Shown in pieces: positions 1 to 64,000 of a stretch of 64,000 nucleotides of DNA. A model generated the notes under the pieces. It made no database searches. It was not told the origin of the DNA and saw nothing but the letters and a program-made list of their open reading frames with translations. Location of the stretch: the IMG/VR virus record IMGVR_UViG_3300034050_000451, positions 186,001-250,000 of that record; one strand, given 5' to 3'. The translations under genes and the position numbers were made by a program. How positions within the stretch are numbered: the first letter of the stretch is position 1; each line of letters opens with the position of its first letter.

Positions 1-15
1 TTAGACCAAAGGATA
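1..15 (-). tRNA. 5' end of a second tRNA (Gln/Glu-like start), truncated by the window edge
   Basis: Minus strand TATCCTT-TG-GTCT-AA fits acceptor 5' strand, U8, D-stem start and A14. It lies 37 nt downstream of tRNA-Asn. Confidence 0.45.
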
Positions 16-30
16 ATTTGTGTTACCAAT

Positions 31-43
31 ATTTCAAAGAACT
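31..43 (-). promoter_or_regulatory. boxA-like antitermination element in the tRNA spacer
   Basis: Minus strand AGTTCTTTGAAAT resembles the rrn boxA (GTTCTTTGA type). Confidence 0.5.
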
Positions 44-52
44 ATACTTTTG

Positions 53-124
53 CGGGGAGGGAGAATTTCGAAATCTCGACCTGATGATTAACAGTCATCT
101 GCTCTTCCTCTGAGCTACCACCCC
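53..124 (-). tRNA. tRNA-Asn(GTT)
   Basis: Cloverleaf GGGGTGG-TA-GCTC-AGAGGAA-GAGC-A-GATGA-CTGTTAA-TCATC-AGGTC-GAGAT-TTCGAAA-TTCTC-CCTCCCC-G; no encoded CCA. Confidence 0.93.
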
Positions 125-132
125 AATAAATT

Positions 133-169
133 AAAAAACCCCTAACTAAATTTTCATCAGTTAGGGGTT
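133..169 (-). terminator. intrinsic terminator / attenuator hairpin directly upstream of tRNA-Asn
   Basis: AACCCCTAACT-(11 nt)-AGTTAGGGGTT followed by TTTT on the minus strand. Confidence 0.85.
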
Positions 170-229
170 CTTAAATACTTTACTATTTAATCTCTACATT
201 ATATCATTCAAATATAATATCCCCTAACT
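159..229 (-). promoter_or_regulatory. putative antiterminator (three-way junction) competing with the terminator
   Basis: AGTTAGGGG (229-221) pairs with CCCCTAACT (167-159), enclosing hairpins at 220-196 and 190-171. Confidence 0.7.
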
Positions 230-329
230 TTGTATACGGTAATCTATTATCCGATTTGCGAATCGCACAATTACCAACCCAACTAAACGTTGATTGATTA
301 AGGCCCATATGTTGTATTAGAGTTTTCAT
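204..329 (-). CDS. 41-aa leader peptide (putative attenuator leader; contains all 20 amino acids)
   Basis: MKTLIQHMGLNQSTFSWVGNCAIRKSDNRLPYTKLGDIIFE; the ATG at 329 lies downstream of the promoter at 379-412. Confidence 0.7.
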   Translation of the reverse strand: MKTLIQHMGLNQSTFSWVGNCAIRKSDNRLPYTKLGDIIFE

Positions 330-378
330 TTTTATGAATGTTATATGTTTATATATATTGTGTTTTTTATTTAACGTT

Positions 379-412
379 GTAAATATACGAATAATATTTG
401 AATTAAACAAGC
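379..412 (-). promoter_or_regulatory. Bacteroidota sigma70-type promoter (TTG...TTCGTATATTT) driving the leader and tRNA array
   Basis: 35-bp identity with the copy at 791-825; one of about 20 copies in the window. Confidence 0.8.
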
Positions 413-436
413 TTTTTTTTATTTTTTTTTATTTTT

Positions 437-772
437 CTACAAAACTTCGGTTAAAATTCTCCATTCTTTTAGCGTATTACCATCAAATGTAACCTCTACT
501 GGTTTATTTTTGAGTTTATCTACACTATCTACTTTAGCTTCTTTTAAGAGTTTAGAAACGTATCTCATTGTTTCATCATATGATTTACTTCTGTCCTCTT
601 CAGTCCATTTAGTATGTTCAGTACATTTGATTTGTTCAGAATCCCAATTTCCTTTGAAATCACCAACTCCCCAACCACCATCACCCAATGTGAAACTGAT
701 ACCTAACATACATCCCTGATATCCACCAAGTCCAAATGAAACTGCTTCTATTTTTCCTAGTCTCTTTTCCAT
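437..772 (-). CDS. hypothetical phage early protein
   Basis: 111-aa ORF with its own promoter. Confidence 0.8.
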   Translation of the reverse strand: MEKRLGKIEAVSFGLGGYQGCMLGISFTLGDGGWGVGDFKGNWDSEQIKCTEHTKWTEEDRSKSYDETMRYVSKLLKEAKVDSVDKLKNKPVEVTFDGNTLKEWRILTEVL

Positions 773-788
773 AACTTATTTTATTTAT

Positions 789-822
789 ACAAATATACGA
801 ATAATATTTGAATTAAACAAGC
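789..822 (-). promoter_or_regulatory. Bacteroidota-type early promoter
   Basis: TTG...CGTATATTTG, matching -33/-7. Confidence 0.8.
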
Positions 823-823
823 T

Positions 824-1423
824 TTATTTAATATTAATATTCCAACTGATTGAAATACGTGGTACTTCGGTTGAAGTGTACTCTAAAGTCCCATGCATTA
901 ACCACGATGGGAAAGATATAAGTAAACCTTCTTTTGGTTGGATATGTAATTGAGGTGCCAACTCCTGATTTGTATTATTTGGTAATAACTTAACCAATGT
1001 GTTTATCGGTGAATCTATAACAAACTCACCACCTTTATCATTTTCCAAATCAACATACAATACGGCTGAGAACCCATTCGATGGTTGCCCAGCTCCCAAA
1101 TGGTCATGCATCTCTTGATAACATCCCTTAGTTCCAATCGTCATCCAACAATCATCTACTGAAAATTTGGTTGTAGTAAATTCACCATCTACTAAATACT
1201 GAGATGTGTGATGTAATATCAAATCCTGCAAATAATCAGGGTAGAACTTCCGTTCAACTTCACAAAATATGTTTGTTCTCGTATTACACTTCCATTGGTT
1301 TGTATTAAACAAATCATCATTTTCCTTTATGTACTTATACACATCTGCTTTCAATCGATGATGTAATTCCGCATCAATTCTGTCAAAGTATATTGGTGTT
1401 GGGAATAGGTTTTGTATTGGCAT
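824..1423 (-). CDS. 2OG-Fe(II) oxygenase (TIGR02466-like)
   Basis: LFPTPIY start, HDH, FSAVLYV, FPSWLMH and RISISWN motifs. Confidence 0.85.
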   Translation of the reverse strand: MPIQNLFPTPIYFDRIDAELHHRLKADVYKYIKENDDLFNTNQWKCNTRTNIFCEVERKFYPDYLQDLILHHTSQYLVDGEFTTTKFSVDDCWMTIGTKGCYQEMHDHLGAGQPSNGFSAVLYVDLENDKGGEFVIDSPINTLVKLLPNNTNQELAPQLHIQPKEGLLISFPSWLMHGTLEYTSTEVPRISISWNINIK

Positions 1424-1440
1424 AACTTATTTTATTTATA

Positions 1441-1472
1441 CAAATATACAAAAATTAATTCACATATCCAAA
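1441..1472 (-). promoter_or_regulatory. Bacteroidota-type promoter
   Basis: TTTG...TGTATATTTG. Confidence 0.7.
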
Positions 1473-1473
1473 T

Positions 1474-1507
1474 AAAAAACCCAACTTTTTTTAGGAGTTG
1501 GGTTTTT
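1474..1507 (-). terminator. intrinsic terminator (possibly bidirectional)
   Basis: AAAAACCCAACT...AGTTGGGTTTTT inverted repeat. Confidence 0.75.
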
Positions 1508-1524
1508 AAAAATGATTTGATAAT

Positions 1525-1809
1525 TTATTTTGTTTTTAATTCATTTATTGCATCTTCAACATACTTATCTCTTTGTTGTTGTAGATATTCAATTCGGTCT
1601 AATAGAATTTGTTTATCTTCTTTATCAGTTTGTTGGATATATGTTTTTTGCTCTTCGTATAGTTTTTGCCAATATGCAACCCTCTCTTCCATCATTCTAC
1701 CTTGATACCATATAATTCCTATCATAAGTACAATAGTAAATGATTGCTCTTTTAACTTAGAAAAGAATGTATCTGTAAATCCAGATATTGGACTGGTTGA
1801 TTCTTTCAT
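1525..1809 (-). CDS. single-TM coiled-coil protein
   Basis: Hydrophobic segment FTIVLMIGIIWY followed by a coiled coil. Confidence 0.7.
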   Translation of the reverse strand: MKESTSPISGFTDTFFSKLKEQSFTIVLMIGIIWYQGRMMEERVAYWQKLYEEQKTYIQQTDKEDKQILLDRIEYLQQQRDKYVEDAINELKTK

Positions 1810-1820
1810 ATTATATAGTT

Positions 1821-2384
1821 TTATTTATACACAATGTAAGTGTTTGTGTCTTTACCATTAAATGGTTGATTTATTGGATAATATATAAAACCACCTTCAT
1901 TAACAAATGGTAGGTACATTGAGTTTAATGTATTAATTATATCATCATTTATTTTTCGCCACCAAATATCCATTACTACAATATCATACATTTTTGTAGG
2001 TTGGAATGTATATATATCACCCTCTATAATATTAACATTTGAACCCAATGCATCCAATTCTCTATTAATATCAATAATATCAGTATTAATTTCAATTACA
2101 TCAATAGTGGTGCAAAAATCCTGCACCACGAATGGTATTACACCAAGTCCTAATCCACCAATTAAGATTGAAGTAAATTCCTTATCTAATAATTCAGGTG
2201 AATATTCCGTAATATAATTTGGTACATCATCTAATAATAGTTTACCATCTGGATTTATTAATTCTAAATAATTAAAATCATTATTCATTTGTATTTTGTA
2301 TCCATTTTTTTCTATAACTGATGTTAATGATTTACCAAGTACACCCTCAATTTGATTATCTAATAATAATTGTTTATTTATCAT
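1821..2384 (-). CDS. class I SAM-dependent methyltransferase (spermidine-synthase-like)
   Basis: ILIGGLGLG, VIEIN and YDIVVMDIW motifs. Confidence 0.75.
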   Translation of the reverse strand: MINKQLLLDNQIEGVLGKSLTSVIEKNGYKIQMNNDFNYLELINPDGKLLLDDVPNYITEYSPELLDKEFTSILIGGLGLGVIPFVVQDFCTTIDVIEINTDIIDINRELDALGSNVNIIEGDIYTFQPTKMYDIVVMDIWWRKINDDIINTLNSMYLPFVNEGGFIYYPINQPFNGKDTNTYIVYK

Positions 2385-2396
2385 TTTTTACTTAGT

Positions 2397-2930
2397 TTAA
2401 ATGAATGGGTCTTGTCTTGTCTGTATCAAATAATCACCATCTGGTACTTGTACAGTGAAAGTAAGCGACATGTCGGAATCATACTGGAAATCGACATAAT
2501 TAAAATTGTCAGAAGTTACAACAATTTCACAATAATCGGGGGTTTTTAAGGCTTCAAAAACCTGTACCAGAATAACATCAGATGGATTAGCGGTGAAATT
2601 TCCAATTTTTACCTGTGGTAGAGCAGCTGGATTATTAACTACAATTGAACCATTTTTGTATATTCGCATGCCCCCTCCAGTTGGCCCCCCTCTAAAGTGT
2701 TCCCAATATATATTTTGTGATGTAACAAGTGGTAAAGCTGAATGGTTATATTTACGCCACTCTGACATTGCTGCTGGGTTGGCTCCATTTGGTCTAAAAG
2801 TGCTGTTTACATTAATAGTAGCATATGTTCCATTCTCTGCTGCATCCAATGATATTTGAGCAGTGGCTGAACGTCCTAATTCTGTATTAATTGCAGACAT
2901 TGCTATTTGTCCTGATGCTGGTATTGTCAT
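2397..2930 (-). CDS. putative virion/tail-associated protein
   Basis: N-terminal MTIPASGQIAMSAINTELG motif typical of phage tail adhesin-like proteins; putative late motif upstream. Confidence 0.55.
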   Translation of the reverse strand: MTIPASGQIAMSAINTELGRSATAQISLDAAENGTYATINVNSTFRPNGANPAAMSEWRKYNHSALPLVTSQNIYWEHFRGGPTGGGMRIYKNGSIVVNNPAALPQVKIGNFTANPSDVILVQVFEALKTPDYCEIVVTSDNFNYVDFQYDSDMSLTFTVQVPDGDYLIQTRQDPFI

Positions 2931-3025
2931 ATTTACTTATAAATTGATTATACTAAAAACAAAAAATCCCATATTATATGTTTAGTATAAATATGAGATT
3001 TCTTTGTTTTATGAATATAACGATG

Positions 3026-3958
3026 TTAGTTCATTCCTTTGTACAATTGAGGTGCTGTTCCATAAACAGGTAACTTACCATCCCATTTGTTAATCCACTC
3101 TAATTGTAATAACAATGGTGTTAATGTAACTTGCTTCATTCTATTTGCTTCAGCTTCAGCTTTTGCTGCGGTTAACATTGCCTGAGCGTTACCATTTGCG
3201 GTTGCTACTTTGATTTTTGCCTGTGCTTCTGCGGTTTTAACTTCATTCTCTGCTCTCAGTGCTGATTGAACTGCGTTGTTCTTAGCTTCAATTGAACGTT
3301 TGAATGTTTCAGGATATATTAAGTTAGATGTGAATTGATTGATAACAAATCCCTCTTTTAATAACTGAGCATCTAACAATCTACGAACTTCAATTTCGAA
3401 TATTGCTCTATTACTAATCAACTCATCAGCCGTATATTTATTGGTTGCCAAACGGAATGCATCATACACTGCCGTTTTTAAGAAACCTTCTTCAATATCT
3501 TCCAATGGTCTACGATACTTAGCGAAGATTGCCGGAACTTTATCCCTTTGTACTGAATAGTTCATAATTGGTGATACTGAAAATTCAGAACCATCTTTTG
3601 AGTTTACAATAAATGAATTGTCAACATCTTCAGTTTTCTTATACTCTTTGTGCTGAATGAATGTTGGAAACTCATACACCTTAGTTGTGATTGGATTGTA
3701 AAATACCATACCAGTAACTGCCGTTACATCATCAACTCCTTTGTTATCACCATACTGATTAACTTTTACACCAACGTGCCCAGCATCAATTCTTTCACAC
3801 GATTGTGATAATACTGCTAATCCAATAAATACTCCTACTCCGATTAAAATTCTCTTTACCATTTGTTTAATTTTTAATTGTTTATTTAATTTTTCTTGTT
3901 CTATTAATTGTTCTTGTTCTGGTGATAATCTATTACCCCATCTGTCATAACTTGCCAT
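3026..3958 (-). CDS. SPFH/prohibitin (band 7) membrane protein
   Basis: TM segment, IDAGHVGVKV, coiled coil AEAQAK and WINKWDGKLP C-terminus. Confidence 0.9.
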   Translation of the reverse strand: MASYDRWGNRLSPEQEQLIEQEKLNKQLKIKQMVKRILIGVGVFIGLAVLSQSCERIDAGHVGVKVNQYGDNKGVDDVTAVTGMVFYNPITTKVYEFPTFIQHKEYKKTEDVDNSFIVNSKDGSEFSVSPIMNYSVQRDKVPAIFAKYRRPLEDIEEGFLKTAVYDAFRLATNKYTADELISNRAIFEIEVRRLLDAQLLKEGFVINQFTSNLIYPETFKRSIEAKNNAVQSALRAENEVKTAEAQAKIKVATANGNAQAMLTAAKAEAEANRMKQVTLTPLLLQLEWINKWDGKLPVYGTAPQLYKGMN

Positions 3959-3959
3959 A

Positions 3960-4301
3960 TTATTTTGTTGGTTTTGGTTTAGATGTTTTCACAGTTGTAC
4001 TGTGTGGTGGTAACGGATGTTCCGATTTAGTTACCTTTGGTTTACGTTTTGTTTTAGGTTTAGCGGCCATCTTAGCAGCTTCCTTTAATTCCTCTTTATC
4101 AACCAGTCCACCTTCATTTGATGTTATTAACTCTTTTAATTCCAATAAACCCCAGAATGATAATAATACTAAACCCACAAATCCTACGATGTTTAAAAGG
4201 GTATTAGCTGCTGTTAGTGCTGGAAAGATTCCATATGTTACCAATAAAAATATTGTAATAAAGGTAACGATTTGTTTTTGGTATTGCTTTAACTTATTCA
4301 T
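3960..4301 (-). CDS. two-TM membrane protein with basic tail
   Basis: Two hydrophobic segments and a Lys-rich C-terminus. Confidence 0.7.
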   Translation of the reverse strand: MNKLKQYQKQIVTFITIFLLVTYGIFPALTAANTLLNIVGFVGLVLLSFWGLLELKELITSNEGGLVDKEELKEAAKMAAKPKTKRKPKVTKSEHPLPPHSTTVKTSKPKPTK

Positions 4302-4320
4302 AATTTTATTTTTATTTATA

Positions 4321-4352
4321 CAAATATACGAAATTAATTCGATATATCCTAA
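4321..4352 (-). promoter_or_regulatory. Bacteroidota-type promoter
   Basis: TTCGTATATTTG core. Confidence 0.7.
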
Positions 4353-4742
4353 TTATTTATATTTTAATTTAACTCTATCTGAAATAGGAATGGGTTCGTT
4401 GCTTTCATCAATCCTTACAAATTTAATGTTAGTTGATAGGATTATGGTTTGCTGACCCGAATATACATTATGTGCTCTAGCTTCTAACATTAGAGTTAAA
4501 GAAGTATTCCCTATCTCCTTTACTCTTCCATATATTTTTAGAAGTTGCCCTTCTTTAGCGGGTCTTTTAAATAAACACTCATCAATTTTTACAGTCACTA
4601 TTCTGGGTGTATCACATACTTCCATTGCCATAGCGGCACCAGCAGCATCAATCCATGCTAAAAGTTTGCCACCAAATAGATTTGCATGAAACCCCAAATC
4701 AGCTTTCTTAATTGGATGGGTTGATATTAGTTGCATTTCCAT
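4353..4742 (-). CDS. acyl-CoA thioesterase (hotdog fold, YciA-like)
   Basis: NLFGGKLLAWID motif, IVTV and GNTSL. Confidence 0.85.
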   Translation of the reverse strand: MEMQLISTHPIKKADLGFHANLFGGKLLAWIDAAGAAMAMEVCDTPRIVTVKIDECLFKRPAKEGQLLKIYGRVKEIGNTSLTLMLEARAHNVYSGQQTIILSTNIKFVRIDESNEPIPISDRVKLKYK

Positions 4743-4969
4743 TAATCGAAACTTATATTTTCATCGTTCATAAATTCGTTGAGTTTACTTCTAGCCGTTT
4801 CATATGCTTTGTAAGCATCCTCACTATATTCAGCATCTGACATATATTTGTATTGTGCTCGTAACCATTGGTCCATTTCCCAAAGTACTGAGTGCATTGA
4901 TGCCCCCTGAATTGCCATTTGGAATTCATGTTCATCATCGGGTAAATTGAATTGTAATTTTGCTTTCAT
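4742..4969 (-). CDS. hypothetical phage protein
   Basis: 75-aa ORF, translationally coupled. Confidence 0.75.
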   Translation of the reverse strand: MKAKLQFNLPDDEHEFQMAIQGASMHSVLWEMDQWLRAQYKYMSDAEYSEDAYKAYETARSKLNEFMNDENISFD

Positions 4970-4979
4970 TTAAATTTTA

Positions 4980-5168
4980 TTATAAGGAGTGTCCTAATTT
5001 CTGATGTATTGATTTCATATGTTTACATGGTGTGTATCTATTGAATGAACGAGCTGAACATTCACAATTGGTAATTTTCCAATCGGTTACTGTAACATTA
5101 TAGTAGGATAACTTTCCAGTCTTTTTATTCCTACTTCCCATTTCTCTATATTGCCAAGTCATACTCAT
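4980..5168 (-). CDS. SWIM zinc-finger protein
   Basis: CxC...PCKH motif. Confidence 0.7.
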   Translation of the reverse strand: MSMTWQYREMGSRNKKTGKLSYYNVTVTDWKITNCECSARSFNRYTPCKHMKSIHQKLGHSL

Positions 5169-5169
5169 A

Positions 5170-5514
5170 TTAATCGAACCACTGTCTGCGGTTGGTTTTT
5201 AAGTTTTTAATACCTTCATCCCTATACTTAGGGTCATCTCCTAATTTCTCAGCTGCTTCAGCTATCCTACGAGCTATCTCATCATCACCTTCTTTTCCAA
5301 TTTCTTTAGCTCTCTTCAATTCCTTATCAGTTAATTCACCACCTTTGGATAAAGAGGCAAAGTTCTTTGTGTGATATTGACCTAATGGTTTAGTGAATTG
5401 TTTTAAATAGGCTGCCTTCTCATCCAAATATTGTAAAAAGGAATCGAAGTTTTCCTTAGCCAACTCATCAAGTTGGGTTTGGGTTAGTTCGTTTTCGGGA
5501 TTAAAAAGCTGCAT
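5170..5514 (-). CDS. hypothetical protein
   Basis: 114-aa ORF in operon. Confidence 0.7.
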   Translation of the reverse strand: MQLFNPENELTQTQLDELAKENFDSFLQYLDEKAAYLKQFTKPLGQYHTKNFASLSKGGELTDKELKRAKEIGKEGDDEIARRIAEAAEKLGDDPKYRDEGIKNLKTNRRQWFD

Positions 5515-5797
5515 CTTGCGCCATTATGAATCCAATACTATCTAACTCCTCTTTAACTTTCTTAACTCCACCACCAATCATCAACTCAGCTCCGATAGCA
5601 TCAATGGTTAATTGAGCCTTCATAGCGTTAATGAACTTTTTACCTTTAACACCTAATCGAACTGGTGCTTTTTCAATTTCAACTAATGATGGAAACTTCT
5701 CATTTCCAGCAGGAACTATTACACAATTCTTATAACGAACAGTTGATTCTAATGGTTCCGTACTTAATGTGATTACTTTACTTTTCATATTTTTCAA
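5501..5797 (-). CDS. hypothetical early protein (likely start 5788)
   Basis: ORF behind the conserved leader and promoter. Confidence 0.7.
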   Translation of the reverse strand: MKNMKSKVITLSTEPLESTVRYKNCVIVPAGNEKFPSLVEIEKAPVRLGVKGKKFINAMKAQLTIDAIGAELMIGGGVKKVKEELDSIGFIMAQDAAF

Positions 5798-5863
5798 TTT
5801 TAGGGGTTTAATTATCTCTTAATCTTATAACCAAATATAAGTAAAATAATTGAGACCTACAAG
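5798..5863 (-). promoter_or_regulatory. early promoter plus conserved 5' leader AAGAGATAATTAAACCCCTAAA
   Basis: The same promoter-leader block recurs at about 7987, 8414, 29088, 29411, 31650 and 31877. Confidence 0.7.
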
Positions 5864-5899
5864 CCTTTTTTCAATTATTTTCAAAAAAGTTATCAACAT

Positions 5900-6109
5900 T
5901 TATTTGTTAATAACTTGGGCATCATCTACTTTATCACATAAATAAAACAGCCCATCCTTACCTTTTAGTATTTTTTCACAATGGTAAGCTTCACATATTT
6001 CTTTTGATGTGAATTTCTGCATTACCTTCTCAAACTTTTCTCCTTTAAATGTTCGTTTTACAACAAACATCTCATTACCCATATGGATAAATTGTCTATT
6101 GTAAAACAT
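5900..6109 (-). CDS. hypothetical protein
   Basis: 69-aa ORF. Confidence 0.65.
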   Translation of the reverse strand: MFYNRQFIHMGNEMFVVKRTFKGEKFEKVMQKFTSKEICEAYHCEKILKGKDGLFYLCDKVDDAQVINK

Positions 6110-6303
6110 TAATCGTATCTTTTAAATCCATAAACCTCTTTACGAGTGGCCATGTCAATTAATGATTTAATTTCAGTTTCTCTAGCTGAAATCATACCTC
6201 CGGTCATTTGCAATAATTCCAAATCCCATTCTTTATCCACCCAACGCATGAATAACTTTGTTAGAATCTTTGATTCAATCTTTTGTATTAATTTTTGTAT
6301 CAT
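6109..6303 (-). CDS. hypothetical protein (start revised to 6303)
   Basis: The MIQKLIQK start avoids overlap with the upstream gene. Confidence 0.6.
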   Translation of the reverse strand: MIQKLIQKIESKILTKLFMRWVDKEWDLELLQMTGGMISARETEIKSLIDMATRKEVYGFKRYD

Positions 6304-6304
6304 A

Positions 6305-6718
6305 TTACATAAACATTTTATAGTTATTTTCCTCAGCGTATGCTGCAACTTCATATGGGTGGTTTGAATATTCATAACCCATATTATAATACCTACTCAT
6401 CCAACAGGGTGATTGTAAATAATGTTGATATTCGTGAATGATTGTCCTTACCAAATCTCTCCTATTTTTTACATTATCAATTACAATAGTAAGTGTATTA
6501 TCCATACTCTCATACCAACCTTTCAATTCTTTATCCTCTTCAGATTTTGACTTTGTAGTTGAACCATAAAATTCCAAATCATCATCGGCCCAAATTTCAT
6601 CCGATTTTATAATTTCCAAATAAGGTAAAGTTGATTGAAAATTACTATATCCATAGTGTTTAGCAACCTTTTTTAACTTACTATTAATAAACTTTTCCAA
6701 CTCCTTAGTTAATATCAT
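6305..6718 (-). CDS. zincin-like metallopeptidase
   Basis: TIIHEYQHYLQ and HPYEVAA motifs. Confidence 0.75.
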   Translation of the reverse strand: MILTKELEKFINSKLKKVAKHYGYSNFQSTLPYLEIIKSDEIWADDDLEFYGSTTKSKSEEDKELKGWYESMDNTLTIVIDNVKNRRDLVRTIIHEYQHYLQSPCWMSRYYNMGYEYSNHPYEVAAYAEENNYKMFM

Positions 6719-6735
6719 ATCTCTTAATTATATGT

Positions 6736-6767
6736 CTAATATACGAATAATATTTGGTATTTCCAAA
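6736..6767 (-). promoter_or_regulatory. Bacteroidota-type promoter
   Basis: TTTGG...TTCGTATATTAG. Confidence 0.7.
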
Positions 6768-6770
6768 TTT

Positions 6771-7271
6771 TTAACAACAAATTAAGTGATTTTTAACCCT
6801 TTTTTTCTGAATTTTACCCATAAGAATCTGATATTCTTTGGTTTCCATCACATAGTTTAAATCTATCGTTGTAGCGTAATAGGAATCGCTTCCTGATGAT
6901 TTCCAATCGGATTCCATTAGATAGGTGTGTATAAAGAACCACTTAAGGTCAGCCCCAGAATCATCGTAGGATACCAATAGGTAGTCCGATTCCCTCTTAG
7001 AAAACTCACCACCCCTCCAAATATGGGTAGTTTTAGCGGTTTTAATCTCCAATGCGGTACCTTTCACATAAAGGTCAGGTTCACCATCGGAAAATGGGGA
7101 TATTACCTCAGGAACCACCTTAGAAAATGATGCTTCTAACATATTGGATATCAGTTCCGATTTCAACTTAGTAGATAGGGAACCATAATCCACAACAGAT
7201 TTGAAAATTTTGAATCTGTTATTAGCTTCCTCAACAACCTGTGGTAAATAACTTAAAATATACTCTCTCAT
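6771..7271 (-). CDS. PD-(D/E)XK restriction-endonuclease-like protein
   Basis: E...EPDL...LEIKT motif. Confidence 0.6.
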   Translation of the reverse strand: MREYILSYLPQVVEEANNRFKIFKSVVDYGSLSTKLKSELISNMLEASFSKVVPEVISPFSDGEPDLYVKGTALEIKTAKTTHIWRGGEFSKRESDYLLVSYDDSGADLKWFFIHTYLMESDWKSSGSDSYYATTIDLNYVMETKEYQILMGKIQKKRVKNHLICC

Positions 7272-7275
7272 AGAT

Positions 7276-7716
7276 TTAAACGTAATAGGTTAACAATGCA
7301 ATTTCCCTTTCCTTACCCCATTCTTCTTTGTTAATGAAAATACCCAATTCATTAGCCAGATTTAACCCCCTATCCCATGCATCAACTTCATTCATAAACT
7401 GATACATATTGAATTTGGTAGGTTGTTCACAATCATCAACATTTTTATAGTGGTTAGCACTATACTTACCATGTGGTTGTAAAAAGTGACCAGCTTCATG
7501 TAAAAGTGCATACAATCCGTTTTTATTTAGATTATATCTCCTATGAATGTAAATTTTAGCATTATCAGAATTACCAATGTAACAGGTACTATTTGATAGT
7601 TCAACTGATATTGATTGGTTTTTAAGAAAATTAACAACTTTTTGAAAATTGTTAGGGAATTGGTTCATATTATAGGTATTTAGGTCCGTACATACCATAT
7701 TTAGCAGTTCCATCAA
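7276..7716 (-). CDS. HExxH metallopeptidase-like protein (likely start 7668)
   Basis: LLHEAGH...NEVDAW motif. Confidence 0.7.
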   Translation of the reverse strand: MMELLNMVCTDLNTYNMNQFPNNFQKVVNFLKNQSISVELSNSTCYIGNSDNAKIYIHRRYNLNKNGLYALLHEAGHFLQPHGKYSANHYKNVDDCEQPTKFNMYQFMNEVDAWDRGLNLANELGIFINKEEWGKEREIALLTYYV

Positions 7717-7978
7717 AGATATTACCTCTACTATGTTTAGCAGCGGCTCTCCAACTAGCAGGTTTCATTAAATCACCTTTTTTGATTGGAGCTCCTAAGT
7801 GTTCACCATCAACCATTGATACGAACCCCCAAACAGTGGTTCCATGCATCATTTTAATAAATTTACTACCTTTATTGGGTAATATTGGAGTCCAAGCTTT
7901 GTGAGTAAAGGTATTGTTCCACTCAGTTTCTAACTCAGTATTAACATTTTCTAACCAGATTTCGAATTTTGTTTTCAT
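7670..7978 (-). CDS. conserved phage early protein
   Basis: VWGFV...GDLMKPASWRAAAKHSRGNI motif, common in T4-like phages. Confidence 0.75.
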   Translation of the reverse strand: MKTKFEIWLENVNTELETEWNNTFTHKAWTPILPNKGSKFIKMMHGTTVWGFVSMVDGEHLGAPIKKGDLMKPASWRAAAKHSRGNIFDGTAKYGMYGPKYL

Positions 7979-7986
7979 TTTATTAG

Positions 7987-8050
7987 TTTTAGGGGTTTAA
8001 TTATCTCTTATTACTCTGTAAACATACGAATAATTCCTGATATAAACAAG
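7987..8050 (-). promoter_or_regulatory. early promoter plus conserved leader
   Basis: Near-identical to 8414-8480. Confidence 0.7.
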
Positions 8051-8061
8051 ACATTTCGTAA

Positions 8062-8403
8062 TTATTTTTTAACAAATGAACGTTCACAACTACCTGTTTT
8101 ACAAATAAACCAATTCCAATTTTCATTAGATACGAACCTATCCCAATTTGAACCTTTAACAAAATGACCTACACTTTTATCATAGGTACATACATCAATC
8201 TCTTTTAAACATCTACGGATTGATGAATAATATCCGCTACTCTTATATCCTAACATATCCTCAATAACATCCACCCACTTTGGTTTTGGATTATTATTAA
8301 TTACTTTGATAAGGGATGGATATACCCTAATTAAGAACTTTTTGTTCTCTGAATCATAGCCAACTTTTTTCTCAAATACTTCGTTAAATTTCTCTTTGTT
8401 CAT
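8062..8403 (-). CDS. hypothetical early protein (start revised to 8403)
   Basis: MNKEKF start directly after the conserved leader. Confidence 0.65.
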   Translation of the reverse strand: MNKEKFNEVFEKKVGYDSENKKFLIRVYPSLIKVINNNPKPKWVDVIEDMLGYKSSGYYSSIRRCLKEIDVCTYDKSVGHFVKGSNWDRFVSNENWNWFICKTGSCERSFVKK

Positions 8404-8413
8404 AATTTTTAAT

Positions 8414-8480
8414 TTTAGGGGTTTAATTATCATCTCTTATTACTATGTAAACCTACGAATAATTCCTGATATAAACAAGC
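8414..8480 (-). promoter_or_regulatory. early promoter plus conserved leader
   Basis: Near-identical to 7987-8050. Confidence 0.7.
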
Positions 8481-8533
8481 CTTTTGCCAATTATTTTTCA
8501 ACTTTTTTATAACGTGTTGATAATCAATGGCAC

Positions 8534-8564
8534 AAAAAATCCCCAACCTTACGGGGTTGGGGTT
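8534..8564 (-). terminator. intrinsic terminator downstream of groEL
   Basis: CCCCAACC-CCGTAA-GGTTGGGG followed by ATTTTTT. Confidence 0.85.
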
Positions 8565-8613
8565 CTTGTTAGGTCCAGTCACTTTAAATTACGACAGGAT
8601 TCCTATATAAGTA

Positions 8614-10221
<1,608 letters not shown>

Positions 10222-10518
10222 TTATAATTTCATTAATAAATCCGAATCTCTAACAAGGTTATAACTAACCCCACCTAACTTAATTTTCTCACCAGGAGTT
10301 CCATTTGATATTAATACTTTATCACCTTCATTTACTGATAATTTAATCCACTCACCACCTTGTGATGGGTATCCATCACTAACTGCAATTACAACTGCTT
10401 CCACAACTGTTTGAGTTGATTGATTTAAGATGATACCACCAGATGATTTTTTATCTGAAGTATCTTCTAATTTTAAGAGAACTCTATCTCCTAATGGTTT
10501 TCCTACATTTTCTGCCAT
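10222..10518 (-). CDS. groS: co-chaperonin GroES
   Basis: KPLGDRVLL, SSGGIIL mobile loop, VNEGDKVL; adjacent to groEL. Confidence 0.92.
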   Translation of the reverse strand: MAENVGKPLGDRVLLKLEDTSDKKSSGGIILNQSTQTVVEAVVIAVSDGYPSQGGEWIKLSVNEGDKVLISNGTPGEKIKLGGVSYNLVRDSDLLMKL

Positions 10519-10523
10519 AATCT

Positions 10524-10784
10524 TTATTTGTTTTTATAATCATTTATTAAATCTCTGAAGATAGCACATAATTCGTACTCTTCAACTTGTTCATTATATT
10601 TCATAAGAAGTTCCACCCAATCAATACCAAACCCCTTAACCAATTCGAATGGGTCTGTACCATTCCTATGGTAAGCTTTGATGAATGTTTGAGTTATTCG
10701 ATGTAAATCATTATCTTTAGGCATATTTCCAAATGCTTCAAAAAATTCATTTACCGAAAATCTTCCTCCCTCCAATGCTCTCAT
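10524..10784 (-). CDS. hypothetical protein with UVR-like EEYExCA motif
   Basis: EEYELCAIFRD. Confidence 0.6.
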   Translation of the reverse strand: MRALEGGRFSVNEFFEAFGNMPKDNDLHRITQTFIKAYHRNGTDPFELVKGFGIDWVELLMKYNEQVEEYELCAIFRDLINDYKNK

Positions 10785-10806
10785 ATGCGTTAATTTTATA
10801 TTTCTA

Positions 10807-10838
10807 CAAATATACGAAAAATATTTTAATCTACCAAA
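10807..10838 (-). promoter_or_regulatory. Bacteroidota-type promoter upstream of the groES/groEL unit
   Basis: TTTGG...TTCGTATATTTG. Confidence 0.7.
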
Positions 10839-11140
10839 CTATTTTTAAGTTTTAGTAATTCTGCACATCTTTCGTAATATTCATCACCCTCATATGCCTT
10901 TAACAATTTTTCAACTGTATCATACAACTCTTCTTTTGTAATCAATAGATTAGTTACAATATCCATACCATTTGAATCTTTGTCATCAAATGAGTAGATT
11001 CGCATGATTGAAAATGACATTTTGTCAGATTTTGCGAAATCAAATACATTCTCATACAATAATTGGTTGATTGTATCCCTATTTAATTCTACCCATTTTA
11101 ATATGGAATCGTTGTTAAGATATAGTTTTTTGGTTTTCAA
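10826..11140 (-). CDS. hypothetical protein with UVR-like EYYERCA motif
   Basis: EYYERCAELLKL. Confidence 0.6.
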   Translation of the reverse strand: MKTKKLYLNNDSILKWVELNRDTINQLLYENVFDFAKSDKMSFSIMRIYSFDDKDSNGMDIVTNLLITKEELYDTVEKLLKAYEGDEYYERCAELLKLKNSLVD

Positions 11141-11145
11141 TATTT

Positions 11146-11787
11146 TTATATTTCTGGAAATAGTACTTTTTGCATAAAGTAGGTAGCCCTCTCTTCTCCA
11201 ATTTCCGTTTTCAATGCACCAAATGTACGAGGATTATCAGCTTGGTGTCTACAATATATGTTTTGGTTTTCTATAATAATTCTCAACTCATTTGAATCGG
11301 ATGTAATATCTACTTCACTTCTTAATTGTTCAATATATCGTTGAAATACCCCCCAAGCAGTTTCAAATATTTTCTCATATTCATCTTCAGTAGGTCTTAC
11401 TGCTATGAATTGTTCCGAAAATACCGATGCCCAATAAGGTAACTTTCTATCGGTGTTCCATTCAGTATTATGCCAATCTTCATCATAAAGGACTGGGGAA
11501 CAATCTATAAATGCTCCACTTATCTTTCCACTATTAGTACCACCAACTACATCAAATCCAAAGATTGGTGCTTTTGAGTTCTTATGTGGGAAACAAGTGA
11601 TGTGACAAACTGCAAGTGAACCTACAAAGTATCTCTCTACGTGAGCTAATCTGAAAATTGGTGATTCGTATCGGTAGTTCTCCCAACCATAATCATCAGT
11701 ATGGAGTTCTTTAACCCCATCGATTGATTCGATGAGGTTTTTAAACTTCTCACTATGATATGTTATACGTTCTACTAAATCGTACAT
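11146..11787 (-). CDS. ferredoxin-dependent bilin reductase (PcyA/PcyX-like)
   Basis: FRLAHVE, CHITCFP, PIFGFDVV, DCSP, LPYWASVFS and QNIYCRHQADNPRT...VLFP motifs. Confidence 0.88.
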   Translation of the reverse strand: MYDLVERITYHSEKFKNLIESIDGVKELHTDDYGWENYRYESPIFRLAHVERYFVGSLAVCHITCFPHKNSKAPIFGFDVVGGTNSGKISGAFIDCSPVLYDEDWHNTEWNTDRKLPYWASVFSEQFIAVRPTEDEYEKIFETAWGVFQRYIEQLRSEVDITSDSNELRIIIENQNIYCRHQADNPRTFGALKTEIGEERATYFMQKVLFPEI

Positions 11788-12287
11788 TTTTCTAATTCTT
11801 TAAAGATTTCAATCATAAAATCAAATCCTGCATTTACCTCATCTGCCCATTCATCTTTTTGAATAGCTCTGATTGAACCAGCACATTCCATCATATTTTC
11901 AAAATCATACATTTTACCTTGACCGGGTGTTTTCTCTTTCATCATCTGTCCACCAAACATAATTGCTAAGTAGTTAAGATAGATATGAGCATTTGCCTCA
12001 TCTTGTGTTAATCCTTTTAGATATTGAATATATGATTCGGTTGCTGAATCAGGTGAAACATCTGATACACCTAAGTATCCCAAATCCTCACTTACAGCTG
12101 ATACTCTCTTTAATCCCTCATTTGGAAATTCAAAGTTGTTTTCCAATGTTGAAAAGATTGCTAATTGTGATTTAAGATACTCACCATATTGAGATGCGGT
12201 TAATCTACCACTAAACATCAATCCGTTGAATGGCATTCTTTCAGCCAATTTGTGCTTTTCAGCAGTTGCTTCTTTTAAAGGTAACAT
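11775..12287 (-). CDS. heme oxygenase (HemO/Ho1-like)
   Basis: LKEATAEKH proximal His; AHIYLNYLAIMFGGQM distal helix. Confidence 0.9.
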   Translation of the reverse strand: MLPLKEATAEKHKLAERMPFNGLMFSGRLTASQYGEYLKSQLAIFSTLENNFEFPNEGLKRVSAVSEDLGYLGVSDVSPDSATESYIQYLKGLTQDEANAHIYLNYLAIMFGGQMMKEKTPGQGKMYDFENMMECAGSIRAIQKDEWADEVNAGFDFMIEIFKELEKCTI

Positions 12288-12288
12288 A

Positions 12289-12459
12289 TTATTTATCTTC
12301 AGTTAAAAATGTTAAAACTATATATGGTATTACTGCTGCCGGTCCTAAGACAACTAATAACGCTCTCCATAAAATTGGGTCTACTTTAGTGTGGTAACCC
12401 AAACCACCACAAATACCACTTAGGAATTTGTTCTTACTACTTCTATAAAATTTTCTCAT
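12289..12459 (-). CDS. pspC: PspC-domain membrane protein (56 aa, missing from ORF track)
   Basis: MRKFYRSSKNKFLSGICGGLGYHTKVDPILWRALLVV...YIVL. Confidence 0.85.
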   Translation of the reverse strand: MRKFYRSSKNKFLSGICGGLGYHTKVDPILWRALLVVLGPAAVIPYIVLTFLTEDK

Positions 12460-12469
12460 AATTTTGTTT

Positions 12470-12685
12470 TTATTTGTTATTTAATTTACCATCATCAAGT
12501 TGGGAATCTAAATTCCCAGCGTCTTGGTATGCATCGTATAATAATTCCAATGCTTTTTCAATTTTTGTTTGTATATCCGGATTAACTTCCGTAAGTGGAT
12601 GATTTAATATATGTTCATCAATTGTACAACATACTACATGAAGTCTATCCATTAATTCCAAATAGTGTCCATCGTTTATTTCCAT
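12470..12685 (-). CDS. hypothetical protein
   Basis: 71-aa ORF. Confidence 0.65.
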   Translation of the reverse strand: MEINDGHYLELMDRLHVVCCTIDEHILNHPLTEVNPDIQTKIEKALELLYDAYQDAGNLDSQLDDGKLNNK

Positions 12686-12918
12686 AAGTTTGTAATTTCA
12701 ATTATTATTTCTGTTTTGTTTTTATGTAATACATAACCACTCCATCTGTTATCCATTCTACATACCCTATTAAAGTTAAATACTTCAATTTCGTTACCAT
12801 CATACCAACCAGTAATTGAGTTTGGCTGATAATCTATTCCTAAGCTTTGTATTTTATCTTCTAAATATAATTTACGAACTTTGGATTCTAAATCATATAC
12901 CGATATATGAATTGTCAT
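12676..12918 (-). CDS. hypothetical protein
   Basis: 80-aa ORF. Confidence 0.6.
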   Translation of the reverse strand: MTIHISVYDLESKVRKLYLEDKIQSLGIDYQPNSITGWYDGNEIEVFNFNRVCRMDNRWSGYVLHKNKTEIIIEITNLWK

Positions 12919-12924
12919 TTTAAT

Positions 12925-13071
12925 TTATTTTTTAAAAATATCGGATAGTTTTTTACCTTCTTTTATAATTCTACCCGTTTGTTCATCCATCTCAGGTGCT
13001 TTCCACATATGGTAAGCGATAAATAAAAAATTAACTATCGTACAAATTCCAATAATTTTAAATATAATCAT
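12925..13071 (-). CDS. small membrane protein (48 aa, missing from ORF track)
   Basis: MIIFKIIGICTIVNFLFIAYHMWKAPEMDE... Confidence 0.6.
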   Translation of the reverse strand: MIIFKIIGICTIVNFLFIAYHMWKAPEMDEQTGRIIKEGKKLSDIFKK

Positions 13072-13098
13072 TATTTATGCTTTAATTGTTGGTTTTAA

Positions 13099-13659
13099 TT
13101 ATACTGCAGCGTATCTTAGTAAACATCCTATAAATCCATTTGGTCTATATTCTTCAGGATTATCTAATACTTTTTCTAAACGCTCTATTAAACTTTGTTT
13201 CAGCATCTCCTCATTGTTGTTAGTTGGAAAATCTTGTGCAAATTCAGGTGACCAAGTTAACGTGATACTTTGTGTAGGTTCGAATGTTTCTGGATTATAT
13301 ACAATAGGACCAAAAACACAACCATCTTTTACTGGTTTATATATTTCCATCGGGTCATACATTTTTGGAGTAAACATTATAGTGTAAACATACCCTACTT
13401 TACCCATATAAGGTGGTTCTTCAACATCTGACATTTTGTGAGTTTTCATAACAACTGCCTTTTCTCCATCTTCAGTCAAACCAGCTGGTAGGTCCATCCA
13501 TACTATCTTATCAAATCCTAAAGACTTGATTAATTCTGATTCTACTTGAATACGTTGTTCTTCAGTTAATTTAATAATAAATTCACTATCGAAGTATCCA
13601 TAAGTTTTATCTGCATCTCCGCAGATTGATAATAATTTTTCTGTTAAATTTGATTTCAT
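13099..13659 (-). CDS. hypothetical protein
   Basis: 186-aa ORF. Confidence 0.75.
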   Translation of the reverse strand: MKSNLTEKLLSICGDADKTYGYFDSEFIIKLTEEQRIQVESELIKSLGFDKIVWMDLPAGLTEDGEKAVVMKTHKMSDVEEPPYMGKVGYVYTIMFTPKMYDPMEIYKPVKDGCVFGPIVYNPETFEPTQSITLTWSPEFAQDFPTNNNEEMLKQSLIERLEKVLDNPEEYRPNGFIGCLLRYAAV

Positions 13660-13664
13660 AATTT

Positions 13665-14768
13665 TTAATTTGATAATGGTGCTTTGATTGCTGGATGTGA
13701 TTGATAATTTTCAATTTCAAATTGCGCAATACTTTGGTATTCTATATCTATTCCTGTTATAGGACAAGGATTGAATTTTAGCGTAGGTAACTCAAATGGT
13801 TTTCTACTAATTTGTTCTTTTGCTTGTTCAATGTGATTTAAATACAAATGTGTATCACCTAAATTTCCAATCAATTCATCAGGTATCATATTTACTTCTT
13901 TAGCAATGATTTCTAATAACAATCCATAAGATGCTATGTTGAATGGTAAACCTAAGAATGTATCTACTGAGCGTTGATTCCACATTAATGAGATTGCTCG
14001 AGTTGGAATACCCCAATCGTTCATTAATATCTCATTTGTATCAACATGAGCTGCAAACTTAGATTCTGGTCTTTGACCTAAACATACACCTATTCTCTCT
14101 TCATGGCTCAACTCTCTCGTATAAACTTGAAATCCATAATGACAAGGTGGAAGAACCATTTGGTCTAATTCACCTACATTCCAAGCATTAACCATTAATC
14201 GTCTTGAGTCTGGATTTGTTTTAAGGTCATTGATTAGGTTTTGTATTTGGTCTACACCACCTTTGTTAATCTCACCCGCTTCATGTGCCCACTTCCTCCA
14301 TTGCTTACCATAAATTGGTCCTAATTCACCGTATCTACTAGCAAACTCATCATCTAATTTAATTGTATATATAAATTCTTCTTGAGTCAAAAGTCTTATT
14401 TCATCCCCTACAACAAGTAGTAGTCTGTCATAAATCATATCATCTAAATCCCCAATGTCAGATTTTAACCACATCTTATCAACAGTATCAACGTAGTTTT
14501 TATAGGCATCACCATTCCAAATGTTACAACCATTATCAACCAAATACTTAATATTAGTATCACCCTTCAAAAACCATAGTAATTCAGTTACAATAGTTTT
14601 AAATGGCATCTTCTTAGTTGTTAGAAGTGGAAATCCATCTTTCATATTGTGTCTGATAGTATAACCAAATATTGACTTTGTGCCAGTACCAGTTCTATCT
14701 TTCTTATCAATACCATAATCTAAAATGGTTTGAAGTAAATCCTGATATTGTTTATCTATTTTATTCAT
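13665..14768 (-). CDS. thyA: thymidylate synthase
   Basis: DRTGTGT, LPPCH, QRSVDTFLGLPFN and GDTHLY motifs. Confidence 0.97.
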   Translation of the reverse strand: MNKIDKQYQDLLQTILDYGIDKKDRTGTGTKSIFGYTIRHNMKDGFPLLTTKKMPFKTIVTELLWFLKGDTNIKYLVDNGCNIWNGDAYKNYVDTVDKMWLKSDIGDLDDMIYDRLLLVVGDEIRLLTQEEFIYTIKLDDEFASRYGELGPIYGKQWRKWAHEAGEINKGGVDQIQNLINDLKTNPDSRRLMVNAWNVGELDQMVLPPCHYGFQVYTRELSHEERIGVCLGQRPESKFAAHVDTNEILMNDWGIPTRAISLMWNQRSVDTFLGLPFNIASYGLLLEIIAKEVNMIPDELIGNLGDTHLYLNHIEQAKEQISRKPFELPTLKFNPCPITGIDIEYQSIAQFEIENYQSHPAIKAPLSN

Positions 14769-14774
14769 ATCTTT

Positions 14775-15035
14775 CTATTCTTTTGTTGGTATTGTCCAAA
14801 TATGAATTGGAGTAAAATCACCTAAGTATGCTGATAGTACGTTAAACTCAACCCACTCAACAGCTTCCTCAAATGTCATATTTTCTTTATTCTCATCATA
14901 AACTAAGCATTCCATTTTATAGATATCATATATAACTCTACCACTATCGGAAATTCCAACAATAGCTTCATCCATATCATCCCATATATATGCGTCTGGG
15001 TTTACCTCATTAATTTTTTCTCTATTATAACTCAT
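14775..15035 (-). CDS. conserved phage protein
   Basis: DEAIVG...EEAVEWVEFNV..AY.G..TP motif. Confidence 0.75.
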   Translation of the reverse strand: MSYNREKINEVNPDAYIWDDMDEAIVGISDSGRVIYDIYKMECLVYDENKENMTFEEAVEWVEFNVLSAYLGDFTPIHIWTIPTKE

Positions 15036-15038
15036 AGT

Positions 15039-15320
15039 TTATTTTTTATTTGGTGTTTGTTTAGCTTTTTCTCTTTTACGTTTTTCATCCAACTTAGCGA
15101 ACGCATCATGTAACTCACCCAACTTACCTTTTTTCTCTAATGCTGCCTGCTTTTGTGCATCTTTATATGCTTTATCCCAACCAGCTGGATATTTAATCTC
15201 AACAGAAACAGGTCCATTTGTAGTTCTATCTAAATCATACTTCCAAATAGATATACAACCATCATCATCTTTATAGATACGTTCAAATTTACGAGGTTGG
15301 TTTGTTGCACTTATTGCCAT
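15039..15320 (-). CDS. hypothetical protein
   Basis: 93-aa ORF. Confidence 0.7.
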   Translation of the reverse strand: MAISATNQPRKFERIYKDDDGCISIWKYDLDRTTNGPVSVEIKYPAGWDKAYKDAQKQAALEKKGKLGELHDAFAKLDEKRKREKAKQTPNKK

Positions 15321-15330
15321 ATTCTAATTT

Positions 15331-15990
15331 TTAATCCCACCAGCCCCTCATATCCGAACCATCAAACCATTCGTTCCATGTATCAGTTTTTAACATTTCT
15401 TCAGCTGATTTTGTAGTTTTGAATTTTTTATATCCATTTATATCCTGTCCTTCGAAGATTTTCCAAAGTTCTTTCCACTCTTGCGCTTCTAACTTTCTAG
15501 CTCTATCAAAAACTTTACGATTGTGTTTCTTTTCTGATGGAGTTTCATTATCTACTAATACATAAAGTTTTTCATTATTTTCTCCAAATGGATTATCAGT
15601 AGTTTCACCAGTTTCTTCAAATTGCCAATCTCTCATATAAAGAACCCCCAATTCCCCTTCAGCCATATCGATGTATTTATCATCGTTAATGTTTTTAAGA
15701 ATTTGGATTGCTCTTTGCATTTTGGCAATCTTCTTATCACGTGATTCTCTAACCTCTATACCATCATGCATCTTTGCTTCCATTATTTCTAATGAAGTTT
15801 GTAATGCCTCTAATGTGAATCGGTAATCATACCATCTATGGTTCCATAACATTTTACGGAATCTATAAATGTTTTTAAAAAATACCGGTATCTTATAACG
15901 AACTACTTCGTAAGTTTTATACCACCAACTTTCATGTCTAATCAGAGTTTTTAAGCTATCTCCAAAACTATCTGCAAATCCTACTTTCAT
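15331..15990 (-). CDS. conserved hypothetical phage protein
   Basis: 219 aa; ends MRGWWD. Confidence 0.75.
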   Translation of the reverse strand: MKVGFADSFGDSLKTLIRHESWWYKTYEVVRYKIPVFFKNIYRFRKMLWNHRWYDYRFTLEALQTSLEIMEAKMHDGIEVRESRDKKIAKMQRAIQILKNINDDKYIDMAEGELGVLYMRDWQFEETGETTDNPFGENNEKLYVLVDNETPSEKKHNRKVFDRARKLEAQEWKELWKIFEGQDINGYKKFKTTKSAEEMLKTDTWNEWFDGSDMRGWWD

Positions 15991-15993
15991 AAT

Positions 15994-16248
15994 TTATTTT
16001 ATTAATTCAAATACGTGCCATACAAAGTATCCATCAATGTATGTTTCAATATATTTCATACCTTCATCAATATCCCAACCAGTACCCACAATGCAAATGT
16101 GTCTTTCTTCTACTTTCTCTTTAGGATTTACTACGGCCCAAAGACATGGAAATTCACCATGCAATTTAACTGTTAGGATTTCAGCACCTTTAGGTAATTT
16201 TAAAGTGCAGTCTTGTGAAGTTACCGGATATTTATAAATTGTTTTCAT
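15994..16248 (-). CDS. conserved phage protein
   Basis: MKTIYKY...LPKGAEIL...GTG...VWHVFE. Confidence 0.75.
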   Translation of the reverse strand: MKTIYKYPVTSQDCTLKLPKGAEILTVKLHGEFPCLWAVVNPKEKVEERHICIVGTGWDIDEGMKYIETYIDGYFVWHVFELIK

Positions 16249-16251
16249 ATT

Positions 16252-16662
16252 TTATACTGTATGTTCTATTTGTACTCTTACACAATTTTGTGGTAATCTA
16301 CTAACGTGTCTATAATTGTTAATGTATCCCATCATATTTGCTGAACCAATTGCGTTTGCTGAATGTATTACAACATCAACAACAGCATGTCCGTCCAACC
16401 ATTGATTAACCAACCATTTAGTGCAATCCATTCCAGTCTTTTCCTTAATATTATCATAGTTTAATTCATAATTGTGATATACATTCTTATGCCACTCTGC
16501 CATTGCAGTATCTCCTAAATCGTGGTCCAATGAAATCAAGTCAATATTTTCCAATCCAATGTAAGTAACTGTATCAATAAATTGTTCATAGTTTCTAACA
16601 ACTACCCAAGATTCTTTATCTACTGGAGTTCTTACATCATCTAAGTAAATTCTTTTTTTCAT
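16252..16662 (-). CDS. cyclic-phosphate-processing receiver-domain protein
   Basis: IYLDDVR, ISLDHDLG, TGMD and HSANAIG motifs. Confidence 0.8.
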   Translation of the reverse strand: MKKRIYLDDVRTPVDKESWVVVRNYEQFIDTVTYIGLENIDLISLDHDLGDTAMAEWHKNVYHNYELNYDNIKEKTGMDCTKWLVNQWLDGHAVVDVVIHSANAIGSANMMGYINNYRHVSRLPQNCVRVQIEHTV

Positions 16663-16673
16663 AATTTAATTTT

Positions 16674-16880
16674 TTATCTTACGATATTAAATGAGTTAAT
16701 CTTATTACAATTTGTACATACGATGGTATCAATTCTACCCCTTACACAACTATCATGCTCCCAAAGTTCAACTAATGTGGGTGTAGAACATCCACATTTA
16801 TCATCTTGAACTGAACTTTTACCATTCCAATGTTTAAGTTGTGGGTCAACAGACCACTCTTCTTTTAATTTACTTACCAT
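16674..16880 (-). CDS. small Cys-rich (zinc-ribbon-like) protein (start revised to 16880)
   Basis: CGC...CTNC. Confidence 0.55.
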   Translation of the reverse strand: MVSKLKEEWSVDPQLKHWNGKSSVQDDKCGCSTPTLVELWEHDSCVRGRIDTIVCTNCNKINSFNIVR

Positions 16881-16881
16881 A

Positions 16882-17226
16882 TTAATAACCAATAAAAAAT
16901 ACATCCAACTTAGGTGCAAATCCATCTGAAACAATATCATCATAGATATCATTCAACCAATAGTTTTGAGCCATATCCAAATCATTCATAGTTTCATTAT
17001 AGATATCCTCAAATGAATACCCATCACCGAATCCATGTGCACATACCGATTTTGATATTTCACGAAGTGATTTTTCATCACCATCTTTAAAGATTTCAAA
17101 TAGTGCTTTTTCAATGTTTTGTTTAACAATTTCAGCTACCTTATCATTATGGTCATACATTTCTTTTGACCAAGGTTTGGTGATTTCGATACCATACTTA
17201 AACTGATTTTGTTTCCTTGCTGCCAT
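16882..17226 (-). CDS. hypothetical protein
   Basis: 114-aa ORF behind the promoter at 17256-17287. Confidence 0.75.
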   Translation of the reverse strand: MAARKQNQFKYGIEITKPWSKEMYDHNDKVAEIVKQNIEKALFEIFKDGDEKSLREISKSVCAHGFGDGYSFEDIYNETMNDLDMAQNYWLNDIYDDIVSDGFAPKLDVFFIGY

Positions 17227-17268
17227 ATATTTTAGAGTTTTAAGTTATTAATAATCAAATATACGAAA

Positions 17269-17817
17269 TTAATTTGGAATATCCAAATATTTTAGTATGT
17301 TTTTTAAAGTATCATCGTTAACATCTACATAAATAAATGGAATATGGTGTTTAATTAGGGTATTTTCTATCTCCAAATCCAGCATTTTGGATTCATTCAA
17401 TGATTGGTACCTTTCCTTTTCATTATACCCACCCTCAGAACGTTTTAGAACGATATTAAGCGTATCATATTGATTATGAATGTCTAACACCATTTTATCA
17501 AATGAATCACCATACAGCGTTGCTGGGTACTCAGTACCTTTATATACTGATTTATATACCAATGATAATACAATTGGTGAATCCAATATAATATAGTCAA
17601 CCTTCCCATAACTCTTAACAATTCCCCTATGTTGGTTTGCAAGTACATACAATTGGTCTTTGATAGCAGAATGATTCTCATCCCATGCCAATACTTTTGG
17701 AAACTCATATGGATTATCACAACTTATGTGTTTCTTTTTTAACTTATATGTAAGACCATTGGCAATGGATGATTTCCCAATACCAGGTCCTCCAAATAGA
17801 TTTACTATTTTACTCAT
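17269..17817 (-). CDS. NadR-type / AAA_28 P-loop kinase
   Basis: GGPGIGKS Walker A and IILDSP. Confidence 0.8.
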   Translation of the reverse strand: MSKIVNLFGGPGIGKSSIANGLTYKLKKKHISCDNPYEFPKVLAWDENHSAIKDQLYVLANQHRGIVKSYGKVDYIILDSPIVLSLVYKSVYKGTEYPATLYGDSFDKMVLDIHNQYDTLNIVLKRSEGGYNEKERYQSLNESKMLDLEIENTLIKHHIPFIYVDVNDDTLKNILKYLDIPN

Positions 17818-18665
17818 AGGGATTGTATGTATGAATGTAATTTATCAGATGGACTCCAACCTAATCGATTTAAAGTATCATAGTTTTCTCTTAAAGTTGA
17901 ACGATAATTTCCAGCTTGGTCTGGGATATGTACTTTTTGGATTTCACCAAATCTTTCTACCATCATATCATAAATTTCATTTATAGAATAGTTAACACCA
18001 GTTCCCAATTCCCAAGCATCATCATGCTTTTCTGAACCCATACCAACTCTATACAATCCATCAACAATATCTTCAACGTGAGTGAAATCTCTGCGTTGGT
18101 CACCATCACCAACTATTGTAAATGGTAATCCATTTTGAAGTTGATATCTCCAAATTCCAATTACAGCTGCCCATTTACCATCTACTAATTCATTTGGACC
18201 ATAGACATTATAGAATCTACAAATTTCAAAATCACAACCATAAGCAGTTTTGTACATCTTTAAGATATCCTCACCAATCTTCTTATCAGTTGCGTATGGT
18301 GAAGTTTGAGGGTTACACCAACGAGATGATGAACCTGCGTAAACTACCTTTACATTATTTTCTTTAGCCCATTCAGCTACCATTTGTGTACCACCCGCAT
18401 TTACCCTAAATGTTTCCATTGGGTCATCAAATGATGGTTGGATTCTACTTAGTGCAGCAAGATGGTAACATAAATCAAAGTTATCACCTTTCCAATACAT
18501 CAAATGTTCTATATCACCATACACATAATTACATCCTTCAATTTCATACTCCTTCAATCCAGTTGAAAGGTCATCCAATGAAACTACATGATGTCCTTCG
18601 GATAGTAATCGTTTAATTAAGTTTGAACCGATGAAGCCGTTCCCGCCTGTTACTAATACTTTCAT
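17814..18665 (-). CDS. NAD-dependent nucleotide-sugar epimerase/dehydratase
   Basis: VTGGNGFIG, YATDK, RFYNVYGP and RDFTHV motifs. Confidence 0.92.
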   Translation of the reverse strand: MKVLVTGGNGFIGSNLIKRLLSEGHHVVSLDDLSTGLKEYEIEGCNYVYGDIEHLMYWKGDNFDLCYHLAALSRIQPSFDDPMETFRVNAGGTQMVAEWAKENNVKVVYAGSSSRWCNPQTSPYATDKKIGEDILKMYKTAYGCDFEICRFYNVYGPNELVDGKWAAVIGIWRYQLQNGLPFTIVGDGDQRRDFTHVEDIVDGLYRVGMGSEKHDDAWELGTGVNYSINEIYDMMVERFGEIQKVHIPDQAGNYRSTLRENYDTLNRLGWSPSDKLHSYIQSL

Positions 18666-18669
18666 AATT

Positions 18670-19995
18670 TTAATTGTCTAAATAAATCCAATCGGAATGT
18701 TTATCCGATTTTAGTTTCTGTCTTACTCTTTCAGATGAGATACCAAAATGGTTACCAGCATCTTCCATTGAATAGAATTCAATTCCATCACAACTTATAA
18801 CTGGTATTTCTAATCTAATATTATTATCCCACATATCCATCATTTCACCATAGGTAATATCATTACTATCCACCCGTTTCCAATGTCTATATTTGGGATT
18901 GTTTGATTCAATATAATTTCTAGCAATTTGTTCGGTGAAATCTCCACCAATTAAATCTGCTATTTGTTTTGGGTTCTCAAACGGAACTCCATCTACTTCG
19001 TATTTTATATGTGGGTTGGTTTCTTCACCAATGATTTGCCACTCTTTGTAAGATGATTTAGTACTTCTACATCTTCTCTCTACTTCAGATGCAACTAACT
19101 TATCTGCATCCACATCAATTGCCGCATGTCTAAATGATAGGTATTCCTTCCCATCTACTTTACACATAGGTTCACCACCTTCAATCTCAATAGTTGCGAT
19201 ATCAGGGTTTCCTTTTACAAAAATTAGAATGTTTTGATGAACTGATGGTATTTTACGATTTCTATCAAAGTAAGTTTTACCAACTCGTGAAGCTTGGTGT
19301 TGAGAATTGAATAGAATCATATCATTATAGAATTCCATTCCAGCTGATTCCAACATATCTATGGTTTTACGAACCAAACCTCTATATCTACCTTTAGAAT
19401 ACTTACCAGTTACGGATGGTTCTCTAACTTCAGATACTACAATCCCAAAGAATCGGTTATCTTTTAGTTTTTGAACTGATTTTAGGAGTATTGATTCATA
19501 TACTTTATCAAATGAATCCACATCCATATTGGAAATATCATTCACATCATCAGTATAAATCTCCAAATCGTAGTAAGGTGGGCATGTAAATACAAAATCA
19601 AATGATTCATCGGCTACCTTGTCCAATTCCTCATTCGAATCACCATTAATCCATAAGGGTTTTTTTGATTGCTCTTTGTTGGCTTTTACTTGTGATTTGG
19701 ATAAATCAATTCCAACGTATCTTCGGTTCATCTCTTCACATACGATACCTCTCACACTACCACCAGCGAATGGGTCTAATACCATTCCACCTTTGGGTGA
19801 GAACCAATCGTACATCAATTCACAAAGTACTGGGTCAAATACGGAAACTGAATTGGGTGTATCCCAAAAGATAGTTTTGGATTGAGTATCCTCTCTACCT
19901 AATTCAGATTGGATACCATAATTAGTAATCCAATATTCCTTTCTTTGCTTCCATTCCTTTGTTCTAGTATCTAATACTGAAAAGGGTGTAAACAT
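18670..19995 (-). CDS. amino-DNA methyltransferase fused to three NUMOD1-like HTH repeats (start revised to 19995)
   Basis: LDPFAGGS, TCPPY and C-terminal VDGxxYxSxxxAA repeats. Confidence 0.75.
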   Translation of the reverse strand: MFTPFSVLDTRTKEWKQRKEYWITNYGIQSELGREDTQSKTIFWDTPNSVSVFDPVLCELMYDWFSPKGGMVLDPFAGGSVRGIVCEEMNRRYVGIDLSKSQVKANKEQSKKPLWINGDSNEELDKVADESFDFVFTCPPYYDLEIYTDDVNDISNMDVDSFDKVYESILLKSVQKLKDNRFFGIVVSEVREPSVTGKYSKGRYRGLVRKTIDMLESAGMEFYNDMILFNSQHQASRVGKTYFDRNRKIPSVHQNILIFVKGNPDIATIEIEGGEPMCKVDGKEYLSFRHAAIDVDADKLVASEVERRCRSTKSSYKEWQIIGEETNPHIKYEVDGVPFENPKQIADLIGGDFTEQIARNYIESNNPKYRHWKRVDSNDITYGEMMDMWDNNIRLEIPVISCDGIEFYSMEDAGNHFGISSERVRQKLKSDKHSDWIYLDN

Positions 19996-20014
19996 ATAAC
20001 ATATTTTATAAACA

Positions 20015-20052
20015 CAAAGATACAAAAAAAGCTTGGTATATCCAAGCTTTTC
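20015..20052 (-). promoter_or_regulatory. promoter overlapping a terminator-like hairpin
   Basis: AAAAGCTTGG-ATATA-CCAAGCTTTT plus TGTATCTTTG. Confidence 0.65.
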
Positions 20053-20077
20053 TTTAATTATTTTTTATTAGGTGATA

Positions 20078-20527
20078 TTATTCACCATCAACCACAACTT
20101 CAGTTGTAGTTTCAGTTGTTGGAGCTGCTGTTGGTGCAGGTTCCATCGGACCAGCCGGAGTCACACTTCCAGATGTAGGTGACCAAGGTAAATCAGTTTC
20201 ACCAACTTCTTTAATAGCGTATTCTTTTTGGTTGATTTGCTTTAAGATTTGTTCATTGATGTGAGCCATATAATTAGTTGGTGCACTACCAGATACTATA
20301 TTTTGAATCCAACCTAATACAACTTCTTCAGTAAGTTGCTCATAAGGAATAAATCCCGCCTCATCAGCATCAGGAATATCCAATGGAGTTGCTCCACTAA
20401 ATGTACCTTCAGTACCATTTTCATTAGTACCAATTAATTTCCATTGGGTTCCAATTACTAAATCAGTTAAATCAGCAGTATCTTGCTTTTTTAAACCCGT
20501 TAATTTCCATTCGTATGTTAATGCCAT
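20078..20527 (-). CDS. putative tail-fibre-associated protein
   Basis: YEWKLTGL...FIPYEQLTEEVVLGWI...LPW family; putative late motif at 20553. Confidence 0.6.
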   Translation of the reverse strand: MALTYEWKLTGLKKQDTADLTDLVIGTQWKLIGTNENGTEGTFSGATPLDIPDADEAGFIPYEQLTEEVVLGWIQNIVSGSAPTNYMAHINEQILKQINQKEYAIKEVGETDLPWSPTSGSVTPAGPMEPAPTAAPTTETTTEVVVDGE

Positions 20528-20587
20528 AATAAATCTTTTTTTGTTTTCTTATTATAAATATATATCTTTTTTGTTTTCGCTATTTTT

Positions 20588-21187
20588 TTAGTGAATATGT
20601 TTAACTTCATGCCCTTCCCAACCTTTAGTTGGTTTTGAATTAGGAAAATCAAAACATTTCCACTTCTTTTGTTTTGAAAAATAGATATGTTTAACCATTG
20701 ATGTTGGAACATGTCCTCCGGTTGGTAGGACTTTATGTCCTTTTCCAAATACCAACTCAACTTTAACTTTTAGTTTTTCGGTATCATCCCATTTTCTTTC
20801 CTGCTCTTCTAACATTCTCCACTCACCTCTATTCATATATTGGTCTTGTAGTGCACAATTCAAATATGAAAACGTTTGTTTTAAATTTTCTATATTATCA
20901 GAAAATGTAGCTGCTGGTGCTAAGTGACCCTTATCATATACATTTGTACGATAATCATTAGCATCTGATGTATGTACATCCTTTTCAGTATAAAAATCCA
21001 TAGAACCTCTATTCACATTTGTAGCTCTATTAGTTGATTCATATGTTAACCAAAGTGGTTGTTCGAATACCTCTGAATATAGTACTTCAAATATTGGGGT
21101 TTTTACCTTAACTTCATGTCGGTGAGAATCACCTGTAAATGAAAATAATATTAAAATAAATGGGATAAATAAACTTAATCTTTTCAT
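20588..21187 (-). CDS. DNA/RNA non-specific endonuclease (NucA/EndoG family) with signal peptide
   Basis: YDKGHLAPA and NCALQ..MNRGEW..LE motifs; hydrophobic N-terminus. Confidence 0.9.
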   Translation of the reverse strand: MKRLSLFIPFILILFSFTGDSHRHEVKVKTPIFEVLYSEVFEQPLWLTYESTNRATNVNRGSMDFYTEKDVHTSDANDYRTNVYDKGHLAPAATFSDNIENLKQTFSYLNCALQDQYMNRGEWRMLEEQERKWDDTEKLKVKVELVFGKGHKVLPTGGHVPTSMVKHIYFSKQKKWKCFDFPNSKPTKGWEGHEVKHIH

Positions 21188-21190
21188 TTC

Positions 21191-22048
21191 TTATTTTGCT
21201 AGTTTCTTTTCATTATATGAATCTACGAATTTCTCCATCAACTCAGCCGGTATTGGTTCGTTAGCCAATTTCTCAGCAATCATCTGAGCGAATTTCTCCA
21301 TATATACATCTTCATTCTCTTCTTCATCTCCAGCAAATATTGCCGCTTTACCTACTCCTTTTAAAATCGTTTCACCTACTACGTGAGGAATAAACTCCAT
21401 AGCAACGTGTTGACCGAATGCAGCAGCTCCGTGTGCTAATCCACCGGTTGCAGCTCCAAATAGAGCAGTTGTTACAACTTTAATAGCTACTGCTTTTAAA
21501 GCCTTCTTTTGGTGGTCATTCATCTCTTCACCTTTAAATAGTGATTTAACTGCACCACCTGCAGTTTTGAATTCTTCTACTTCACCTTTAGCGCCCTTTT
21601 TAACAGCTTCCCAAGCTCCTTTAGCTTTATCTGAAATTGCGTGTCCCCAACTTCTTCTTTCCTTAGAACCTCCTTTATGTGAATCAGATTTAAAGAATTC
21701 TTTTTCTTCTTTGGCCCATCCTTTGATTTTATCACTAATTCTACCAACTGCTTCCTTAGCCTTAGCAGCCAATCCCTTTTCGTAATCGGTTTTCTCAGCC
21801 GGTTCCTTTGTAGGTTCTTCGGCCGCTTTTGGAGTTTCTCCTCCAGCTTTCTTATCAGCTGGTTTATCAAATATATTTACTTTAGGTTTAGGAGGTGCAC
21901 CAGCATCTCCCTTTTCAGGTTCTTCATAATCGCCGGATTTAATTGCAGCATCTCTGGTTTCTCTTGAACCAAAGTTTACTACCTTACCCGTTTTTGTTGA
22001 TTTTGCTACGAAGCTTTCTTCGTTCAACAAGTCCATTAATTTTATCAT
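21191..22048 (-). CDS. putative head-internal/ejection protein
   Basis: MIKLMDLLNE signal, a module shared with 42533-43513, and Gly/Ala hydrophobic helices. Confidence 0.5.
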   Translation of the reverse strand: MIKLMDLLNEESFVAKSTKTGKVVNFGSRETRDAAIKSGDYEEPEKGDAGAPPKPKVNIFDKPADKKAGGETPKAAEEPTKEPAEKTDYEKGLAAKAKEAVGRISDKIKGWAKEEKEFFKSDSHKGGSKERRSWGHAISDKAKGAWEAVKKGAKGEVEEFKTAGGAVKSLFKGEEMNDHQKKALKAVAIKVVTTALFGAATGGLAHGAAAFGQHVAMEFIPHVVGETILKGVGKAAIFAGDEEENEDVYMEKFAQMIAEKLANEPIPAELMEKFVDSYNEKKLAK

Positions 22049-22797
22049 TTCTTAATCAGATTAGATTTTTTTAATATTCTAGCAGTTGCTACCCATTTTT
22101 TTCCAATTGGATTATAAAGTGGTTTTCTTAAGAACGCATCTACTGCTTGTTGTACTGGTCTATTTACCGGTTTGTAAACGGTATTATCTACAATTACAAA
22201 GTTACCACTAAACATACCTTGGAATGCTCCTAAGTTATTTTGACAATCTTTCCAAATTTTGGTTACCAACTCATCCGATAGAACTCTATCTCGGTTTTTA
22301 TTTCTTTCCAATGCTACTTCCAATGATGTATTTACAAACACCATTGAACAATCATATCCTAATGATTCAGCATGTTCCATTTTCTTTTTAATCTTAGATA
22401 CCTCATCTCCGGTTCCATCGATAATCATACCCAATCTACCAGCTTCATAAAAAGCTCTTTGTTTATCGGTAATCGCTTTTGCTTTTCCTCTAATTGAATT
22501 ATCTCCCTTAGTGATTAAATCCCAAAGTTCCGGGTCATTCTTTTCAATGTTACCCAACTCCTTCATATCAATACCATTATCTTTAAGACCCTTCTCAAAT
22601 GCAGTATCAGAATTTACTAATTTCAATCCACCAGCAGATACCGATGAAAATGCAGATTTACCCACTCCAAATATCTCTTTAGCAGTAAATGATTTCCCAC
22701 TTCCAGGTCCTCCTGCCATAAATACACATTTTAAGATTCCCGGGTCATCAACACCCTCACTTAGAATCCCTTTAATTATTTCCTTTAAACTTATCAT
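22045..22797 (-). CDS. zeta-toxin/AAA_33-like P-loop kinase
   Basis: FMAGGPGSGKS, NSD, IIDGT and ALERNKNR motifs. Confidence 0.8.
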   Translation of the reverse strand: MISLKEIIKGILSEGVDDPGILKCVFMAGGPGSGKSFTAKEIFGVGKSAFSSVSAGGLKLVNSDTAFEKGLKDNGIDMKELGNIEKNDPELWDLITKGDNSIRGKAKAITDKQRAFYEAGRLGMIIDGTGDEVSKIKKKMEHAESLGYDCSMVFVNTSLEVALERNKNRDRVLSDELVTKIWKDCQNNLGAFQGMFSGNFVIVDNTVYKPVNRPVQQAVDAFLRKPLYNPIGKKWVATARILKKSNLIKK

Positions 22798-23210
22798 TAT
22801 CTTATTTTATTTAAATTCTTTACTATTGAGGTTACTTCACTATTATCAAAATTATGTTCCGATGATATTTGTGACCGGTTTATGGTTTTCCATATCGGAG
22901 TTCCATTTATAGTGATATCGGATAGTATATCGTTTTTACTTCTACATCCGTTATAATCACAATACTTCCCACCATACAAAACACAAACGTGAACCATCGC
23001 TTTCGTTTCCGGTTCTATTATAGCTACATACTTACCTCTATTTCCTAAATACTTATTCAGACCATCAGCAAATGTATAACATCCTCCACTCATATACCAA
23101 TCTGTCCAATTGGTATCTTTTCTATATTGTTCTAATGTATCATCTAAATCCGATACACTTATCACAACCTCATTTAGTACTTCATAGATAATTTCTTTTA
23201 AACTTATCAT
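22797..23210 (-). CDS. putative Cys-His-Asp (papain/transglutaminase-like) enzyme
   Basis: GGCYTFA...VHVCV...YCDYNG. Confidence 0.5.
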   Translation of the reverse strand: MISLKEIIYEVLNEVVISVSDLDDTLEQYRKDTNWTDWYMSGGCYTFADGLNKYLGNRGKYVAIIEPETKAMVHVCVLYGGKYCDYNGCRSKNDILSDITINGTPIWKTINRSQISSEHNFDNSEVTSIVKNLNKIR

Positions 23211-23211
23211 A

Positions 23212-23982
23212 TTAATACTTTTTAATTTGCTTATAATCTAATATAGATATTGGTTTTACAATTATTTCGTTCCAAAGTGAGGTTTTGTTCTCAGTACAAT
23301 TCACTAAATCCGTACATAGATTATTCTCATTATCCGGGTATGAAAAACGGAATAAGTTAGCTGCCCGATTTCCTCTATCAGTTGCAAATGATTTTACATC
23401 TGATTTAAATGCGGCTACTAACTCTCCTCTTATCTTTACCAATATATTACTCTCCGGTCTAAAGAACTCCTTTGCTTGGGTAGTAAACGTTGATATAGAA
23501 AAACTATACCCACTTCGGATACTATCTGCAAGGTTTCTGAATCCCTCCTCAGATGTCCAATGGTACGTTACCACCTCAGAACCTACGTTACCATAAGTAT
23601 CCTTAGTAAACGATTTATCCAATAGAATATAAGGTTCAATTGCTCCTCTACTATTAAAGAACGCAATCCTATCATTGTTTATGTTCTTTATATAATCCCC
23701 AAACTCATCTCTGATTCCCCATATCCTATGGTTTACAAAATCTTCAATAAAGTCTAAAACGTTTTTCTTGGTCAAATCCCCATACAAATCGGTTTCAACC
23801 CATAGTTGATATCCAAAATAAGTATCTATAAGTTCCATCATCTTCGGGTCCGTAGGTAAAACCCCACCCCTAGTATCGGAACCACCCTTTTGTAGGTCTA
23901 AAAAACGCTTAGAGATACGTTCCCACTCTCCAATAGTGTGGAACGAATCCTCCGGTTTTTGATATCCTCTTACTTTGTACAT
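23212..23982 (-). CDS. hypothetical protein, possible ADP-ribosyltransferase fold at C-terminus
   Basis: YHWTS...ISTFT...WNEIIV. Confidence 0.45.
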   Translation of the reverse strand: MYKVRGYQKPEDSFHTIGEWERISKRFLDLQKGGSDTRGGVLPTDPKMMELIDTYFGYQLWVETDLYGDLTKKNVLDFIEDFVNHRIWGIRDEFGDYIKNINNDRIAFFNSRGAIEPYILLDKSFTKDTYGNVGSEVVTYHWTSEEGFRNLADSIRSGYSFSISTFTTQAKEFFRPESNILVKIRGELVAAFKSDVKSFATDRGNRAANLFRFSYPDNENNLCTDLVNCTENKTSLWNEIIVKPISILDYKQIKKY

Positions 23983-24110
23983 AGACTCGAAATTGGGTTG
24001 TTACTTAACTCCCCTATAAATATGGATAATTTCCATTTTTGGTTGCTTCCCATATCCCTTCCCCAGCTTCTAATGTAAGAGATACTAACCTCTTCCAAAA
24101 CCTTTTTAGT

Positions 24111-24320
24111 TTATCCCTCATATGGTATCTCCATCTGCCTATCTACTAAAGTTCGTTCGGTTTCACCACTTTGACGGGAGTATATCGTTTTTCCCTTATC
24201 CGGGGATTCAAAGATTTTCTCCCCAGTTGTGGATTCTCTCCAATACGCTCTACGGATAACATTTCCCAACTCAGCATCGTTTGGGTATTTGTTGATTAAC
24301 TCTATAATTTTATTGTCCAT
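24111..24320 (-). CDS. hypothetical protein
   Basis: YPNDAELG and IFESPDKGKTIY phage micro-motifs. Confidence 0.65.
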   Translation of the reverse strand: MDNKIIELINKYPNDAELGNVIRRAYWRESTTGEKIFESPDKGKTIYSRQSGETERTLVDRQMEIPYEG

Positions 24321-24520
24321 CCTTTTAAAAAATTTATTCTTAAGTAATACAATGTACTACATATCCCCTTATCCTTAAACTCCTTATACGTCTTTAACTT
24401 CTCATCGGTTTGAAGTAAATCCCTTTCCCATTTTGGTTGTATTCCCAAGCGGCTTTGTATTTCGTATATAAATCTTTCTAATCTACTACGTTGTGGATTC
24501 GGATGTGCGGAGTTATTCAT
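24302..24520 (-). CDS. hypothetical protein (start revised to 24520)
   Basis: MNNSAH start downstream of the putative late motif. Confidence 0.5.
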   Translation of the reverse strand: MNNSAHPNPQRSRLERFIYEIQSRLGIQPKWERDLLQTDEKLKTYKEFKDKGICSTLYYLRINFLKGWTIKL

Positions 24521-24587
24521 ATAGTAATAAGTGTAAGGATAGCTAAATGTAATATTCAAATATAAGTATAAATATAACAAAACTATC

Positions 24588-24649
24588 AAAAAAATTAAGG
24601 TTGCGACTCACCCCCCACCGAATCGATGAAAAGGAGGTATCCCCTTAAT
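24588..24649 (-). other. GC-rich long hairpin with U-tract (terminator or small RNA) containing anti-SD-like ACCTCCTT
   Basis: Stems ATTAAGG/CCTTAAT, ACCTCC/GGGGGT and CATCG/CGGTG. Confidence 0.5.
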
Positions 24650-24769
24650 CCCAATAACTAAATTTCATCTACACCATCTACATGCGTATCTCCATACTCA
24701 TCATCGGTGTGGGGTTCGTTATTCCACTCTTCATTAAAATACTTAAAAGTTGGATATTTGATTTCCATC

Positions 24770-24964
24770 TTAAAATATATTAATTACAATTTTTGCTATT
24801 TGATTTTGTGATACCCGAATGGGTACTATTGTATCCCCTGTTATAGGGTTGATTAGAAGTCTACCATCGTTCAACATTTTGTTTTGGGCCGCTGTAAGTG
24901 ATTCCAATATCTTTTTAGTGATAAGTGGGTCTTGTACTTCTGCCTCTGATAGTAAACCAAACAT
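24770..24964 (-). CDS. hypothetical protein
   Basis: 64-aa ORF. Confidence 0.5.
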   Translation of the reverse strand: MFGLLSEAEVQDPLITKKILESLTAAQNKMLNDGRLLINPITGDTIVPIRVSQNQIAKIVINIF

Positions 24965-24975
24965 AATCTATTCTC

Positions 24976-25251
24976 CTAATAAGATAATTTAACCCCTACA
25001 ATGCATTCTACCAATCCTTCGTACTTTGAATCAATTGGTGTGATTGATGTTATAATCCATTTTGATTTTTGAAAATTAAGTACTCCTCCTACCGATAATA
25101 CCGGTCCACCTTCAAAGTCAAACATTACCGTTTCACCGGAATCATTTGTTGATGTTCTTTGAAATTGAGATTCCCCAGTAATCCTAAGTCTATTGGTATC
25201 TAATTTTTCGATAACTCTCTCTAATCCGTATCTGCTTTTAATCATTTCCAT
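24976..25251 (-). CDS. conserved phage protein
   Basis: KSRYG...FDFEGGP motif. Confidence 0.7.
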   Translation of the reverse strand: MEMIKSRYGLERVIEKLDTNRLRITGESQFQRTSTNDSGETVMFDFEGGPVLSVGGVLNFQKSKWIITSITPIDSKYEGLVECIVGVKLSY

Positions 25252-25262
25252 ATCAATAAGTA

Positions 25263-25439
25263 TTATAGTTGATATTCTTTTAGTTTTTCATTATAAATAG
25301 TATCCAAAGATTCAATTAAATCCTTGTCATCATACATATTACTAAAATTATTTATTAATTTTTTCACACTTCCATTTGCCATTGCAGCGTATTGTGCAGT
25401 TTTAATTGTATTTAGTACTTTAAAGTATGCTTCTTTCAT
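25263..25439 (-). CDS. hypothetical protein (58 aa, missing from ORF track)
   Basis: MKEAYFKVLNTIKTAQ...; fills the gap and is coupled to the upstream stop. Confidence 0.6.
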   Translation of the reverse strand: MKEAYFKVLNTIKTAQYAAMANGSVKKLINNFSNMYDDKDLIESLDTIYNEKLKEYQL

Positions 25440-25897
25440 ATGATTCCTCTAATTTGTAATTCTGATTTAGTGTAACCAAGCTTACATTGTTTTTTATACC
25501 ACCAATATAAATCTTCAGTAGTACCCTTACCCCGCTTTCTTTCCATAGCCTTCTCCCATAAATCCTTTTCGAATTCTTCGGCTAATGCTCTTTGTAATTC
25601 TCGCAATCGTTTATTCTCATCAGTATTACCTACTTCATCTAACTTAAGAGCTTTTACTCTTTTAATTCTACCAGCATACAATGCCTCCATCTCTAATTGA
25701 GCTGGGTCTGAAATAAGTGCATTCTTTTTAGTCAATTCATAAGCTTCAATCGCAAGTTCTCTATTATACTTTGCCTCATCAAAATAAGGTGAAACTTCAA
25801 AATCACCATTTTGAATCCTTCGGAGTAATGGAGCTGATTTTGGTAGTGGCTTCTTTCTAAGTTTAGATGTGTACCAACGGAATTTATTATATGCCAT
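25436..25897 (-). CDS. hypothetical protein
   Basis: 153-aa ORF. Confidence 0.75.
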   Translation of the reverse strand: MAYNKFRWYTSKLRKKPLPKSAPLLRRIQNGDFEVSPYFDEAKYNRELAIEAYELTKKNALISDPAQLEMEALYAGRIKRVKALKLDEVGNTDENKRLRELQRALAEEFEKDLWEKAMERKRGKGTTEDLYWWYKKQCKLGYTKSELQIRGII

Positions 25898-25898
25898 A

Positions 25899-26162
25899 TT
25901 ACAATTTTTGGATTTGTTCTAATATATCAGTAACTTCTGTTTCTGATAAATACCCAATAACATCATCTGTAATTGGAGTATCATATGTCAAATCACCATC
26001 AGTACCTAATACTGCTAATTCATATTTTCCCCTATCACCACCATAGGTATATGGGGTCTTAACTACACTAGCACCATATCCATTTTCAAATATGATACGA
26101 CTCATCACACCTCCCATTCCGGCAGTATGTGGTTTAAATTCTAAATCTTTGAATGTTTTCAT
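25899..26162 (-). CDS. conserved phage protein (start revised to 26162)
   Basis: FENGYGASVV...YELAVL...TPITDDVIGYL motif. Confidence 0.75.
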   Translation of the reverse strand: MKTFKDLEFKPHTAGMGGVMSRIIFENGYGASVVKTPYTYGGDRGKYELAVLGTDGDLTYDTPITDDVIGYLSETEVTDILEQIQKL

Positions 26163-26369
26163 CTTTATCTTTTTTACGAATGCTTGTATATTATAGTAAT
26201 TCATATTTCAAATATACAAAAAATAATTCAAATAACCTAATTTCTTTCCAAAATCTTTTTTAATTGTGATTCTTTCAATAGTTTCTTTGGTTCTTGTTTT
26301 TTGGATTTGTCCTCTTCCAATGGAATTCGATAGTTCTTTACTAACTTTTCCATCCAATCTTTGGTGTCT

Positions 26370-27464
26370 TTACTCATACTCATTTCTATTTATTTTTATA
26401 ACATAAGGAAATCGGGGAATTCCATCCGGTGTTAGGTTAAAGTACTTAACAGTTGCTTCTTTACCTATCAAGGAATCTTTGTTTTCTAAAATCTCAGCTG
26501 TTTCAGCAAATGTCCCCTTTACATTTGATTTGAATCGCTTTCCATCTTTGGTATTAAATACCATATATCCACAAGTGCCGGTTCGGTTACCCTCACCTTC
26601 ACATATATCTAAAATCGTATATTCCTCATCTACAAAGGATTTATGCTTCAAAAGGTACTTACTTCGTTTATTCTCATAAAGTCCACCAGTACGAAGCATT
26701 TGCCCCTCATAACCCTGCTCAACATATTTACCATACAAATCCATAACACCAGCCTCATCCCTAACAGGGTGGGTTGTTACAAACTCACAAGTAGATGGTA
26801 ACTTAACACCATACAATGCTTTGAATCTTTCAACAAATTCACCACCATGTGATGGGAAATCATAGATATGGTATTTGATTACTTTTTTACATTCCTCTAA
26901 ATCAGATGGAGTTGGCTTTGTTTTTTTCACCAACGATACAATCTTATTGAAATCATTAGCGAACTTATCAGCGTACAATTCTCCATCAAATATTAGATTT
27001 GGATTCTCATCAAACAAATATTTCATTGATTCAAAAATGTGAGGTGCTGATACAATTGGTTTACCATTCCTACTAAACATACCATCTTTGGTAAGGATAC
27101 ATCGGATACCATCTAATTTTGGTTGAGAGAATATTGGGTATTCAATTTTATCTTTGTAATCTTCCCACTTGGCCGCCAACATAGGTTCAAAGTATTGTTT
27201 AGTATCAATGTTATTAATACTTTCAAAATAACCACTCTCTAACTTTTTAGTTCTCTTAGCTATTGCTTCTTTAAGAGCTTGTTCGTTATCAGTAGTACCA
27301 TTTGCTTTACCTTCATTTTTACCATACACAACTGTCCATGTGTTTGTGGTAATTACTCCACCACATTGTCCACTATGAGTTCTGTATTTATTATCGGATA
27401 CTTCAATTGTCCACTCTTGAGTTGCACCTGTCTTAGTTTTTTTGTAAATCGTTTCTAATTTCAT
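26370..27464 (-). CDS. ATP-dependent DNA ligase
   Basis: QPKLDGIR, DGELY, EGQMLR, LLKHK and PRFP motifs. Confidence 0.95.
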   Translation of the reverse strand: MKLETIYKKTKTGATQEWTIEVSDNKYRTHSGQCGGVITTNTWTVVYGKNEGKANGTTDNEQALKEAIAKRTKKLESGYFESINNIDTKQYFEPMLAAKWEDYKDKIEYPIFSQPKLDGIRCILTKDGMFSRNGKPIVSAPHIFESMKYLFDENPNLIFDGELYADKFANDFNKIVSLVKKTKPTPSDLEECKKVIKYHIYDFPSHGGEFVERFKALYGVKLPSTCEFVTTHPVRDEAGVMDLYGKYVEQGYEGQMLRTGGLYENKRSKYLLKHKSFVDEEYTILDICEGEGNRTGTCGYMVFNTKDGKRFKSNVKGTFAETAEILENKDSLIGKEATVKYFNLTPDGIPRFPYVIKINRNEYE

Positions 27465-27796
27465 CGTAATATGAATTTTAATACATTGTATTTTATTTTG
27501 TGGAATTTATTGAATGTTCGAGGTGACCATACTTTGTGGTCTTGCAACTCATCCAATTGCTTTGCTAAAGTATTCCTTAAAAAGAACAAATCACCCTCCC
27601 ATCTAAATCTAAATCGGTTTGTGTAATTTGGTAAGAAACATAAAAATTTAAATAAATAATAAGAATGCAATCCCTTTGTTATTTTCAGAATTTCAACACC
27701 CCATTGTTCATAAGGTCCGTTGATGTATATATTAAGTAATTTTATATTTAAATTGAACTTTCGCATTTTCCAATCTATTGTTTGGAGTATTTTCAT
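27461..27796 (-). CDS. hypothetical protein
   Basis: 111-aa ORF coupled to the ligase. Confidence 0.6.
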   Translation of the reverse strand: MKILQTIDWKMRKFNLNIKLLNIYINGPYEQWGVEILKITKGLHSYYLFKFLCFLPNYTNRFRFRWEGDLFFLRNTLAKQLDELQDHKVWSPRTFNKFHKIKYNVLKFILR

Positions 27797-27820
27797 AGTT
27801 AATCTTTTTTTTTGAATTTA

Positions 27821-27850
27821 GAGATTCAGGGGGGTATTACCCCCCATCTC
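27821..27850 (-). terminator. hairpin downstream of the AAA gene
   Basis: GAGAT-GGGGGG-TAATA-CCCCCC-TGA-ATCTC. Confidence 0.6.
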
Positions 27851-27868
27851 ATTTATAATTGATTAACC

Positions 27869-29077
27869 TTAGAACATTGGGATTTCATCTACTAACTCTT
27901 CTTTTTGTTCGGTAAAAAGAGCTTCTGCTGATGTATCTTTAACATATTTTTGAACCAGTTGTTTCACATAAGTTCTTTCAGAATCTACACCACCATCATT
28001 AGAGAAGAATGGGAAGATTGAAATTTCAGCTGATTCGAATAAATCGAATCCATCATAAATTAATCCAGCCATTTCAACACTAGCTCTCGTCGATACCATA
28101 GCGGTAACTTTACCAGAATCACTCATCGATTGAGTTCGAGTGTGGTGAGCGATTTCAGCGATTGCTTTCAAATCATAATCATTAACCTCAGGGAACATAA
28201 ACTTTAACAATCCAAATTCCTGCTCATCATTTAGAACATCCATTTCGATAGTTACGAAACGGTCTAAGATAGCCCTATCGATTACCCTAGTCGAAGTATA
28301 TTCAGAACCTATGTTAGCGGTAGCGATAAAGGTAACACCTTCAGCCACTTTAACAATTGGTGAACCTTCAGCCTCATCCAAACGTAAGTAACGTTGTCCA
28401 CCATCTAAAACGGTCATCAAAATGTTCCAAGCATCAGGGTGAGCTCTACTCAACTCATCTAATAGAATCACAGCGTTTGGAGTTTTAATTGCTTTAACGA
28501 ATGCCGATTCAGCGAAGAAAGTTCCTTTGTTTTTATCAAAGTGAGTATTACCAATCAAAGTAGCACGAGGGTCTTGCGTTGCTCCTAAGTTGAAGTAGAA
28601 ATCAGGTCGGTCAAGTGCTTTAACCAATGCTTTAGCTGCCATTGTTTTACCACAACCAGCAGGTCCAGTCATCATAATGTTTTTAGCTCTAACAGCTGAA
28701 CGAACTAAGTATTTCCACTTTAGAGGTGTCATCACCAATTCAATTGGTTTCAAATCAATTGAACTATTGTGAATGAAATCTTTGATTGCGTTATGGTCAC
28801 CTTTATCTTCAAATTGAACACCACCATTATCGGTATTCATTGGGGAAACTAAGTTATTATAAACTTCCATTCCCACTTTTCGGAAAACCTTCTTACCATT
28901 CTTTTGAACGAATGCCTGAAGAGCCAATCCCTGCTCAAATGCATCTTTACGAGTACCGGTTCCGATACCCATTGTACCAACTTTTTGACCTTTAGTGTCA
29001 ATTAACTTAAATGAGTTACCAAAAGCTTCTACTTTGTAAACCTCATTTCCTACGAATCCAATTTTTAAATCTTTCAT
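27869..29077 (-). CDS. MoxR-family AAA+ ATPase (CbbQ/NirQ/CobS-like)
   Basis: GPAGCGKT, LLDELSR, ATAN, DRAILDRF and STR motifs. Confidence 0.92.
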   Translation of the reverse strand: MKDLKIGFVGNEVYKVEAFGNSFKLIDTKGQKVGTMGIGTGTRKDAFEQGLALQAFVQKNGKKVFRKVGMEVYNNLVSPMNTDNGGVQFEDKGDHNAIKDFIHNSSIDLKPIELVMTPLKWKYLVRSAVRAKNIMMTGPAGCGKTMAAKALVKALDRPDFYFNLGATQDPRATLIGNTHFDKNKGTFFAESAFVKAIKTPNAVILLDELSRAHPDAWNILMTVLDGGQRYLRLDEAEGSPIVKVAEGVTFIATANIGSEYTSTRVIDRAILDRFVTIEMDVLNDEQEFGLLKFMFPEVNDYDLKAIAEIAHHTRTQSMSDSGKVTAMVSTRASVEMAGLIYDGFDLFESAEISIFPFFSNDGGVDSERTYVKQLVQKYVKDTSAEALFTEQKEELVDEIPMF

Positions 29078-29087
29078 TTTTATTTAT

Positions 29088-29157
29088 TTTAGGGTTTTAA
29101 TTAATTACTCTCTCAATTACCTGTCTAATATACGAACAATTTCTGATATAAACAAGC
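29088..29157 (-). promoter_or_regulatory. early promoter plus conserved leader
   Basis: Near-identical to 31877-31943. Confidence 0.7.
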
Positions 29158-29182
29158 TTTTTGCCAATTATTTTTGCTTTTT

Positions 29183-29407
29183 TTAATAATAAAATCGACT
29201 ATAATAACCTAATGTACCAGTATCCGAATCTGCGTTGTCTATAAACCCAAATCCTTTGTAATTATTGGTATTGAATAGGATTCTTTCAATGGTGGTGGCA
29301 ATGCCAGCCTTAAATGCCACTGTAGCGAACTCATCGGTTCGTTTTAGTTGTTCATTAGCCCAATCCAACATAGTACTAACTTCAATCGTTTTTTTACTTT
29401 TAGCCAT
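29183..29407 (-). CDS. hypothetical early protein
   Basis: 74-aa ORF with its own promoter (29456-29488). Confidence 0.7.
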   Translation of the reverse strand: MAKSKKTIEVSTMLDWANEQLKRTDEFATVAFKAGIATTIERILFNTNNYKGFGFIDNADSDTGTLGYYSRFYY

Positions 29408-29529
29408 AATTTAGGGGTTTTTTAAGTGATTTAATCTATCTATCAATCTTATACTCAAATATACAAAAAAGACTTGAGATAAACAAGCCTTTTTCTAATT
29501 ATTTTCAATAAAGTTATTAACAATTTGAA

Positions 29530-31647
29530 TTATTTTGTTAAGAACAACTCATTTATTGTTTTAGTTATTTGAGCCACATTTGTTACATCGATTTTCTTAG
29601 CTCCCTTACCATACATCTTCTTAAATCCTCGAGATGGTTCGGTTGTATTTGACCACTCATCTACAAAGTAAGAAAGAGTTTTAATTCCCATTCCTTCGAT
29701 TTGTTTAACCATTTTACGAGTGTGTTCGAATGCCGGTTCACCACTATATCGGAAAGAACCACCTTCAAAGTAAGGTTCACCATCTGAGATGTTTAGGAAG
29801 TAAGAATCCATATCGTTATTAGAACCTAAGAAATTCTTCATAATTGCCTCAAAACATAATCCCTCAGGAGTAGTACCACCAGCTCTAAGTGCCGGAAACA
29901 TTTGTTTTACCTTTGAGAACTTATCAATACGAGAATCGTAAGCCATAACCACATATGGTGAATTACCATGTGTAGTTCTGAATGAAACCTGAATTGATAG
30001 GTTTTGAATCATATCAACTGCTTTACAAAGTGCAACCACATTGGTTAAGGTATTAACCCATTTAGAACCACCCATTGAACCACTAGCATCAATTGAGATA
30101 TGTAGGTTAGCTTTTTTGTAAGAATCGGTTTCCATATATTGGAACACATTTTCATTACCAAATCCTAATGATGAAATCATTCGTTTATCAATACTACCAT
30201 TCTTTTGGCGATTGAACACCGTAGAACGGTCCTCACCTCTAACCTGAAGTTTCTTTCCTAATATAGTTCCAATTCGAATTCCATTTTGAACTTCAGTCTC
30301 ATAATGCATTTTAATCAATCCAGTCTCTTCAGGTTTGTACCAATTGTTATCAGTCATTGGGAACATTTGATTTTCAAATAATGATTTGGTAAGTTTCTTA
30401 ACTACTATACAAGTTGTACCCTTTCGAGAGTTACCCCAACCATCATTAACACCAGCACCAACTGAAGTAATTTCTGAACCACTTTCCTCAATTGCGTTAA
30501 CATTATTTGCTTCAGTTCGAGTGATAGATTTTTTACGAATTTCACCTCTCATAAACTCTTTCTGCTTTTGAATTTTCTTTTTAAGGAGGTTTTTTTGGTT
30601 ATCACTAAGAGTTAATTTATTTGATTCCTTACCACCTTCAGTTGATTCAGTTGCTTCACCACGCTCAACACCTTCAGGCATTTCAATTTCCATAGAAGAA
30701 CCACCAGTTGGTTTACTATCCATATCACCCGTCATTGGAGATGAACCATCCAATGAATCCATTAAATCATCAAATTCAGAATCACTCATTTCACGTGATT
30801 CATTTGAACTACCATTACCATTTCCATTTTGATTTTGATTTTCTTCAGAATCACCCTGTCCACCAGTACCCTCACCTTCACCATCAGATAATGATGGTAA
30901 GTTATTTAGAATAATTTGAAAAACTTCCATAGCCACATTAAATGTATCTAAGGTAGATTTCAATCGGTTAATAGTACCTAAACCAATTGTTTTATAGATT
31001 TCGGTGAAACCCGGTAAAGCGTTAAGGTTTGTATTTTTGTTGTGAATGTTAATGATTCGGAACATATAAGAATCAATTGTTGATTCAGTATATTCATCTG
31101 AAGTTAATCCCTTATCAATTAATGGGTCATTAAAGTATTTATCGTACATTGAACGATAGTAATCTCTATAACCCGGAGCGGAGGTAAAAACGTAGTAATC
31201 AATTCTACGGTCCTCAACCACATTCCAAATATCTTTGATAGTTGAAATTGGATTAGTAATACCTTTTTTGATTGCCCCATCTTTAATATGAGATGGAACC
31301 AAATTGTAAATATCACCTAATGTTTTAAAATCTGAAAGTTTAATGTGAGAACCTTCGTGCAATGCTAATCCAACAGCCACATCAAAATCCTTAGGGTCTA
31401 CGATTTGTGAACCAATTACCACAGTCTTACCATCGGTATAGGAATCACCACGTGTACTAAATTTAACAGGAATTGAATCGTTGGTAACGATATTAACGAA
31501 GTTGGAGATAGCTCGTTTAGAAGCGGCTAATTTGTAAAGGTCATGTGATTTACGTTCCACATCATTCATTTGATTAACAATGATGTCATCATCTTCCCAG
31601 TCCTTTAACCAATAAGAAGAATTTCCGTACTTTTTAAATTTACTCAT
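29530..31647 (-). CDS. vWA-domain protein with N-terminal HExxH domain (CobT-like MoxR partner)
   Basis: LHEGSH, NVVEDRRI, acidic linker, IDASGSM MIDAS, GTTPE and ISDG. Confidence 0.88.
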   Translation of the reverse strand: MSKFKKYGNSSYWLKDWEDDDIIVNQMNDVERKSHDLYKLAASKRAISNFVNIVTNDSIPVKFSTRGDSYTDGKTVVIGSQIVDPKDFDVAVGLALHEGSHIKLSDFKTLGDIYNLVPSHIKDGAIKKGITNPISTIKDIWNVVEDRRIDYYVFTSAPGYRDYYRSMYDKYFNDPLIDKGLTSDEYTESTIDSYMFRIINIHNKNTNLNALPGFTEIYKTIGLGTINRLKSTLDTFNVAMEVFQIILNNLPSLSDGEGEGTGGQGDSEENQNQNGNGNGSSNESREMSDSEFDDLMDSLDGSSPMTGDMDSKPTGGSSMEIEMPEGVERGEATESTEGGKESNKLTLSDNQKNLLKKKIQKQKEFMRGEIRKKSITRTEANNVNAIEESGSEITSVGAGVNDGWGNSRKGTTCIVVKKLTKSLFENQMFPMTDNNWYKPEETGLIKMHYETEVQNGIRIGTILGKKLQVRGEDRSTVFNRQKNGSIDKRMISSLGFGNENVFQYMETDSYKKANLHISIDASGSMGGSKWVNTLTNVVALCKAVDMIQNLSIQVSFRTTHGNSPYVVMAYDSRIDKFSKVKQMFPALRAGGTTPEGLCFEAIMKNFLGSNNDMDSYFLNISDGEPYFEGGSFRYSGEPAFEHTRKMVKQIEGMGIKTLSYFVDEWSNTTEPSRGFKKMYGKGAKKIDVTNVAQITKTINELFLTK

Positions 31648-31649
31648 AT

Positions 31650-31720
31650 TTTTAGGGTTTTAATTAATTTATCTCTTAATCTTATACTCAAATATACGAC
31701 AAATACCTGAGATATCCAAA
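31650..31720 (-). promoter_or_regulatory. early promoter plus conserved leader
   Basis: TTTGG...GTCGTATATTTG followed by AAGAGAT...AAACCCTAAAA. Confidence 0.7.
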
Positions 31721-31731
31721 TAAAATTGAAG

Positions 31732-31872
31732 TTATTTTTGATAAAATTTATCAATCTCTAATTTGGCTTGTTTTAGTGTCTTTTTAGCTTTGGTTTTTTT
31801 ACCACTAAAAAGTAGTTCCATCGACTCGATTAACAATCGTCTGTGGGTTGGAAGGGTGTTTTTTGGTTTCAT
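31732..31872 (-). CDS. small basic early protein (46 aa, missing from ORF track)
   Basis: MKPKNTLPTHRRLLIESM...; follows a promoter-leader block. Confidence 0.6.
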   Translation of the reverse strand: MKPKNTLPTHRRLLIESMELLFSGKKTKAKKTLKQAKLEIDKFYQK

Positions 31873-31970
31873 ATATTAGGGGTTTGATTAATTACTCTCT
31901 CAATTACCTGTCTAATATACGAATAATATTTGATATAAACAAGGGTTTTCTTAAAAATCTTACGATTTTC

Positions 31971-32129
31971 TTAAAAATCTTCCTCAAATGTAGATGGAAA
32001 ATCTGAATCTAAGTCTGCTAATAGAAATAATAACTCTTTTCTAGCATCCTCTACCTGTTTCCACTCTTCATATGATATTGCCTCCTCTAAACCATCAATA
32101 ATATCTTGAATTCTTTCACTTATATCCAT
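31971..32129 (-). CDS. small acidic protein (52 aa, missing from ORF track)
   Basis: MDISERIQDIIDGLEEAIS... Confidence 0.6.
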   Translation of the reverse strand: MDISERIQDIIDGLEEAISYEEWKQVEDARKELLFLLADLDSDFPSTFEEDF

Positions 32130-32176
32130 AATAATGTTTTTATTTATATGGGTTTAAATATAAGATATTTGAAAAA

Positions 32177-32863
32177 TTAGTGATTTGCAACTTTTGAGTA
32201 GATATATGGACCTGTTTTTGGCCCCCATATTTGAGTTCCAGAATCATCCCAACCCCTCTCCCAACTAATAACTTCGTGTTGGTATATTACAAACTCAGTT
32301 GTAGTGTAGGTTGCTCCCTTAAATGAGCCTTTACAATCCGATTCATTGGTACTACCTCTAAATGCCCCTAAGTTATCTTTGTATATCTTTATATCACACC
32401 CCACTTTATATGGTAGGTCATAGATGGCAAGTGCCTTTAGTTTGTTGGTATCAACTTTAAATGTTATATCATCTAAATTAAACTTACCAGACGCAACTTT
32501 GGTATCAGTTAGTACATTCCAAAAATCAACTTCATTTGGTATTGAGAATATGTTTAAACCAATGTAATAATCATCAATTTGGTATATTGCGTATATACGT
32601 TGTCTATATGGATAGTACTTACCCTCAATTAGTTCACCTTGCTGAGTATAGATTAGAGTCGCTTCATCATGTGTATCATACTCTACAGTCCTTACTAATA
32701 CATCACCTCTGGTGGTATCAATGGTTGAATGGTATTTAGTTGAAAACCTACCTGTAATTGAATGTATGTACTTATCAAAATCAAGTGAGTCCAATTTGGT
32801 TTGAGAATATCCAAATATTGGTAGTAATACTACGGAAATGGTTATAAAAATAAACTTTTTCAT
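32177..32863 (-). CDS. CpcT/CpeT-family bilin chromophore lyase with signal peptide
   Basis: PYRQRIY, GC, FRGST...C, GATY and SWERGWD..G.QIWG...GPY motifs. Confidence 0.85.
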   Translation of the reverse strand: MKKFIFITISVVLLPIFGYSQTKLDSLDFDKYIHSITGRFSTKYHSTIDTTRGDVLVRTVEYDTHDEATLIYTQQGELIEGKYYPYRQRIYAIYQIDDYYIGLNIFSIPNEVDFWNVLTDTKVASGKFNLDDITFKVDTNKLKALAIYDLPYKVGCDIKIYKDNLGAFRGSTNESDCKGSFKGATYTTTEFVIYQHEVISWERGWDDSGTQIWGPKTGPYIYSKVANH

Positions 32864-34353
32864 ATTTTGAATTTTTCTTTAATATTTGCTTTGTAGAATA
32901 AATCTTTTTGTGGTTCCAGTTCCATAAAATCCGATTGTAAAATCTCTTCATTTATATCAACACCATTACAATATACTTCATCCTCAGTTCCTCTGGATGT
33001 TCTTGTGATTGTTATGTTATTAACCATAAATCTAATTGGAACGTTTATTTTGTTCATATGAATATGCAACATATGCTCATGTGGAACCAAATAATACCCT
33101 TCAGTTAAATAATTCATTATGAAAAAATAGCACGTTGAATAATAATCCATCATCTTTGGTGAACCATATGCAAATAGGTCCGATATACCCTCCGATTTAT
33201 CGTGATTATTTAACCTAACCCTACCATGTGGTAAATTTAACATATCATTAATGGATATATCTAAATTATCATCAAAATAAGTATCAGTTCTAGCTCTTAT
33301 TACAATATCATAATCAATACCCAAATCCTTTGTTAATAAATTTGCTCTCCAAATTTTGTACCACATACTCATTGTACCAAAGTTCACACAGGAATCTCTT
33401 AAAAAATACAATAATGAAGTTGGTGGTTCAATACCAATTCTTAGAATAGATAAGGTAGATTCATTAAATGAATTATAATTTTCAACCTCCACCTTCTTAA
33501 CATTGTATATCCTATGAAAGTTTTCAATAGTATCACCACATTCAGTATTATAAGTGTCCCAGAATGAACCATATACATCAATGTCATACTTCTTAATCAA
33601 TTCACCCCAATACTCCTTAGTTCTATCTAAATCTCTTATTTCACCAGAGAAACACAATGCTATCTTTGGCTTATGTAAACTGTTAGTTTGTTTTTTTGTG
33701 TTCATTTCTGATTTATTAAATGAATATCCGAAATAATCCAAGTCAGATTTCCATAATTTTGTTAATCTCTCAATTTGGTCATCTCTATATGTTATAACGT
33801 TATCAACCTTTGGTTGTGTGAATTCAAGCGATATTGGTAAATTTATTGTTTCTGAGAATTTAGCTAAATCCTCATTAATATATTCACTCCTTATTATAAT
33901 ACTATTATCATCAAATAACCAATTACCATTGATATCCTTTAATTGTGAAAACATTGAGTTACGAAATGCGGGTGCATGAAATACAATAGATTTATTTAGA
34001 TAGATATCCACAAATTTTTGGAAATCATCAACTGAATTTATATCAGCTAGATTATAATGAGTCTTTAGATTAGCCCAGTTTTCTTTATAATAATCTACCA
34101 AAATATTAAATGGATTTCTAATAGTTGTAATAAATACATCATTTGGACTTAACTTAAATGTAGCTACATCTCTAAATATATTAGGTGTTTGTTGTGGGTA
34201 ATCCCAATCTTGCCAACCTTTTATTTTAGTAGGATAGTTCCAACTATGTCCTGCTGAATGTATTTTGTATTCATTGGCTCTTTTGCCATGAAATAAATTT
34301 TCAAATAACCCAAAATCGGATGCTGGTATTTTTATGTAAACGTAATTTATCAT
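32860..34353 (-). CDS. sulfotransferase-like domain fused to putative glycosyltransferase
   Basis: N-terminal IRNP and DLDYFGYSF; C-terminal KIALCFSG...YDIVIRARTD. Confidence 0.6.
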   Translation of the reverse strand: MINYVYIKIPASDFGLFENLFHGKRANEYKIHSAGHSWNYPTKIKGWQDWDYPQQTPNIFRDVATFKLSPNDVFITTIRNPFNILVDYYKENWANLKTHYNLADINSVDDFQKFVDIYLNKSIVFHAPAFRNSMFSQLKDINGNWLFDDNSIIIRSEYINEDLAKFSETINLPISLEFTQPKVDNVITYRDDQIERLTKLWKSDLDYFGYSFNKSEMNTKKQTNSLHKPKIALCFSGEIRDLDRTKEYWGELIKKYDIDVYGSFWDTYNTECGDTIENFHRIYNVKKVEVENYNSFNESTLSILRIGIEPPTSLLYFLRDSCVNFGTMSMWYKIWRANLLTKDLGIDYDIVIRARTDTYFDDNLDISINDMLNLPHGRVRLNNHDKSEGISDLFAYGSPKMMDYYSTCYFFIMNYLTEGYYLVPHEHMLHIHMNKINVPIRFMVNNITITRTSRGTEDEVYCNGVDINEEILQSDFMELEPQKDLFYKANIKEKFKI

Positions 34354-34670
34354 AGTAAATATTTATCACCCTCTACACAAGGGAATTTAATAACTGTTGT
34401 TGTTGTATTATCTAAAACTTTAAAATCAGTAGATTCACCGGGTTCGATTGTAATTACATCACCCTTTGTATAAACAGTACCATTCATACGAACCAATCCT
34501 TGTGTTATAATTGTTATTTCAGTTGCAACTTTGTGATAATGGGCTACTTCATAATCCCCTGTTTTATATTCCTTAACAGCTACCTCAAAATCGTTCGTTT
34601 TGAAAAGAGATGGGTTGAAGTTTCCAACTACCCATCCTTTAAAAAAATCATTTAATTTATCTACTTTCAT
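34350..34670 (-). CDS. cupin-fold protein of polysaccharide loci
   Basis: KGWVVGNF.P, HYHKVATEIT and GDVITIEPGE motifs. Confidence 0.8.
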   Translation of the reverse strand: MKVDKLNDFFKGWVVGNFNPSLFKTNDFEVAVKEYKTGDYEVAHYHKVATEITIITQGLVRMNGTVYTKGDVITIEPGESTDFKVLDNTTTTVIKFPCVEGDKYLL

Positions 34671-35056
34671 TATAAATAATCTTGCATTAATAAGTTAGCA
34701 ACTATATAGTTTGTAGATGCCATTGGAATTGAATCCAAATTAGAAATATCAAACCAAGTTACATCAATATGTTCTTTTGCTTTTGCTCCACTACCATCAT
34801 TATCATCTTTGGTAAGTTCTACATTATAGAACCAAACATCATATGGATGTTCTTGTACGCTGGTATAAAATTCACCAACTTTAACAATTGCATCTAATTC
34901 CTCTATCCACTCCCTTTCAAGAGCTTGTTTATCAATTTCACCAACTTCCACCTTTCCACCAGGAAATTCCCAATGCCCATCAGGTTTCAATCCTAATAAC
35001 ACATATGGTGTGTTATCAATATACTTAATACAAATCCCCGCTACTACTTTTTTCAT
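34670..35056 (-). CDS. Nudix hydrolase (MutT-like)
   Basis: WEFPGGKVEVGE...ALEREWIEEL Nudix box. Confidence 0.9.
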   Translation of the reverse strand: MKKVVAGICIKYIDNTPYVLLGLKPDGHWEFPGGKVEVGEIDKQALEREWIEELDAIVKVGEFYTSVQEHPYDVWFYNVELTKDDNDGSGAKAKEHIDVTWFDISNLDSIPMASTNYIVANLLMQDYL

Positions 35057-35495
35057 CTTTGTAATTTTTTATATAATCCGAACAAACTCCTTTACATTCT
35101 GAAATATCATCATTATGAATTTCAGGCATTACTGCAATACTATTTTTAACAGGTTGTTTTCCTGGATACACCCACATATAACCATGTGATGTTAATGTCA
35201 TTGTATCTTCTTCATGCCAAAAGTAATTGAATCCACCAATCATATTAAACCACTCTATTGCTTCTACATTTTTACAATGTATCCACAACTTAGAATGTCT
35301 TTCGTTTAACCAGTGTTGTGAGATTCCATATTGTGGTTCATCATGTCCTAATAAAAGAACACCTTCTATCATCCACACATCAATTTCAACATCATATCCA
35401 GCATTAAGTGCTTCATCTATATAATCAGGTCTATTTTCAACATCCGTTAATTTACCTTCTAAATTTCCCCTATGTGATATTAGTATCATTTCCAT
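35025..35495 (-). CDS. GDPD/PI-PLC-like phosphodiesterase
   Basis: ISHRGN, EN, GYDVEIDVW, LGHD, WIHCKN and CSD motifs. Confidence 0.8.
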   Translation of the reverse strand: MEMILISHRGNLEGKLTDVENRPDYIDEALNAGYDVEIDVWMIEGVLLLGHDEPQYGISQHWLNERHSKLWIHCKNVEAIEWFNMIGGFNYFWHEEDTMTLTSHGYMWVYPGKQPVKNSIAVMPEIHNDDISECKGVCSDYIKNYKDEKSSSGDLY

Positions 35496-36235
35496 TTGTT
35501 ATAAGGCAATATTTCATCAAATAATTCATTTATATTTTCTATACTTTCATTATTATGTGGTGAAAAATCACTATACCAATGCGTTTTAAATATATTTGCA
35601 ATTACTTTATATGGTTTTAATTTATCCAATTTTAATATATCAAAATTTTCAAACATTATTTCTGCTGGGGTTTCATTTACCAAATCAGTTTTATACTTAG
35701 CCATTAAAAATGAACGAGTTAGATGGATTTCAGGTTCCCAATATTTATGTTTAACCCCATCCTTTACATGAAATATCAATTCATTATCAAATGCATACTT
35801 AGCTGCACTATACATAAATTTAAGAGATTCGATTGTACCACCAATGATGTGGTCTGATATATGATATTTGAAATGTAATGGGTGTCTAAAAAATATAGGT
35901 GCTGACCATATCTTTGATGGGTTACTTTTTATAGATTCACTAATGGTATTTATATTTGAAAAATACTCATCTCCTCTAAATTTTATTACATATTTAGTTT
36001 TAACATTACTAAGTCCATTTAACGTAGATATGAATTGATAGTTCATATTCTGGTCACCTGATTTTTCAGGTAAATGAGATTGAACTATTGTTAAATTATT
36101 AGGAAAATAAGAAAGGTCTAATTGATGATTAGACCAAGTTGAAATTACAATTGGATATTGAGGATAGGCCTCAACATAGAAATTATAGGTTTCTTGGGTA
36201 ATTTTACCCTGAATTAAAATTGTAACATCTTCCAT
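35486..36235 (-). CDS. WavE-like lipopolysaccharide synthesis protein
   Basis: ILIQG, IVISTW, NMNYQFISTLNGL, KFRGD, SD and PE motifs. Confidence 0.75.
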   Translation of the reverse strand: MEDVTILIQGKITQETYNFYVEAYPQYPIVISTWSNHQLDLSYFPNNLTIVQSHLPEKSGDQNMNYQFISTLNGLSNVKTKYVIKFRGDEYFSNINTISESIKSNPSKIWSAPIFFRHPLHFKYHISDHIIGGTIESLKFMYSAAKYAFDNELIFHVKDGVKHKYWEPEIHLTRSFLMAKYKTDLVNETPAEIMFENFDILKLDKLKPYKVIANIFKTHWYSDFSPHNNESIENINELFDEILPYNKWK

Positions 36236-36416
36236 TAAACAAGTATAACCTAATGATTAGTAATCATCTGAGAATCTATCCTTACGATACTTCTCTTTTC
36301 TTTTATATTCAGTTTTTTTCTTATTTGCGAGTTTCTTTTTCATTCCATCAAACTCATTATCCCAATGGTTTGAAGAAAGTGAATTATTCTGCTTCATAAT
36401 AAACTAATACTTAAAT

Positions 36417-36698
36417 TTATTTTTGTGAATCAAATTTATTGACTTGTGAATCAATCAACTTAGCTAAAGTGTTTTGCAACTTTTCTAATTTTTGGATTTC
36501 ATTAAAATAGTATGAACTATCTTTATGTACCAATTGATTAATTTTATCTTCAATTCTATCCAAATCCTTTTGGCAATTTACTTTAGCCAATTTTAGTTCA
36601 TATTTCAATTCATTAGTTTGATACATCATTCTAATGATTACAAAAATCCCTAATATGAATATAATTGCGATTATACTAAAAATCAATAAATAATCCAT
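36417..36698 (-). CDS. single-TM coiled-coil protein
   Basis: N-terminal TM segment. Confidence 0.65.
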   Translation of the reverse strand: MDYLLIFSIIAIIFILGIFVIIRMMYQTNELKYELKLAKVNCQKDLDRIEDKINQLVHKDSSYYFNEIQKLEKLQNTLAKLIDSQVNKFDSQK

Positions 36699-36998
36699 TT
36701 ATTTTTTTGTAGATGGTTTTCTTTTTCCTTTAGAAGTTCCTTTAACTGCATCAATTACATCTTTAGATTCTTTAGCAACTTTCTTAACCGCTGCAACAAC
36801 TTCTTTAGATTCTTTAGCAATATTATTAGCTCTAACCTTAACTTGCTTAGTTACTTCTTTAACTTTAGCTGCTGTATCTTCAATTGAGTCTGGAATTAAA
36901 TCTCCATCCTTATCTTCTATTTTACCTGTCTTTTGTAAATAGATTACGATACCAATAGCTACAGCTAATACTCCAATAATAATTAAAATTGTGTTCAT
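36699..36998 (-). CDS. membrane-anchored protein with DxDGDxIPD motif
   Basis: TM, DKDGDLIPD and a Lys/Ala helix. Confidence 0.7.
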   Translation of the reverse strand: MNTILIIIGVLAVAIGIVIYLQKTGKIEDKDGDLIPDSIEDTAAKVKEVTKQVKVRANNIAKESKEVVAAVKKVAKESKDVIDAVKGTSKGKRKPSTKK

Positions 36999-37178
36999 TC
37001 TTTTTTTTTTTAAATTAATTTACTTTGATATAAATATTATCAAAATTAGATAAACATATGAAAATCATCATCAACTGAATCCGAAACCATATCTTTGTTT
37101 ATTACATGTAGTTTCTTATCTGATAAGATGGTTACAAATGTTATTGCTAATCCTAATAATAATCTTTTAAAATAGGTT

Positions 37179-37442
37179 CTAATACTCTCCATACAATGAA
37201 TACTTTTTATCGGGTTGTGGTTCTATTACTTTTTGTTCTTTTTCAATCACGTAAGTGAAACCATCCTTAGCATCCATGTAAAATTGTGTATTGCCTCTTT
37301 TCTGATAAACATACTCTAATAAATCGGTCAACGATTCAAGTATGACTGAAGTGTTGTCTAAGGGAGTCCACCTGTCTCCAGGTGCTACTCTCTTAGCAAC
37401 TTTTATTTTCACCTCTTCGGTAATAACTTCAGGTTCTTTCAT
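37179..37442 (-). CDS. hypothetical protein
   Basis: 87-aa ORF. Confidence 0.7.
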   Translation of the reverse strand: MKEPEVITEEVKIKVAKRVAPGDRWTPLDNTSVILESLTDLLEYVYQKRGNTQFYMDAKDGFTYVIEKEQKVIEPQPDKKYSLYGEY

Positions 37443-37654
37443 TATTCAATAACTCTGATAATTCTGCTTTCTCTTGCTCCACTTACTTTGTAGTCTACAA
37501 CCACACCCGCATCCATAAAGTCTTTTACAACTCTTGCTTCAGCTTCTGTTACCGATTGTGCATCTACTAAATAAATTTCTTTGTTCTTCTTGTCTTTACC
37601 ATTCTTAAGAGTGGCAACTACAACTTCTACTGTAACTTCAAAATACTTGTTCAT
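37442..37654 (-). CDS. DUF4494-like protein (Bacteroidota-associated)
   Basis: YFEV...KKNKEIYLVDAQSVTEAEARV. Confidence 0.75.
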   Translation of the reverse strand: MNKYFEVTVEVVVATLKNGKDKKNKEIYLVDAQSVTEAEARVVKDFMDAGVVVDYKVSGARESRIIRVIE

Positions 37655-37736
37655 AATTTGTGTTTTATATTTATATATATTGTTTATTTATGTAAAGATA
37701 CGAAAAAAATCTGAATTTACCAAACTTTTTTTAAAA

Positions 37737-38309
37737 TTAATATTCGTACTCCGCTTTTGGACCTGTAAGGTTCCCATTTATAAGGAATGAGCAATTAAAA
37801 CATAGCATTCTAAGGTTCTCATATTTGTGGTTGCATCTATCTCCATCAATAAAATCTAATACTAATGGAACCTTGAAATCGGTTACCCGTTTTTCTTCAA
37901 ATCCACAACTATTACATTTTTCTAACATATATCCATTATTCAATAATCTCTTTTTGAATTTATGTATTGGGTAATTGGGATACATACCAGCTAAGATATC
38001 ATCCAATGCATGGGTACTACCCTTATCAGATGAACCTTTGGTTATACCAAGTCCAAATGGATTCTTCAAATCTTCAAAGATACCATAATCTCTTGCGTAT
38101 TTCTTATATGTATTGTATGATACTCCCAACATTCTAGCAGCTTCCATAGCGGAACGTGCTTTTTGTTGTACATCTCTAATTTCAGATTCCATTAGAGGTT
38201 TTGCACCTAACCCACGTTTAGTTCGTTGTTTGGGTGCTTTCGATAAATCTTTGGTTGGGTCAAAGTTTGGGAACATTGGTTCCTCATTTGTAACATCTTC
38301 CATTTTCAT
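37737..38309 (-). CDS. HTH plus HNH-like zinc-finger protein (catalytic His apparently replaced)
   Basis: SAMEAARMLGVSYNTY HTH; CNSC...LDFIDGDRCN...NLRMLCFNC. Confidence 0.75.
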   Translation of the reverse strand: MKMEDVTNEEPMFPNFDPTKDLSKAPKQRTKRGLGAKPLMESEIRDVQQKARSAMEAARMLGVSYNTYKKYARDYGIFEDLKNPFGLGITKGSSDKGSTHALDDILAGMYPNYPIHKFKKRLLNNGYMLEKCNSCGFEEKRVTDFKVPLVLDFIDGDRCNHKYENLRMLCFNCSFLINGNLTGPKAEYEY

Positions 38310-38361
38310 ATACTATTTTAAGTTTCTACTATATGTATATAAATATAGGTTATTTGATTTT

Positions 38362-38832
38362 TTATAATTTATGATTATCTATTAGATAATTAACTATACT
38401 CCCAAATGAAAGTTCAAAATTATTTCGGAATGTATCAACTGATATGAAGTTTTCGGTTGGTGCACCATATGTGGAATAATCCAATGGTTGCTTTGAATTG
38501 TGAACATAAAATTCAGAAAAGTTAGTCAAACCTATTCTACGTTTAAACTCCTCTCTAACCTCTTTATATGGTGATATATCAGATACTACTACATCACAAC
38601 CCGTTGTGTGTAGGTATTGGGCAATCATTTGTAAATGTCTTATGTGTTTGATTGTACCAGAATCAGTATAATCTGTATTATTTGTAATCTTTCTTAACTC
38701 TTCACTATCTAAGTAAAATACATCCCTTCTCCAATTTCTTTTTTCAGATTGGAGAAGTGTGTGAAGTCTTTTTCCCAATTCTCTACTATTACTAGCTTCA
38801 CCAGTAAACCAATAGATTCTACCTTTTGACAT
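38362..38832 (-). CDS. adenylylsulfate-kinase (CysC)-like protein with degenerate P-loop
   Basis: IYWFTG, LDSEELR and ISPYKEVR; the Walker A GK is absent. Confidence 0.7.
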   Translation of the reverse strand: MSKGRIYWFTGEASNSRELGKRLHTLLQSEKRNWRRDVFYLDSEELRKITNNTDYTDSGTIKHIRHLQMIAQYLHTTGCDVVVSDISPYKEVREEFKRRIGLTNFSEFYVHNSKQPLDYSTYGAPTENFISVDTFRNNFELSFGSIVNYLIDNHKL

Positions 38833-38872
38833 AACTTTTATTTATTTTACAAATATACGAAATTAATTTGGA

Positions 38873-41383
38873 TTATACAAAATTATTTTTTACCGAAGTT
38901 ACATAAACATCAGTAGAATTGAATTTTGTAAGTGTTATAATATCAATACTACCAACCAAAGATGCGGTGTAGAATGAACCAAATGGTTGTCTTACGTTTG
39001 AACTAAATGATGCAGTAGATTGATTAGCAGTTGTAATTAATACCGTTGCAGTTTGACCGAATGATATATTACTAGCTGATATGTGTGTTATAGCATTTCC
39101 GTCTAAATTTATTTCAAATAAATTACCTATACTAAAATCTAAAGATGCCGTAAATCCATTTACTGATATGGCTGTTATTTCATTAATAACAGGGTTATTA
39201 AATGTAGATGTACCAGCAAAGGTAGCTGCTCCTTGAAAGTCACTAATACCAGTTACAGTTAAATCGGTAGTTTGAACTTCACCATTTACAGTTTGATTAC
39301 CATAGAATGTATTTGTAGAACCAGTCTTAGCAAATAAATTATATCCATCTACTTGTAATGATGATGATACCAAATTATTTGGTTTTGATGTTATACTATT
39401 CCACGTAGGTGCCGATGCGTTATTTGTTATAGTAATTGCGTTCTCTAAACTTTGAGATATTAAAATACCATCTCCAGGTGCGAATGTTGGTGTATTTTGA
39501 ATAAAATCATAATCAATTTGTGCAGATGCGGTTAATACTACATTTGATAAATTAACAATTCTACTTGCTAATGATGATGATGTTAACCCAAATCCACCAC
39601 TTGAACCCGTCCAATTATTTAATCCTGCTAAACTTCCGTTACTCACAAATCCTAAATTGGATATTTGTGTTGATGATGATACTATACCATTAGTTAATAA
39701 TGAACTACTAATCGATGATACTAATGATGAAAATTGAGTTAATGTAGGTGATAGTACCTCAATAATAACCCAAGGACTACTATATCCAGAGGAGCCAGAT
39801 GTAATAAAAACATTATTAGAACCAGTATAGAATACTGGTTTGTTATATATTAGTTGGTAATCTATTTGAGATGATGAACTAACCGAACCAGATGGTAATC
39901 CGAATGAACCAGATACTAATGTTAATCCATTTAGTACATTTTGAACTCTAGCATCAGTATAATATTTATAATTTACATTTTCAGCAACATAGGATGTATC
40001 AAATCCACCAGTGTTAGAATTTGTTAATGTAATTTGTGCGGATGATGATATAAACCCATTACCAATCAAAGATGATGTTGTTGCAAATCCTAAATTAGTT
40101 ATTTGAGTTGAACCACTAATAACTCCGCTTGGTAATCTATTAACTATGTATGTTGAATTAACATCTGTTGATGTAAGGAATCCAAATCCATTTAATTGTG
40201 CGGATGATGATACCAATCCATTTGGAAATTGAACAAAATCATTAAATGCTGAACCAACCCCAGTAAATGTTAATCTATTATTACCAAATGTAACATTTGA
40301 AATATAATCAGAACCACCACCAGCTCCAAACCTAGAATCTAACGATGCTGAAAATTGTGAAAATGTTATTGTTCTGGTTTTATCTACATATACCGATGAT
40401 AATAATAAATTAGAATCAATAGGGTCAGTAGCTATTATAGATTGTGATATTATATGGAAATTTGGCCCAGTTGCTAATGAACTTGTAGTTACAAATCCTA
40501 AACCAACTATTTGTTGAGAACCAGAAACAGTCCCCTGAGGAATTGTTGTACCACCAGATGCGCTTATAAACCCAAAATCACTTATTTGTTGTGATGATGA
40601 TATTAGACCAAATGAACTACTTAAAAAACCTAAATTAGTTATTTGTTGTGATGATGATACAATAGATGCTGCTTTTAATGATGAAGTATATGCTTCAATA
40701 CTATTAACCTCACCTCTAATAGAACCAGTAAATGAATTAATAGAACCAGTAGTTAAATTAATAGAACCAGTAGTTGAATTAATTGAATTAATAGATGAAT
40801 TTGCTGATGATGTGAATGAATTTAATGCAGATATATTCGTAGCTGTACCTGATATAGTAACAGTTATATCACCATTAGTGTTATCAGCAATTGTTGCGCC
40901 TGGAAATGTAATAGTATCAACACTACTAATAGGTATTCCTGAACCATTACCAACAGTTAATGAAGATGGTACAGTTACAGTCACATCACCACTACCAGCA
41001 TTGAAAACAGTTGCATTATTAAATGTAATTTTATCAACAGCAGTTACGTTTGTACTTCCATCAGAAACAATCAATGAAGTAGATGAACCAGATAATACAT
41101 TAAGTACGTTTAATCTATCAGTTACCCTAGCATCGGTATAATATTTATAAGATGCGTTCTCAGAGATATTAGCAGTTGTTAATCCACTAATGGTGGAGTT
41201 AACCGCTGATATTTGCGATGCTAATTCAGCATCCGTTGCTAAATCCGAACTAACGTATGCTTTTATAGATGATGCCTGTGCATATAACGTTGTCCCACCA
41301 TCCACAACTGGTATCTTAGTTGTACCAACTATGGAACCTGATACTAACTGACTTAAATCTGATATTTTTATACTTGCTGCCAT
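38873..41383 (-). CDS. Ser/Gly/Thr-rich tail-fibre-like structural protein
   Basis: KISDL N-terminus, repeated VSSSxQI and ENxxYKYYTDARV motifs; putative late motif 4 nt upstream. Confidence 0.7.
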   Translation of the reverse strand: MAASIKISDLSQLVSGSIVGTTKIPVVDGGTTLYAQASSIKAYVSSDLATDAELASQISAVNSTISGLTTANISENASYKYYTDARVTDRLNVLNVLSGSSTSLIVSDGSTNVTAVDKITFNNATVFNAGSGDVTVTVPSSLTVGNGSGIPISSVDTITFPGATIADNTNGDITVTISGTATNISALNSFTSSANSSINSINSTTGSINLTTGSINSFTGSIRGEVNSIEAYTSSLKAASIVSSSQQITNLGFLSSSFGLISSSQQISDFGFISASGGTTIPQGTVSGSQQIVGLGFVTTSSLATGPNFHIISQSIIATDPIDSNLLLSSVYVDKTRTITFSQFSASLDSRFGAGGGSDYISNVTFGNNRLTFTGVGSAFNDFVQFPNGLVSSSAQLNGFGFLTSTDVNSTYIVNRLPSGVISGSTQITNLGFATTSSLIGNGFISSSAQITLTNSNTGGFDTSYVAENVNYKYYTDARVQNVLNGLTLVSGSFGLPSGSVSSSSQIDYQLIYNKPVFYTGSNNVFITSGSSGYSSPWVIIEVLSPTLTQFSSLVSSISSSLLTNGIVSSSTQISNLGFVSNGSLAGLNNWTGSSGGFGLTSSSLASRIVNLSNVVLTASAQIDYDFIQNTPTFAPGDGILISQSLENAITITNNASAPTWNSITSKPNNLVSSSLQVDGYNLFAKTGSTNTFYGNQTVNGEVQTTDLTVTGISDFQGAATFAGTSTFNNPVINEITAISVNGFTASLDFSIGNLFEINLDGNAITHISASNISFGQTATVLITTANQSTASFSSNVRQPFGSFYTASLVGSIDIITLTKFNSTDVYVTSVKNNFV
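40717..40779. repeat. 3 x 21-bp tandem repeat (TGSINxx heptads)
   Basis: taatagaaccagta-N7 in three copies. Confidence 0.85.
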
Positions 41384-41410
41384 ATCTATAAATATTCTCT
41401 TTTTGAGATA

Positions 41411-41677
41411 TTACTTTTTATTTTTAACTTTCTTTTCCGGAACCTTTATTGTTGTATCTCCATTGGATATTTTATCCAATATAGTTAATAATTCTTGCCT
41501 ACGAATAGCATCTTTCATTTGCTTTCTCCTTTTAGTAGTTGGTTTAGTAAATTCCTTCCTATCTCTCAACTCCAAAAGATGACCTGATTCAAATGTTTTG
41601 TTTTTGAATATCTTAAGAGCTTTATTTATATCACCATTTTTAACATAAACTGTAACCAAAGATTTTTCTTTACTCAT
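41411..41677 (-). CDS. rpsU: ribosomal protein bS21 (phage-encoded)
   Basis: VYVKNGDINKALKIFK...LELRDRKEFTKPTTKRR. Confidence 0.9.
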   Translation of the reverse strand: MSKEKSLVTVYVKNGDINKALKIFKNKTFESGHLLELRDRKEFTKPTTKRRKQMKDAIRRQELLTILDKISNGDTTIKVPEKKVKNKK

Positions 41678-41681
41678 TATA

Positions 41682-42536
41682 TCAATTAATATAATTAGTT
41701 AATTCAAAGTTTCCACTAGCCATACCATATACTGAAATATGTAGTGCCTTTCTTTGGGGTTTACCATTTCTCAATAATCCAACAGTAAATGAATTAGTCT
41801 TACCAATAGATGGTCTTGAACGAGAATACTTACCTCCCATTGCTATTTGTGTTTGCCAATCATTCTCATCAATTTCATACCCTTTTTTCATAGCGTATGC
41901 TTTAGCAGCTGATGCCGCATCGGTAAATGATTTGAAATAAGTTTCGTTTGATTCTGACATCAAATCAGTTAATTTTATCATCGTATTTTCGGTTTTTCTA
42001 TTTTGTGTTATTTTAGCAGATACAAACATTACAACTGCAATTATAAAAAATATAAAAAATGCGTACATTCCCAACTTAGCCCATAAAGAACCTTCAGCTG
42101 CTTGTGCACCATATACATCTTCCATTATTTTCATTACCTCAGGTTCTGCTAATCTTTGGATTTCAGAATAATACCATTGTGAAAATGATGCTGTTGCGTA
42201 TTGAGTCCAACTACCAGCAGTTAATACAGCTGATATAATTGCTCCCAATGCTGATTTACTTCCTACATTAACTGAAAATTTATTAATTGTACTTCGTAAA
42301 TCCTCATTCATTCCAGTTTGCTTTGAAAAAACCGATTGAGCTTTATTCATTGCTGCCTTTGTATCCGGTTTATCTTTACTAATTTTATCTAAGTTAAGAT
42401 GCTTTACCGCATTTCCAGCTTTCTTATCAGCTATCCTTATTGCTAAATTCCTAATCTTAGAAATAGCATCACCCAACCCCTCATTTAAGTTGGGTTGGGT
42501 GTTTTTATTTTCAGTTAACTGATTTAATTTTATCAT
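41682..42536 (-). CDS. putative head-internal protein, two fused modules
   Basis: MIKLNQLTE at the N-terminus, a second MIKLTDLMSE at 41981, and TM segments. Confidence 0.55.
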   Translation of the reverse strand: MIKLNQLTENKNTQPNLNEGLGDAISKIRNLAIRIADKKAGNAVKHLNLDKISKDKPDTKAAMNKAQSVFSKQTGMNEDLRSTINKFSVNVGSKSALGAIISAVLTAGSWTQYATASFSQWYYSEIQRLAEPEVMKIMEDVYGAQAAEGSLWAKLGMYAFFIFFIIAVVMFVSAKITQNRKTENTMIKLTDLMSESNETYFKSFTDAASAAKAYAMKKGYEIDENDWQTQIAMGGKYSRSRPSIGKTNSFTVGLLRNGKPQRKALHISVYGMASGNFELTNYIN

Positions 42537-43513
42537 TTCATTAAGTTCTTAAGTGAAGTTCTATTAACTTTACCTTCTTTAATTACTGATTGTATCTTAT
42601 CTGCTAATTTATGAAATCCGTTCATTCTTAATTCAAATGCAATTCCATCAATTGCGGTATCTCCACTCCATCCGGCTGCTTGTGATGCGGCTACCCCCAA
42701 ATCTTGTGCATCATCATCAGGTGAACTATATACTGAATCATATTTAGCTCTGATTACATCCATCTTTTCTCTGAACTTAGGGTCTGATGGGTTGGGGTAA
42801 TCTGGCTTCTCTGCTAATTCAGGTTTCCCTTCTAATGCTGCTACTAACTCTCTTGCTTCACTATGGAAGTTTGAATCAGTAAGTGCCGCAACTGCTGCTT
42901 GAGCCATTTTCTTTTGATACTCAGTTTTATCCATCTTATCAGATGAAATTCCCATCTTTTGAGCTATCTTTCTAACTTCTTTATTTACCGTTGGGTCACC
43001 TTTTCTTGGTGCTTTTGGTTCAGCTGCTTTTGGTTCATCACTATCAGGTGCAAATGGATTCCATAAACCTCTACTATCTACCTCTTTTTGAGTAGATGGT
43101 GCAACTTTAGCATCTTTTTGATGTGGATACTTTGTTGGGTTATATGGTTCTAATTCAGATGTATTTACATTACCATCTGCATCGGTTTTTGTTTCACCTC
43201 TTTCATCTGCCATTCTTACAATACCAACTGATTTAGTTCTCGTATTATAAACAACTTTATCAACAGCTAAACTAGCAGGAGTTGCTTTGGGTGTATCCGA
43301 TTTTGGTTCATCTTTAGATGGTGTATTAAAGATATTCACACCAGACTTAGCATCACCACCCTTTGATGTTTTTGCAGTTGGGTCCTCATGTGAACCAGCC
43401 TTAATAGCTTTATCATAAGAATCTTTTGATTTGAAGTGTACTAACTTTCCACTTTCCTTACTCTTAGCAGTGAAATCACTAGCCTCATTTATCAATTGTT
43501 TTAATTGTATCAT
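42533..43513 (-). CDS. putative head-internal protein
   Basis: MIQLKQLINE signal and a module shared with 21191-22048. Confidence 0.55.
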   Translation of the reverse strand: MIQLKQLINEASDFTAKSKESGKLVHFKSKDSYDKAIKAGSHEDPTAKTSKGGDAKSGVNIFNTPSKDEPKSDTPKATPASLAVDKVVYNTRTKSVGIVRMADERGETKTDADGNVNTSELEPYNPTKYPHQKDAKVAPSTQKEVDSRGLWNPFAPDSDEPKAAEPKAPRKGDPTVNKEVRKIAQKMGISSDKMDKTEYQKKMAQAAVAALTDSNFHSEARELVAALEGKPELAEKPDYPNPSDPKFREKMDVIRAKYDSVYSSPDDDAQDLGVAASQAAGWSGDTAIDGIAFELRMNGFHKLADKIQSVIKEGKVNRTSLKNLMK

Positions 43514-43528
43514 AATTATATTTTGTTA

Positions 43529-43804
43529 TTAAAATCCTATACTAACTCGTTTACCCAAATCTTCTTCAACCCAACGAACTTTTGCTGCTATTAATTTTTT
43601 CATAGTATCTACATCAAATCGATATGCACCATGATAATTTTGTAATTTTATAGCAACTACAAAACCATGTATACCATCCCAAATCATTTCGGCCTTTCCA
43701 CCGATTATTGATTCGAATGCTTTAATTTGCTTTTGTTGAATTGGAGTTAATTCACTTAATTCAACAACAGATGCTTCGTTTATTAATTTACTTAATCGTA
43801 TCAT
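43529..43804 (-). CDS. putative head-internal protein (start revised to 43804)
   Basis: MIRLSKLINE. Confidence 0.6.
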   Translation of the reverse strand: MIRLSKLINEASVVELSELTPIQQKQIKAFESIIGGKAEMIWDGIHGFVVAIKLQNYHGAYRFDVDTMKKLIAAKVRWVEEDLGKRVSIGF

Positions 43805-43805
43805 A

Positions 43806-44330
43806 TTATTTTGAAAATTTTGTATATTTGAAATTACTATCGGTAAATCTTCTATCCACCCCATGTTTCTTATAAAACATATTTAATGTACTCACCAAAT
43901 CTCTTACAAATGATGTATATCTTTCTTTAGATTCTGGTGTTACTACATTAACTATATCTCTTGGAATTAAATCAGTTGCCACATTTTGTATTGACATTTG
44001 AACTAACTCATCTATACTTTCAGTAACTCCACTTAGTTTTAAAAATTCAGTTGGATTATATTTTACATTTTCATAATCAAACTTTTTCATCATTTTAGCA
44101 GCTATCTCTTTTCTATTTTCGGTATCACTTACCATAGAAACAATTTCAGCTACACCAACTACCATTTCTCTATCATTATCAGGTTGAGTTACTACTTCTT
44201 CCTCTTCTCTGATTTGTTGTGGAGTTTTGAATGGTGGAATATCTTTAAATGTATAAACTTTTCCAAGCTCAACTTTCATACCCTTCCATTCTATTTCCGA
44301 TAATATGGTTTTTAATTTAGATGAGCTCAT
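43806..44330 (-). CDS. putative head-internal protein
   Basis: KLKTILSE N-terminus. Confidence 0.55.
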   Translation of the reverse strand: MSSSKLKTILSEIEWKGMKVELGKVYTFKDIPPFKTPQQIREEEEVVTQPDNDREMVVGVAEIVSMVSDTENRKEIAAKMMKKFDYENVKYNPTEFLKLSGVTESIDELVQMSIQNVATDLIPRDIVNVVTPESKERYTSFVRDLVSTLNMFYKKHGVDRRFTDSNFKYTKFSK

Positions 44331-45517
44331 TACTTTAATAATTTAAATGCCATTGATTGCATACCCATTAATCCAGTACTTACGAATTTATCTTTGTTTG
44401 ATTGTTGCTTAAGTGCATCATATACTTTAGTTATTGCTGATGCTGAGTACAAATCAACTCTTACTTTTTTACCACTCTTTGGGTCTACTAAAACTTTATT
44501 TGAACTAGTCTTAACTATATCCTTTAATTGGGTTATAATAGTTGGTTCGGTGTTTTCTGTTAACTTAGAACCACCACACCCACAACCACAACCACATCCG
44601 GCTCCTTCATTTACAGAACTACCACCAATCAATTCATTATATGAACTCATATCGATTGTACCCTTTTCCTTTGTAAGCTTAATAGCTCTTTCAGCAAAAT
44701 CATGCAAATCCATATCAGTTTTAGCATCTTCTCTTGCAAATTCCAATGTTCTAATAAACAATGGTATATCCATAGTGATTGTATCAATTACATCACCTAC
44801 TTCAGTTAACCCTTGCTCTTTGTTTTTCATATCAGCGAATGCTTGAGCTTCAGGTTGTGTTTCAAATCCCTTTACTCTAATATCACCTTCCCATACAGCC
44901 CATTTTTCAATTGGGTCTTTACAAGGTTTTACAACGTATTTATCGGATGGGTCTCCGCTATGGTCTTCGTTATTTATTTTCTTACCAGCTTTAACTGCAT
45001 CTTTATGTGCATCAGAATTACCATGTGCAGGTTTCTCACCTCTCGCTCTTTTAGCTCGGATGTTTGCCCAAAGACCAGGTTTTTCTTCGTTTATTGATTC
45101 AAATTTCAATCCAAATCCAGTAGCCTCATCTCTTAACTCATCCCAATCACGACCACCATTACTTCTAATATAATCAACTGCACCTTTAAAATTAGAAAAT
45201 CCTAATTTCTTTAGTATTTTGTTATTACGATACAACGCTCTTAAAAAATCTCTAACACCAGCTGATGATAAAGAAATTTCATTAATCATTTCTTCAACAG
45301 TTTGAGGAAGTGCATCTGCCACTCTTTCCAATTCATCAGATTCAGTACCTTCACTAACTGATTTATAGGTATCTTCCAACCATTTCATCGCATCTCTATT
45401 TTTAGGGAAGTCTTTGAATTCTTTGTAAAATTCCTTAACGAATTCTTTAAATGATGATGCCTCTTTAGCCATCAAATCTACATCACTCATCGAACCCTCT
45501 TTTATTGATTTTTTCAT
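44330..45517 (-). CDS. multi-module (polyprotein-like) putative head protein
   Basis: Small modules separated by IKE, VSE, INE, LTE and VNE sites. Confidence 0.55.
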   Translation of the reverse strand: MKKSIKEGSMSDVDLMAKEASSFKEFVKEFYKEFKDFPKNRDAMKWLEDTYKSVSEGTESDELERVADALPQTVEEMINEISLSSAGVRDFLRALYRNNKILKKLGFSNFKGAVDYIRSNGGRDWDELRDEATGFGLKFESINEEKPGLWANIRAKRARGEKPAHGNSDAHKDAVKAGKKINNEDHSGDPSDKYVVKPCKDPIEKWAVWEGDIRVKGFETQPEAQAFADMKNKEQGLTEVGDVIDTITMDIPLFIRTLEFAREDAKTDMDLHDFAERAIKLTKEKGTIDMSSYNELIGGSSVNEGAGCGCGCGCGGSKLTENTEPTIITQLKDIVKTSSNKVLVDPKSGKKVRVDLYSASAITKVYDALKQQSNKDKFVSTGLMGMQSMAFKLLK

Positions 45518-45523
45518 AATCTT

Positions 45524-45805
45524 CTATAATTTCTTTAATAAGCTGTACATATCTATTTTAAACCCATATCCAGCACCTTTATAATCAAAATCAATATCAA
45601 TTGGTAATTTTAATTTTGATTCCAAATAACTTTGTAATGCCTTTGGAATAACTAATGCTTCATTTGAATCAGATATTATATTTTGTAAAACATCCAAATC
45701 TTTTGAAGTTTTTGCAATACAAGCAATCCCACCATCTTTAATGTTGGGATGTACACCAAATTCAGCTGAATATGTATTACCTTTTAGTTTAAAGTTTAAT
45801 TTCAT
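45524..45805 (-). CDS. hypothetical protein (putative late)
   Basis: 93 aa; putative late motif at 45825. Confidence 0.7.
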   Translation of the reverse strand: MKLNFKLKGNTYSAEFGVHPNIKDGGIACIAKTSKDLDVLQNIISDSNEALVIPKALQSYLESKLKLPIDIDFDYKGAGYGFKIDMYSLLKKL

Positions 45806-45839
45806 AGTTGTACTTTGTTATTCTTATAAATATATCTTT

Positions 45840-46370
45840 TTAATGTTTTATATGTTGTACTCTCCATCTAACATCCTTACCTCTTAACATTGCTTTGGTT
45901 GCCTCTACATTCTTTTCAGAATCATCCGCAAAGTAAACATCATCATAACCTTCGTTATCGATTTTATCTTCTATCCAATCTGCTTTATCTTTCGGGTTGT
46001 TAGATGCTAATGCAACTACAAATATTTTATTAGAATTAATACCAATATCCTTTAGATATTGTTTAATAGGTTGATATGCTGCTCTTGCAGTTAGGATGTA
46101 AACACCATCTCCACCACTACTACCCATTACTCTACGAAGTACATTCGTAATCTTTTTTATTTCTTGAGGATTCTGAACTTTTTGAAAATCAGAAAAATCA
46201 AATTCATCACCAGGTTTTTCATTATAAACAGCGTATTGACCTGGAGTTAATTTTGATTTTTTTCCATTAGAATGCGTTATGTATATAAATGATGTTGTTT
46301 TTACTAATGTATCATCAAAATCAAATATTCTTAACTTCTTAGATTCCACTAATAAACTCCTTGCTATCAT
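45840..46370 (-). CDS. HAD-superfamily phosphatase (start revised to 46370)
   Basis: IFDFDDTL, ILTAR, K and FADDS motifs. Confidence 0.85.
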   Translation of the reverse strand: MIARSLLVESKKLRIFDFDDTLVKTTSFIYITHSNGKKSKLTPGQYAVYNEKPGDEFDFSDFQKVQNPQEIKKITNVLRRVMGSSGGDGVYILTARAAYQPIKQYLKDIGINSNKIFVVALASNNPKDKADWIEDKIDNEGYDDVYFADDSEKNVEATKAMLRGKDVRWRVQHIKH

Positions 46371-46431
46371 ATTTTCTTGTTTGATTGTTAACATACAAAT
46401 ATACAATTTTTTTCTGATATATCCTAATAAA

Positions 46432-46749
46432 TTAGGAGCTTTGTTTCAGAAATTGAGTATTTAATTCTAACAATTTTTTATTTTCCATTTCAAGATATTG
46501 AACTTTAATAGTTAATTCTGCCAAATCTCTAGTAAGATTTAGTATCTTATCCCTAAGTTCATCTTTTTCTTGACTACTTCTTTCTAACAATTGTTCCAAT
46601 CTATCAATTCTCTTAGAGCAATCATGTTTAATAAATTCATCTTCCTTTTCCTGTCTTTCGGCTTTTTTCTCATAAAACCTCCAAGCTCCAGCTGAACCTA
46701 ATACTGTTATTAGTGTTATTATTACTGCGTAAATTGATTCTGATTGCAT
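46432..46749 (-). CDS. TM plus coiled-coil protein
   Basis: N-terminal TM LGSAGAW followed by a coiled coil. Confidence 0.7.
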   Translation of the reverse strand: MQSESIYAVIITLITVLGSAGAWRFYEKKAERQEKEDEFIKHDCSKRIDRLEQLLERSSQEKDELRDKILNLTRDLAELTIKVQYLEMENKKLLELNTQFLKQSS

Positions 46750-46761
46750 TGTTAGTTATTT

Positions 46762-47322
46762 TTAATTATTTTTTTCTAATTCTGACCTTAAGTAGTGTTT
46801 AGCCGCAATCATATCTTCTTTAGCATTAACTATCTTAGCTTGCCACCAATGTGGAAAATCAACTTCTTCACCAGTACTATCAAACTGAGCCAACATCTCA
46901 CCTAATTCTTCAGCATATCTTTCGATAATACTTAAATCAGCTCTTAACATACCCGGTTCATCATCCTGATGACCTAAATCCGTATCTTCGGAAACTACCA
47001 ATTCATCATCTTTACCTAAATCCTTTATGTATCTTTCCTCCATATCATACAAATCGATAAGATTTTTGTGTAGTGCATTTATTTTTTTGGTGATGTCTAA
47101 AATTGGTTTAACCAATGTATTTCTTTTATTTACATCCGTTTCACTATTAACTTTAGCAGCATATGCTCCACCAAATTTTTGTTTTCTTTCTGCAGTTAAT
47201 TTTTCTATTTGTTTCTTAACTGCTTCAATTTTTAGAAATAATTTAGGAATACCCTCACTCATTAATTTTGATGCGGTTCTTTTCCCATAATTCTCTACAA
47301 TGTATTTTTCAACTGATTTCAT
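46762..47322 (-). CDS. putative head-internal protein
   Basis: YIVE, LMSE and VVSE sites; DDEPGM...WWQAKI...HYL module. Confidence 0.55.
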   Translation of the reverse strand: MKSVEKYIVENYGKRTASKLMSEGIPKLFLKIEAVKKQIEKLTAERKQKFGGAYAAKVNSETDVNKRNTLVKPILDITKKINALHKNLIDLYDMEERYIKDLGKDDELVVSEDTDLGHQDDEPGMLRADLSIIERYAEELGEMLAQFDSTGEEVDFPHWWQAKIVNAKEDMIAAKHYLRSELEKNN

Positions 47323-47379
47323 ACTTTAATCCTTTTTATATCATTTACAATAAATATAAAGATATTTTTATTTAACAAT

Positions 47380-47404
47380 AAAAGCCCCCCAATTGGGAGG
47401 CTTT
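47380..47404 (-). terminator. intrinsic terminator
   Basis: AAAGCCTCCC-AATT-GGGGGGCTTTT. Confidence 0.75.
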
Positions 47405-47410
47405 ATGTTA

Positions 47411-47644
47411 TTACTCTTCTCTCTTTCCAGCAAACTTTTGTAATCCATCGATTCCAAATGAACCCAACGTAATTATTACGAATGAATTATAAATGAATTC
47501 TTGAACCATTAAGTCTTTTCCTAAAAATCCAGTTACGATATCAGCTAATGCGAATATTACCATTACTGCGAATGATGCAAATCCTACTACATTTTTTTCG
47601 TTAATTTCGTTACTGTCTTTAAACATGTCTTTGATAAATCCCAT
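47411..47644 (-). CDS. small two-TM protein (holin-like)
   Basis: Two TM segments with short charged ends. Confidence 0.55.
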   Translation of the reverse strand: MGFIKDMFKDSNEINEKNVVGFASFAVMVIFALADIVTGFLGKDLMVQEFIYNSFVIITLGSFGIDGLQKFAGKREE

Positions 47645-47715
47645 AATTTTGTTTCTTAATTAGATTTAATGTAACCAATTCTGAAACGTATTTGGTATAA
47701 ATATCAAATTAATGA

Positions 47716-48600
47716 TTAAGTGATACTTTTTTGTTTTAATCTTTCTACAAATGCCACCAATTCATCTCTACCAATTGCTTCTGCGTTTTTGTAAAATTCA
47801 GATTTTTTGTCAATAGTTTTAATTTTACCATCAAATGATGGAACTCTATTTATATAATCTTCTGTAATGTATAATCCATCTAAAACGTATTGATTCACTA
47901 CATAACCAGCTTCTAATGCTATTCTACCAGCTGTCATACCATAAGTATCTTCGGGTCCATAACCACCAAATGATTCAGGTATTCCAACAAACTGCCAAAA
48001 TGATTTAGAATATAGAGTATGCATACCACATCCAAATTTAATATATGGTAACTTCTTAAGTTGCATATTAGTTGGAGTTTGTGTAAATGCACCTAACATA
48101 GTTTCTTCACTAAATGCTTCGGCATTTTTCATTGAATCACTTACTAAACCATCCCAACTCATATCCCACCACTTTGGAATTGATGGTGAAAGTATATACA
48201 TACCCTCCAATCTTTCTGCTGCTTGTAATTGGTATATTAACTGATGTTCATGCATCACAATATCCGTATCACAAAATATAAATTGGTCAAAGTAATCAAT
48301 TTTAATAGATTCTCTCTTTTGTTGAGTTGTACCCCACATAGATTCATCTAATATAATTTGATTTATATTTTTCAATTCTTTATATTGAAACTGAGCATTG
48401 AAGATATTCATAAAGTAATCTTGCTTTAACTCACTATTTTCCCAATCCGTAAGTTTTGGGTTTAAATTCAAAGTTGCTTTTATAGTAACATCATATTCTC
48501 TACAATACGATAATGCTTTTCTATATTGTTCCATAAACCTTTGAAACATTTCTATTTCAGATGGCATTATATGGATACATACTAATGTCTTTTTTTTCAT
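47716..48600 (-). CDS. GT-A fold glycosyltransferase
   Basis: IFCDTD and FGGYGPED motifs. Confidence 0.7.
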   Translation of the reverse strand: MKKKTLVCIHIMPSEIEMFQRFMEQYRKALSYCREYDVTIKATLNLNPKLTDWENSELKQDYFMNIFNAQFQYKELKNINQIILDESMWGTTQQKRESIKIDYFDQFIFCDTDIVMHEHQLIYQLQAAERLEGMYILSPSIPKWWDMSWDGLVSDSMKNAEAFSEETMLGAFTQTPTNMQLKKLPYIKFGCGMHTLYSKSFWQFVGIPESFGGYGPEDTYGMTAGRIALEAGYVVNQYVLDGLYITEDYINRVPSFDGKIKTIDKKSEFYKNAEAIGRDELVAFVERLKQKSIT

Positions 48601-49838
48601 TAAAATACGTTTTTAAAGTGAGGTTTAATCATGTCAATTGTATTTAAAGATAAAATACTTATTTCAAATATATCCCAATTGAATGTACCCAATTGCCCAG
48701 TTTGTTCAATAATAAATGGTAATTTTTTAATAAATTCAGTAAAATGTTGATTAGTTAATTTACTAGCATCAAATTTAATGTGTACATTATTTTTAACATC
48801 ATTACCAATTGAATGAACTTTATCGGATATTATATATTCCGATTTAGAATCTTCATTCATAATATATGAGTTAAATTCACAATCTACATAGATATCATCA
48901 CACCAGGGTTCTAATATTGAAAGTAGTTGTGGTCTACAATTTTCAATTATAAATGATGTTGAATATCTTTTAGGAACTATTGGCATCATATTATCATCAT
49001 GTAAAACATCAGTATGCCACTTTCTCCACCACTCTCTAAATTTGGTTGCTCTTAGTTGTAAATATTCTTCAGAGTCTTTTGGTTTGAACCATATTGTACC
49101 ATCTGGTAGTGGTATCTCTTTTTCTATTTCGATACCATCTTTAAATCTACTACCTCTACAAGTCATATGATATACAAATGCATCTCTACTCTGAATTAAT
49201 TGGTACCCATTCAAATGGAACCTATTAAATATATCAGAATCTTCCAACTCCATAGGTGCAAATAATTTATCATGCCCACCAATAGATACAAAATCTTCTT
49301 TATATAACATCCAAGGTGCAAAGATACCATTAGTAACTTTACCCTCATTTAGATACTCAGCTTCATATACAAATTTTAAGAAATTGGATTTGGCATCAGT
49401 AAACTCATCCACATCCATTCCAAAATTCTTAACATATTTTTCAGGACCAGGTGGATGCAATGGTGGTTCGATTCTAGTGGCTGAAACTACACTCATTGGT
49501 TTAAGGTGTTTCAACATATTCCCAACATAGTTTGGTGTTACAATCATATCTGAATGTAATATTGTTACGATTGGTGTTCTAGCTAATTGAATACCTATAT
49601 CGTATAAAACAGTATGCCCAACTCTATCTTTTCCACCATTTCTATAAGTTAAAATATGATTCTTATCCGAACCATATTTTTCAATCCATTCCCAACTATC
49701 ATCAGTTGATGCATCATCCATTATCACAATATCATGCCCATCACCATAATGTTCTTCAATTGATGAAACGGCTTGTTGTAAAAATCTTAAATTATTCCTA
49801 CAAGGTATAATAAAGGTAACTCTTTGATAATTTGTCAT
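48600..49838 (-). CDS. GT2 glycosyltransferase
   Basis: FIIPCRN, DDASTD, HSDM, EDSD and FVYH motifs. Confidence 0.9.
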   Translation of the reverse strand: MTNYQRVTFIIPCRNNLRFLQQAVSSIEEHYGDGHDIVIMDDASTDDSWEWIEKYGSDKNHILTYRNGGKDRVGHTVLYDIGIQLARTPIVTILHSDMIVTPNYVGNMLKHLKPMSVVSATRIEPPLHPPGPEKYVKNFGMDVDEFTDAKSNFLKFVYEAEYLNEGKVTNGIFAPWMLYKEDFVSIGGHDKLFAPMELEDSDIFNRFHLNGYQLIQSRDAFVYHMTCRGSRFKDGIEIEKEIPLPDGTIWFKPKDSEEYLQLRATKFREWWRKWHTDVLHDDNMMPIVPKRYSTSFIIENCRPQLLSILEPWCDDIYVDCEFNSYIMNEDSKSEYIISDKVHSIGNDVKNNVHIKFDASKLTNQHFTEFIKKLPFIIEQTGQLGTFNWDIFEISILSLNTIDMIKPHFKNVF

Positions 49839-49848
49839 TATTATTTTT

Positions 49849-50676
49849 TTATTTATCTATATATCCAGCATTATCCGAATGTACTATTAATTTTATATTA
49901 TCATACTTTTTATGGTTTACACCATTTACAGACCAATACGATTGAAATTCATTACTAACAATATCCTTTTGTTCTTGTGTTAATCTAAAATCCTCAACTG
50001 CTGAAATTTCGGATTTAAATGGTAATTCAATATGTTTGATTTTAAAATTTTTAAAACAAACTAACCATATTATATAAACCAAATAATCAAATGCATAATA
50101 TTCTGATTGTAATGTATTTAAATTTTCAGATGATTTATACCAATCATAGAAATCTATAAACAATTCTTTTTTATAAACAGGTATTTCACTAAACCACCAA
50201 TATAGAGAATAATTTTTAGTTTGATTTATTAATATTTCATTAGTATCCAATCCCATATATCCTGCTGCTAACTTTATTATATTACCTCCAATTTCAGATT
50301 CGTTAGCCTTTACATAATCATATGATGCAATATTTTCATATATGGTATCTAAGTTACAATTTTTAACAAATTCAGATTCACAATCATATACACCAACATA
50401 ATCATAATCGTTAATTATAGATTGTAATGCAAACATTTTTTTAACATTAACAATACTTTTTTTATCTCTCAATGATTCATCCAATATTAATGGTTTATAA
50501 TTATCCATATATTTGTATTCGGATTTCCAATTAAAATCAAACATTTCATTTTCATTTGTAAAAATAAAATATAAGTCATGTGGTTTCTCTACATATTTTA
50601 TATAGGATTCCAATAAATTAAATGCATGATGAAATTTAGGATTATGAGTTGTTATTATAGTAGCTGTTTTAATCAT
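49849..50676 (-). CDS. putative glycosyltransferase
   Basis: KK...YDYVGVYDCE pattern; cluster context. Confidence 0.55.
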   Translation of the reverse strand: MIKTATIITTHNPKFHHAFNLLESYIKYVEKPHDLYFIFTNENEMFDFNWKSEYKYMDNYKPLILDESLRDKKSIVNVKKMFALQSIINDYDYVGVYDCESEFVKNCNLDTIYENIASYDYVKANESEIGGNIIKLAAGYMGLDTNEILINQTKNYSLYWWFSEIPVYKKELFIDFYDWYKSSENLNTLQSEYYAFDYLVYIIWLVCFKNFKIKHIELPFKSEISAVEDFRLTQEQKDIVSNEFQSYWSVNGVNHKKYDNIKLIVHSDNAGYIDK

Positions 50677-52036
50677 TTTTATAATTTTCTAAATAATATT
50701 TTAAATCCTCAGGGGTTCCCAATCCCCACATTTTAGGTACATCGAATGTTCTAACCTTTAATCCAGCTTTAATTGCGTTGTTATAAACAGGACAAACATA
50801 GAATTCTCCATTCACTCTAATATCTTGCTCAATCATCTCTTCAGCGTATTTCACAAAATCCGAACCATGTTTCCAATAATAAAAACCAATTGTTGCCAAA
50901 TCAGATATTGGGTTTTTCTCTTGTACTTCGGTTACAAATCCATCATCATCTAACTTAGCAAAACTCCATTTTGGGTGAGTTGCTTTAAATGTTGGTATTC
51001 CACCATCACAATCGTTCTCATTCATTTTGTAAAAGAATTCGTTTGAATCCCATTCTACAAATTGGTCTGAATTTGCAAAGAAAAGTGGTGCCTCTGAATC
51101 AATAAATTCTTTAGCCAATAATGCCGTACAAGCAGCTCCTTCGGTTAATGTATCTACTTCTACTACTTTACAACCAGGTGTAATTAAATTTAGTAAGGTA
51201 TCTAAGTTATATTGCTCTCTATGTGCTTTCTGAACTACATATATGTAATTTGCATCTATGTTCAAATTTTCTACCACAACTTGAATCATTGGTTTACCCT
51301 CTACATCAATTAGTGGTTTTGGGAATGTATAACCAGCAGTTTGGAATCTACTTCCAGCACCAGCCATTGGAATTAATACATTCAACTTTTTATCTACCCA
51401 TTTAGGTGTTGTTTCTATTTTACCCATTTGTATTTCAGTTAATTTTTTAAATATGTTCGTATAGGTTACTTCTTGTGGATTTCTAACTCTCAAAATATGA
51501 GATTTGGAACGAGATGCCGCAAGTAACCCATAAGGTGAATCCTCTACAATTAGAGTTTCTTCTGGTAAACAACTCATCATTGAAATTGCTTTCCAATACA
51601 TCTCAGGGTGTGGTTTAGAATTCTTAACATCTTCATTTGAGATAATTAAATCCATAAACTCCATTATTCCCAATTTTGAAAGTACAGTCAAAACTGTCTT
51701 TCTGATTGAATTAGAACAAACTGCTAATTTGTATCCATCTTCAGAAAGTGCATTCATTACCGATTGTAGAGTTTGATTTGGTTTCAACTCTTTTAACATC
51801 TGTAATGTGTACTTTTGTTTTTTATCCCATACTTGTTTATGTAATTCAGTTGGTAATCCCTTTTGTTCACTCAACATATTCAACTTTTGGTTTGTTTTCA
51901 AACCATCATAAGTTGAAAGGTGTTCAGCCCAACTTATTTCATATTCAGGTCCTAATGCATTATTTAGTGCATCAAAGTGGATATTCTTAGCTTCTACTAA
52001 AACTCCATCTAAATCAAATACTATTAATTTTATCAT
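50669..52036 (-). CDS. HAD phosphatase fused to sugar-phosphate nucleotidyltransferase
   Basis: FDLDGVL, KPHPE and EDS; then IPMAGAGSRF, PKPLI and LGTPEDL. Confidence 0.9.
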   Translation of the reverse strand: MIKLIVFDLDGVLVEAKNIHFDALNNALGPEYEISWAEHLSTYDGLKTNQKLNMLSEQKGLPTELHKQVWDKKQKYTLQMLKELKPNQTLQSVMNALSEDGYKLAVCSNSIRKTVLTVLSKLGIMEFMDLIISNEDVKNSKPHPEMYWKAISMMSCLPEETLIVEDSPYGLLAASRSKSHILRVRNPQEVTYTNIFKKLTEIQMGKIETTPKWVDKKLNVLIPMAGAGSRFQTAGYTFPKPLIDVEGKPMIQVVVENLNIDANYIYVVQKAHREQYNLDTLLNLITPGCKVVEVDTLTEGAACTALLAKEFIDSEAPLFFANSDQFVEWDSNEFFYKMNENDCDGGIPTFKATHPKWSFAKLDDDGFVTEVQEKNPISDLATIGFYYWKHGSDFVKYAEEMIEQDIRVNGEFYVCPVYNNAIKAGLKVRTFDVPKMWGLGTPEDLKYYLENYKND

Positions 52037-52731
52037 ACTATTCCTCTTTCAAATGGCATTACACCATATTCATTAAACATTTTATCCAATTCTTTTTGGT
52101 ATTCACTCATATTCCATTTTCCTTTATTAATAGCAGTTGCTATATAAGGGAAAACAATACTATCATAGTGATACATACCTCTTTTTTTCTCACTACCAAC
52201 TCGTATCATAAAATCCCGACCATATGAAATAATAGCTTCTTCAAATTGCCAAATATTTAACGAACCAATAGTATTAACTAAATTTTGAAATATTTCCTTT
52301 TTAACTAGTGTTGGTTGGATTGAAAACTTTGCGTATTGATTGGTAACTAATGTACTATCTATGGTTGATGGAAGAAATGAATCACCTGCTAATATCATTT
52401 TAATACTCTCAACTACTCCACTTTTAACATAACCATAATACTTTTCTAATAATTCAAAATTAGGTGTATCGAATAATATCATATCCTCATGCAAAAACAT
52501 AATAACATCTTCCTCAATTTGTGGAAGTATTTGTCTCCAGCGCTCTGTATATGATTTTGAATCATCATATACCAATTGGATATAATCCGATGGTATTTGC
52601 GTATCTATTTGATTAACAGCCACATACACTTTATAACCATTGATATATTTTTTGAATTGTCCAAAAAACATTGGCCATACATCCTTCATATCGGTGTGAG
52701 TGTACACTACTATTGGTAATTCTATTCCCAT
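52033..52731 (-). CDS. putative glycosyltransferase
   Basis: FLHEDM, QPTL, WQFE and KGKW motifs. Confidence 0.6.
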   Translation of the reverse strand: MGIELPIVVYTHTDMKDVWPMFFGQFKKYINGYKVYVAVNQIDTQIPSDYIQLVYDDSKSYTERWRQILPQIEEDVIMFLHEDMILFDTPNFELLEKYYGYVKSGVVESIKMILAGDSFLPSTIDSTLVTNQYAKFSIQPTLVKKEIFQNLVNTIGSLNIWQFEEAIISYGRDFMIRVGSEKKRGMYHYDSIVFPYIATAINKGKWNMSEYQKELDKMFNEYGVMPFERGIV

Positions 52732-53447
52732 ATTGTTTGTAAATTTATTCTATTTTCCCAAAGTCCATTTTGTATCATCCACCATTTATAAAATGCTATG
52801 GAATTTGAAAGGTCACCAGGGTTTCCTTCTATCTGAGCTGCAAATGTGTGAAATGGACTTCTAAATTCCATTTGCTCCTCTAATGAATTATATAATGATG
52901 TAAATGGTTTCATAGTTTCCATTGTACCATAAAACCACATATCCGCTGGTCCCATTTTGAAATGATTCCAATCTGCCATATATATTTTATCAGATTCGAT
53001 TTCAGTTTGAAAATTAATACATTGAACTGGGTATGGGTTACCTCTACCTGGTCCAGATGTATCTCTATTTATTCTACCCAAATCAAAACGAGCTTTAATA
53101 ATGATATCATATTCTGAATTAGTTATATATGGTAACTTCATTGATTCAGTTACACTATAAAGATGGGATAATACACTTTGAGGTGAACGTGGTGTTCCAC
53201 TCAAATTATTTAAACCTCTACCATTTACCAATTCATTAAAATCTTTTGGGGCTTCAAATATGGCTGACGTTGGATTATATAACTTAGTGATTTCACTCTC
53301 TTTTTCAATATCCCAACTATGGATAAACACATCAGTATCAGTAATATCTAAAATGTGTTTTTTAATATGGTTGTATCCATCATAACCATTGGAACTACCA
53401 TCAGTTGTTGAATCAAATAAACCATGTAAACATAGTGCTATTTTCAT
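52722..53447 (-). CDS. putative glycosyltransferase (paralog of the C-terminal domain of 32860-34353)
   Basis: MKIALCLHG, VFIHSW and YDIIIKARFD motifs. Confidence 0.65.
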   Translation of the reverse strand: MKIALCLHGLFDSTTDGSSNGYDGYNHIKKHILDITDTDVFIHSWDIEKESEITKLYNPTSAIFEAPKDFNELVNGRGLNNLSGTPRSPQSVLSHLYSVTESMKLPYITNSEYDIIIKARFDLGRINRDTSGPGRGNPYPVQCINFQTEIESDKIYMADWNHFKMGPADMWFYGTMETMKPFTSLYNSLEEQMEFRSPFHTFAAQIEGNPGDLSNSIAFYKWWMIQNGLWENRINLQTIWE

Positions 53448-53448
53448 A

Positions 53449-54114
53449 CTATTTTCTTTTCCACATTTTTATAAAATGAGAACTAACACCATCACCAACA
53501 GAATATATTTCAGTATGAGTATTACCAATCCATCCAAATAATTTTGATTGATTTTCTTTACCAATAAAATTATGGAATTCTCCAGTTATGTAATTTACTT
53601 TTGATAAATCCTTTTGGTACAATACATCCACTTCAGCACCTTCTATATCAATTTTCAACAAACCAATAGTACCAACCATTTCTAAAATGGTTTCTAAACT
53701 AATAGTTTCAACCTCTTCATATTCATCACCCCTAAATCCATGTTTGTTATGTTCATTTACAAAACCTGTTATTGAAAAGTTTCCAGAATTAGTATCATCA
53801 TCATTGTTACCCATATATTTTTTTAACTTTACAATTTCACCATCTTTAGATGATACTGCTTTGTGTAAAATTTGATGAGAATGTCTACTTTTATATTGTT
53901 CAACATTATATGAGGCTGCATCAATTGCTAAGATATTATGAAAGCGATAATTCCATGCTTCACTAAAACCACCAACATTACATCCCATATCAACGAGTTT
54001 TTCCGATGCATCTATGTCAACTAAATGAATTGGATATTCATCCCTACATTCTTTTGTTATTTGATTAAACCAATTTGATGGTTGATTTTTACTAATTAAT
54101 TTTTCTACTTTCAT
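53449..54114 (-). CDS. FkbM-family methyltransferase
   Basis: VDMGCNVG, LLKIDIEGAE and EFH motifs. Confidence 0.85.
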   Translation of the reverse strand: MKVEKLISKNQPSNWFNQITKECRDEYPIHLVDIDASEKLVDMGCNVGGFSEAWNYRFHNILAIDAASYNVEQYKSRHSHQILHKAVSSKDGEIVKLKKYMGNNDDDTNSGNFSITGFVNEHNKHGFRGDEYEEVETISLETILEMVGTIGLLKIDIEGAEVDVLYQKDLSKVNYITGEFHNFIGKENQSKLFGWIGNTHTEIYSVGDGVSSHFIKMWKRK

Positions 54115-54740
54115 TATTCTATAACTTTATTGCTTTTGAAAACAGTAAATTCGGTTAAATCTCTATAACCATTATCTTCACCTAAATCACTCATATGTTC
54201 TGGATAGTTTTGAAACATAGCCAAACCTTGAGCTGCTTGTTGTGGAGTCATATACATATTCCAACCATGGAATGTAATATCATCCTCTTTGTAATATTTT
54301 TCACTTCTACCTTCATAACGAGCTTTTTTAAACCAATCAGCCGCATCAGCATTATCGGTTAGAATCATACCACCTTTCCAAATTGGAAGTAACTTTTTAA
54401 TGTGGAATGATAACCCCATATAAGTTCCGGGTATGTACATACCGCTTGTTAATCGTTTTGCGGCATCGTAGATAGGATATGGTTTGAATTGGTATAAACC
54501 CTTCCAATGGTTTGTTTCTGCTCTCTTATCGAAGATAACTGTACCACCAGCATGTATAATCGATTGAGGTACTGATAGATACGTTTTTGATGGGATTGTA
54601 ACTTCCTTCACCTCATTGTATTTACAAATAAGGAATAATGCGTTTGTACAACTATCAATTGAGATAGCGTAAGGAGCGCCGGTATAATTAGCGATTTCCT
54701 CTTCAAACATTCTTACAATTTTGTATGGATTGTGTAACAT
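54114..54740 (-). CDS. DegT/DnrJ/EryC1/StrS PLP aminotransferase (short form)
   Basis: FEEEIA, SCTNAL, DAA and SFHIKK..GGMILTD motifs. Confidence 0.85.
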   Translation of the reverse strand: MLHNPYKIVRMFEEEIANYTGAPYAISIDSCTNALFLICKYNEVKEVTIPSKTYLSVPQSIIHAGGTVIFDKRAETNHWKGLYQFKPYPIYDAAKRLTSGMYIPGTYMGLSFHIKKLLPIWKGGMILTDNADAADWFKKARYEGRSEKYYKEDDITFHGWNMYMTPQQAAQGLAMFQNYPEHMSDLGEDNGYRDLTEFTVFKSNKVIE

Positions 54741-54743
54741 AAT

Positions 54744-55169
54744 TTAATCTTTAGTTAATATATAATATTTTTTTGTAAATCCACAAGCTTCGAATAATTT
54801 CATACTTGCTTCATTATCTATTTTTACTTTTGCAAATGCGGTAGGCCATGTAACCATACATTGGTTTATCATAAACTTACCAACTCCCAAACCTTGAAAA
54901 TCAGGATGTGTACATACTCTGATATCATCTTCAATAACACCAACGTATCCAGCAGGTTTACCATTAACCAATGCTATACGATAAAACTGAGAATGTGTTT
55001 TCATATATGAATTCTGCATTTCTTCAGTAATATGAGTTGATTTGATAAATCCACTCAATACTCTTTTATCATTTCTAAGAACTCTTACAAATTCCCAATA
55101 TCCGCTTGTACATTCTACTAATTCCATATGCAAATCTTTTGAATATCTTGTGTGTTTTGGTAATTCCAA
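54744..55169 (-). CDS. GNAT N-acetyltransferase
   Basis: HPDFQGLGVG and NEASMKLFEACGF motifs. Confidence 0.85.
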   Translation of the reverse strand: MELPKHTRYSKDLHMELVECTSGYWEFVRVLRNDKRVLSGFIKSTHITEEMQNSYMKTHSQFYRIALVNGKPAGYVGVIEDDIRVCTHPDFQGLGVGKFMINQCMVTWPTAFAKVKIDNEASMKLFEACGFTKKYYILTKD

Positions 55170-55894
55170 AATGATTGTAAATACCCTCTATGAGTTGGCA
55201 TATCCATCATTGGTGTTAAACAAGTCCCAATATCAACATAAGTGTTATCAGGGTAATCTCTAAACAACTCCACAATTGCCAAATTGGTAAAAGTAGAAGC
55301 CGAAAAAAGGAATATGTGGTTTTTAACATTATTTGTTCTAATCCACTCTTTAATATTTTCAATTTTTCCATAATCATTAATCATTGCGTTATAACCCACT
55401 CTAAAGTCTTTCACAAAAAATGGTAATCTATTTAAGTTAGCATCCTCATGTCCAATAAACACACAATCTCTACTATAAAAAATTGGTAGAATATGTGTTA
55501 TGAATATAGGATAGTTTCCGTTTACCCAAAGATTAGCCCAAGTTAGTGATTCATCATCACCACCAGCTAAATCAACCTGCCAATCAAATGCTTCCTTACC
55601 TACACAACAACTACAACTAATTCCTTTGTAATAATTGTGTTGTTTGTATTGAAGTGATTCAACTAACTTCTGTTGATAAAATGAATGTTCTTTTGGGTCA
55701 AAGTGTTTGAAATCAGGTGACTGATAAACACCACCTTGCTTTTCATTTCCAATCTGAATTAGCCCATTATCTAATACTAATTCTTTATTTTGTAAGATAT
55801 ACATTTCACCATCTGAATAACGTGAAAATGCGAAGTTTTCTTTATTATCCAATTTGGATTTAAATTTAAAAAAGTGTTCTCTAAAATTTTTCAT
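55118..55894 (-). CDS. GT-D-fold-like glycosyltransferase
   Basis: FAFSRYSDGE and DIGT motifs. Confidence 0.6.
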   Translation of the reverse strand: MKNFREHFFKFKSKLDNKENFAFSRYSDGEMYILQNKELVLDNGLIQIGNEKQGGVYQSPDFKHFDPKEHSFYQQKLVESLQYKQHNYYKGISCSCCVGKEAFDWQVDLAGGDDESLTWANLWVNGNYPIFITHILPIFYSRDCVFIGHEDANLNRLPFFVKDFRVGYNAMINDYGKIENIKEWIRTNNVKNHIFLFSASTFTNLAIVELFRDYPDNTYVDIGTCLTPMMDMPTHRGYLQSFWNYQNTQDIQKICIWN

Positions 55895-56882
55895 CTCTTA
55901 ATATATTTAAAACTTTAATAGCAGTATCACCATCACCATATGGACAATTTTCACTAATATACGGATTATTATTAACTTTTCCAAATAATTTTTTTAAATC
56001 ATTTGGATTTTTACATAAATGTAAATGACCTGTATATAATCCTTCAGGTCTTTCGGTTGTAGTTCTACATACAATTACTTGCTTATTAAAAAATGAGCCC
56101 TCTTCTTGTAATCCACCACTATCCGAAATAATGAATCTACATTTCTTAATATGTAAAATCATATCAGTATGTTCCATTGGTTCAACCACATTAACACTGG
56201 TTAATAGATGTTTCCATTTTTGAACATTTGGATTTGGATGAATTGGTAAAATAAATTCCAAATCAGGATTAGCTATTGCTAAATCATTAAGTTCTGTAAA
56301 CCACTTATCCATCCAATAATGATTTTCTCTACGATGTAAAGTAATCAGTACAAAGTTTTCATAAGTTGGGTCACCAAAATCTACCAAATTATCCAATACA
56401 GAGTTTCCAACTACATGAATTTTACCATGTACTTTTTCTTTTATTAGATTATTAGCCGATAATTGAGTTGGTGCAAGATTCACATCTGCTATTCTTGCTA
56501 TCATTTGTCTATATCCCTCTTCAGGGTATGGGTGTTGTAAATCACCACTTCTTAACCCAGCTTCCAAATAGTAAATCTTTAACTGTCTATTGAATGCTGC
56601 TAATGCACAGCCAAATGCTGAACCAGTATCACCTTGAACTAATACTGAACTGAATTCCCCATTAGGGAATTGTAACATACAATCTGATATAATTGAATCC
56701 AATCTATTATCAGAATTGTTTATATTAATTTTATAATCTACTTTAACATTTTGAAGTAAATCAGGGTGTTGACCTGTAAATAGAAGTTTATATTCACTTC
56801 TATCCATAATCTTAATCAATGGTTTAATTTTTAACCATTCGGGTCTTGTCCCAAAACAGAGTAATATTGTATTATTTTTCAT
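55881..56882 (-). CDS. wecB: UDP-N-acetylglucosamine 2-epimerase
   Basis: FGTRPE, QGDT, EAGLRS, PEE, TLHRREN, DSGGLQEE and ERPE motifs. Confidence 0.93.
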   Translation of the reverse strand: MKNNTILLCFGTRPEWLKIKPLIKIMDRSEYKLLFTGQHPDLLQNVKVDYKININNSDNRLDSIISDCMLQFPNGEFSSVLVQGDTGSAFGCALAAFNRQLKIYYLEAGLRSGDLQHPYPEEGYRQMIARIADVNLAPTQLSANNLIKEKVHGKIHVVGNSVLDNLVDFGDPTYENFVLITLHRRENHYWMDKWFTELNDLAIANPDLEFILPIHPNPNVQKWKHLLTSVNVVEPMEHTDMILHIKKCRFIISDSGGLQEEGSFFNKQVIVCRTTTERPEGLYTGHLHLCKNPNDLKKLFGKVNNNPYISENCPYGDGDTAIKVLNILRDEKF

Positions 56883-57642
56883 TTACTAATTTCCAACCTT
56901 TAATTCTTTGTTCGTGAAAATATTGATTCATTAATTGTTTAAATGGTGTACCTTCTACACTAGCTTGGTTTGATTCCCATAGTGAGTTAGCATCACCACC
57001 ATATTCAGCTCCTTTGATACTCCCCCATAGGGATTTATCATCTTTAGGATGTGGCGGTACAAATGTAGGTATTCCTGCATACTTTTGTAACATATACGAA
57101 AAGTGCATATCTTCACCACAGGTATTGTATTTTGGGTCAGGTAATTCTCTCACCATATGAGATAACCATTCTTTCTTAAAGAACCAACTATGTCCAACTA
57201 AATCAACTTGTACAGTTCTTTCATTGTTACCTAATTCCGGCCATCCGAATCTTAAGTAGTGTTCGTAATAAGATGAATGTTCCGCTGGTAATGGGTTTGG
57301 ATAAAGTAATCCAACTGAACCCAATAAACCTTCATGTGTTTTCATAGTTTCCATACAATTTTCTAACCATCTTTCGCCAGGGATTGTATCATCATCAAAT
57401 ACACAAACATAAGGATTTCTAGCGTTCATTGCGAAGTAGAATCTTGCCCATACACCAAAGTTGTAATTACAATATGCAACTGGAATTTCCGTTCCAATAT
57501 CATAATTCAACAAATCGTTATCACCTGGATTATTATACCATAAAAGAATCTCATCCGGCTTTACCGTTTGATTCCTTAGAGCTTCTAATTGTTCGTTGAG
57601 GTTTTCGCCTCTCTTATAACCATTTAATATAACTGTTATCAT
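56872..57642 (-). CDS. GT-A fold glycosyltransferase
   Basis: VFDDD and GED motifs. Confidence 0.75.
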   Translation of the reverse strand: MITVILNGYKRGENLNEQLEALRNQTVKPDEILLWYNNPGDNDLLNYDIGTEIPVAYCNYNFGVWARFYFAMNARNPYVCVFDDDTIPGERWLENCMETMKTHEGLLGSVGLLYPNPLPAEHSSYYEHYLRFGWPELGNNERTVQVDLVGHSWFFKKEWLSHMVRELPDPKYNTCGEDMHFSYMLQKYAGIPTFVPPHPKDDKSLWGSIKGAEYGGDANSLWESNQASVEGTPFKQLMNQYFHEQRIKGWKLVNEK

Positions 57643-58616
57643 ATTTTATTCATCATTTGTTTTAACCAAACTTCTTTTGTATAGTAAGTTTGGTAATTAT
57701 CTTTTGCTTCTTCACTTTTCTTTTTGTAGAAAATGGGGTCTTTTAACATCTCAACCATTAACATAGCTGATTCAATATCAGATACATCTACTGATAAGTT
57801 TGGATGTAGCAATCGTTGTGTATCTAACTTTTCATTACCAATTACAGGTATCCCAAAATATGCACAATTAAGTGAGAATGTACCAGCTGCTACCGTTGGC
57901 ATTAGATGTACACCATATTTGAATTTAGATACTTCTACCATCCAATCGTTCCAATTCATTCTTGGGAAGTGGGATAGGTTACCAATACCACCTTCATTTA
58001 CTCTTTTTGAGTGAGATTCTTGTCCCCATATTGGTAATCCAAATTCAGATGCTACCATATAAGATTCAAACCCACCATACCATCGGGAGAAGTTACCACC
58101 AATCAGTACTTTATCCTCAGTAATAGGTTGAATATCTTTGATGAAATCCTCTATCATAAGTGAATGAATTATCTCTACCTTTTTATTCCAGAATAATCCT
58201 CTATAATATTGAGAATCTGATAGATTGTGTGCAAATATACCATCAGTAAGTGATAAAAAGTTATAGAACTGAATTTGGTCTATAACTTCATAATCATTCC
58301 ACCACCAATGTGGTCCTTCTTGAATGTAATATACTTTAGTATTACTTTCTTTTAAAGTTGGTATTATTGGTTGTTGTAAATATTTAGATACTGGATTTAC
58401 TCCATTTACTAATGTACTACCTTCAGAATTTAAATAGGTTTTTCCTTTTGGAAATATGATAAATACAACATCATAGTTTTTAACCGAATCATAAGTTTCT
58501 AATGGATAGTGAACCGCATTAAGAGCGTTCATCCAAGCAAACTCAGTTCTCATATTATTATGAGTTGGTGGGATAGTTCCACTAAATCCCATTTCAGTTA
58601 AAAATGCTATTCTCAT
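57639..58616 (-). CDS. GT-B fold glycosyltransferase
   Basis: C-terminal AGTFSLNCAYFGIPVIG. Confidence 0.7.
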   Translation of the reverse strand: MRIAFLTEMGFSGTIPPTHNNMRTEFAWMNALNAVHYPLETYDSVKNYDVVFIIFPKGKTYLNSEGSTLVNGVNPVSKYLQQPIIPTLKESNTKVYYIQEGPHWWWNDYEVIDQIQFYNFLSLTDGIFAHNLSDSQYYRGLFWNKKVEIIHSLMIEDFIKDIQPITEDKVLIGGNFSRWYGGFESYMVASEFGLPIWGQESHSKRVNEGGIGNLSHFPRMNWNDWMVEVSKFKYGVHLMPTVAAGTFSLNCAYFGIPVIGNEKLDTQRLLHPNLSVDVSDIESAMLMVEMLKDPIFYKKKSEEAKDNYQTYYTKEVWLKQMMNKI

Positions 58617-59242
58617 ATAGTATCGTACAATTCGTTTTGTTTTTCTTGTCTTTCTATTCCTTTAGGGTGATAGATAGCGTATTCCTCTTGCAATGGTAGG
58701 ATAGTTAATGTATTATAACCTTTGATTCTTTCATGTACTTTACCATCCCACTCAATCTCCGATGTTCTTCGGTAAATTCTAGTTTGTAAATCAGGCCAGT
58801 TAATCCAACCATTTGGATTTAATTGCCATCCCCATTTTTTAATATGTTCATCGGTTAATCCTTCAACGGTATTAACTCTTGGTACAAAGAATAAATCAAT
58901 ATCTAAGTTAGCTTCGATTAAATCGTGCATATTTTCAATCAAAAATTCCGATGGGATTTCATCTGCATCCAATTGGAAAATAAAGATACCATTTGCATGA
59001 TTCTTTAAGTTGTTTTTAAAACTTGCAAAATCCTTATTAAGTGGAAAACTTATTATGTTTATGTTTTGATGTAATTCACCTATAATTCTTAGATAGTTTA
59101 CCACATCTTCAGTAGCCCCATCTGAATCATATTGAATCAAAATCTCATCCTCTTTTTGAATTCTCGGATGTATGAAATTGATTAATTTTGTAATCTCTTC
59201 AATTTCATTACAAACTGTAACTGCATATGTTATATTAACCAT
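58613..59242 (-). CDS. GT2 glycosyltransferase
   Basis: CNE, QLDADE, WPD.Q.R and VHE motifs. Confidence 0.88.
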   Translation of the reverse strand: MVNITYAVTVCNEIEEITKLINFIHPRIQKEDEILIQYDSDGATEDVVNYLRIIGELHQNINIISFPLNKDFASFKNNLKNHANGIFIFQLDADEIPSEFLIENMHDLIEANLDIDLFFVPRVNTVEGLTDEHIKKWGWQLNPNGWINWPDLQTRIYRRTSEIEWDGKVHERIKGYNTLTILPLQEEYAIYHPKGIERQEKQNELYDTI

Positions 59243-59720
59243 AATATTCTTCTAATACATTTTTCTTAAAAAATACTTCACTCATATATTGAATCCCATC
59301 TTTGTTATATGTACGATATGGATTTTCAATCTTTTTTAATTCAATACCAGTTTTAACGTAACTATTATAGATACGTTCTCCACCTCTATCATATACAGTT
59401 GCTATATCATATAATCCAACATTTGTAGTTTTTTGTTCATTTAAAACTTTATTAGCTTTATCTTCCAATTTCTTAAACCATTTGAAAAAATCTTCCGGTT
59501 TAATTGATGATAATTTAATTGCTGAGAACTTTTGTTCATATATTCCCGTTACGAATATAATAGTTGAATCGGCTCCACTTAGGGATTCCTTATTACCATC
59601 CGCATATTTGTAAGTAGATATACGATATACCCCATACGGCTGTACAGCCGAACGGGATACACGTTTTTCTTCTAATATTAGTGGTTTATACTTTATTGCC
59701 TGATTTGGAGTAGTTGCCAT
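59235..59720 (-). CDS. hypothetical protein, weakly reminiscent of T4 gp2 DNA end protector
   Basis: Y..Y...IFV.G...AIKL...YRTY pattern. Confidence 0.35.
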   Translation of the reverse strand: MATTPNQAIKYKPLILEEKRVSRSAVQPYGVYRISTYKYADGNKESLSGADSTIIFVTGIYEQKFSAIKLSSIKPEDFFKWFKKLEDKANKVLNEQKTTNVGLYDIATVYDRGGERIYNSYVKTGIELKKIENPYRTYNKDGIQYMSEVFFKKNVLEEYYG

Positions 59721-61015
59721 TATACTTTATTTAGTTTAGGTAATTCCATTTTGTTTTTGTTTAAATTTGGTAGGTTGAATGGTTTTACCTGCGGTATTCC
59801 CTTTTCATATCTTTCCATCATTTGTTTAAAAACTTCATGCATTTTTTCTAATGTAAAATTCTTTAATGTGTTGGATTTTAATCCAGCCGATTGTTTTAAA
59901 TGTACATCGTAATCATTAAATACCTTATATAATTTGTTGGCCGCATCTGAGTAGTTTACACTAAACCATTGTGCATTTGCTAATATAAATGTATCAACTG
60001 CGGATTCATCAATATTTGTTAATGAACCCTCTAAAAATATAGTGTGTTCTTTTGGTAAGAAATCCATTTGTCCGCTCCACCCAGAAACAACAATTGGTTT
60101 ACCGGTCATAGTGAATTCAGCTAATGGTCTACCATATCCTTCACCTTTAGTAAATGAAACCATTGCTTTAACTTTTGGATGATGGTATAATGATGCCATT
60201 TCATCATCAGTTAAATCACCATGTAAAAGATATACTTTAGGTGCATCCTTACCAAATGGTTTTAATATATTATCAATCTTATCTCTTGTAGCTTCTCTAT
60301 CCATTACTGAAAATCCAGCATGTGAGGTTTTCATAATAAGACCAGGTCTTTTATCTTTAGGTAGATATTTGAATACTGTAGCGAATGTTTTAATAACCAT
60401 ACCTACATCTTTCCTATCTTGCCCTAAATTTCCCTTTAACCAATGCCCAACAAATAAGAAATTAAAATCAGTTTCTAATTTATCTAACTCAGTTAATGAG
60501 TTGACCGGGTTTGAGTAAATTTCAGTATTTACACCTTCGAACAAAACTTCAACTGGTTTACTAATTCTGAACTCATTTACTATCTGCCCCGTTTGATTAT
60601 TTTTTTCTTGATATGCAGTACCTAACATCAAATTCTTTGTGAATTGAGATGGTACTATAACCATATCCATTTTATTTGAACCATCAATAAATTCCTTTGG
60701 TAAAATAGTAGTTTCTACACCAGCAGTAATACCAATGTTAAAATTACCCTTTGCTTCAAATTCATTAGCAACGGACATCTGCATAAAGATATCCGGCTTT
60801 CGGTTCAATTCGGTAATTACATTTGCAAATACCTTTTTACCAAATTCAGTTGTTTGGTCAACTTGATTTTGTGGAGTATTTCCCCATCTGGTTGGTACAA
60901 CTTTAACATCGTACTTATCCATTTCAAATAAGCTTCGTAAGATATCTCTCGCATGGTCACCATAACCACTTCGAGTGAATACTGGAGCTTGATATACTAA
61001 TAATGGTTTATTCAT
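59720..61015 (-). CDS. GT4-like glycosyltransferase
   Basis: SGYG, RKD and GEGYGRPLAE motifs. Confidence 0.88.
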   Translation of the reverse strand: MNKPLLVYQAPVFTRSGYGDHARDILRSLFEMDKYDVKVVPTRWGNTPQNQVDQTTEFGKKVFANVITELNRKPDIFMQMSVANEFEAKGNFNIGITAGVETTILPKEFIDGSNKMDMVIVPSQFTKNLMLGTAYQEKNNQTGQIVNEFRISKPVEVLFEGVNTEIYSNPVNSLTELDKLETDFNFLFVGHWLKGNLGQDRKDVGMVIKTFATVFKYLPKDKRPGLIMKTSHAGFSVMDREATRDKIDNILKPFGKDAPKVYLLHGDLTDDEMASLYHHPKVKAMVSFTKGEGYGRPLAEFTMTGKPIVVSGWSGQMDFLPKEHTIFLEGSLTNIDESAVDTFILANAQWFSVNYSDAANKLYKVFNDYDVHLKQSAGLKSNTLKNFTLEKMHEVFKQMMERYEKGIPQVKPFNLPNLNKNKMELPKLNKV

Positions 61016-61032
61016 AACTTTTTATTTTCTTC

Positions 61033-62424
61033 TTAATTCAATTTAAATAGTTCGTATGATTTACGAGGTTTCCAATTTTCAAAGGTTCCTTCCATTCCAT
61101 CAACTAATGTTTTACACATATTTTCTGAACTTAATCCTATTTCACCAATGAAAGCTTCTCTTCCCTTTAATCCATTCTCTAAAAGAGTTTCTTTTGGTGT
61201 ATTGTACATATCCATCATTGCTTTAGCAACATCATAGATATCAACTTTATCATCCCAAATATATGGTGTTGGAACTGAACCTGTTAATGATTGTGCTCTA
61301 CTCCATACAGGTCTAACCCAAGGTCCTGGTTCTAATTTATCTTCCCAATCTCTCCAATTGTGAAGTGAACCAATTTTGATATAATCTTCCGAATTAACCA
61401 ATTTTCCACTATCTTTATACCTAAAACCACATTGGTCTTGCAAACCACCAGTTACGTTTACGATAATTGGGGTACCAGCCATTATAGATTCAGCGGTTGT
61501 TAATCCAAATCCCTCATTACCAGCGATATTGATTGTTACATCAGCCATATTGTATAGGTAATTTAATTCATTTGTAGTTCTACGTTTATCTGAAAATATA
61601 ACGTTACAATTTGGTGCTAATGTACTATAAACCGTTGGTAAATCGGTACCATTTTCATCGATAGGTTGTGTGTGCATCACTAAGCAAACTTTAGATGCTT
61701 TTTCTTCACCCAATTCCTCACAAAATTGTTTAAATGCCATAATAACATCAGATGGTTGTTTTCTACGAATATTTCGGTTTGACCAAAAGAATACAAAATC
61801 ATATTCTTTACCACCTAATATCTCAGAACGAAATTCGGCTGGTACTTCTGTTGGGAAATATTCTTTTGAATTAATACCATGTGGTACATAGGATACCTGC
61901 CAATCTGAATGAGGTTTCCAAGTTGGCTTGTCCGTTAATGCGGTTAAACGGGATACGATACCATAGGTTTGACGAGAAATGCATCCAATCCAATCACAAC
62001 TTTCGTAATAGTTACGATTATATAATGGGTCTGGTAAATCATCCCAAATAGCGTAAAACATAATTGGAACATTTTGTCTAATCTCATGCTCCATCTCATA
62101 TAACCAAATCCAATATCTCGGGTCGGTAAAGTGTAATATAGCATCAGGTTGTTCAGCGTTGATTAATTGTCTAACCAATCCAGCATCACCATATCCAGTC
62201 CAAGGTAGTATTTTAACACTAGCATCTGCTACACCAGTTTGAGCGGCAACATCAACAGATACATCCAATACTTTACCTTGCTCAGGGTGATTAATTGCGG
62301 CTCCTACTTGGAACCAATCGTACTTGTCAACAGTACCCATTACTAATGCTTTGCTCATAGTGGCAATACCACTTGCCATTCGCAAATCATCAGAAAGCAA
62401 TAAAATCTTTTTCTTTTTATTCAT
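61033..62424 (-). CDS. GT4-like glycosyltransferase
   Basis: NRNIRRK and EGFGLTTAES..GTP motifs. Confidence 0.9.
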   Translation of the reverse strand: MNKKKKILLLSDDLRMASGIATMSKALVMGTVDKYDWFQVGAAINHPEQGKVLDVSVDVAAQTGVADASVKILPWTGYGDAGLVRQLINAEQPDAILHFTDPRYWIWLYEMEHEIRQNVPIMFYAIWDDLPDPLYNRNYYESCDWIGCISRQTYGIVSRLTALTDKPTWKPHSDWQVSYVPHGINSKEYFPTEVPAEFRSEILGGKEYDFVFFWSNRNIRRKQPSDVIMAFKQFCEELGEEKASKVCLVMHTQPIDENGTDLPTVYSTLAPNCNVIFSDKRRTTNELNYLYNMADVTINIAGNEGFGLTTAESIMAGTPIIVNVTGGLQDQCGFRYKDSGKLVNSEDYIKIGSLHNWRDWEDKLEPGPWVRPVWSRAQSLTGSVPTPYIWDDKVDIYDVAKAMMDMYNTPKETLLENGLKGREAFIGEIGLSSENMCKTLVDGMEGTFENWKPRKSYELFKLN

Positions 62425-62447
62425 AACTTATTGAAATAACTTTTTTT

Positions 62448-62645
62448 TTAAAATTGAGAACCAGAGATTTGTAATTTCAGATATTCGTTCATTTCGTTTC
62501 TGAATTTTTCATCTGTAACATATCTCTCTACAGTTCTATTTACTAATTTTTGTAAGGTAACATCCGATTCAAAAGATACACTTTTAAAATTCGAATATAC
62601 TCCCTTTAGAATCTTAACAGTTGTTAATTTTGTTTGGGTTTCCAT
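62448..62645 (-). CDS. small ribbon-helix-helix-like DNA-binding protein
   Basis: LTTVKI strand followed by two helices. Confidence 0.55.
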   Translation of the reverse strand: METQTKLTTVKILKGVYSNFKSVSFESDVTLQKLVNRTVERYVTDEKFRNEMNEYLKLQISGSQF

Positions 62646-62694
62646 ATTGTTTATATTAATTTATATATATAAGTATATGGATATTTATTTTTCG

Positions 62695-63561
62695 TTAAGA
62701 AATCCCATCACATAAACCTCGTTGGCCGAATTCACAAAATTTACAATTCTTTTTTCGTTCTCCGGGGTTTTTTGGATATGGAACATCTCTAAATTTACCC
62801 TCATCATCAAATACACTATTCACAAATTCCATAAACTCACCATATACTTTATTTACAGTTGGTTTTCCAGATGCAGGAATGTGTTTTGACATATATGGAA
62901 TTGGAAATGGAGCCTCTTCAGGCATTTTCCTTCTCATAATCTGATACTCTACTTTGATTTTATCCAAAGGAATATTAAATAATTCAGAATAATATTTTTT
63001 ATAGATTATAATCTGAGCGTTCTTTAACTTATCAGCTTTTTGGTACTTATTCCATCCCATTGTTGATGTTTTTAAATCAATGATGATAATTTCACCAGTT
63101 GATAAATCTCTCATTACAATATCGATAAATCCAATAAGATATACACCTTCTTTAATAGGTGCATTAAGTGGAATTTCAATTCCAACTAATTCAAACCCAG
63201 TTTTAGTGTAGAACTTATCTAATTTCTTTTTGAACCACTCAAGGATTCTTCTACCATCACCATAGAACTCTTCTAACTCCAATTGGGTACATATTACACC
63301 CGAACTAAGTTTTTCAGTTTCTTTGATATATTCTTTACGCATCCATTCTAATAATAACTTATCAGTATCAATTAGTTCCGCTTGCTTTTTAGAAACCCCA
63401 TACATAACCGAAAGGAAATGTTGGATTGTTTCGTGCATTGCGGTTCCAAAGAGTGTATGAATATTGGCAGAACTTTCACCCAACTTATCGATGTATCTCA
63501 ACTTATATTGTTGAGGACATGAACTCCATGTTGAGAATTGTGAAAAACTTACTTTTGCCAT
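62695..63561 (-). CDS. PD-(D/E)XK exonuclease (Cas4/AddB-like, Fe-S Cys)
   Basis: SFS...CP, GFID, IDLKT, Q..IY and CKFC...C motifs. Confidence 0.88.
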   Translation of the reverse strand: MAKVSFSQFSTWSSCPQQYKLRYIDKLGESSANIHTLFGTAMHETIQHFLSVMYGVSKKQAELIDTDKLLLEWMRKEYIKETEKLSSGVICTQLELEEFYGDGRRILEWFKKKLDKFYTKTGFELVGIEIPLNAPIKEGVYLIGFIDIVMRDLSTGEIIIIDLKTSTMGWNKYQKADKLKNAQIIIYKKYYSELFNIPLDKIKVEYQIMRRKMPEEAPFPIPYMSKHIPASGKPTVNKVYGEFMEFVNSVFDDEGKFRDVPYPKNPGERKKNCKFCEFGQRGLCDGIS

Positions 63562-63579
63562 AACTTTAATTTTATATTA

Positions 63580-63614
63580 CAAATATACAAAAAAAGTTTG
63601 GATTTTCCAAACTT
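63580..63614 (-). promoter_or_regulatory. Bacteroidota-type promoter overlapping a hairpin
   Basis: AAAGTTTGGA..TCCAAACTTT plus TGTATATTTG. Confidence 0.7.
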
Positions 63615-63625
63615 TAATTGATTTA

Positions 63626-64000
63626 TTATACGTTTATTTTTAGTTTTTTTATCACTTTTGGGTCTGTCCCATAGTTTTCAGCCAACTCAATAATTTTTTG
63701 TTTACCAGTGTGAGATGCATATAATATCTTTAGATAATCTTCTGCTTCTATCTTTGATACTTCATAGTTTTTAGCTACCAAATCTATTAACCATCCCTCA
63801 TACTTATCAGCACCCTTTGGTTTGATGTATTTCATAAAATGTCTACCCTTTGGGAGTAAATCAATTAAAGCCAAATACATTGCTTTAGGTGGTACTTCCT
63901 GAAGATATGGTTGAACACTAGCGATAGTTTCTACCCACTCATATTTCATAGATAGAAAACGGAGTACCATATAGTTTGACCAGGTCTTACGGTCACTCTC
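63626..64000 (-). CDS. clamp-loader small subunit (T4 gp62-like), 5' truncated
   Basis: YMVLRFLSM...LPKGRHFMKYIK...VAKNYEVS..EA.DY; the frame is open to the window edge. Confidence 0.65.
   Translation of the reverse strand, partial: ESDRKTWSNYMVLRFLSMKYEWVETIASVQPYLQEVPPKAMYLALIDLLPKGRHFMKYIKPKGADKYEGWLIDLVAKNYEVSKIEAEDYLKILYASHTGKQKIIELAENYGTDPKVIKKLKINV

What the first reader, a model, noticed from the sequence alone, without database searches (positions are those of the whole stretch)
11146..32863. Bilin pathway (heme oxygenase, bilin reductase and CpcT/CpeT lyase) in a phage of an apparently non-photosynthetic host
Seen: coupled heme oxygenase (11775-12287) and ferredoxin-dependent bilin reductase (11146-11787), and 20 kb away a T-type lyase (32177-32863) with a signal peptide. 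Known: HO plus PebS/PcyA and CpeT occur in cyanophages, and HO plus PcyX in phages of non-cyanobacterial hosts. All host cues here point to Bacteroidota, and no phycobiliprotein or phytochrome is visible in the window. Inference: the phage makes a bilin and may attach or carry it to an unknown, possibly extracytoplasmic, acceptor (photosensing, photoprotection or iron release). The lyase is unlinked, so it could be functionally independent.
Basis: partly seen in the sequence, partly recalled or inferred. Interest (0 to 1): 0.8.

Follow-up and report, generated by a model that had tools for sequence, protein, structure and literature searches.

The report
Phage bilin genes plus unrelated exported barrel
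A ~270-kb lake phage that most likely infects Bacteroidota carries a known kind of two-gene module that turns heme into a blue bilin pigment, while the supposed "lyase" 20 kb away is an exported barrel protein that a close relative has lost without losing the pigment genes.

Summary
The three genes are real and lie at the stated coordinates. Heme oxygenase and the bilin reductase overlap by 13 nt. They form the standard viral HO-FDBR cassette: HO sits directly upstream of the FDBR in 71 of 80 viral loci.

The reductase is not PcyX. It keeps the PcyA catalytic Glu/His/Asp and falls in a separate, all-Glu viral clade. The predicted product is therefore phycocyanobilin, as shown biochemically for the freshwater phage CB_2.

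The host is very probably Bacteroidota. The genome is syntenic with Flavobacterium phage immuto, and the exported protein follows the Bacteroidetes Q-rule.

The "T-type lyase" has the CpcT/CRL fold and motifs but carries a Sec signal peptide. It belongs to an all-phage clade of a secreted DUF1001 family common in Bacteroidota, whose cellular members show no link to HO/FDBR.

It shares a contig with the cassette in three phage lineages. However, a close syntenic relative keeps HO-FDBR and lacks DUF1001 at the exact site, and another lineage has DUF1001 with no cassette in 26.7 kb.

Verdict: two independent accessory modules. The cassette is a known kind in a new host group. The exported barrel is unexplained and is not a classical lyase.

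The parts
11775..12287 (-). Heme oxygenase, compact 170-aa viral type
   Evidence: PF01126 E 2e-12. The proximal His12 aligns with HO-1 His25, and the distal GGQ motif (G112, G113, Q114) is present. His12, G112 and G113 are invariant in 60 unique viral HOs of 168-206 aa.
11146..11787 (-). Ferredoxin-dependent bilin reductase, PcyA-type; its start overlaps the HO stop by 13 nt
   Evidence: PF05996 E 4.5e-23. Best PDB hits are PcyX 5OWG (2.7e-18) and Nostoc PcyA (1.1e-17). E51/H62/D79 match PcyA Glu76/His88/Asp105 and are invariant in the family. It sits in an all-Glu clade with 100/99 support. The best NCBIfam model is PcyA, at 95 bits, below the cutoff of 206.
12289..12459 (-). PspC-domain 56-aa membrane miniprotein, 1 nt upstream of HO (context, local only)
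   Evidence: PF04024 E 2.2e-14. Outside the window phage's own contigs, it is conserved upstream of HO only in L017.
10826..11140 (-). 104-aa protein directly after the FDBR, ending in a UVR-like EEYExCA helix with an invariant Cys
   Evidence: The same family follows the FDBR in L022, L023, L024 and L178. The AF2 model has pLDDT 86, with no PDB fold match. The Atlas places it among generic viral ~100-aa families.
10524..10784 (-). 86-aa paralog-like small protein with the same C-terminal motif
   Evidence: Homologs follow the FDBR in L016, L017 and L202.
8614..10518 (-). GroES (10222-10518) and GroEL (8614-10215), downstream end of the tight gene array that contains the cassette
   Evidence: PF00166 and PF00118. 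The same HO-FDBR-small ORF-GroES-GroEL order occurs in L202.
32177..32863 (-). Exported DUF1001 (CpeT/CpcT-family) beta-barrel: signal peptide residues 1-20, mature protein from Gln21
   Evidence: PF06206 E 9.4e-22. AF2 model pLDDT 89.6. Foldseek hits: CRL 6LIX 7e-11, CpcT-PCB 4O4S 1e-9, phage CpeT 5HI8 9e-6. The family profile scores CpcT at 6e-30 and CRL at 3e-29. It falls in an all-phage clade.
32860..34353 (-). 497-aa ORF whose stop overlaps the DUF1001 start by 4 nt (context)
   Evidence: Its C-terminal half (230-464) is 53% identical to the 271-aa ORF in the same position in L006/L180. PHROG 13607, function unknown.
27869..31647 (-). 705-aa VWA protein (29530-31647) and MoxR-type AAA ATPase (27869-29077), downstream neighbours of DUF1001 (context)
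   Evidence: Weak CobT_C and VWA hits. AAA_5/GvpN-like. They were used as synteny anchors.

Best explanation
The interval holds two independent accessory modules of a ~270-kb freshwater jumbo phage of Bacteroidota.

Module 1 is PspC-HO-FDBR. It acts in the cytoplasm. Heme oxygenase opens host heme to biliverdin IXalpha, releasing Fe2+ and CO. The PcyA-type reductase then uses host ferredoxin for a four-electron reduction of biliverdin, most likely to phycocyanobilin. That the genes encode these enzyme families with intact catalytic residues is shown. The product and the physiological purpose are inferred. The purpose could be iron release or heme turnover, with the reductase pulling the product-inhibited HO reaction forward, or it could be supply of a bilin signal.

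Module 2 is a DUF1001 beta-barrel exported through Sec and SPase I to the periplasm. It follows the Bacteroidetes Q-rule. It belongs to a phage-specific clade of a secreted family that is widespread in Bacteroidota. It keeps the CpcT/CRL pocket motifs, so it may bind a tetrapyrrole or another hydrophobic ligand. It is not a phycobiliprotein lyase, and the cassette does not require it.
For: Enzyme identity and catalytic residues.

The cassette is a mobile two-gene unit. HO lies directly upstream of the FDBR in 71 of 80 viral loci, at least 579 viral stretches carry an FDBR, and no other neighbour is conserved.

PcyA-type, not PcyX: Asp at the Glu51 site is confined to a 15-row clade that includes Pelagibacter phage Mosig, while the window sits in a 42-row all-Glu clade. 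PcyA needs Glu76/His88/Asp105, and PcyX lacks the Glu (PMC10151467). The CB_2 phage enzyme, which lacks Asp55, makes PCB (PMC11480375).

Host: 18 of 106 ORFs match Flavobacterium phage immuto at 21-75% (most 35-75%) amino-acid identity, partly in syntenic blocks, and thyA DNA is 81-93% identical over short stretches. Cellular DUF1001 relatives are mostly Bacteroidota. Gln21 is invariant after the signal peptide, matching the Q-rule (PMC5837995).

Independence of the modules:
- Contig IMGVR_UViG_3300025879_001499 is syntenic over 41 kb. It has HO-FDBR at 65% identity but no DUF1001, and the insertion site is occupied by other ORFs. L195 also lacks DUF1001 at this site.
- The L008/L187 phage has DUF1001 but no HO/FDBR in 26.7 kb, nor upstream of GroES.
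- Eighty cellular loci have no HO/FDBR within 6 kb and no conserved neighbourhood.
Against: DUF1001 and HO-FDBR lie on the same contig in all three phage lineages with long enough contigs: the window (20 kb apart), L178 (10 kb) and IMGVR_UViG_3300042448_001702 (55 kb apart, DUF1001 only 34% identical).

The barrel keeps the CpcT Tyr65 equivalent (Y86), a Glu at the Asp163 position (E202) and the Cys116/Cys137 pair (C156/C177). Its next structural neighbours are heme-binding nitrobindins.

In one relative, DUF1001 lies 3 kb from a phage glutamyl-tRNA reductase.

The rest of the 270-kb genome, about 206 kb, was not searched for a bilin acceptor or a ferredoxin.

The host is inferred, not shown. 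The product is inferred from residues and one characterised analogue whose place in my tree I could not determine.
Confidence: 0.66

Rival explanations
1. One reading: a three-gene pathway. HO and FDBR make a bilin, and the exported T-type lyase-like protein carries or attaches it to an extracytoplasmic acceptor for photosensing, photoprotection or pigmenting of the envelope or virion.
For: The genes share a contig in three phage lineages. The CpcT/CRL fold and motif residues are retained. In vitro PCB binding by CRL is attributed to Wang et al. 2020 in PMC11606413.
Against: The compartments do not match: HO and FDBR need cytoplasmic heme and ferredoxin, while DUF1001 is exported. A close syntenic relative keeps the cassette without DUF1001. 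Another lineage has DUF1001 with no cassette in 26.7 kb. None of 80 FDBR loci has DUF1001 within 10 kb. Cellular homologs are unlinked to HO/FDBR. All phage DUF1001 form one clade, so co-occurrence can reflect shared descent. No acceptor is seen in the window.
Confidence: 0.13
2. DUF1001 is a periplasmic tetrapyrrole (heme) scavenger or carrier that feeds a phage-driven heme/iron economy. Periplasmic capture would be followed by uptake, cytoplasmic HO releasing iron, and the FDBR clearing biliverdin. This would be a loose functional theme rather than an obligate pathway.
For: After the T-type lyases, the nearest folds are heme-binding nitrobindins. In the L008/L187 relative, DUF1001 lies within about 6 kb of a phage glutamyl-tRNA reductase and a phage-encoded TonB-dependent-receptor-like outer-membrane barrel. 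Iron supply is a role already discussed for the cassette (PMC11480375).
Against: No heme-ligand residue has been identified. The nitrobindin matches are weak (E 4e-3 to 1e-2, TM 0.4-0.57). Cellular homologs have no conserved heme or iron neighbours. The same discordant presence/absence cases apply.
Confidence: 0.1
3. DUF1001 is an envelope factor unrelated to tetrapyrroles. It would act in the periplasm on outer-membrane biogenesis or surface-glycan remodelling, by analogy with plant CRL/SSG7, whose DUF1001 domain faces the intermembrane space and binds the TamB homolog TIC236/SSG4.
For: CRL is the best structural hit and, for the single sequence, the best sequence hit in the PDB. CRL/SSG7 topology and TamB-homolog binding are reported in PMC11606413. 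The gene sits in an envelope-glycan neighbourhood (WavE, NUDIX, APS kinase, glycosyltransferases) and is translationally coupled to the 497-aa ORF.
Against: This is analogy only. The upstream partner is conserved in only two lineages. No TamB-like gene is seen in the window.
Confidence: 0.1
4. The phage infects a cyanobacterium, and the genes serve phycobilisome maintenance as in cyanophages.
For: All three gene families are classic cyanophage auxiliary genes.
Against: DUF1001 finds no match in 50,697 phage records, cyanophage CpeT included. The FDBR is only 25-28% identical to cyanophage PcyA and lies in a different clade. Synteny is with a Flavobacterium phage. The signal peptide follows the Q-rule. 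No psbA, hli or phycobiliprotein genes are in the window. GC is 30-35%.
Confidence: 0.01

Closest known systems
Freshwater phage CB_2 (Crystal bog pmoC-phage 2) vHemO + PcyA (Wegner et al. 2024, PMC11480375)
   Same: It is a viral heme oxygenase next to a PcyA/X-like reductase that lacks the PcyX Asp55. It comes from a freshwater phage of a non-cyanobacterial host. It was shown to make biliverdin and then phycocyanobilin.
   Different: The CB_2 host is predicted to be Methylocystis (Alphaproteobacteria), and its cassette is accompanied by alaS. Here the host is Bacteroidota-like and no alaS is in the window. I could not place the CB_2 sequence in my tree.
Marine phage hemO-pcyX cassette (Ledermann et al. 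2016/2018; PDB 5OWG; Pelagibacter phage Mosig)
   Same: It has the same two-gene order, HO then FDBR, in phages of heterotrophs. PcyX is the best PDB hit, and Mosig is the best hit among isolated phages at 32.5% identity.
   Different: PcyX has Asp at the PcyA-Glu76 position and makes phycoerythrobilin. The window enzyme has Glu and sits in a separate, strongly supported clade.
Cyanobacterial CpcT and cyanophage PhiCpeT (T-type phycobiliprotein lyases; PDB 4O4O/4O4S, 5HI8)
   Same: They share the Pfam family, the calyx beta-barrel fold, the PYR(Q/L)R Tyr, the acidic residue in the S-x-D/E-R-G motif, and the Cys pair.
   Different: Those lyases are cytoplasmic, have no signal peptide, and act on phycobiliproteins. 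The window protein is exported, there is no phycobiliprotein substrate in the window, and tblastn finds no similarity to any cyanophage CpeT.
Secreted ~210-aa DUF1001 proteins of Bacteroidota, Ignavibacteriota and relatives (uncharacterised)
   Same: They share the length, the signal peptide, and the PYRQRxY, GC, GST..C and SW(D/E)RGW motifs. They occur in at least 554 species genomes.
   Different: The phage proteins form their own clade, separated by a long, fully supported branch. The cellular genes are solitary, with no HO/FDBR nearby.
Plant CRL / rice SSG7 (DUF1001 domain, PDB 6LIX)
   Same: CRL is the best structural match. The domain faces a periplasm-equivalent compartment. In vitro PCB binding is reported, though it is unrelated to the known phenotype.
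   Different: The plant proteins are membrane-anchored in plastid envelopes and partner with the TamB homolog TIC236/SSG4. No such partner was tested here.
pre-PcyA / BBAG gene clusters of heterotrophic bacteria (Rockwell et al. 2023, PMC10151467)
   Same: They also combine HO and an FDBR in non-photosynthetic organisms.
   Different: pre-PcyA enzymes lack the Glu76/His88 equivalents and sit with Fe-S, V4R and globin genes. The window enzyme has the full PcyA triad, and none of those neighbours is present.

Membership tests
Canonical heme oxygenase (PF01126) | Profile match above the curated cutoff | tested here: met
   47.8 bits against a cutoff of 23.
Canonical heme oxygenase (PF01126) | Proximal heme-ligand His and distal-helix Gly-Gly | tested here: met
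   His12 aligns with HO-1 His25, and G112/G113 align with Gly143/Gly144. All three are invariant in 60 viral HOs. The HO-1 Asp140 position is Ile here and varies across the viral family.
Canonical heme oxygenase (PF01126) | Heme to biliverdin IXalpha activity | not testable with these tools
   Activity has been shown only for analogous viral HOs (PMC11480375).
PcyA (phycocyanobilin:ferredoxin oxidoreductase) | FDBR fold/profile match | tested here: met
   PF05996 at 82.5 bits against a cutoff of 31.
PcyA (phycocyanobilin:ferredoxin oxidoreductase) | Catalytic Glu76, His88 and Asp105 (Synechocystis numbering) | tested here: met
   Glu51, His62 and Asp79 align with them. They are invariant in 19 family members and across the 42-row clade.
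PcyA (phycocyanobilin:ferredoxin oxidoreductase) | NCBIfam equivalog score (NF002760) | tested here: not met
   95.4 bits against a cutoff of 206. It is still by far the best FDBR model. The enzyme is therefore PcyA-like, not a curated equivalog.
PcyA (phycocyanobilin:ferredoxin oxidoreductase) | Product is phycocyanobilin | not testable with these tools
   Inferred from the residues and from CB_2.
PcyX (phage phycoerythrobilin synthase) | Asp55 in place of PcyA Glu76 | tested here: not met
   The window has Glu51 where 5OWG and Mosig have Asp.
PcyX (phage phycoerythrobilin synthase) | Membership of the PcyX clade | tested here: not met
   The Asp clade of 15 rows has 99/91 support and excludes the window. 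The window's clade has 100/99 support.
T-type phycobiliprotein lyase (CpcT/CpeT) | Pfam CpeT profile and lipocalin-like barrel fold | tested here: met
   78.2 bits against a cutoff of 21. Foldseek hits 4O4S at 1e-9 and 5HI8 at 9e-6.
T-type phycobiliprotein lyase (CpcT/CpeT) | Proposed catalytic Tyr65 and Asp163 (their roles are recalled from Zhou et al. 2014; the paper is not held) | tested here: inconclusive
   Tyr86 aligns with Tyr65. Glu202, not Asp, aligns with Asp163. Both positions are family-wide hallmarks that are also present in the non-lyase CRL.
T-type phycobiliprotein lyase (CpcT/CpeT) | Cytoplasmic location together with bilin synthesis and the apoprotein | tested here: not met
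   A Sec signal peptide with an invariant +1 Gln is present in all homologs.
T-type phycobiliprotein lyase (CpcT/CpeT) | A phycobiliprotein substrate encoded by the phage or host | tested here: not met
   None is found in the window. The host cues are Bacteroidota. The remaining ~206 kb of the genome was not examined.
T-type phycobiliprotein lyase (CpcT/CpeT) | Consistent co-occurrence with bilin synthesis genes | tested here: not met
   A discordant +/- case and a probable -/+ case exist among relatives. Cellular homologs are unlinked.
Secreted DUF1001 family of Bacteroidota | About 210 aa, N-terminal signal peptide, shared motifs | tested here: met
   Alignment A3. The window protein matches all 80 cellular loci.
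Secreted DUF1001 family of Bacteroidota | Nested within the cellular sequences | tested here: not met
   A 17-row clade, all in phage context, is separated from 93 cellular rows by a branch of length 1.59 with 100% SH-aLRT support (contexts).

The most novel reading that the evidence does not exclude
The phage-specific clade of exported DUF1001 barrels is a periplasmic tetrapyrrole-binding protein, for bilin or heme. It would work with the HO-PcyA cassette and, in relatives, with a phage glutamyl-tRNA reductase and a phage TonB-dependent-receptor-like porin. On this reading, jumbo phages of freshwater Bacteroidota rewire tetrapyrrole and iron traffic across the host envelope. That would make it a non-photosynthetic, extracytoplasmic use of the T-type lyase fold.
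Probability: 0.12. Interest if true: 0.72.

Novelty: new variant of a known kind. Interest (0 to 1): 0.42.

Why it matters
HO-FDBR cassettes in phages of heterotrophs are an open puzzle, because nobody knows what a bilin is for in a non-photosynthetic virocell. This case adds three things.

First, it extends the cassette to abundant lake phages that very probably infect Bacteroidota. This host group is not mentioned in the held literature on these genes.

Second, it shows that a large viral clade carries the full PcyA catalytic triad. Phycocyanobilin, rather than the "pink" PcyX product, may therefore be the common viral output in fresh water.

Third, it warns that "CpeT/CpcT lyase" annotations outside cyanobacteria name a fold, not a function. 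The family is mainly a secreted protein of Bacteroidota, with a separate phage clade whose role is unknown.

The natural presence/absence variants found here give ready-made comparisons for experiments.

Tried and rejected
- The genome-contig scan with the close-homolog alignment A1 found nothing, because the patterns were too strict. The wider alignment A3 had no stretch conserved enough to search with. The cellular subset A4 worked.
- I first took absence from the top-80 FDBR list to mean absence of the gene. That was wrong. The 71-kb relative has a 65%-identical FDBR and is not in that list. The list is truncated and was not used for absence claims.
- RNA evidence is weak. Only relatives about 90% identical appear as contigs in metatranscriptome libraries, which neither proves transcription nor concerns this phage.
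- The 104-aa ORF after the FDBR was considered as a candidate bilin acceptor because of its conserved Cys. The model is confident but has no fold match, and the Atlas places it among generic viral small proteins. It remains unresolved and is not claimed.
- The 497-aa ORF coupled to DUF1001 has no Pfam, NCBIfam or PDB match.
- The bS21 Atlas search gave only viral clusters and no host signal. GroEL is too conserved to assign a host.
- The structural papers on CpcT and PhiCpeT are not held. The roles of Tyr65 and Asp163 and the Cys116-Cys137 pairing rest on my memory.
- A cyanobacterial host was rejected.
- pre-PcyA membership was rejected because the full Glu/His/Asp triad is present.

Full report
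**Observation.**
- The 213-aa protein from 11146-11787 matches the ferredoxin-dependent bilin reductase profile (E 4.5e-23).
- The 170-aa protein from 11775-12287 matches heme oxygenase (E 2e-12).
- The 228-aa protein from 32177-32863 matches the CpeT/CpcT family (E 9.4e-22).

All three score above Pfam's curated cutoffs. HO and FDBR overlap by 13 nt. They sit in a tight array: PspC-domain miniprotein, HO, FDBR, a 104-aa ORF, an 86-aa ORF, GroES, GroEL. The third protein starts with a classic Sec signal peptide.

**What the genome is.** The window is part of a ~270-kb phage genome (JGI contig of 270,754 bp; IMG/VR contig of 270,865 bp). It recurs in many assemblies and in at least 14 lake-water metagenome runs. 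GC content is 30-35%. Other genes include bS21, GroES/GroEL, ThyA, a DNA ligase and a large glycosyltransferase block.

**Host.** The evidence points to Bacteroidota but is indirect.
- Eighteen of 106 minus-strand ORFs have homologs in the first 100 kb of Flavobacterium phage immuto. Identities run from 21% to 75%, most between 35% and 75%, and a syntenic glycosyltransferase block is included. Short thyA-region DNA matches are 81-93% identical.
- The exported protein's cellular relatives are overwhelmingly Bacteroidota and allied phyla.
- The residue after the predicted signal-peptide cleavage site is an invariant Gln. This is the Bacteroidetes "Q-rule" (PMC5837995).
- A relative encodes a 1093-aa CarboxypepD_reg plus outer-membrane-barrel protein; that this domain combination is typical of Bacteroidota is my own knowledge, not a tool result.
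- Nothing points to cyanobacteria.

I put a Bacteroidota host at about 0.8. It is inferred, not demonstrated.

**The HO-FDBR cassette.** HO keeps the proximal His (His12, aligned with HO-1 His25) and the distal Gly-Gly-Gln motif. His12, Gly112 and Gly113 are invariant among 60 distinct viral HOs. Those HOs are 168-206 aa long, so the short length is normal for this viral type.

The FDBR is about equally similar to PcyX (5OWG, 69.7 bits) and to Nostoc PcyA (67.7 bits). Its Glu51, His62 and Asp79 align with PcyA Glu76, His88 and Asp105. They are invariant in its family. The literature states that these three residues are critical in PcyA, and that Glu76 is absent from PcyX and from pre-PcyA enzymes (PMC10151467).

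In a 76-sequence tree the window falls in a 42-row clade that is entirely Glu (support 100/99). Asp at that position is confined to a separate 15-row clade containing Pelagibacter phage Mosig (99/91). Cyanophage PcyA is far away. Wegner et al. showed that the freshwater phage CB_2 enzyme, which lacks the PcyX Asp55, is a true PcyA that makes phycocyanobilin, and that its HO is active (PMC11480375). I therefore predict biliverdin IXalpha and then phycocyanobilin, with confidence about 0.65 for the product. The enzyme does not reach NCBI's PcyA equivalog cutoff (95 against 206 bits). It is PcyA-type by active site, not a curated PcyA.

**How common the cassette is.** A pattern scan found at least 579 FDBR-encoding stretches in IMG/VR. 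In the 80 loci fetched, an HO gene lies immediately upstream in 71. No other gene is widely conserved beside them. The cassette is a mobile two-gene unit of a known kind. What is new here is the host group and the size of the all-Glu clade. The held literature on these genes never mentions Bacteroidota or Flavobacterium.

**The "lyase".** The AlphaFold model is confident (pLDDT 89.6). It matches Arabidopsis CRL (E 7e-11), CpcT with bound PCB (1e-9) and cyanophage CpeT (9e-6). Nitrobindins follow weakly. A family profile aligns full-length to CpcT (6e-30) and CRL (3e-29).
- CpcT Tyr65 corresponds to Tyr86.
- CpcT Asp163 corresponds to Glu202 (Asp in the cellular homologs).
- CpcT Cys116 and Cys137 correspond to the invariant Cys156 and Cys177.

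So the fold and the pocket motifs are kept. They are family-wide features, however, and are shared with CRL. According to PMC11606413, CRL's PCB binding is unrelated to its biology, and its DUF1001 domain faces the intermembrane space and binds a TamB homolog.

The protein is exported, which conflicts with a cytoplasmic lyase role. It finds no match at all among 50,697 phage records, including cyanophages that carry cpeT. Instead it belongs to a ~210-aa secreted family found in at least 554 species genomes, mostly Bacteroidota, Ignavibacteriota and relatives. In 80 such loci there is no HO or FDBR within 6 kb and no conserved neighbourhood.

The phage versions form one clade of 17 rows. Every member I examined lies in phage context. 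A long, fully supported branch separates them from 93 cellular rows (contexts).

**Is it linked to the cassette?**

*For a link.* In each of the three phage lineages with long enough contigs, both are on the same contig.
- The window: 20 kb apart.
- L006/L178: 10 kb apart, with DUF1001 55%, FDBR 60% and HO 53% identical to the window's.
- IMGVR_UViG_3300042448_001702: 55 kb apart, with DUF1001 only 34% identical.

*Against a link.*
- These phages are all relatives, and the DUF1001 genes form one clade. Shared descent explains the co-occurrence.
- The decisive case is IMGVR_UViG_3300025879_001499. It is syntenic with the window over 41 kb (VWA protein 72%, AAA ATPase 89%, GroEL 74-75% identical). 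It has HO, FDBR, the 86-aa ORF, GroES and GroEL in the same order, with HO and FDBR 65% identical to the window's. Yet seven diverse DUF1001 queries find nothing in it. The exact site (497-aa ORF, DUF1001, 52-aa ORF, VWA in the window) holds other ORFs instead.
- A second relative, L195, also lacks DUF1001 at that site.
- Conversely, the L008/L187 phage has DUF1001 (63% identical) but no HO/FDBR in 26.7 kb or upstream of its GroES. L203 lacks the cassette upstream of GroES.

Both genes are therefore variable accessory genes, and the cassette persists without the barrel. I conclude that they are independent modules (confidence about 0.66). A loose thematic link through tetrapyrroles is not excluded. 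In L008/L187, DUF1001 lies 3 kb from a phage glutamyl-tRNA reductase (GlutR_N 7e-33).

**Mechanism, with status marked.**
- Shown from sequence: two enzyme families with intact catalytic residues, translationally coupled, and a third protein with a signal peptide and a CpcT/CRL-type barrel.
- Inferred: heme is opened to biliverdin, Fe2+ and CO, and then reduced by four electrons to phycocyanobilin using host ferredoxin. No ferredoxin gene is seen in the window.
- Open: the purpose. Candidates are iron release or heme turnover, with the FDBR relieving product inhibition of HO, or a bilin signal for a host phytochrome or globin-type acceptor. The literature leaves this open too.
- The barrel most likely acts in the periplasm on a hydrophobic ligand or an envelope partner. 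A classical lyase role fails three tested defining features: compartment, substrate and co-occurrence.

**Limits.**
- About 206 kb of the genome was not examined.
- The host and the product are inferences.
- The RNA-library contigs are ~90%-identical relatives and do not prove transcription.
- The pattern-based scans are incomplete.
- The cellular DUF1001 sample was chosen with one subfamily's patterns, so nearer cellular relatives of the phage clade may exist.
- The roles of the CpcT residues are from memory, because the papers are not held.

**Verdict.** The cassette is a known kind in a new host group, and it is PcyA-type rather than PcyX. The "lyase" is an exported DUF1001 barrel of a phage-specific clade, probably independent of the cassette. 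Interest is moderate.

Noticed in passing
window 41411-41677 (-): A phage-encoded ribosomal protein bS21 (PF01165). Its nearest Atlas clusters are all viral.
   Followed up: partly
window 27869-29077 (-) and 29530-31647 (-): A MoxR/GvpN-type AAA ATPase and a 705-aa VWA protein with a weak CobT_C hit form a CobS/CobT-like pair immediately downstream of DUF1001. Homologs occur in an uncultured 484-kb phage (LR756508) and in Microcystis phage Mel-JY01. In cyanophage P-SSM4, pcyA sits next to cobS.
   Followed up: partly
window 10826-11140 (-) and 10524-10784 (-): Two small proteins directly after the FDBR end in a UVR-like EEYExCA helix with an invariant Cys. The 104-aa type follows the FDBR in four other loci (L022-L024, L178), i.e. 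two further lineages, and the 86-aa type in L016, L017 and L202. The model is confident but has no fold match.
   Followed up: partly
window 12289-12459 (-): A 56-aa PspC-domain membrane miniprotein ends 1 nt before the HO start. Apart from the window phage's own contigs, the same arrangement is seen only in L017.
   Followed up: partly
window 32860-38832 and 48600-62424 (-): An envelope-glycan gene set is present: WavE (35486-36235), NUDIX (34670-35056), APS kinase (38362-38832), and many glycosyltransferases, an epimerase and an aminotransferase. Part of it is syntenic with the immuto glycosyltransferase block. By eye only, the N-half of the 497-aa ORF looks sulfotransferase-like.
   Followed up: partly
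L008 13923-14927 and L187 5770-9051 (ENA KRAE22 scaffold_1270): A related phage contig encodes a glutamyl-tRNA reductase (GlutR_N 7e-33; C5 pathway of tetrapyrrole synthesis) 3 kb from its DUF1001. It also encodes a 1093-aa CarboxypepD_reg plus outer-membrane beta-barrel protein, TonB-dependent-receptor-like, flanked by phage genes on both sides.
   Followed up: partly
window 20588-21187 (-): A DNA/RNA non-specific endonuclease (PF01223, 1.5e-19) carries an N-terminal signal peptide. Homologs are the most frequent extra neighbour in FDBR loci, at 16 of about 80.
   Followed up: no
window 18670-20025 (-): An N6/N4 DNA methyltransferase domain is fused to an I-TevI-type DNA-binding domain.
   Followed up: no
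window 13665-14768 (-): ThyA is 367 aa. It is 93% nucleotide-identical over 147 nt to the thyA of Flavobacterium phage immuto, the only near-DNA match of the window to any isolated phage.
   Followed up: no
L184 1-1519 (JGI 3300042967 contig): Another DUF1001-bearing phage contig carries a 549-aa B12-binding radical-SAM protein. No HO/FDBR is found in its 16 kb.
   Followed up: no
window 52-124 (-): A tRNA-Asn(GTT) gene, the only tRNA in the window.
   Followed up: no

Follow-up and report, generated by a model that had tools for sequence, protein, structure and literature searches.

P0001, a 395-aa protein encoded on the reverse strand of the window (the whole 64,000-nt stretch of DNA analysed here), is a mosaic of small modules that meet at short joints ending in glutamate, and the breakpoints between this protein and its relatives fall at those joints. 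It is encoded by a 271-kb T4-type lake phage, called a T4-type jumbo phage. We hold, with moderate confidence, that P0001 is a head-targeted polyprotein: a leader followed by eight units of 17-74 aa, cut at [V/I/L]-x-Glu joints that precede a small residue. The layout of the gene is as follows (all features on the minus strand; an arrow in a motif marks the joint).

44330..45517, minus: whole ORF of P0001, 395 aa; leader, then A1, A2, B, C, D, E, Cys-Gly peptide and F
45497..45517, minus: 7-aa leader MKKSIKE, ending I-K-E↓G; capsid-targeting-like, first predicted cut, pLDDT<50
45350..45496, minus: module A1, aa 8-56, helical, ending KSVSE; matches cover q1-54 and q2-56
45278..45349, minus: module A2, aa 57-80, acidic, ending EMINE; alignment ends cluster at aa 77-80
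45086..45277, minus: module B, aa 81-144, helical, ending FESINE
45086..45100, minus: joint 15-mer GAATCAATAAACGAA (ESINE), 14/15 identical to the family-wide joint GAATCAGTAAACGAA
44966..45085, minus: cassette C, aa 145-184, basic (pI 9.9), KPGLWANIRAKRARGEKP..KINNE, mostly disordered
44801..44965, minus: module D, aa 185-239, three strands and a helix, pLDDT ~90, ending QGLTE
44606..44800, minus: module E, aa 240-304, helical (DTITMDIPLFIR..DMDLH..), ending GSSVNE
44555..44605, minus: Cys-Gly peptide GAGCGCGCGCGGSKLTE, 17 aa, disordered, ending KLTE
44333..44554, minus: module F, aa 322-395, helix, two strands and three helices, basic (pI 9.9)

Mosaic relatives and cassette exchange

Searches at E<=1e-3 returned 2,295 representative clusters of relatives, proteins of 67-1229 aa that match single blocks of P0001 at any position (q1-85, q58-147, q140-186, q183-240, q238-303 and q317-395). 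Modules are found alone, duplicated or fused to other modules, in orders such as EC, AF, CC, FC, FA, DEA and BDA, and they keep 50-85% identity between very different phages. The alignment of relatives (A3) was built from multi-module fragments; alignments of single-module fragments (MAFFT) misplaced modules D and E, and single-linkage clustering of segments put all of them into one cluster.

Cassette gains and losses fall exactly at the joints. Among near-identical relatives, identity with P0162 breaks exactly past GSSVNE at the end of module E, and identity with P0003, P0163, P0170, P0007 and P0008 breaks exactly past FES[IV]NE at the end of module B; one relative has no C and D, which are missing precisely from joint to joint. 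Counterparts of module A1 terminate with ESVNE or KSVNE, and relatives diverge past INE or ISE at the end of A2. The longest relative, P0135 (1229 aa), links by SVNE-type joints units that our phage encodes as separate genes, with cassette C as a 44-aa unit inserted at an ESVNE site. Judged by homology, stand-alone genes and internal modules are interchangeable. The initial annotation had proposed exchangeable cassettes; the homologues are indeed stand-alone or shuffled and the cassettes move at joints, and full-length colinearity, which it had named as the contrary pattern, is therefore not what the relatives display (1/150 colinear).

The commonest module is F, with 64 copies in 150 relatives, closely followed by cassette C with 63, often in tandem or right behind a 12-17-aa leader. 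The Cys-Gly peptide, which is kept ahead of module F in relatives, has a weak Metallothio_2 match below the cut-off. Module E is present also in LR756501. Searches of the Atlas with the modules gave viral hypothetical clusters only; those with module F include one that also has a Zeta_toxin domain, and module D resembles an AP2-like fold (TM 0.47), both of which we treat as leads only. Pfam gave nothing over the cut-off for the whole protein or five pieces of it, PHROGs gave weak matches only, all to families of unknown function, and blastn and tblastn against GenBank phages found no cultured relative, the only match being an uncultured 735-kb phage.

The start of P0001 at M1 is backed by the sequence MKK[STV]I[KR]E↓G, which is kept in relatives. 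Some gene callers place the start at M10, giving 386 aa; a Shine-Dalgarno-like AGAGGG precedes M10, but we did not accept it as a start signal, as this genome does not use such sites (39/319 genes; upstream regions are A-rich). The leader MKKSIKE is conserved and aligns with the ESVNE↓G of relatives that have module A internally. An [LIVM]xE ending at residue 7-14 occurs in 61% of relatives, as compared with 18% of the phage's own proteome.

The genes around P0001 belong to the same network, and share modules with P0124, P0132, P0089, P0022 and P0135 on the downstream side:

45524..45805, minus: upstream gene, 93 aa, a stand-alone copy of the C-terminal segment of P0059 (43% identity, E 2e-13)
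41682..44330, minus: four downstream genes of the same network, with T4-CTS-like leaders of 9-12 aa, namely
43806-44330, minus: gene with leader MSSSKLKTILSE
43529-43804 from M21, minus: gene with leader MIRLSKLINE↓AS
42533-43513, minus: gene with leader MIQLKQLINE↓AS
41682-42536, minus: gene with leader MIKLNQLTE↓N and an internal MIKLTDLMSE↓S

Joints as protein motif and as DNA

Eight sites separate the units of P0001: I5-K-E7, V54-S-E56, I78-N-E80, I142-N-E144, I181-N-N-E184, L237-T-E239, V302-N-E304 and L319-T-E321. The initial annotation had placed module boundaries at these glutamates and described them all as [ILV]xE. The boundaries hold at every one, since all eight coincide with ends of homology blocks; the motif holds for seven, as INNE at the C↓D joint has Asn at P3 and thus falls outside it. 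INNE is a cassette boundary, yet not a canonical site.

How much of this could be chance? The motif is common (1.6 [LIV]xE per 100 aa genome-wide), and the count in P0001, of which seven in ten sit at module joints, is marginal by itself: P0001 has 10 where shuffled versions have 5.9 (P=0.05), and it ranks 92nd among the 319 proteins. The form [LIVM][NT]E, with 5 sites, is enriched (shuffle P=0.0004), although this pattern was picked after viewing the data. The strong part of the evidence is external and comes from the relatives. When P0001 is aligned with 239 of them by BLAST, the alignments that begin or stop inside the protein mostly do so near the eight sites: 68% of the internal starts and 72% of the internal ends are no more than ~6 aa away, while random sets of eight positions catch 22-23% (P<=0.0005). 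A chance pattern in an ordinary protein, which the marginal count taken alone would allow, is refuted by these boundary statistics together with those of the joints given below, and we regard its probability as negligible.

The predicted structure agrees with these boundaries. AlphaFold2 models P0001 as compact units arranged like beads on a string (pTM 0.26, from a shallow alignment of 32 rows), with pLDDT<50 in segments 1-9, 64-72, 141-150, 160-188, 237-245 and 300-321. Six of the eight sites (E7, E144, E184, E239, E304 and E321) lie within these predicted linkers, a check that the initial annotation had suggested, and E80 is modelled in a weak helix. The [LIV]xE sites E29, E76 and E210, which are not at junctions, are modelled within helices or strands. 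A Foldseek search of the PDB with the whole model gave no match at E<=0.001.

In the relatives, ESVNE is the most frequent 5-mer (135 occurrences in 150 proteins). The joint logo reads (K/E)ESVNE↓A/G/S, in general form [VIL]-x-E↓A/G/S with strictly Glu at P1. A motif-independent test, in which the sequence upstream of module anchors was scanned for [LIVM]xE, found it at a fixed distance in 50/50 cases for cassette C, 16/16 for module A and 13/17 for module D, where E stands at -1 of the DHSxDP anchor in 17/17. For module F it lies 2-3 aa upstream in 43/46 (any nearby distance, 45/46), and for module E 7-9 aa upstream in 31/43 (any nearby distance, 38/43). In all 33 cases from modules A and D the P1 residue is Glu, never Asp, and an Asp in that place prevents processing in T4 (PMC9026906).

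The residue at P2 is Asn at 342/435 sites, a preference of the AT-rich clade. This strong preference, and the fact that no embedded protease domain was found, would suit a different cutter, either a protease of the host or another one of the phage, or a chain that cleaves itself at its Asn-Glu bond. In other joints and lineages, however, Asn gives way to Thr, Ala, Glu or Asp at P2, but P3 remains [VLIM] and P1 remains Glu, and this P3/P1 pattern is the specificity of gp21-type proteases; we judge such other cutters very improbable. The GC-richer huge phages are instructive here: in them module E stands between SMEE↓G and TVDE↓A, and the joints around it and around an HD_4 enzyme module read GVAE↓G, PMAE↓G, SMEE↓G or TVDE↓A. 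Given these differing joints, comparison of the sequences indicates that the joint is constrained at the protein level.

The joint is also conserved as DNA, an aspect that the initial annotation did not mention. After removal of redundancy by flanking sequence, the 15-mer GAATCAGTAAACGAA, including the minor Asn codon AAC, is found at 16/23 sites with unrelated flanks, where codon usage would predict ~3%. It is therefore probably a recombination joint as well, fixed as DNA besides protein. Evidence from the lakes points the same way. In foreign contigs of the lake runs, nucleotide homology begins exactly at the joint 45086..45100; in other, deeper contigs from these lakes the match is confined to 44964/5-45093/45100, with an identity of 85-90%. 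Cassette C is thus common to other phages of these lakes, exactly from joint to joint. Within-population cassette joints were not seen in the reads of four runs.

Fixation of the nucleotides as a recombination site could alone explain the conservation of the joint, with no protease involved. P0001 would then be an uncleaved multi-domain protein that works intact, in or out of the virion, its motif being only a flexible linker that doubles as the in-frame DNA joint through which domains are shuffled. The single 15-mer at independent sites and the breakpoints, gains and losses at the joint speak for this, as does the known shuffling of T4-type phages at short conserved motifs (PeSLs, PMC2839356). 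It leaves much unexplained: lineages with other joint DNA still keep [V/M/L]-x-E before a small residue (GVAE↓G, PMAE↓G, TVDE↓A), P1 is always Glu, N-terminal leaders end in the same motif, stand-alone genes interchange with internal modules, and the exact joint occurs in genes flanking the protease gene (see below). We consider an intact protein rather unlikely, though with a real chance of being correct.

Head genes and the predicted processing of P0001

The phage genome (G000) encodes a T4-type prohead protease (Peptidase_S77, PF03420; E 2.8e-26) at 78016-78603, together with a Gp23-family capsid protein, Portal_T4 and Terminase_6N. The capsid-protein maturation site inferred for the clade is L-x-E↓A/S, and T4 gp21 cleaves after L/I-x-E, a 10-aa capsid targeting sequence (CTS) being sufficient for packaging (PMC9026906). 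The joints of P0001 fit such a head-maturation site, and the protein is therefore probably cut into mini-proteins in the capsid. Within the genome, the in-frame joint 15-mer (<=2 mismatches) occurs only in P0001 and in the two genes that flank the protease gene (76329-77465 and 78629-79732). Both of these ESVNE-bearing paralogues share modules with the P0001 network. Among large module-bearing records, 12/15 have S77 and all 12 of these have Gp23, counts that come with no baseline rate; one record rated complete (G007) has no S77 match. A predicted complex of the S77 protease with linker aa 122-166 scored 0.00 and gave no answer.

The same neighbourhood raises the possibility that P0001 is a prohead core or filler protein, cut to peptides that leave the head, like T4 gp22, gp67 and gp68, and with no later role. 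In T4, core proteins are cleaved at numerous L/I-x-E sites, after which most of the material is expelled (PMC9026906), and P0001 likewise has many such sites; moreover, its ESVNE-bearing paralogues stand between the portal and scaffold genes, and the scaffold and its neighbours are the proteins of this genome richest in [LIV]xE. However, a core protein of this kind would be expected in the head block next to the protease, and the P0001 gene lies outside it, ~150 kb from the protease gene and head module, among genes of unknown function. The modules are also compact, conserved across very different phages, present as stand-alone genes, and combined with enzyme modules (HD_4, and Zeta_toxin in one cluster), which therefore points to module-specific functions. 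A filler role is, in our assessment, improbable.

Cutting of P0001 by the prohead protease fits everything that could be tested, and we propose the following course for it. The precursor would enter the prohead core as T4 internal proteins do via their capsid targeting sequence. The gp21-type Peptidase_S77 protease would then cut past the joint Glu, releasing mini-proteins of ~1.5-8 kDa that would stay with the DNA and probably be delivered into the host. The 15-nt joint, for its part, probably provides short in-frame homology for the insertion, deletion and swapping of cassettes between genes and phages.

A broader reading, which we offer tentatively as possible rather than probable, is that T4-type phages of lakes and seas hold combinatorial cassettes of capsid-delivered mini-proteins, with GAATCAGTAAACGAA (ESVNE) serving as both recombination site and head-protease cleavage site. 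Effector cassettes of 40-90 aa would hop, and one leader would load an ever-changing injected set whose cargo may include basic DNA-binding peptides, an HD-type alarmone hydrolase and a Zeta-like kinase; the arrangement would be a phage counterpart of integron cassettes and polyprotein in one. A text and keyword search of the literature found no earlier description of ESVNE joints.

If cleavage at the joints does occur, T4-style capsid targeting widens from one leader and one cargo to one leader and many cargoes, and this would account for the way in which large uncultured phages package and renew their stock of tiny injected proteins. Candidates for ejected mini-proteins, possibly anti-defence or host-takeover factors, become definable by the thousand from sequence, with boundaries that can be read off the joints. 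Joint and leader may together form a natural, portable, protease-cleavable tool for loading several proteins into T4-type capsids. A 15-nt element that is both recombination joint and predicted cleavage site would be unusual in that selection acts on one motif at two levels.

Comparison with known systems

The initial annotation had likened P0001 to the polyproteins of eukaryotic viruses. Unlike the strict polyproteins of eukaryotic RNA viruses, P0001 has no protease domain, the candidate protease being a separate gene, and the likeness is an analogy only; the nearest analogue is instead the T4 internal-protein and capsid-targeting system combined with multi-site gp21 processing.

Polyvalent proteins also join unrelated domains in one polypeptide, are probably delivered with DNA and have been proposed to be released proteolytically, an arrangement for which Iyer et al. 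2017 drew the analogy with viral polyproteins (PMC5512222). P0001 resembles them in its mosaic architecture of several unrelated domains, within the range of two to 15 that characterizes the class. Polyvalent proteins, however, contain a Zn-peptidase (MPTase) of their own besides large enzymatic domains, whereas the units of P0001 are mini-domains whose sites match the head protease, and no peptidase or LPD domain was found in P0001 or in four partner proteins.

As regards recombination, PeSL cassettes (PMC2839356) and the tail-fibre adhesin motifs of T4-type phages similarly use short conserved DNA motifs as crossover points flanking mobile units. PeSLs lie between genes, combine promoter and terminator, and mobilize whole genes, whereas the 15-nt joint described here is coding and mobilizes, in frame, cassettes smaller than a gene.

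In gp21-type processing, one trans-acting head protease cuts past the Glu of a 3-residue motif at several places per substrate, as in T4 gp22, gp67 and gp68 and in the inner-body or ejection proteins of phiKZ, 201phi2-1 and SPN3US; the predicted cuts in P0001 are alike. There, the additional cuts break down propeptides or scaffolds, whereas the segments between the joints of P0001 are conserved, folded and exchangeable modules.

Closest of all are the T4 internal proteins IPI, IPII, IPIII and Alt, with their CTS and gp21. The P0001 phage likewise has T4-type head genes including the S77 protease, and P0001 begins with a short leader whose last three residues fit [I/L]-x-E, followed by cargo that is diverse, fast-evolving and non-essential-looking. 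The differences are that no similarity to IPI, IPII, IPIII or Alt was found (Pfam, PHROGs, GenBank phages), that packaging of P0001 is a prediction, and that its leader has 7 residues; the full T4-like CTS pattern of 10 aa, with hydrophobic residues at 4, 7 and 8 and Glu at 10, is seen in the leaders of neighbour genes. P0001 further departs from the T4 proteins in chaining many cargo units in one ORF, split by internal copies of the site, and in the very small size of these units, which are shuffled over thousands of proteins. The mosaic polyprotein that we propose is, in these respects, a new form of the T4 internal-protein and capsid-targeting system.

Module organization and cassette exchange

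P0001, the 395-aa protein studied here, consists of a leader followed by modules A1, A2, B, C, D, E, a Cys-Gly peptide and F. Its virus record (IMG/VR, 270,865 bp, rated complete; the window covers bases 186001-250000) has a G+C content of ~32% and nearly all genes on one strand.

Features of the phage genome (window positions, or G000 for the whole genome)
41411-41677, minus strand: ribosomal protein S21 gene (Pfam E 1.6e-13), directly adjoining the leader-bearing gene cluster
41682-42536, minus strand: 284-aa ORF, read from sequence as leader MIKLNQLTE and then a hydrophobic membrane-like stretch
43529-43864, minus strand: longest ORF, overlapping the upstream gene by 59 nt; likely start M21, giving 43529-43804
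44330-45517, minus strand: P0001, one ORF of 395 aa
44555-44605, minus strand: Cys-Gly peptide GAGCGCGCGCGGS between two joints, kept before module F in relatives
G000 78016-78603: Peptidase_S77 (gp21-type) prohead protease (E 2.8e-26)

The module analysis is based on an HMMER search, exhaustive and without length limit, over 1.84 billion representatives; it returned 2,295 metagenomic relatives (E<=1e-3; 67-1229 aa). Each aligns with P0001 over one block or a few (residues 1-85, 58-147, 140-186, 183-240, 238-303 or 317-395), which may lie anywhere in the relative, and module orders among the best 150 include F, EC, A, AF, CC, FC, FA, DEA and BDA. The initial annotation had proposed exchangeable cassettes, and this is borne out: a single one of these 150 relatives, P0002, is colinear with P0001. 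P0002 carries one additional 50-aa cassette directly after ESINE, itself terminated by ESVNE.

Breakpoints fall on the joints, the short [V/I/L]-x-E motifs that end each module. Among close relatives, identity to P0001 is lost right after GSSVNE in P0162 and right after FES[IV]NE in P0003, P0163, P0170, P0007 and P0008, while P0164 lacks C and D from joint to joint. In P0135 (1229 aa), SVNE-type joints divide nine segments, among them separate genes of this genome (window 21191-22048, G000 76329-77465 and G000 78629-79732), and the 44-aa cassette C sits exactly at the ESVNE of the last of these units. Both the upstream gene (45524-45805) and the genes downstream (41682-44330) are part of this shared-module network.

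This phage's DNA occurs in no fewer than 19 metagenome runs of lake water dated 2020-2024. Other, more abundant contigs in lake runs share 85-90% nucleotide identity only over 44964/5-45093/45100, a stretch that corresponds to cassette C and runs from the ESINE codons to just past E184, with unrelated sequence beyond (44566-44608, overlapping the Cys-Gly region, was skipped as a repeat in the lake-read comparison). A 201-nt contig of lake metatranscriptome run X20 is identical to 44315-44515, the 3' end of the P0001 ORF and the beginning of the next gene; DNA carry-over is possible. Separately, and outside the window, the gene at G000 82934-83341 (135 aa) lies between those for the portal and the terminase; it is a stand-alone form of the C-terminal, Cys-rich module (..ARYWSCRKW) with which many chains terminate (P0069, P0016, P0076, P0014, P0015).

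The joint as protein and as DNA

All eight motifs originally listed were found, with Glu at 7, 56, 80, 144, 184, 239, 304 and 321; INNE (I181-N-N-E184), one of the eight, does not fit [ILV]xE, and a cut between C and D is doubtful. Taken alone, the [LIV]xE count of P0001 is unremarkable (10 versus 5.9 in shuffles, P=0.05; rank 92 of 319 proteins). The placement of the sites is more telling: across 239 relatives, 68% of internal BLAST alignment starts, and 72% of ends, have one of the eight sites no more than ~6 residues away, versus 22-23% for random sets of eight positions (P<=0.0005). Since the sites coincide with independent boundaries, the pattern is real, and the odds that it arose by chance are negligible.

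The AlphaFold2 model, built on a shallow alignment of 32 rows, consists of small compact units whose mutual arrangement is not fixed (pTM 0.26). E7, E144, E184, E239, E304 and E321 lie in segments of pLDDT<50 (1-9, 64-72, 141-150, 160-188, 237-245, 300-321), whereas E80 is in a weak helix. The non-junction sites E29, E76 and E210 fall within confident helices or strands.

In the best 150 relatives the commonest 5-mer is ESVNE (135 occurrences) and the joint logo reads (K or E)-E-S-V-N-E, then A, G or S. Independently of the motif, we inspected the sequence upstream of conserved module anchors. [LIVM]xE occurs at a fixed distance in 50/50 cases for C, 16/16 for A, 13/17 for D and 43/46 for F (45/46 at any nearby distance), and at 7-9 aa in 31/43 for E (38/43 nearby); P1, the residue before the predicted cut, is Glu in 33/33 joints ahead of A and D.

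The joint is fixed as DNA as well as protein. Sixteen of 23 ESVNE sites with unrelated 45-nt flanks on both sides carry GAATCAGTAAACGAA, for which codon usage predicts ~3%, AAC being the minor Asn codon of the genome; the ESINE joint of P0001 agrees with this 15-mer at 14/15 positions. Such fixation is consistent with concerted evolution driven by recombination there; the joint would then act, in frame and below the gene level, much as PeSLs do in the shuffling of T4-type phages (PMC2839356). P0001 might accordingly stay uncleaved, as beads on a string whose joints serve recombination only, a reading we regard as a minority one. GC-richer huge phages (L038, L039, L048) have GVAE/G, PMAE/G, SMEE/G and TVDE/A (slash, predicted cut) around module E and an HD_4 enzyme module; keeping [V/M]-x-E/small despite different DNA, they indicate that the motif is not a DNA signal alone.

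Leaders and the head protease

In T4, gp21 cleaves after L/I-x-E, and a 10-residue capsid targeting sequence (CTS) is enough to load proteins into the prohead; positions 4 and 7 serve targeting, 8 and 10 processing, and Asp at 10 abolishes processing (PMC9026906; PMC3012670). Several genes of our phage begin with 10-aa leaders of this pattern (MIQLKQLINE/AS, MIRLSKLINE/AS, MIKLMDLLNE/E). The likely M21 start of the 43529-43864 ORF yields MIRLSKLINE/AS, near-identical to the leader of 42533-43513. An [LIVM]xE ending at residue 7-14 is found in 61% of relatives versus 18% of this phage's proteome, recurrent leaders including MKKSELIKIVSE, MEDLKKIQE, MAKLTDIMNE and MKK[STV]I[KR]E. The product of 41682-42536 has a second full Met-leader, MIKLTDLMSE/S, at aa 186, and the module after it also occurs C-terminally in P0132, P0089 and P0022. 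This ORF looks like a head-to-tail fusion of two leader-bearing genes, which suggests that internal joints could derive from leaders.

The T4-type head set comprises a Gp23-family major capsid protein (E 3e-76), T4 portal, T4-type large terminase and the S77 protease. From sequence, we infer that capsid-protein maturation in the clade occurs at L-x-E/(A or S), ~21-24 residues ahead of a conserved VRR. The protease itself has LIIE and LVNE towards the N-terminus and MNE towards the C-terminus. The joint 15-mer, in frame with <=2 mismatches, has four copies genome-wide, in P0001 and in the two genes flanking the protease gene. S77 is present in 12/15 large module-bearing records, with Gp23 in all 12, figures for which a baseline frequency is lacking, and module genes in such records are often no more than 10-20 kb from the head block. 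In G007 (354 kb, rated complete) S77 was looked for and not found. Cleavage of the joints by another protease, or self-cleavage, seems very unlikely.

Shine-Dalgarno sites are not used by the genome (39/319 genes; upstream regions A-rich). Taken with the phage S21 gene, this would suit a host whose translation initiation does not depend on them, possibly one of the Bacteroidota. The window also holds a GroEL homologue (8614-10215, minus strand; PHROG E 5e-168), a long run of glycosyltransferase-like genes (47716-62424, minus) and an 836-aa Ser/Thr/Gly-rich protein of recurring SSSQQI..LGF units without family match (38873-41383, minus), which may be a fibre.

Predicted products and known systems

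We propose that targeting brings the P0001 precursor to the prohead core, that S77 cuts after the joint Glu residues and that the products are retained with the DNA and pass into the host; as a whole, we think this scheme probable, though by no means assured. The predicted products are the leader (1-7), A1 (8-56), A2 (57-80), B (81-144), C (145-184, pI 9.9), D (185-239), E (240-304), the 17-aa Cys-Gly peptide (305-321) and F (322-395, pI 9.9). Another reading, which we hold to be unlikely, makes P0001 a core or filler protein destined for cutting and expulsion. The basic units C and F may bind DNA, and the Cys-Gly peptide (variants CGCGCNTCGG and CECGCDG; a metallothionein-like match is weak and below cut-off) may bind metal or be redox-active. 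Structural and family searches of P0001 gave no match; HD_4 is among the partner modules in related chains, as is Zeta_toxin in one cluster.

Leaders also occur on two further proteins. In 240-354-kb phages (L039:8288-10639, plus strand; also L038, L048), a 784-846-aa chain with leader MSDMRKLLE/S and module E has a RelA/SpoT-type HD_4 domain (E 3e-15) between PMAE/G and VQE/N joints, making it a candidate capsid-delivered alarmone hydrolase. Outside the window, G000 86407-90879 (= L080:13508-17980) encodes a 1490-aa protein with CTS-like leader MSDLSKFLVE/SILLGE (similar in relatives: MGNDLTNWVIDSILSE) and cytidylyltransferase-like and GNAT domains, making it a candidate for a packaged enzyme comparable to T4 Alt.

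Literature text and keyword searches, ESVNE and DUF5661 included, found no description of joint-delimited mini-module chains. Polyvalent proteins (Iyer et al.) resemble P0001 in concept, but P0001 is not a member by sequence and lacks the embedded peptidase that defines them. In its mode of action the P0001 system would parallel the CTS/gp21 system of the T4 internal proteins and the multi-site processing of phiKZ and SPN3US; by sequence P0001 belongs to neither group.
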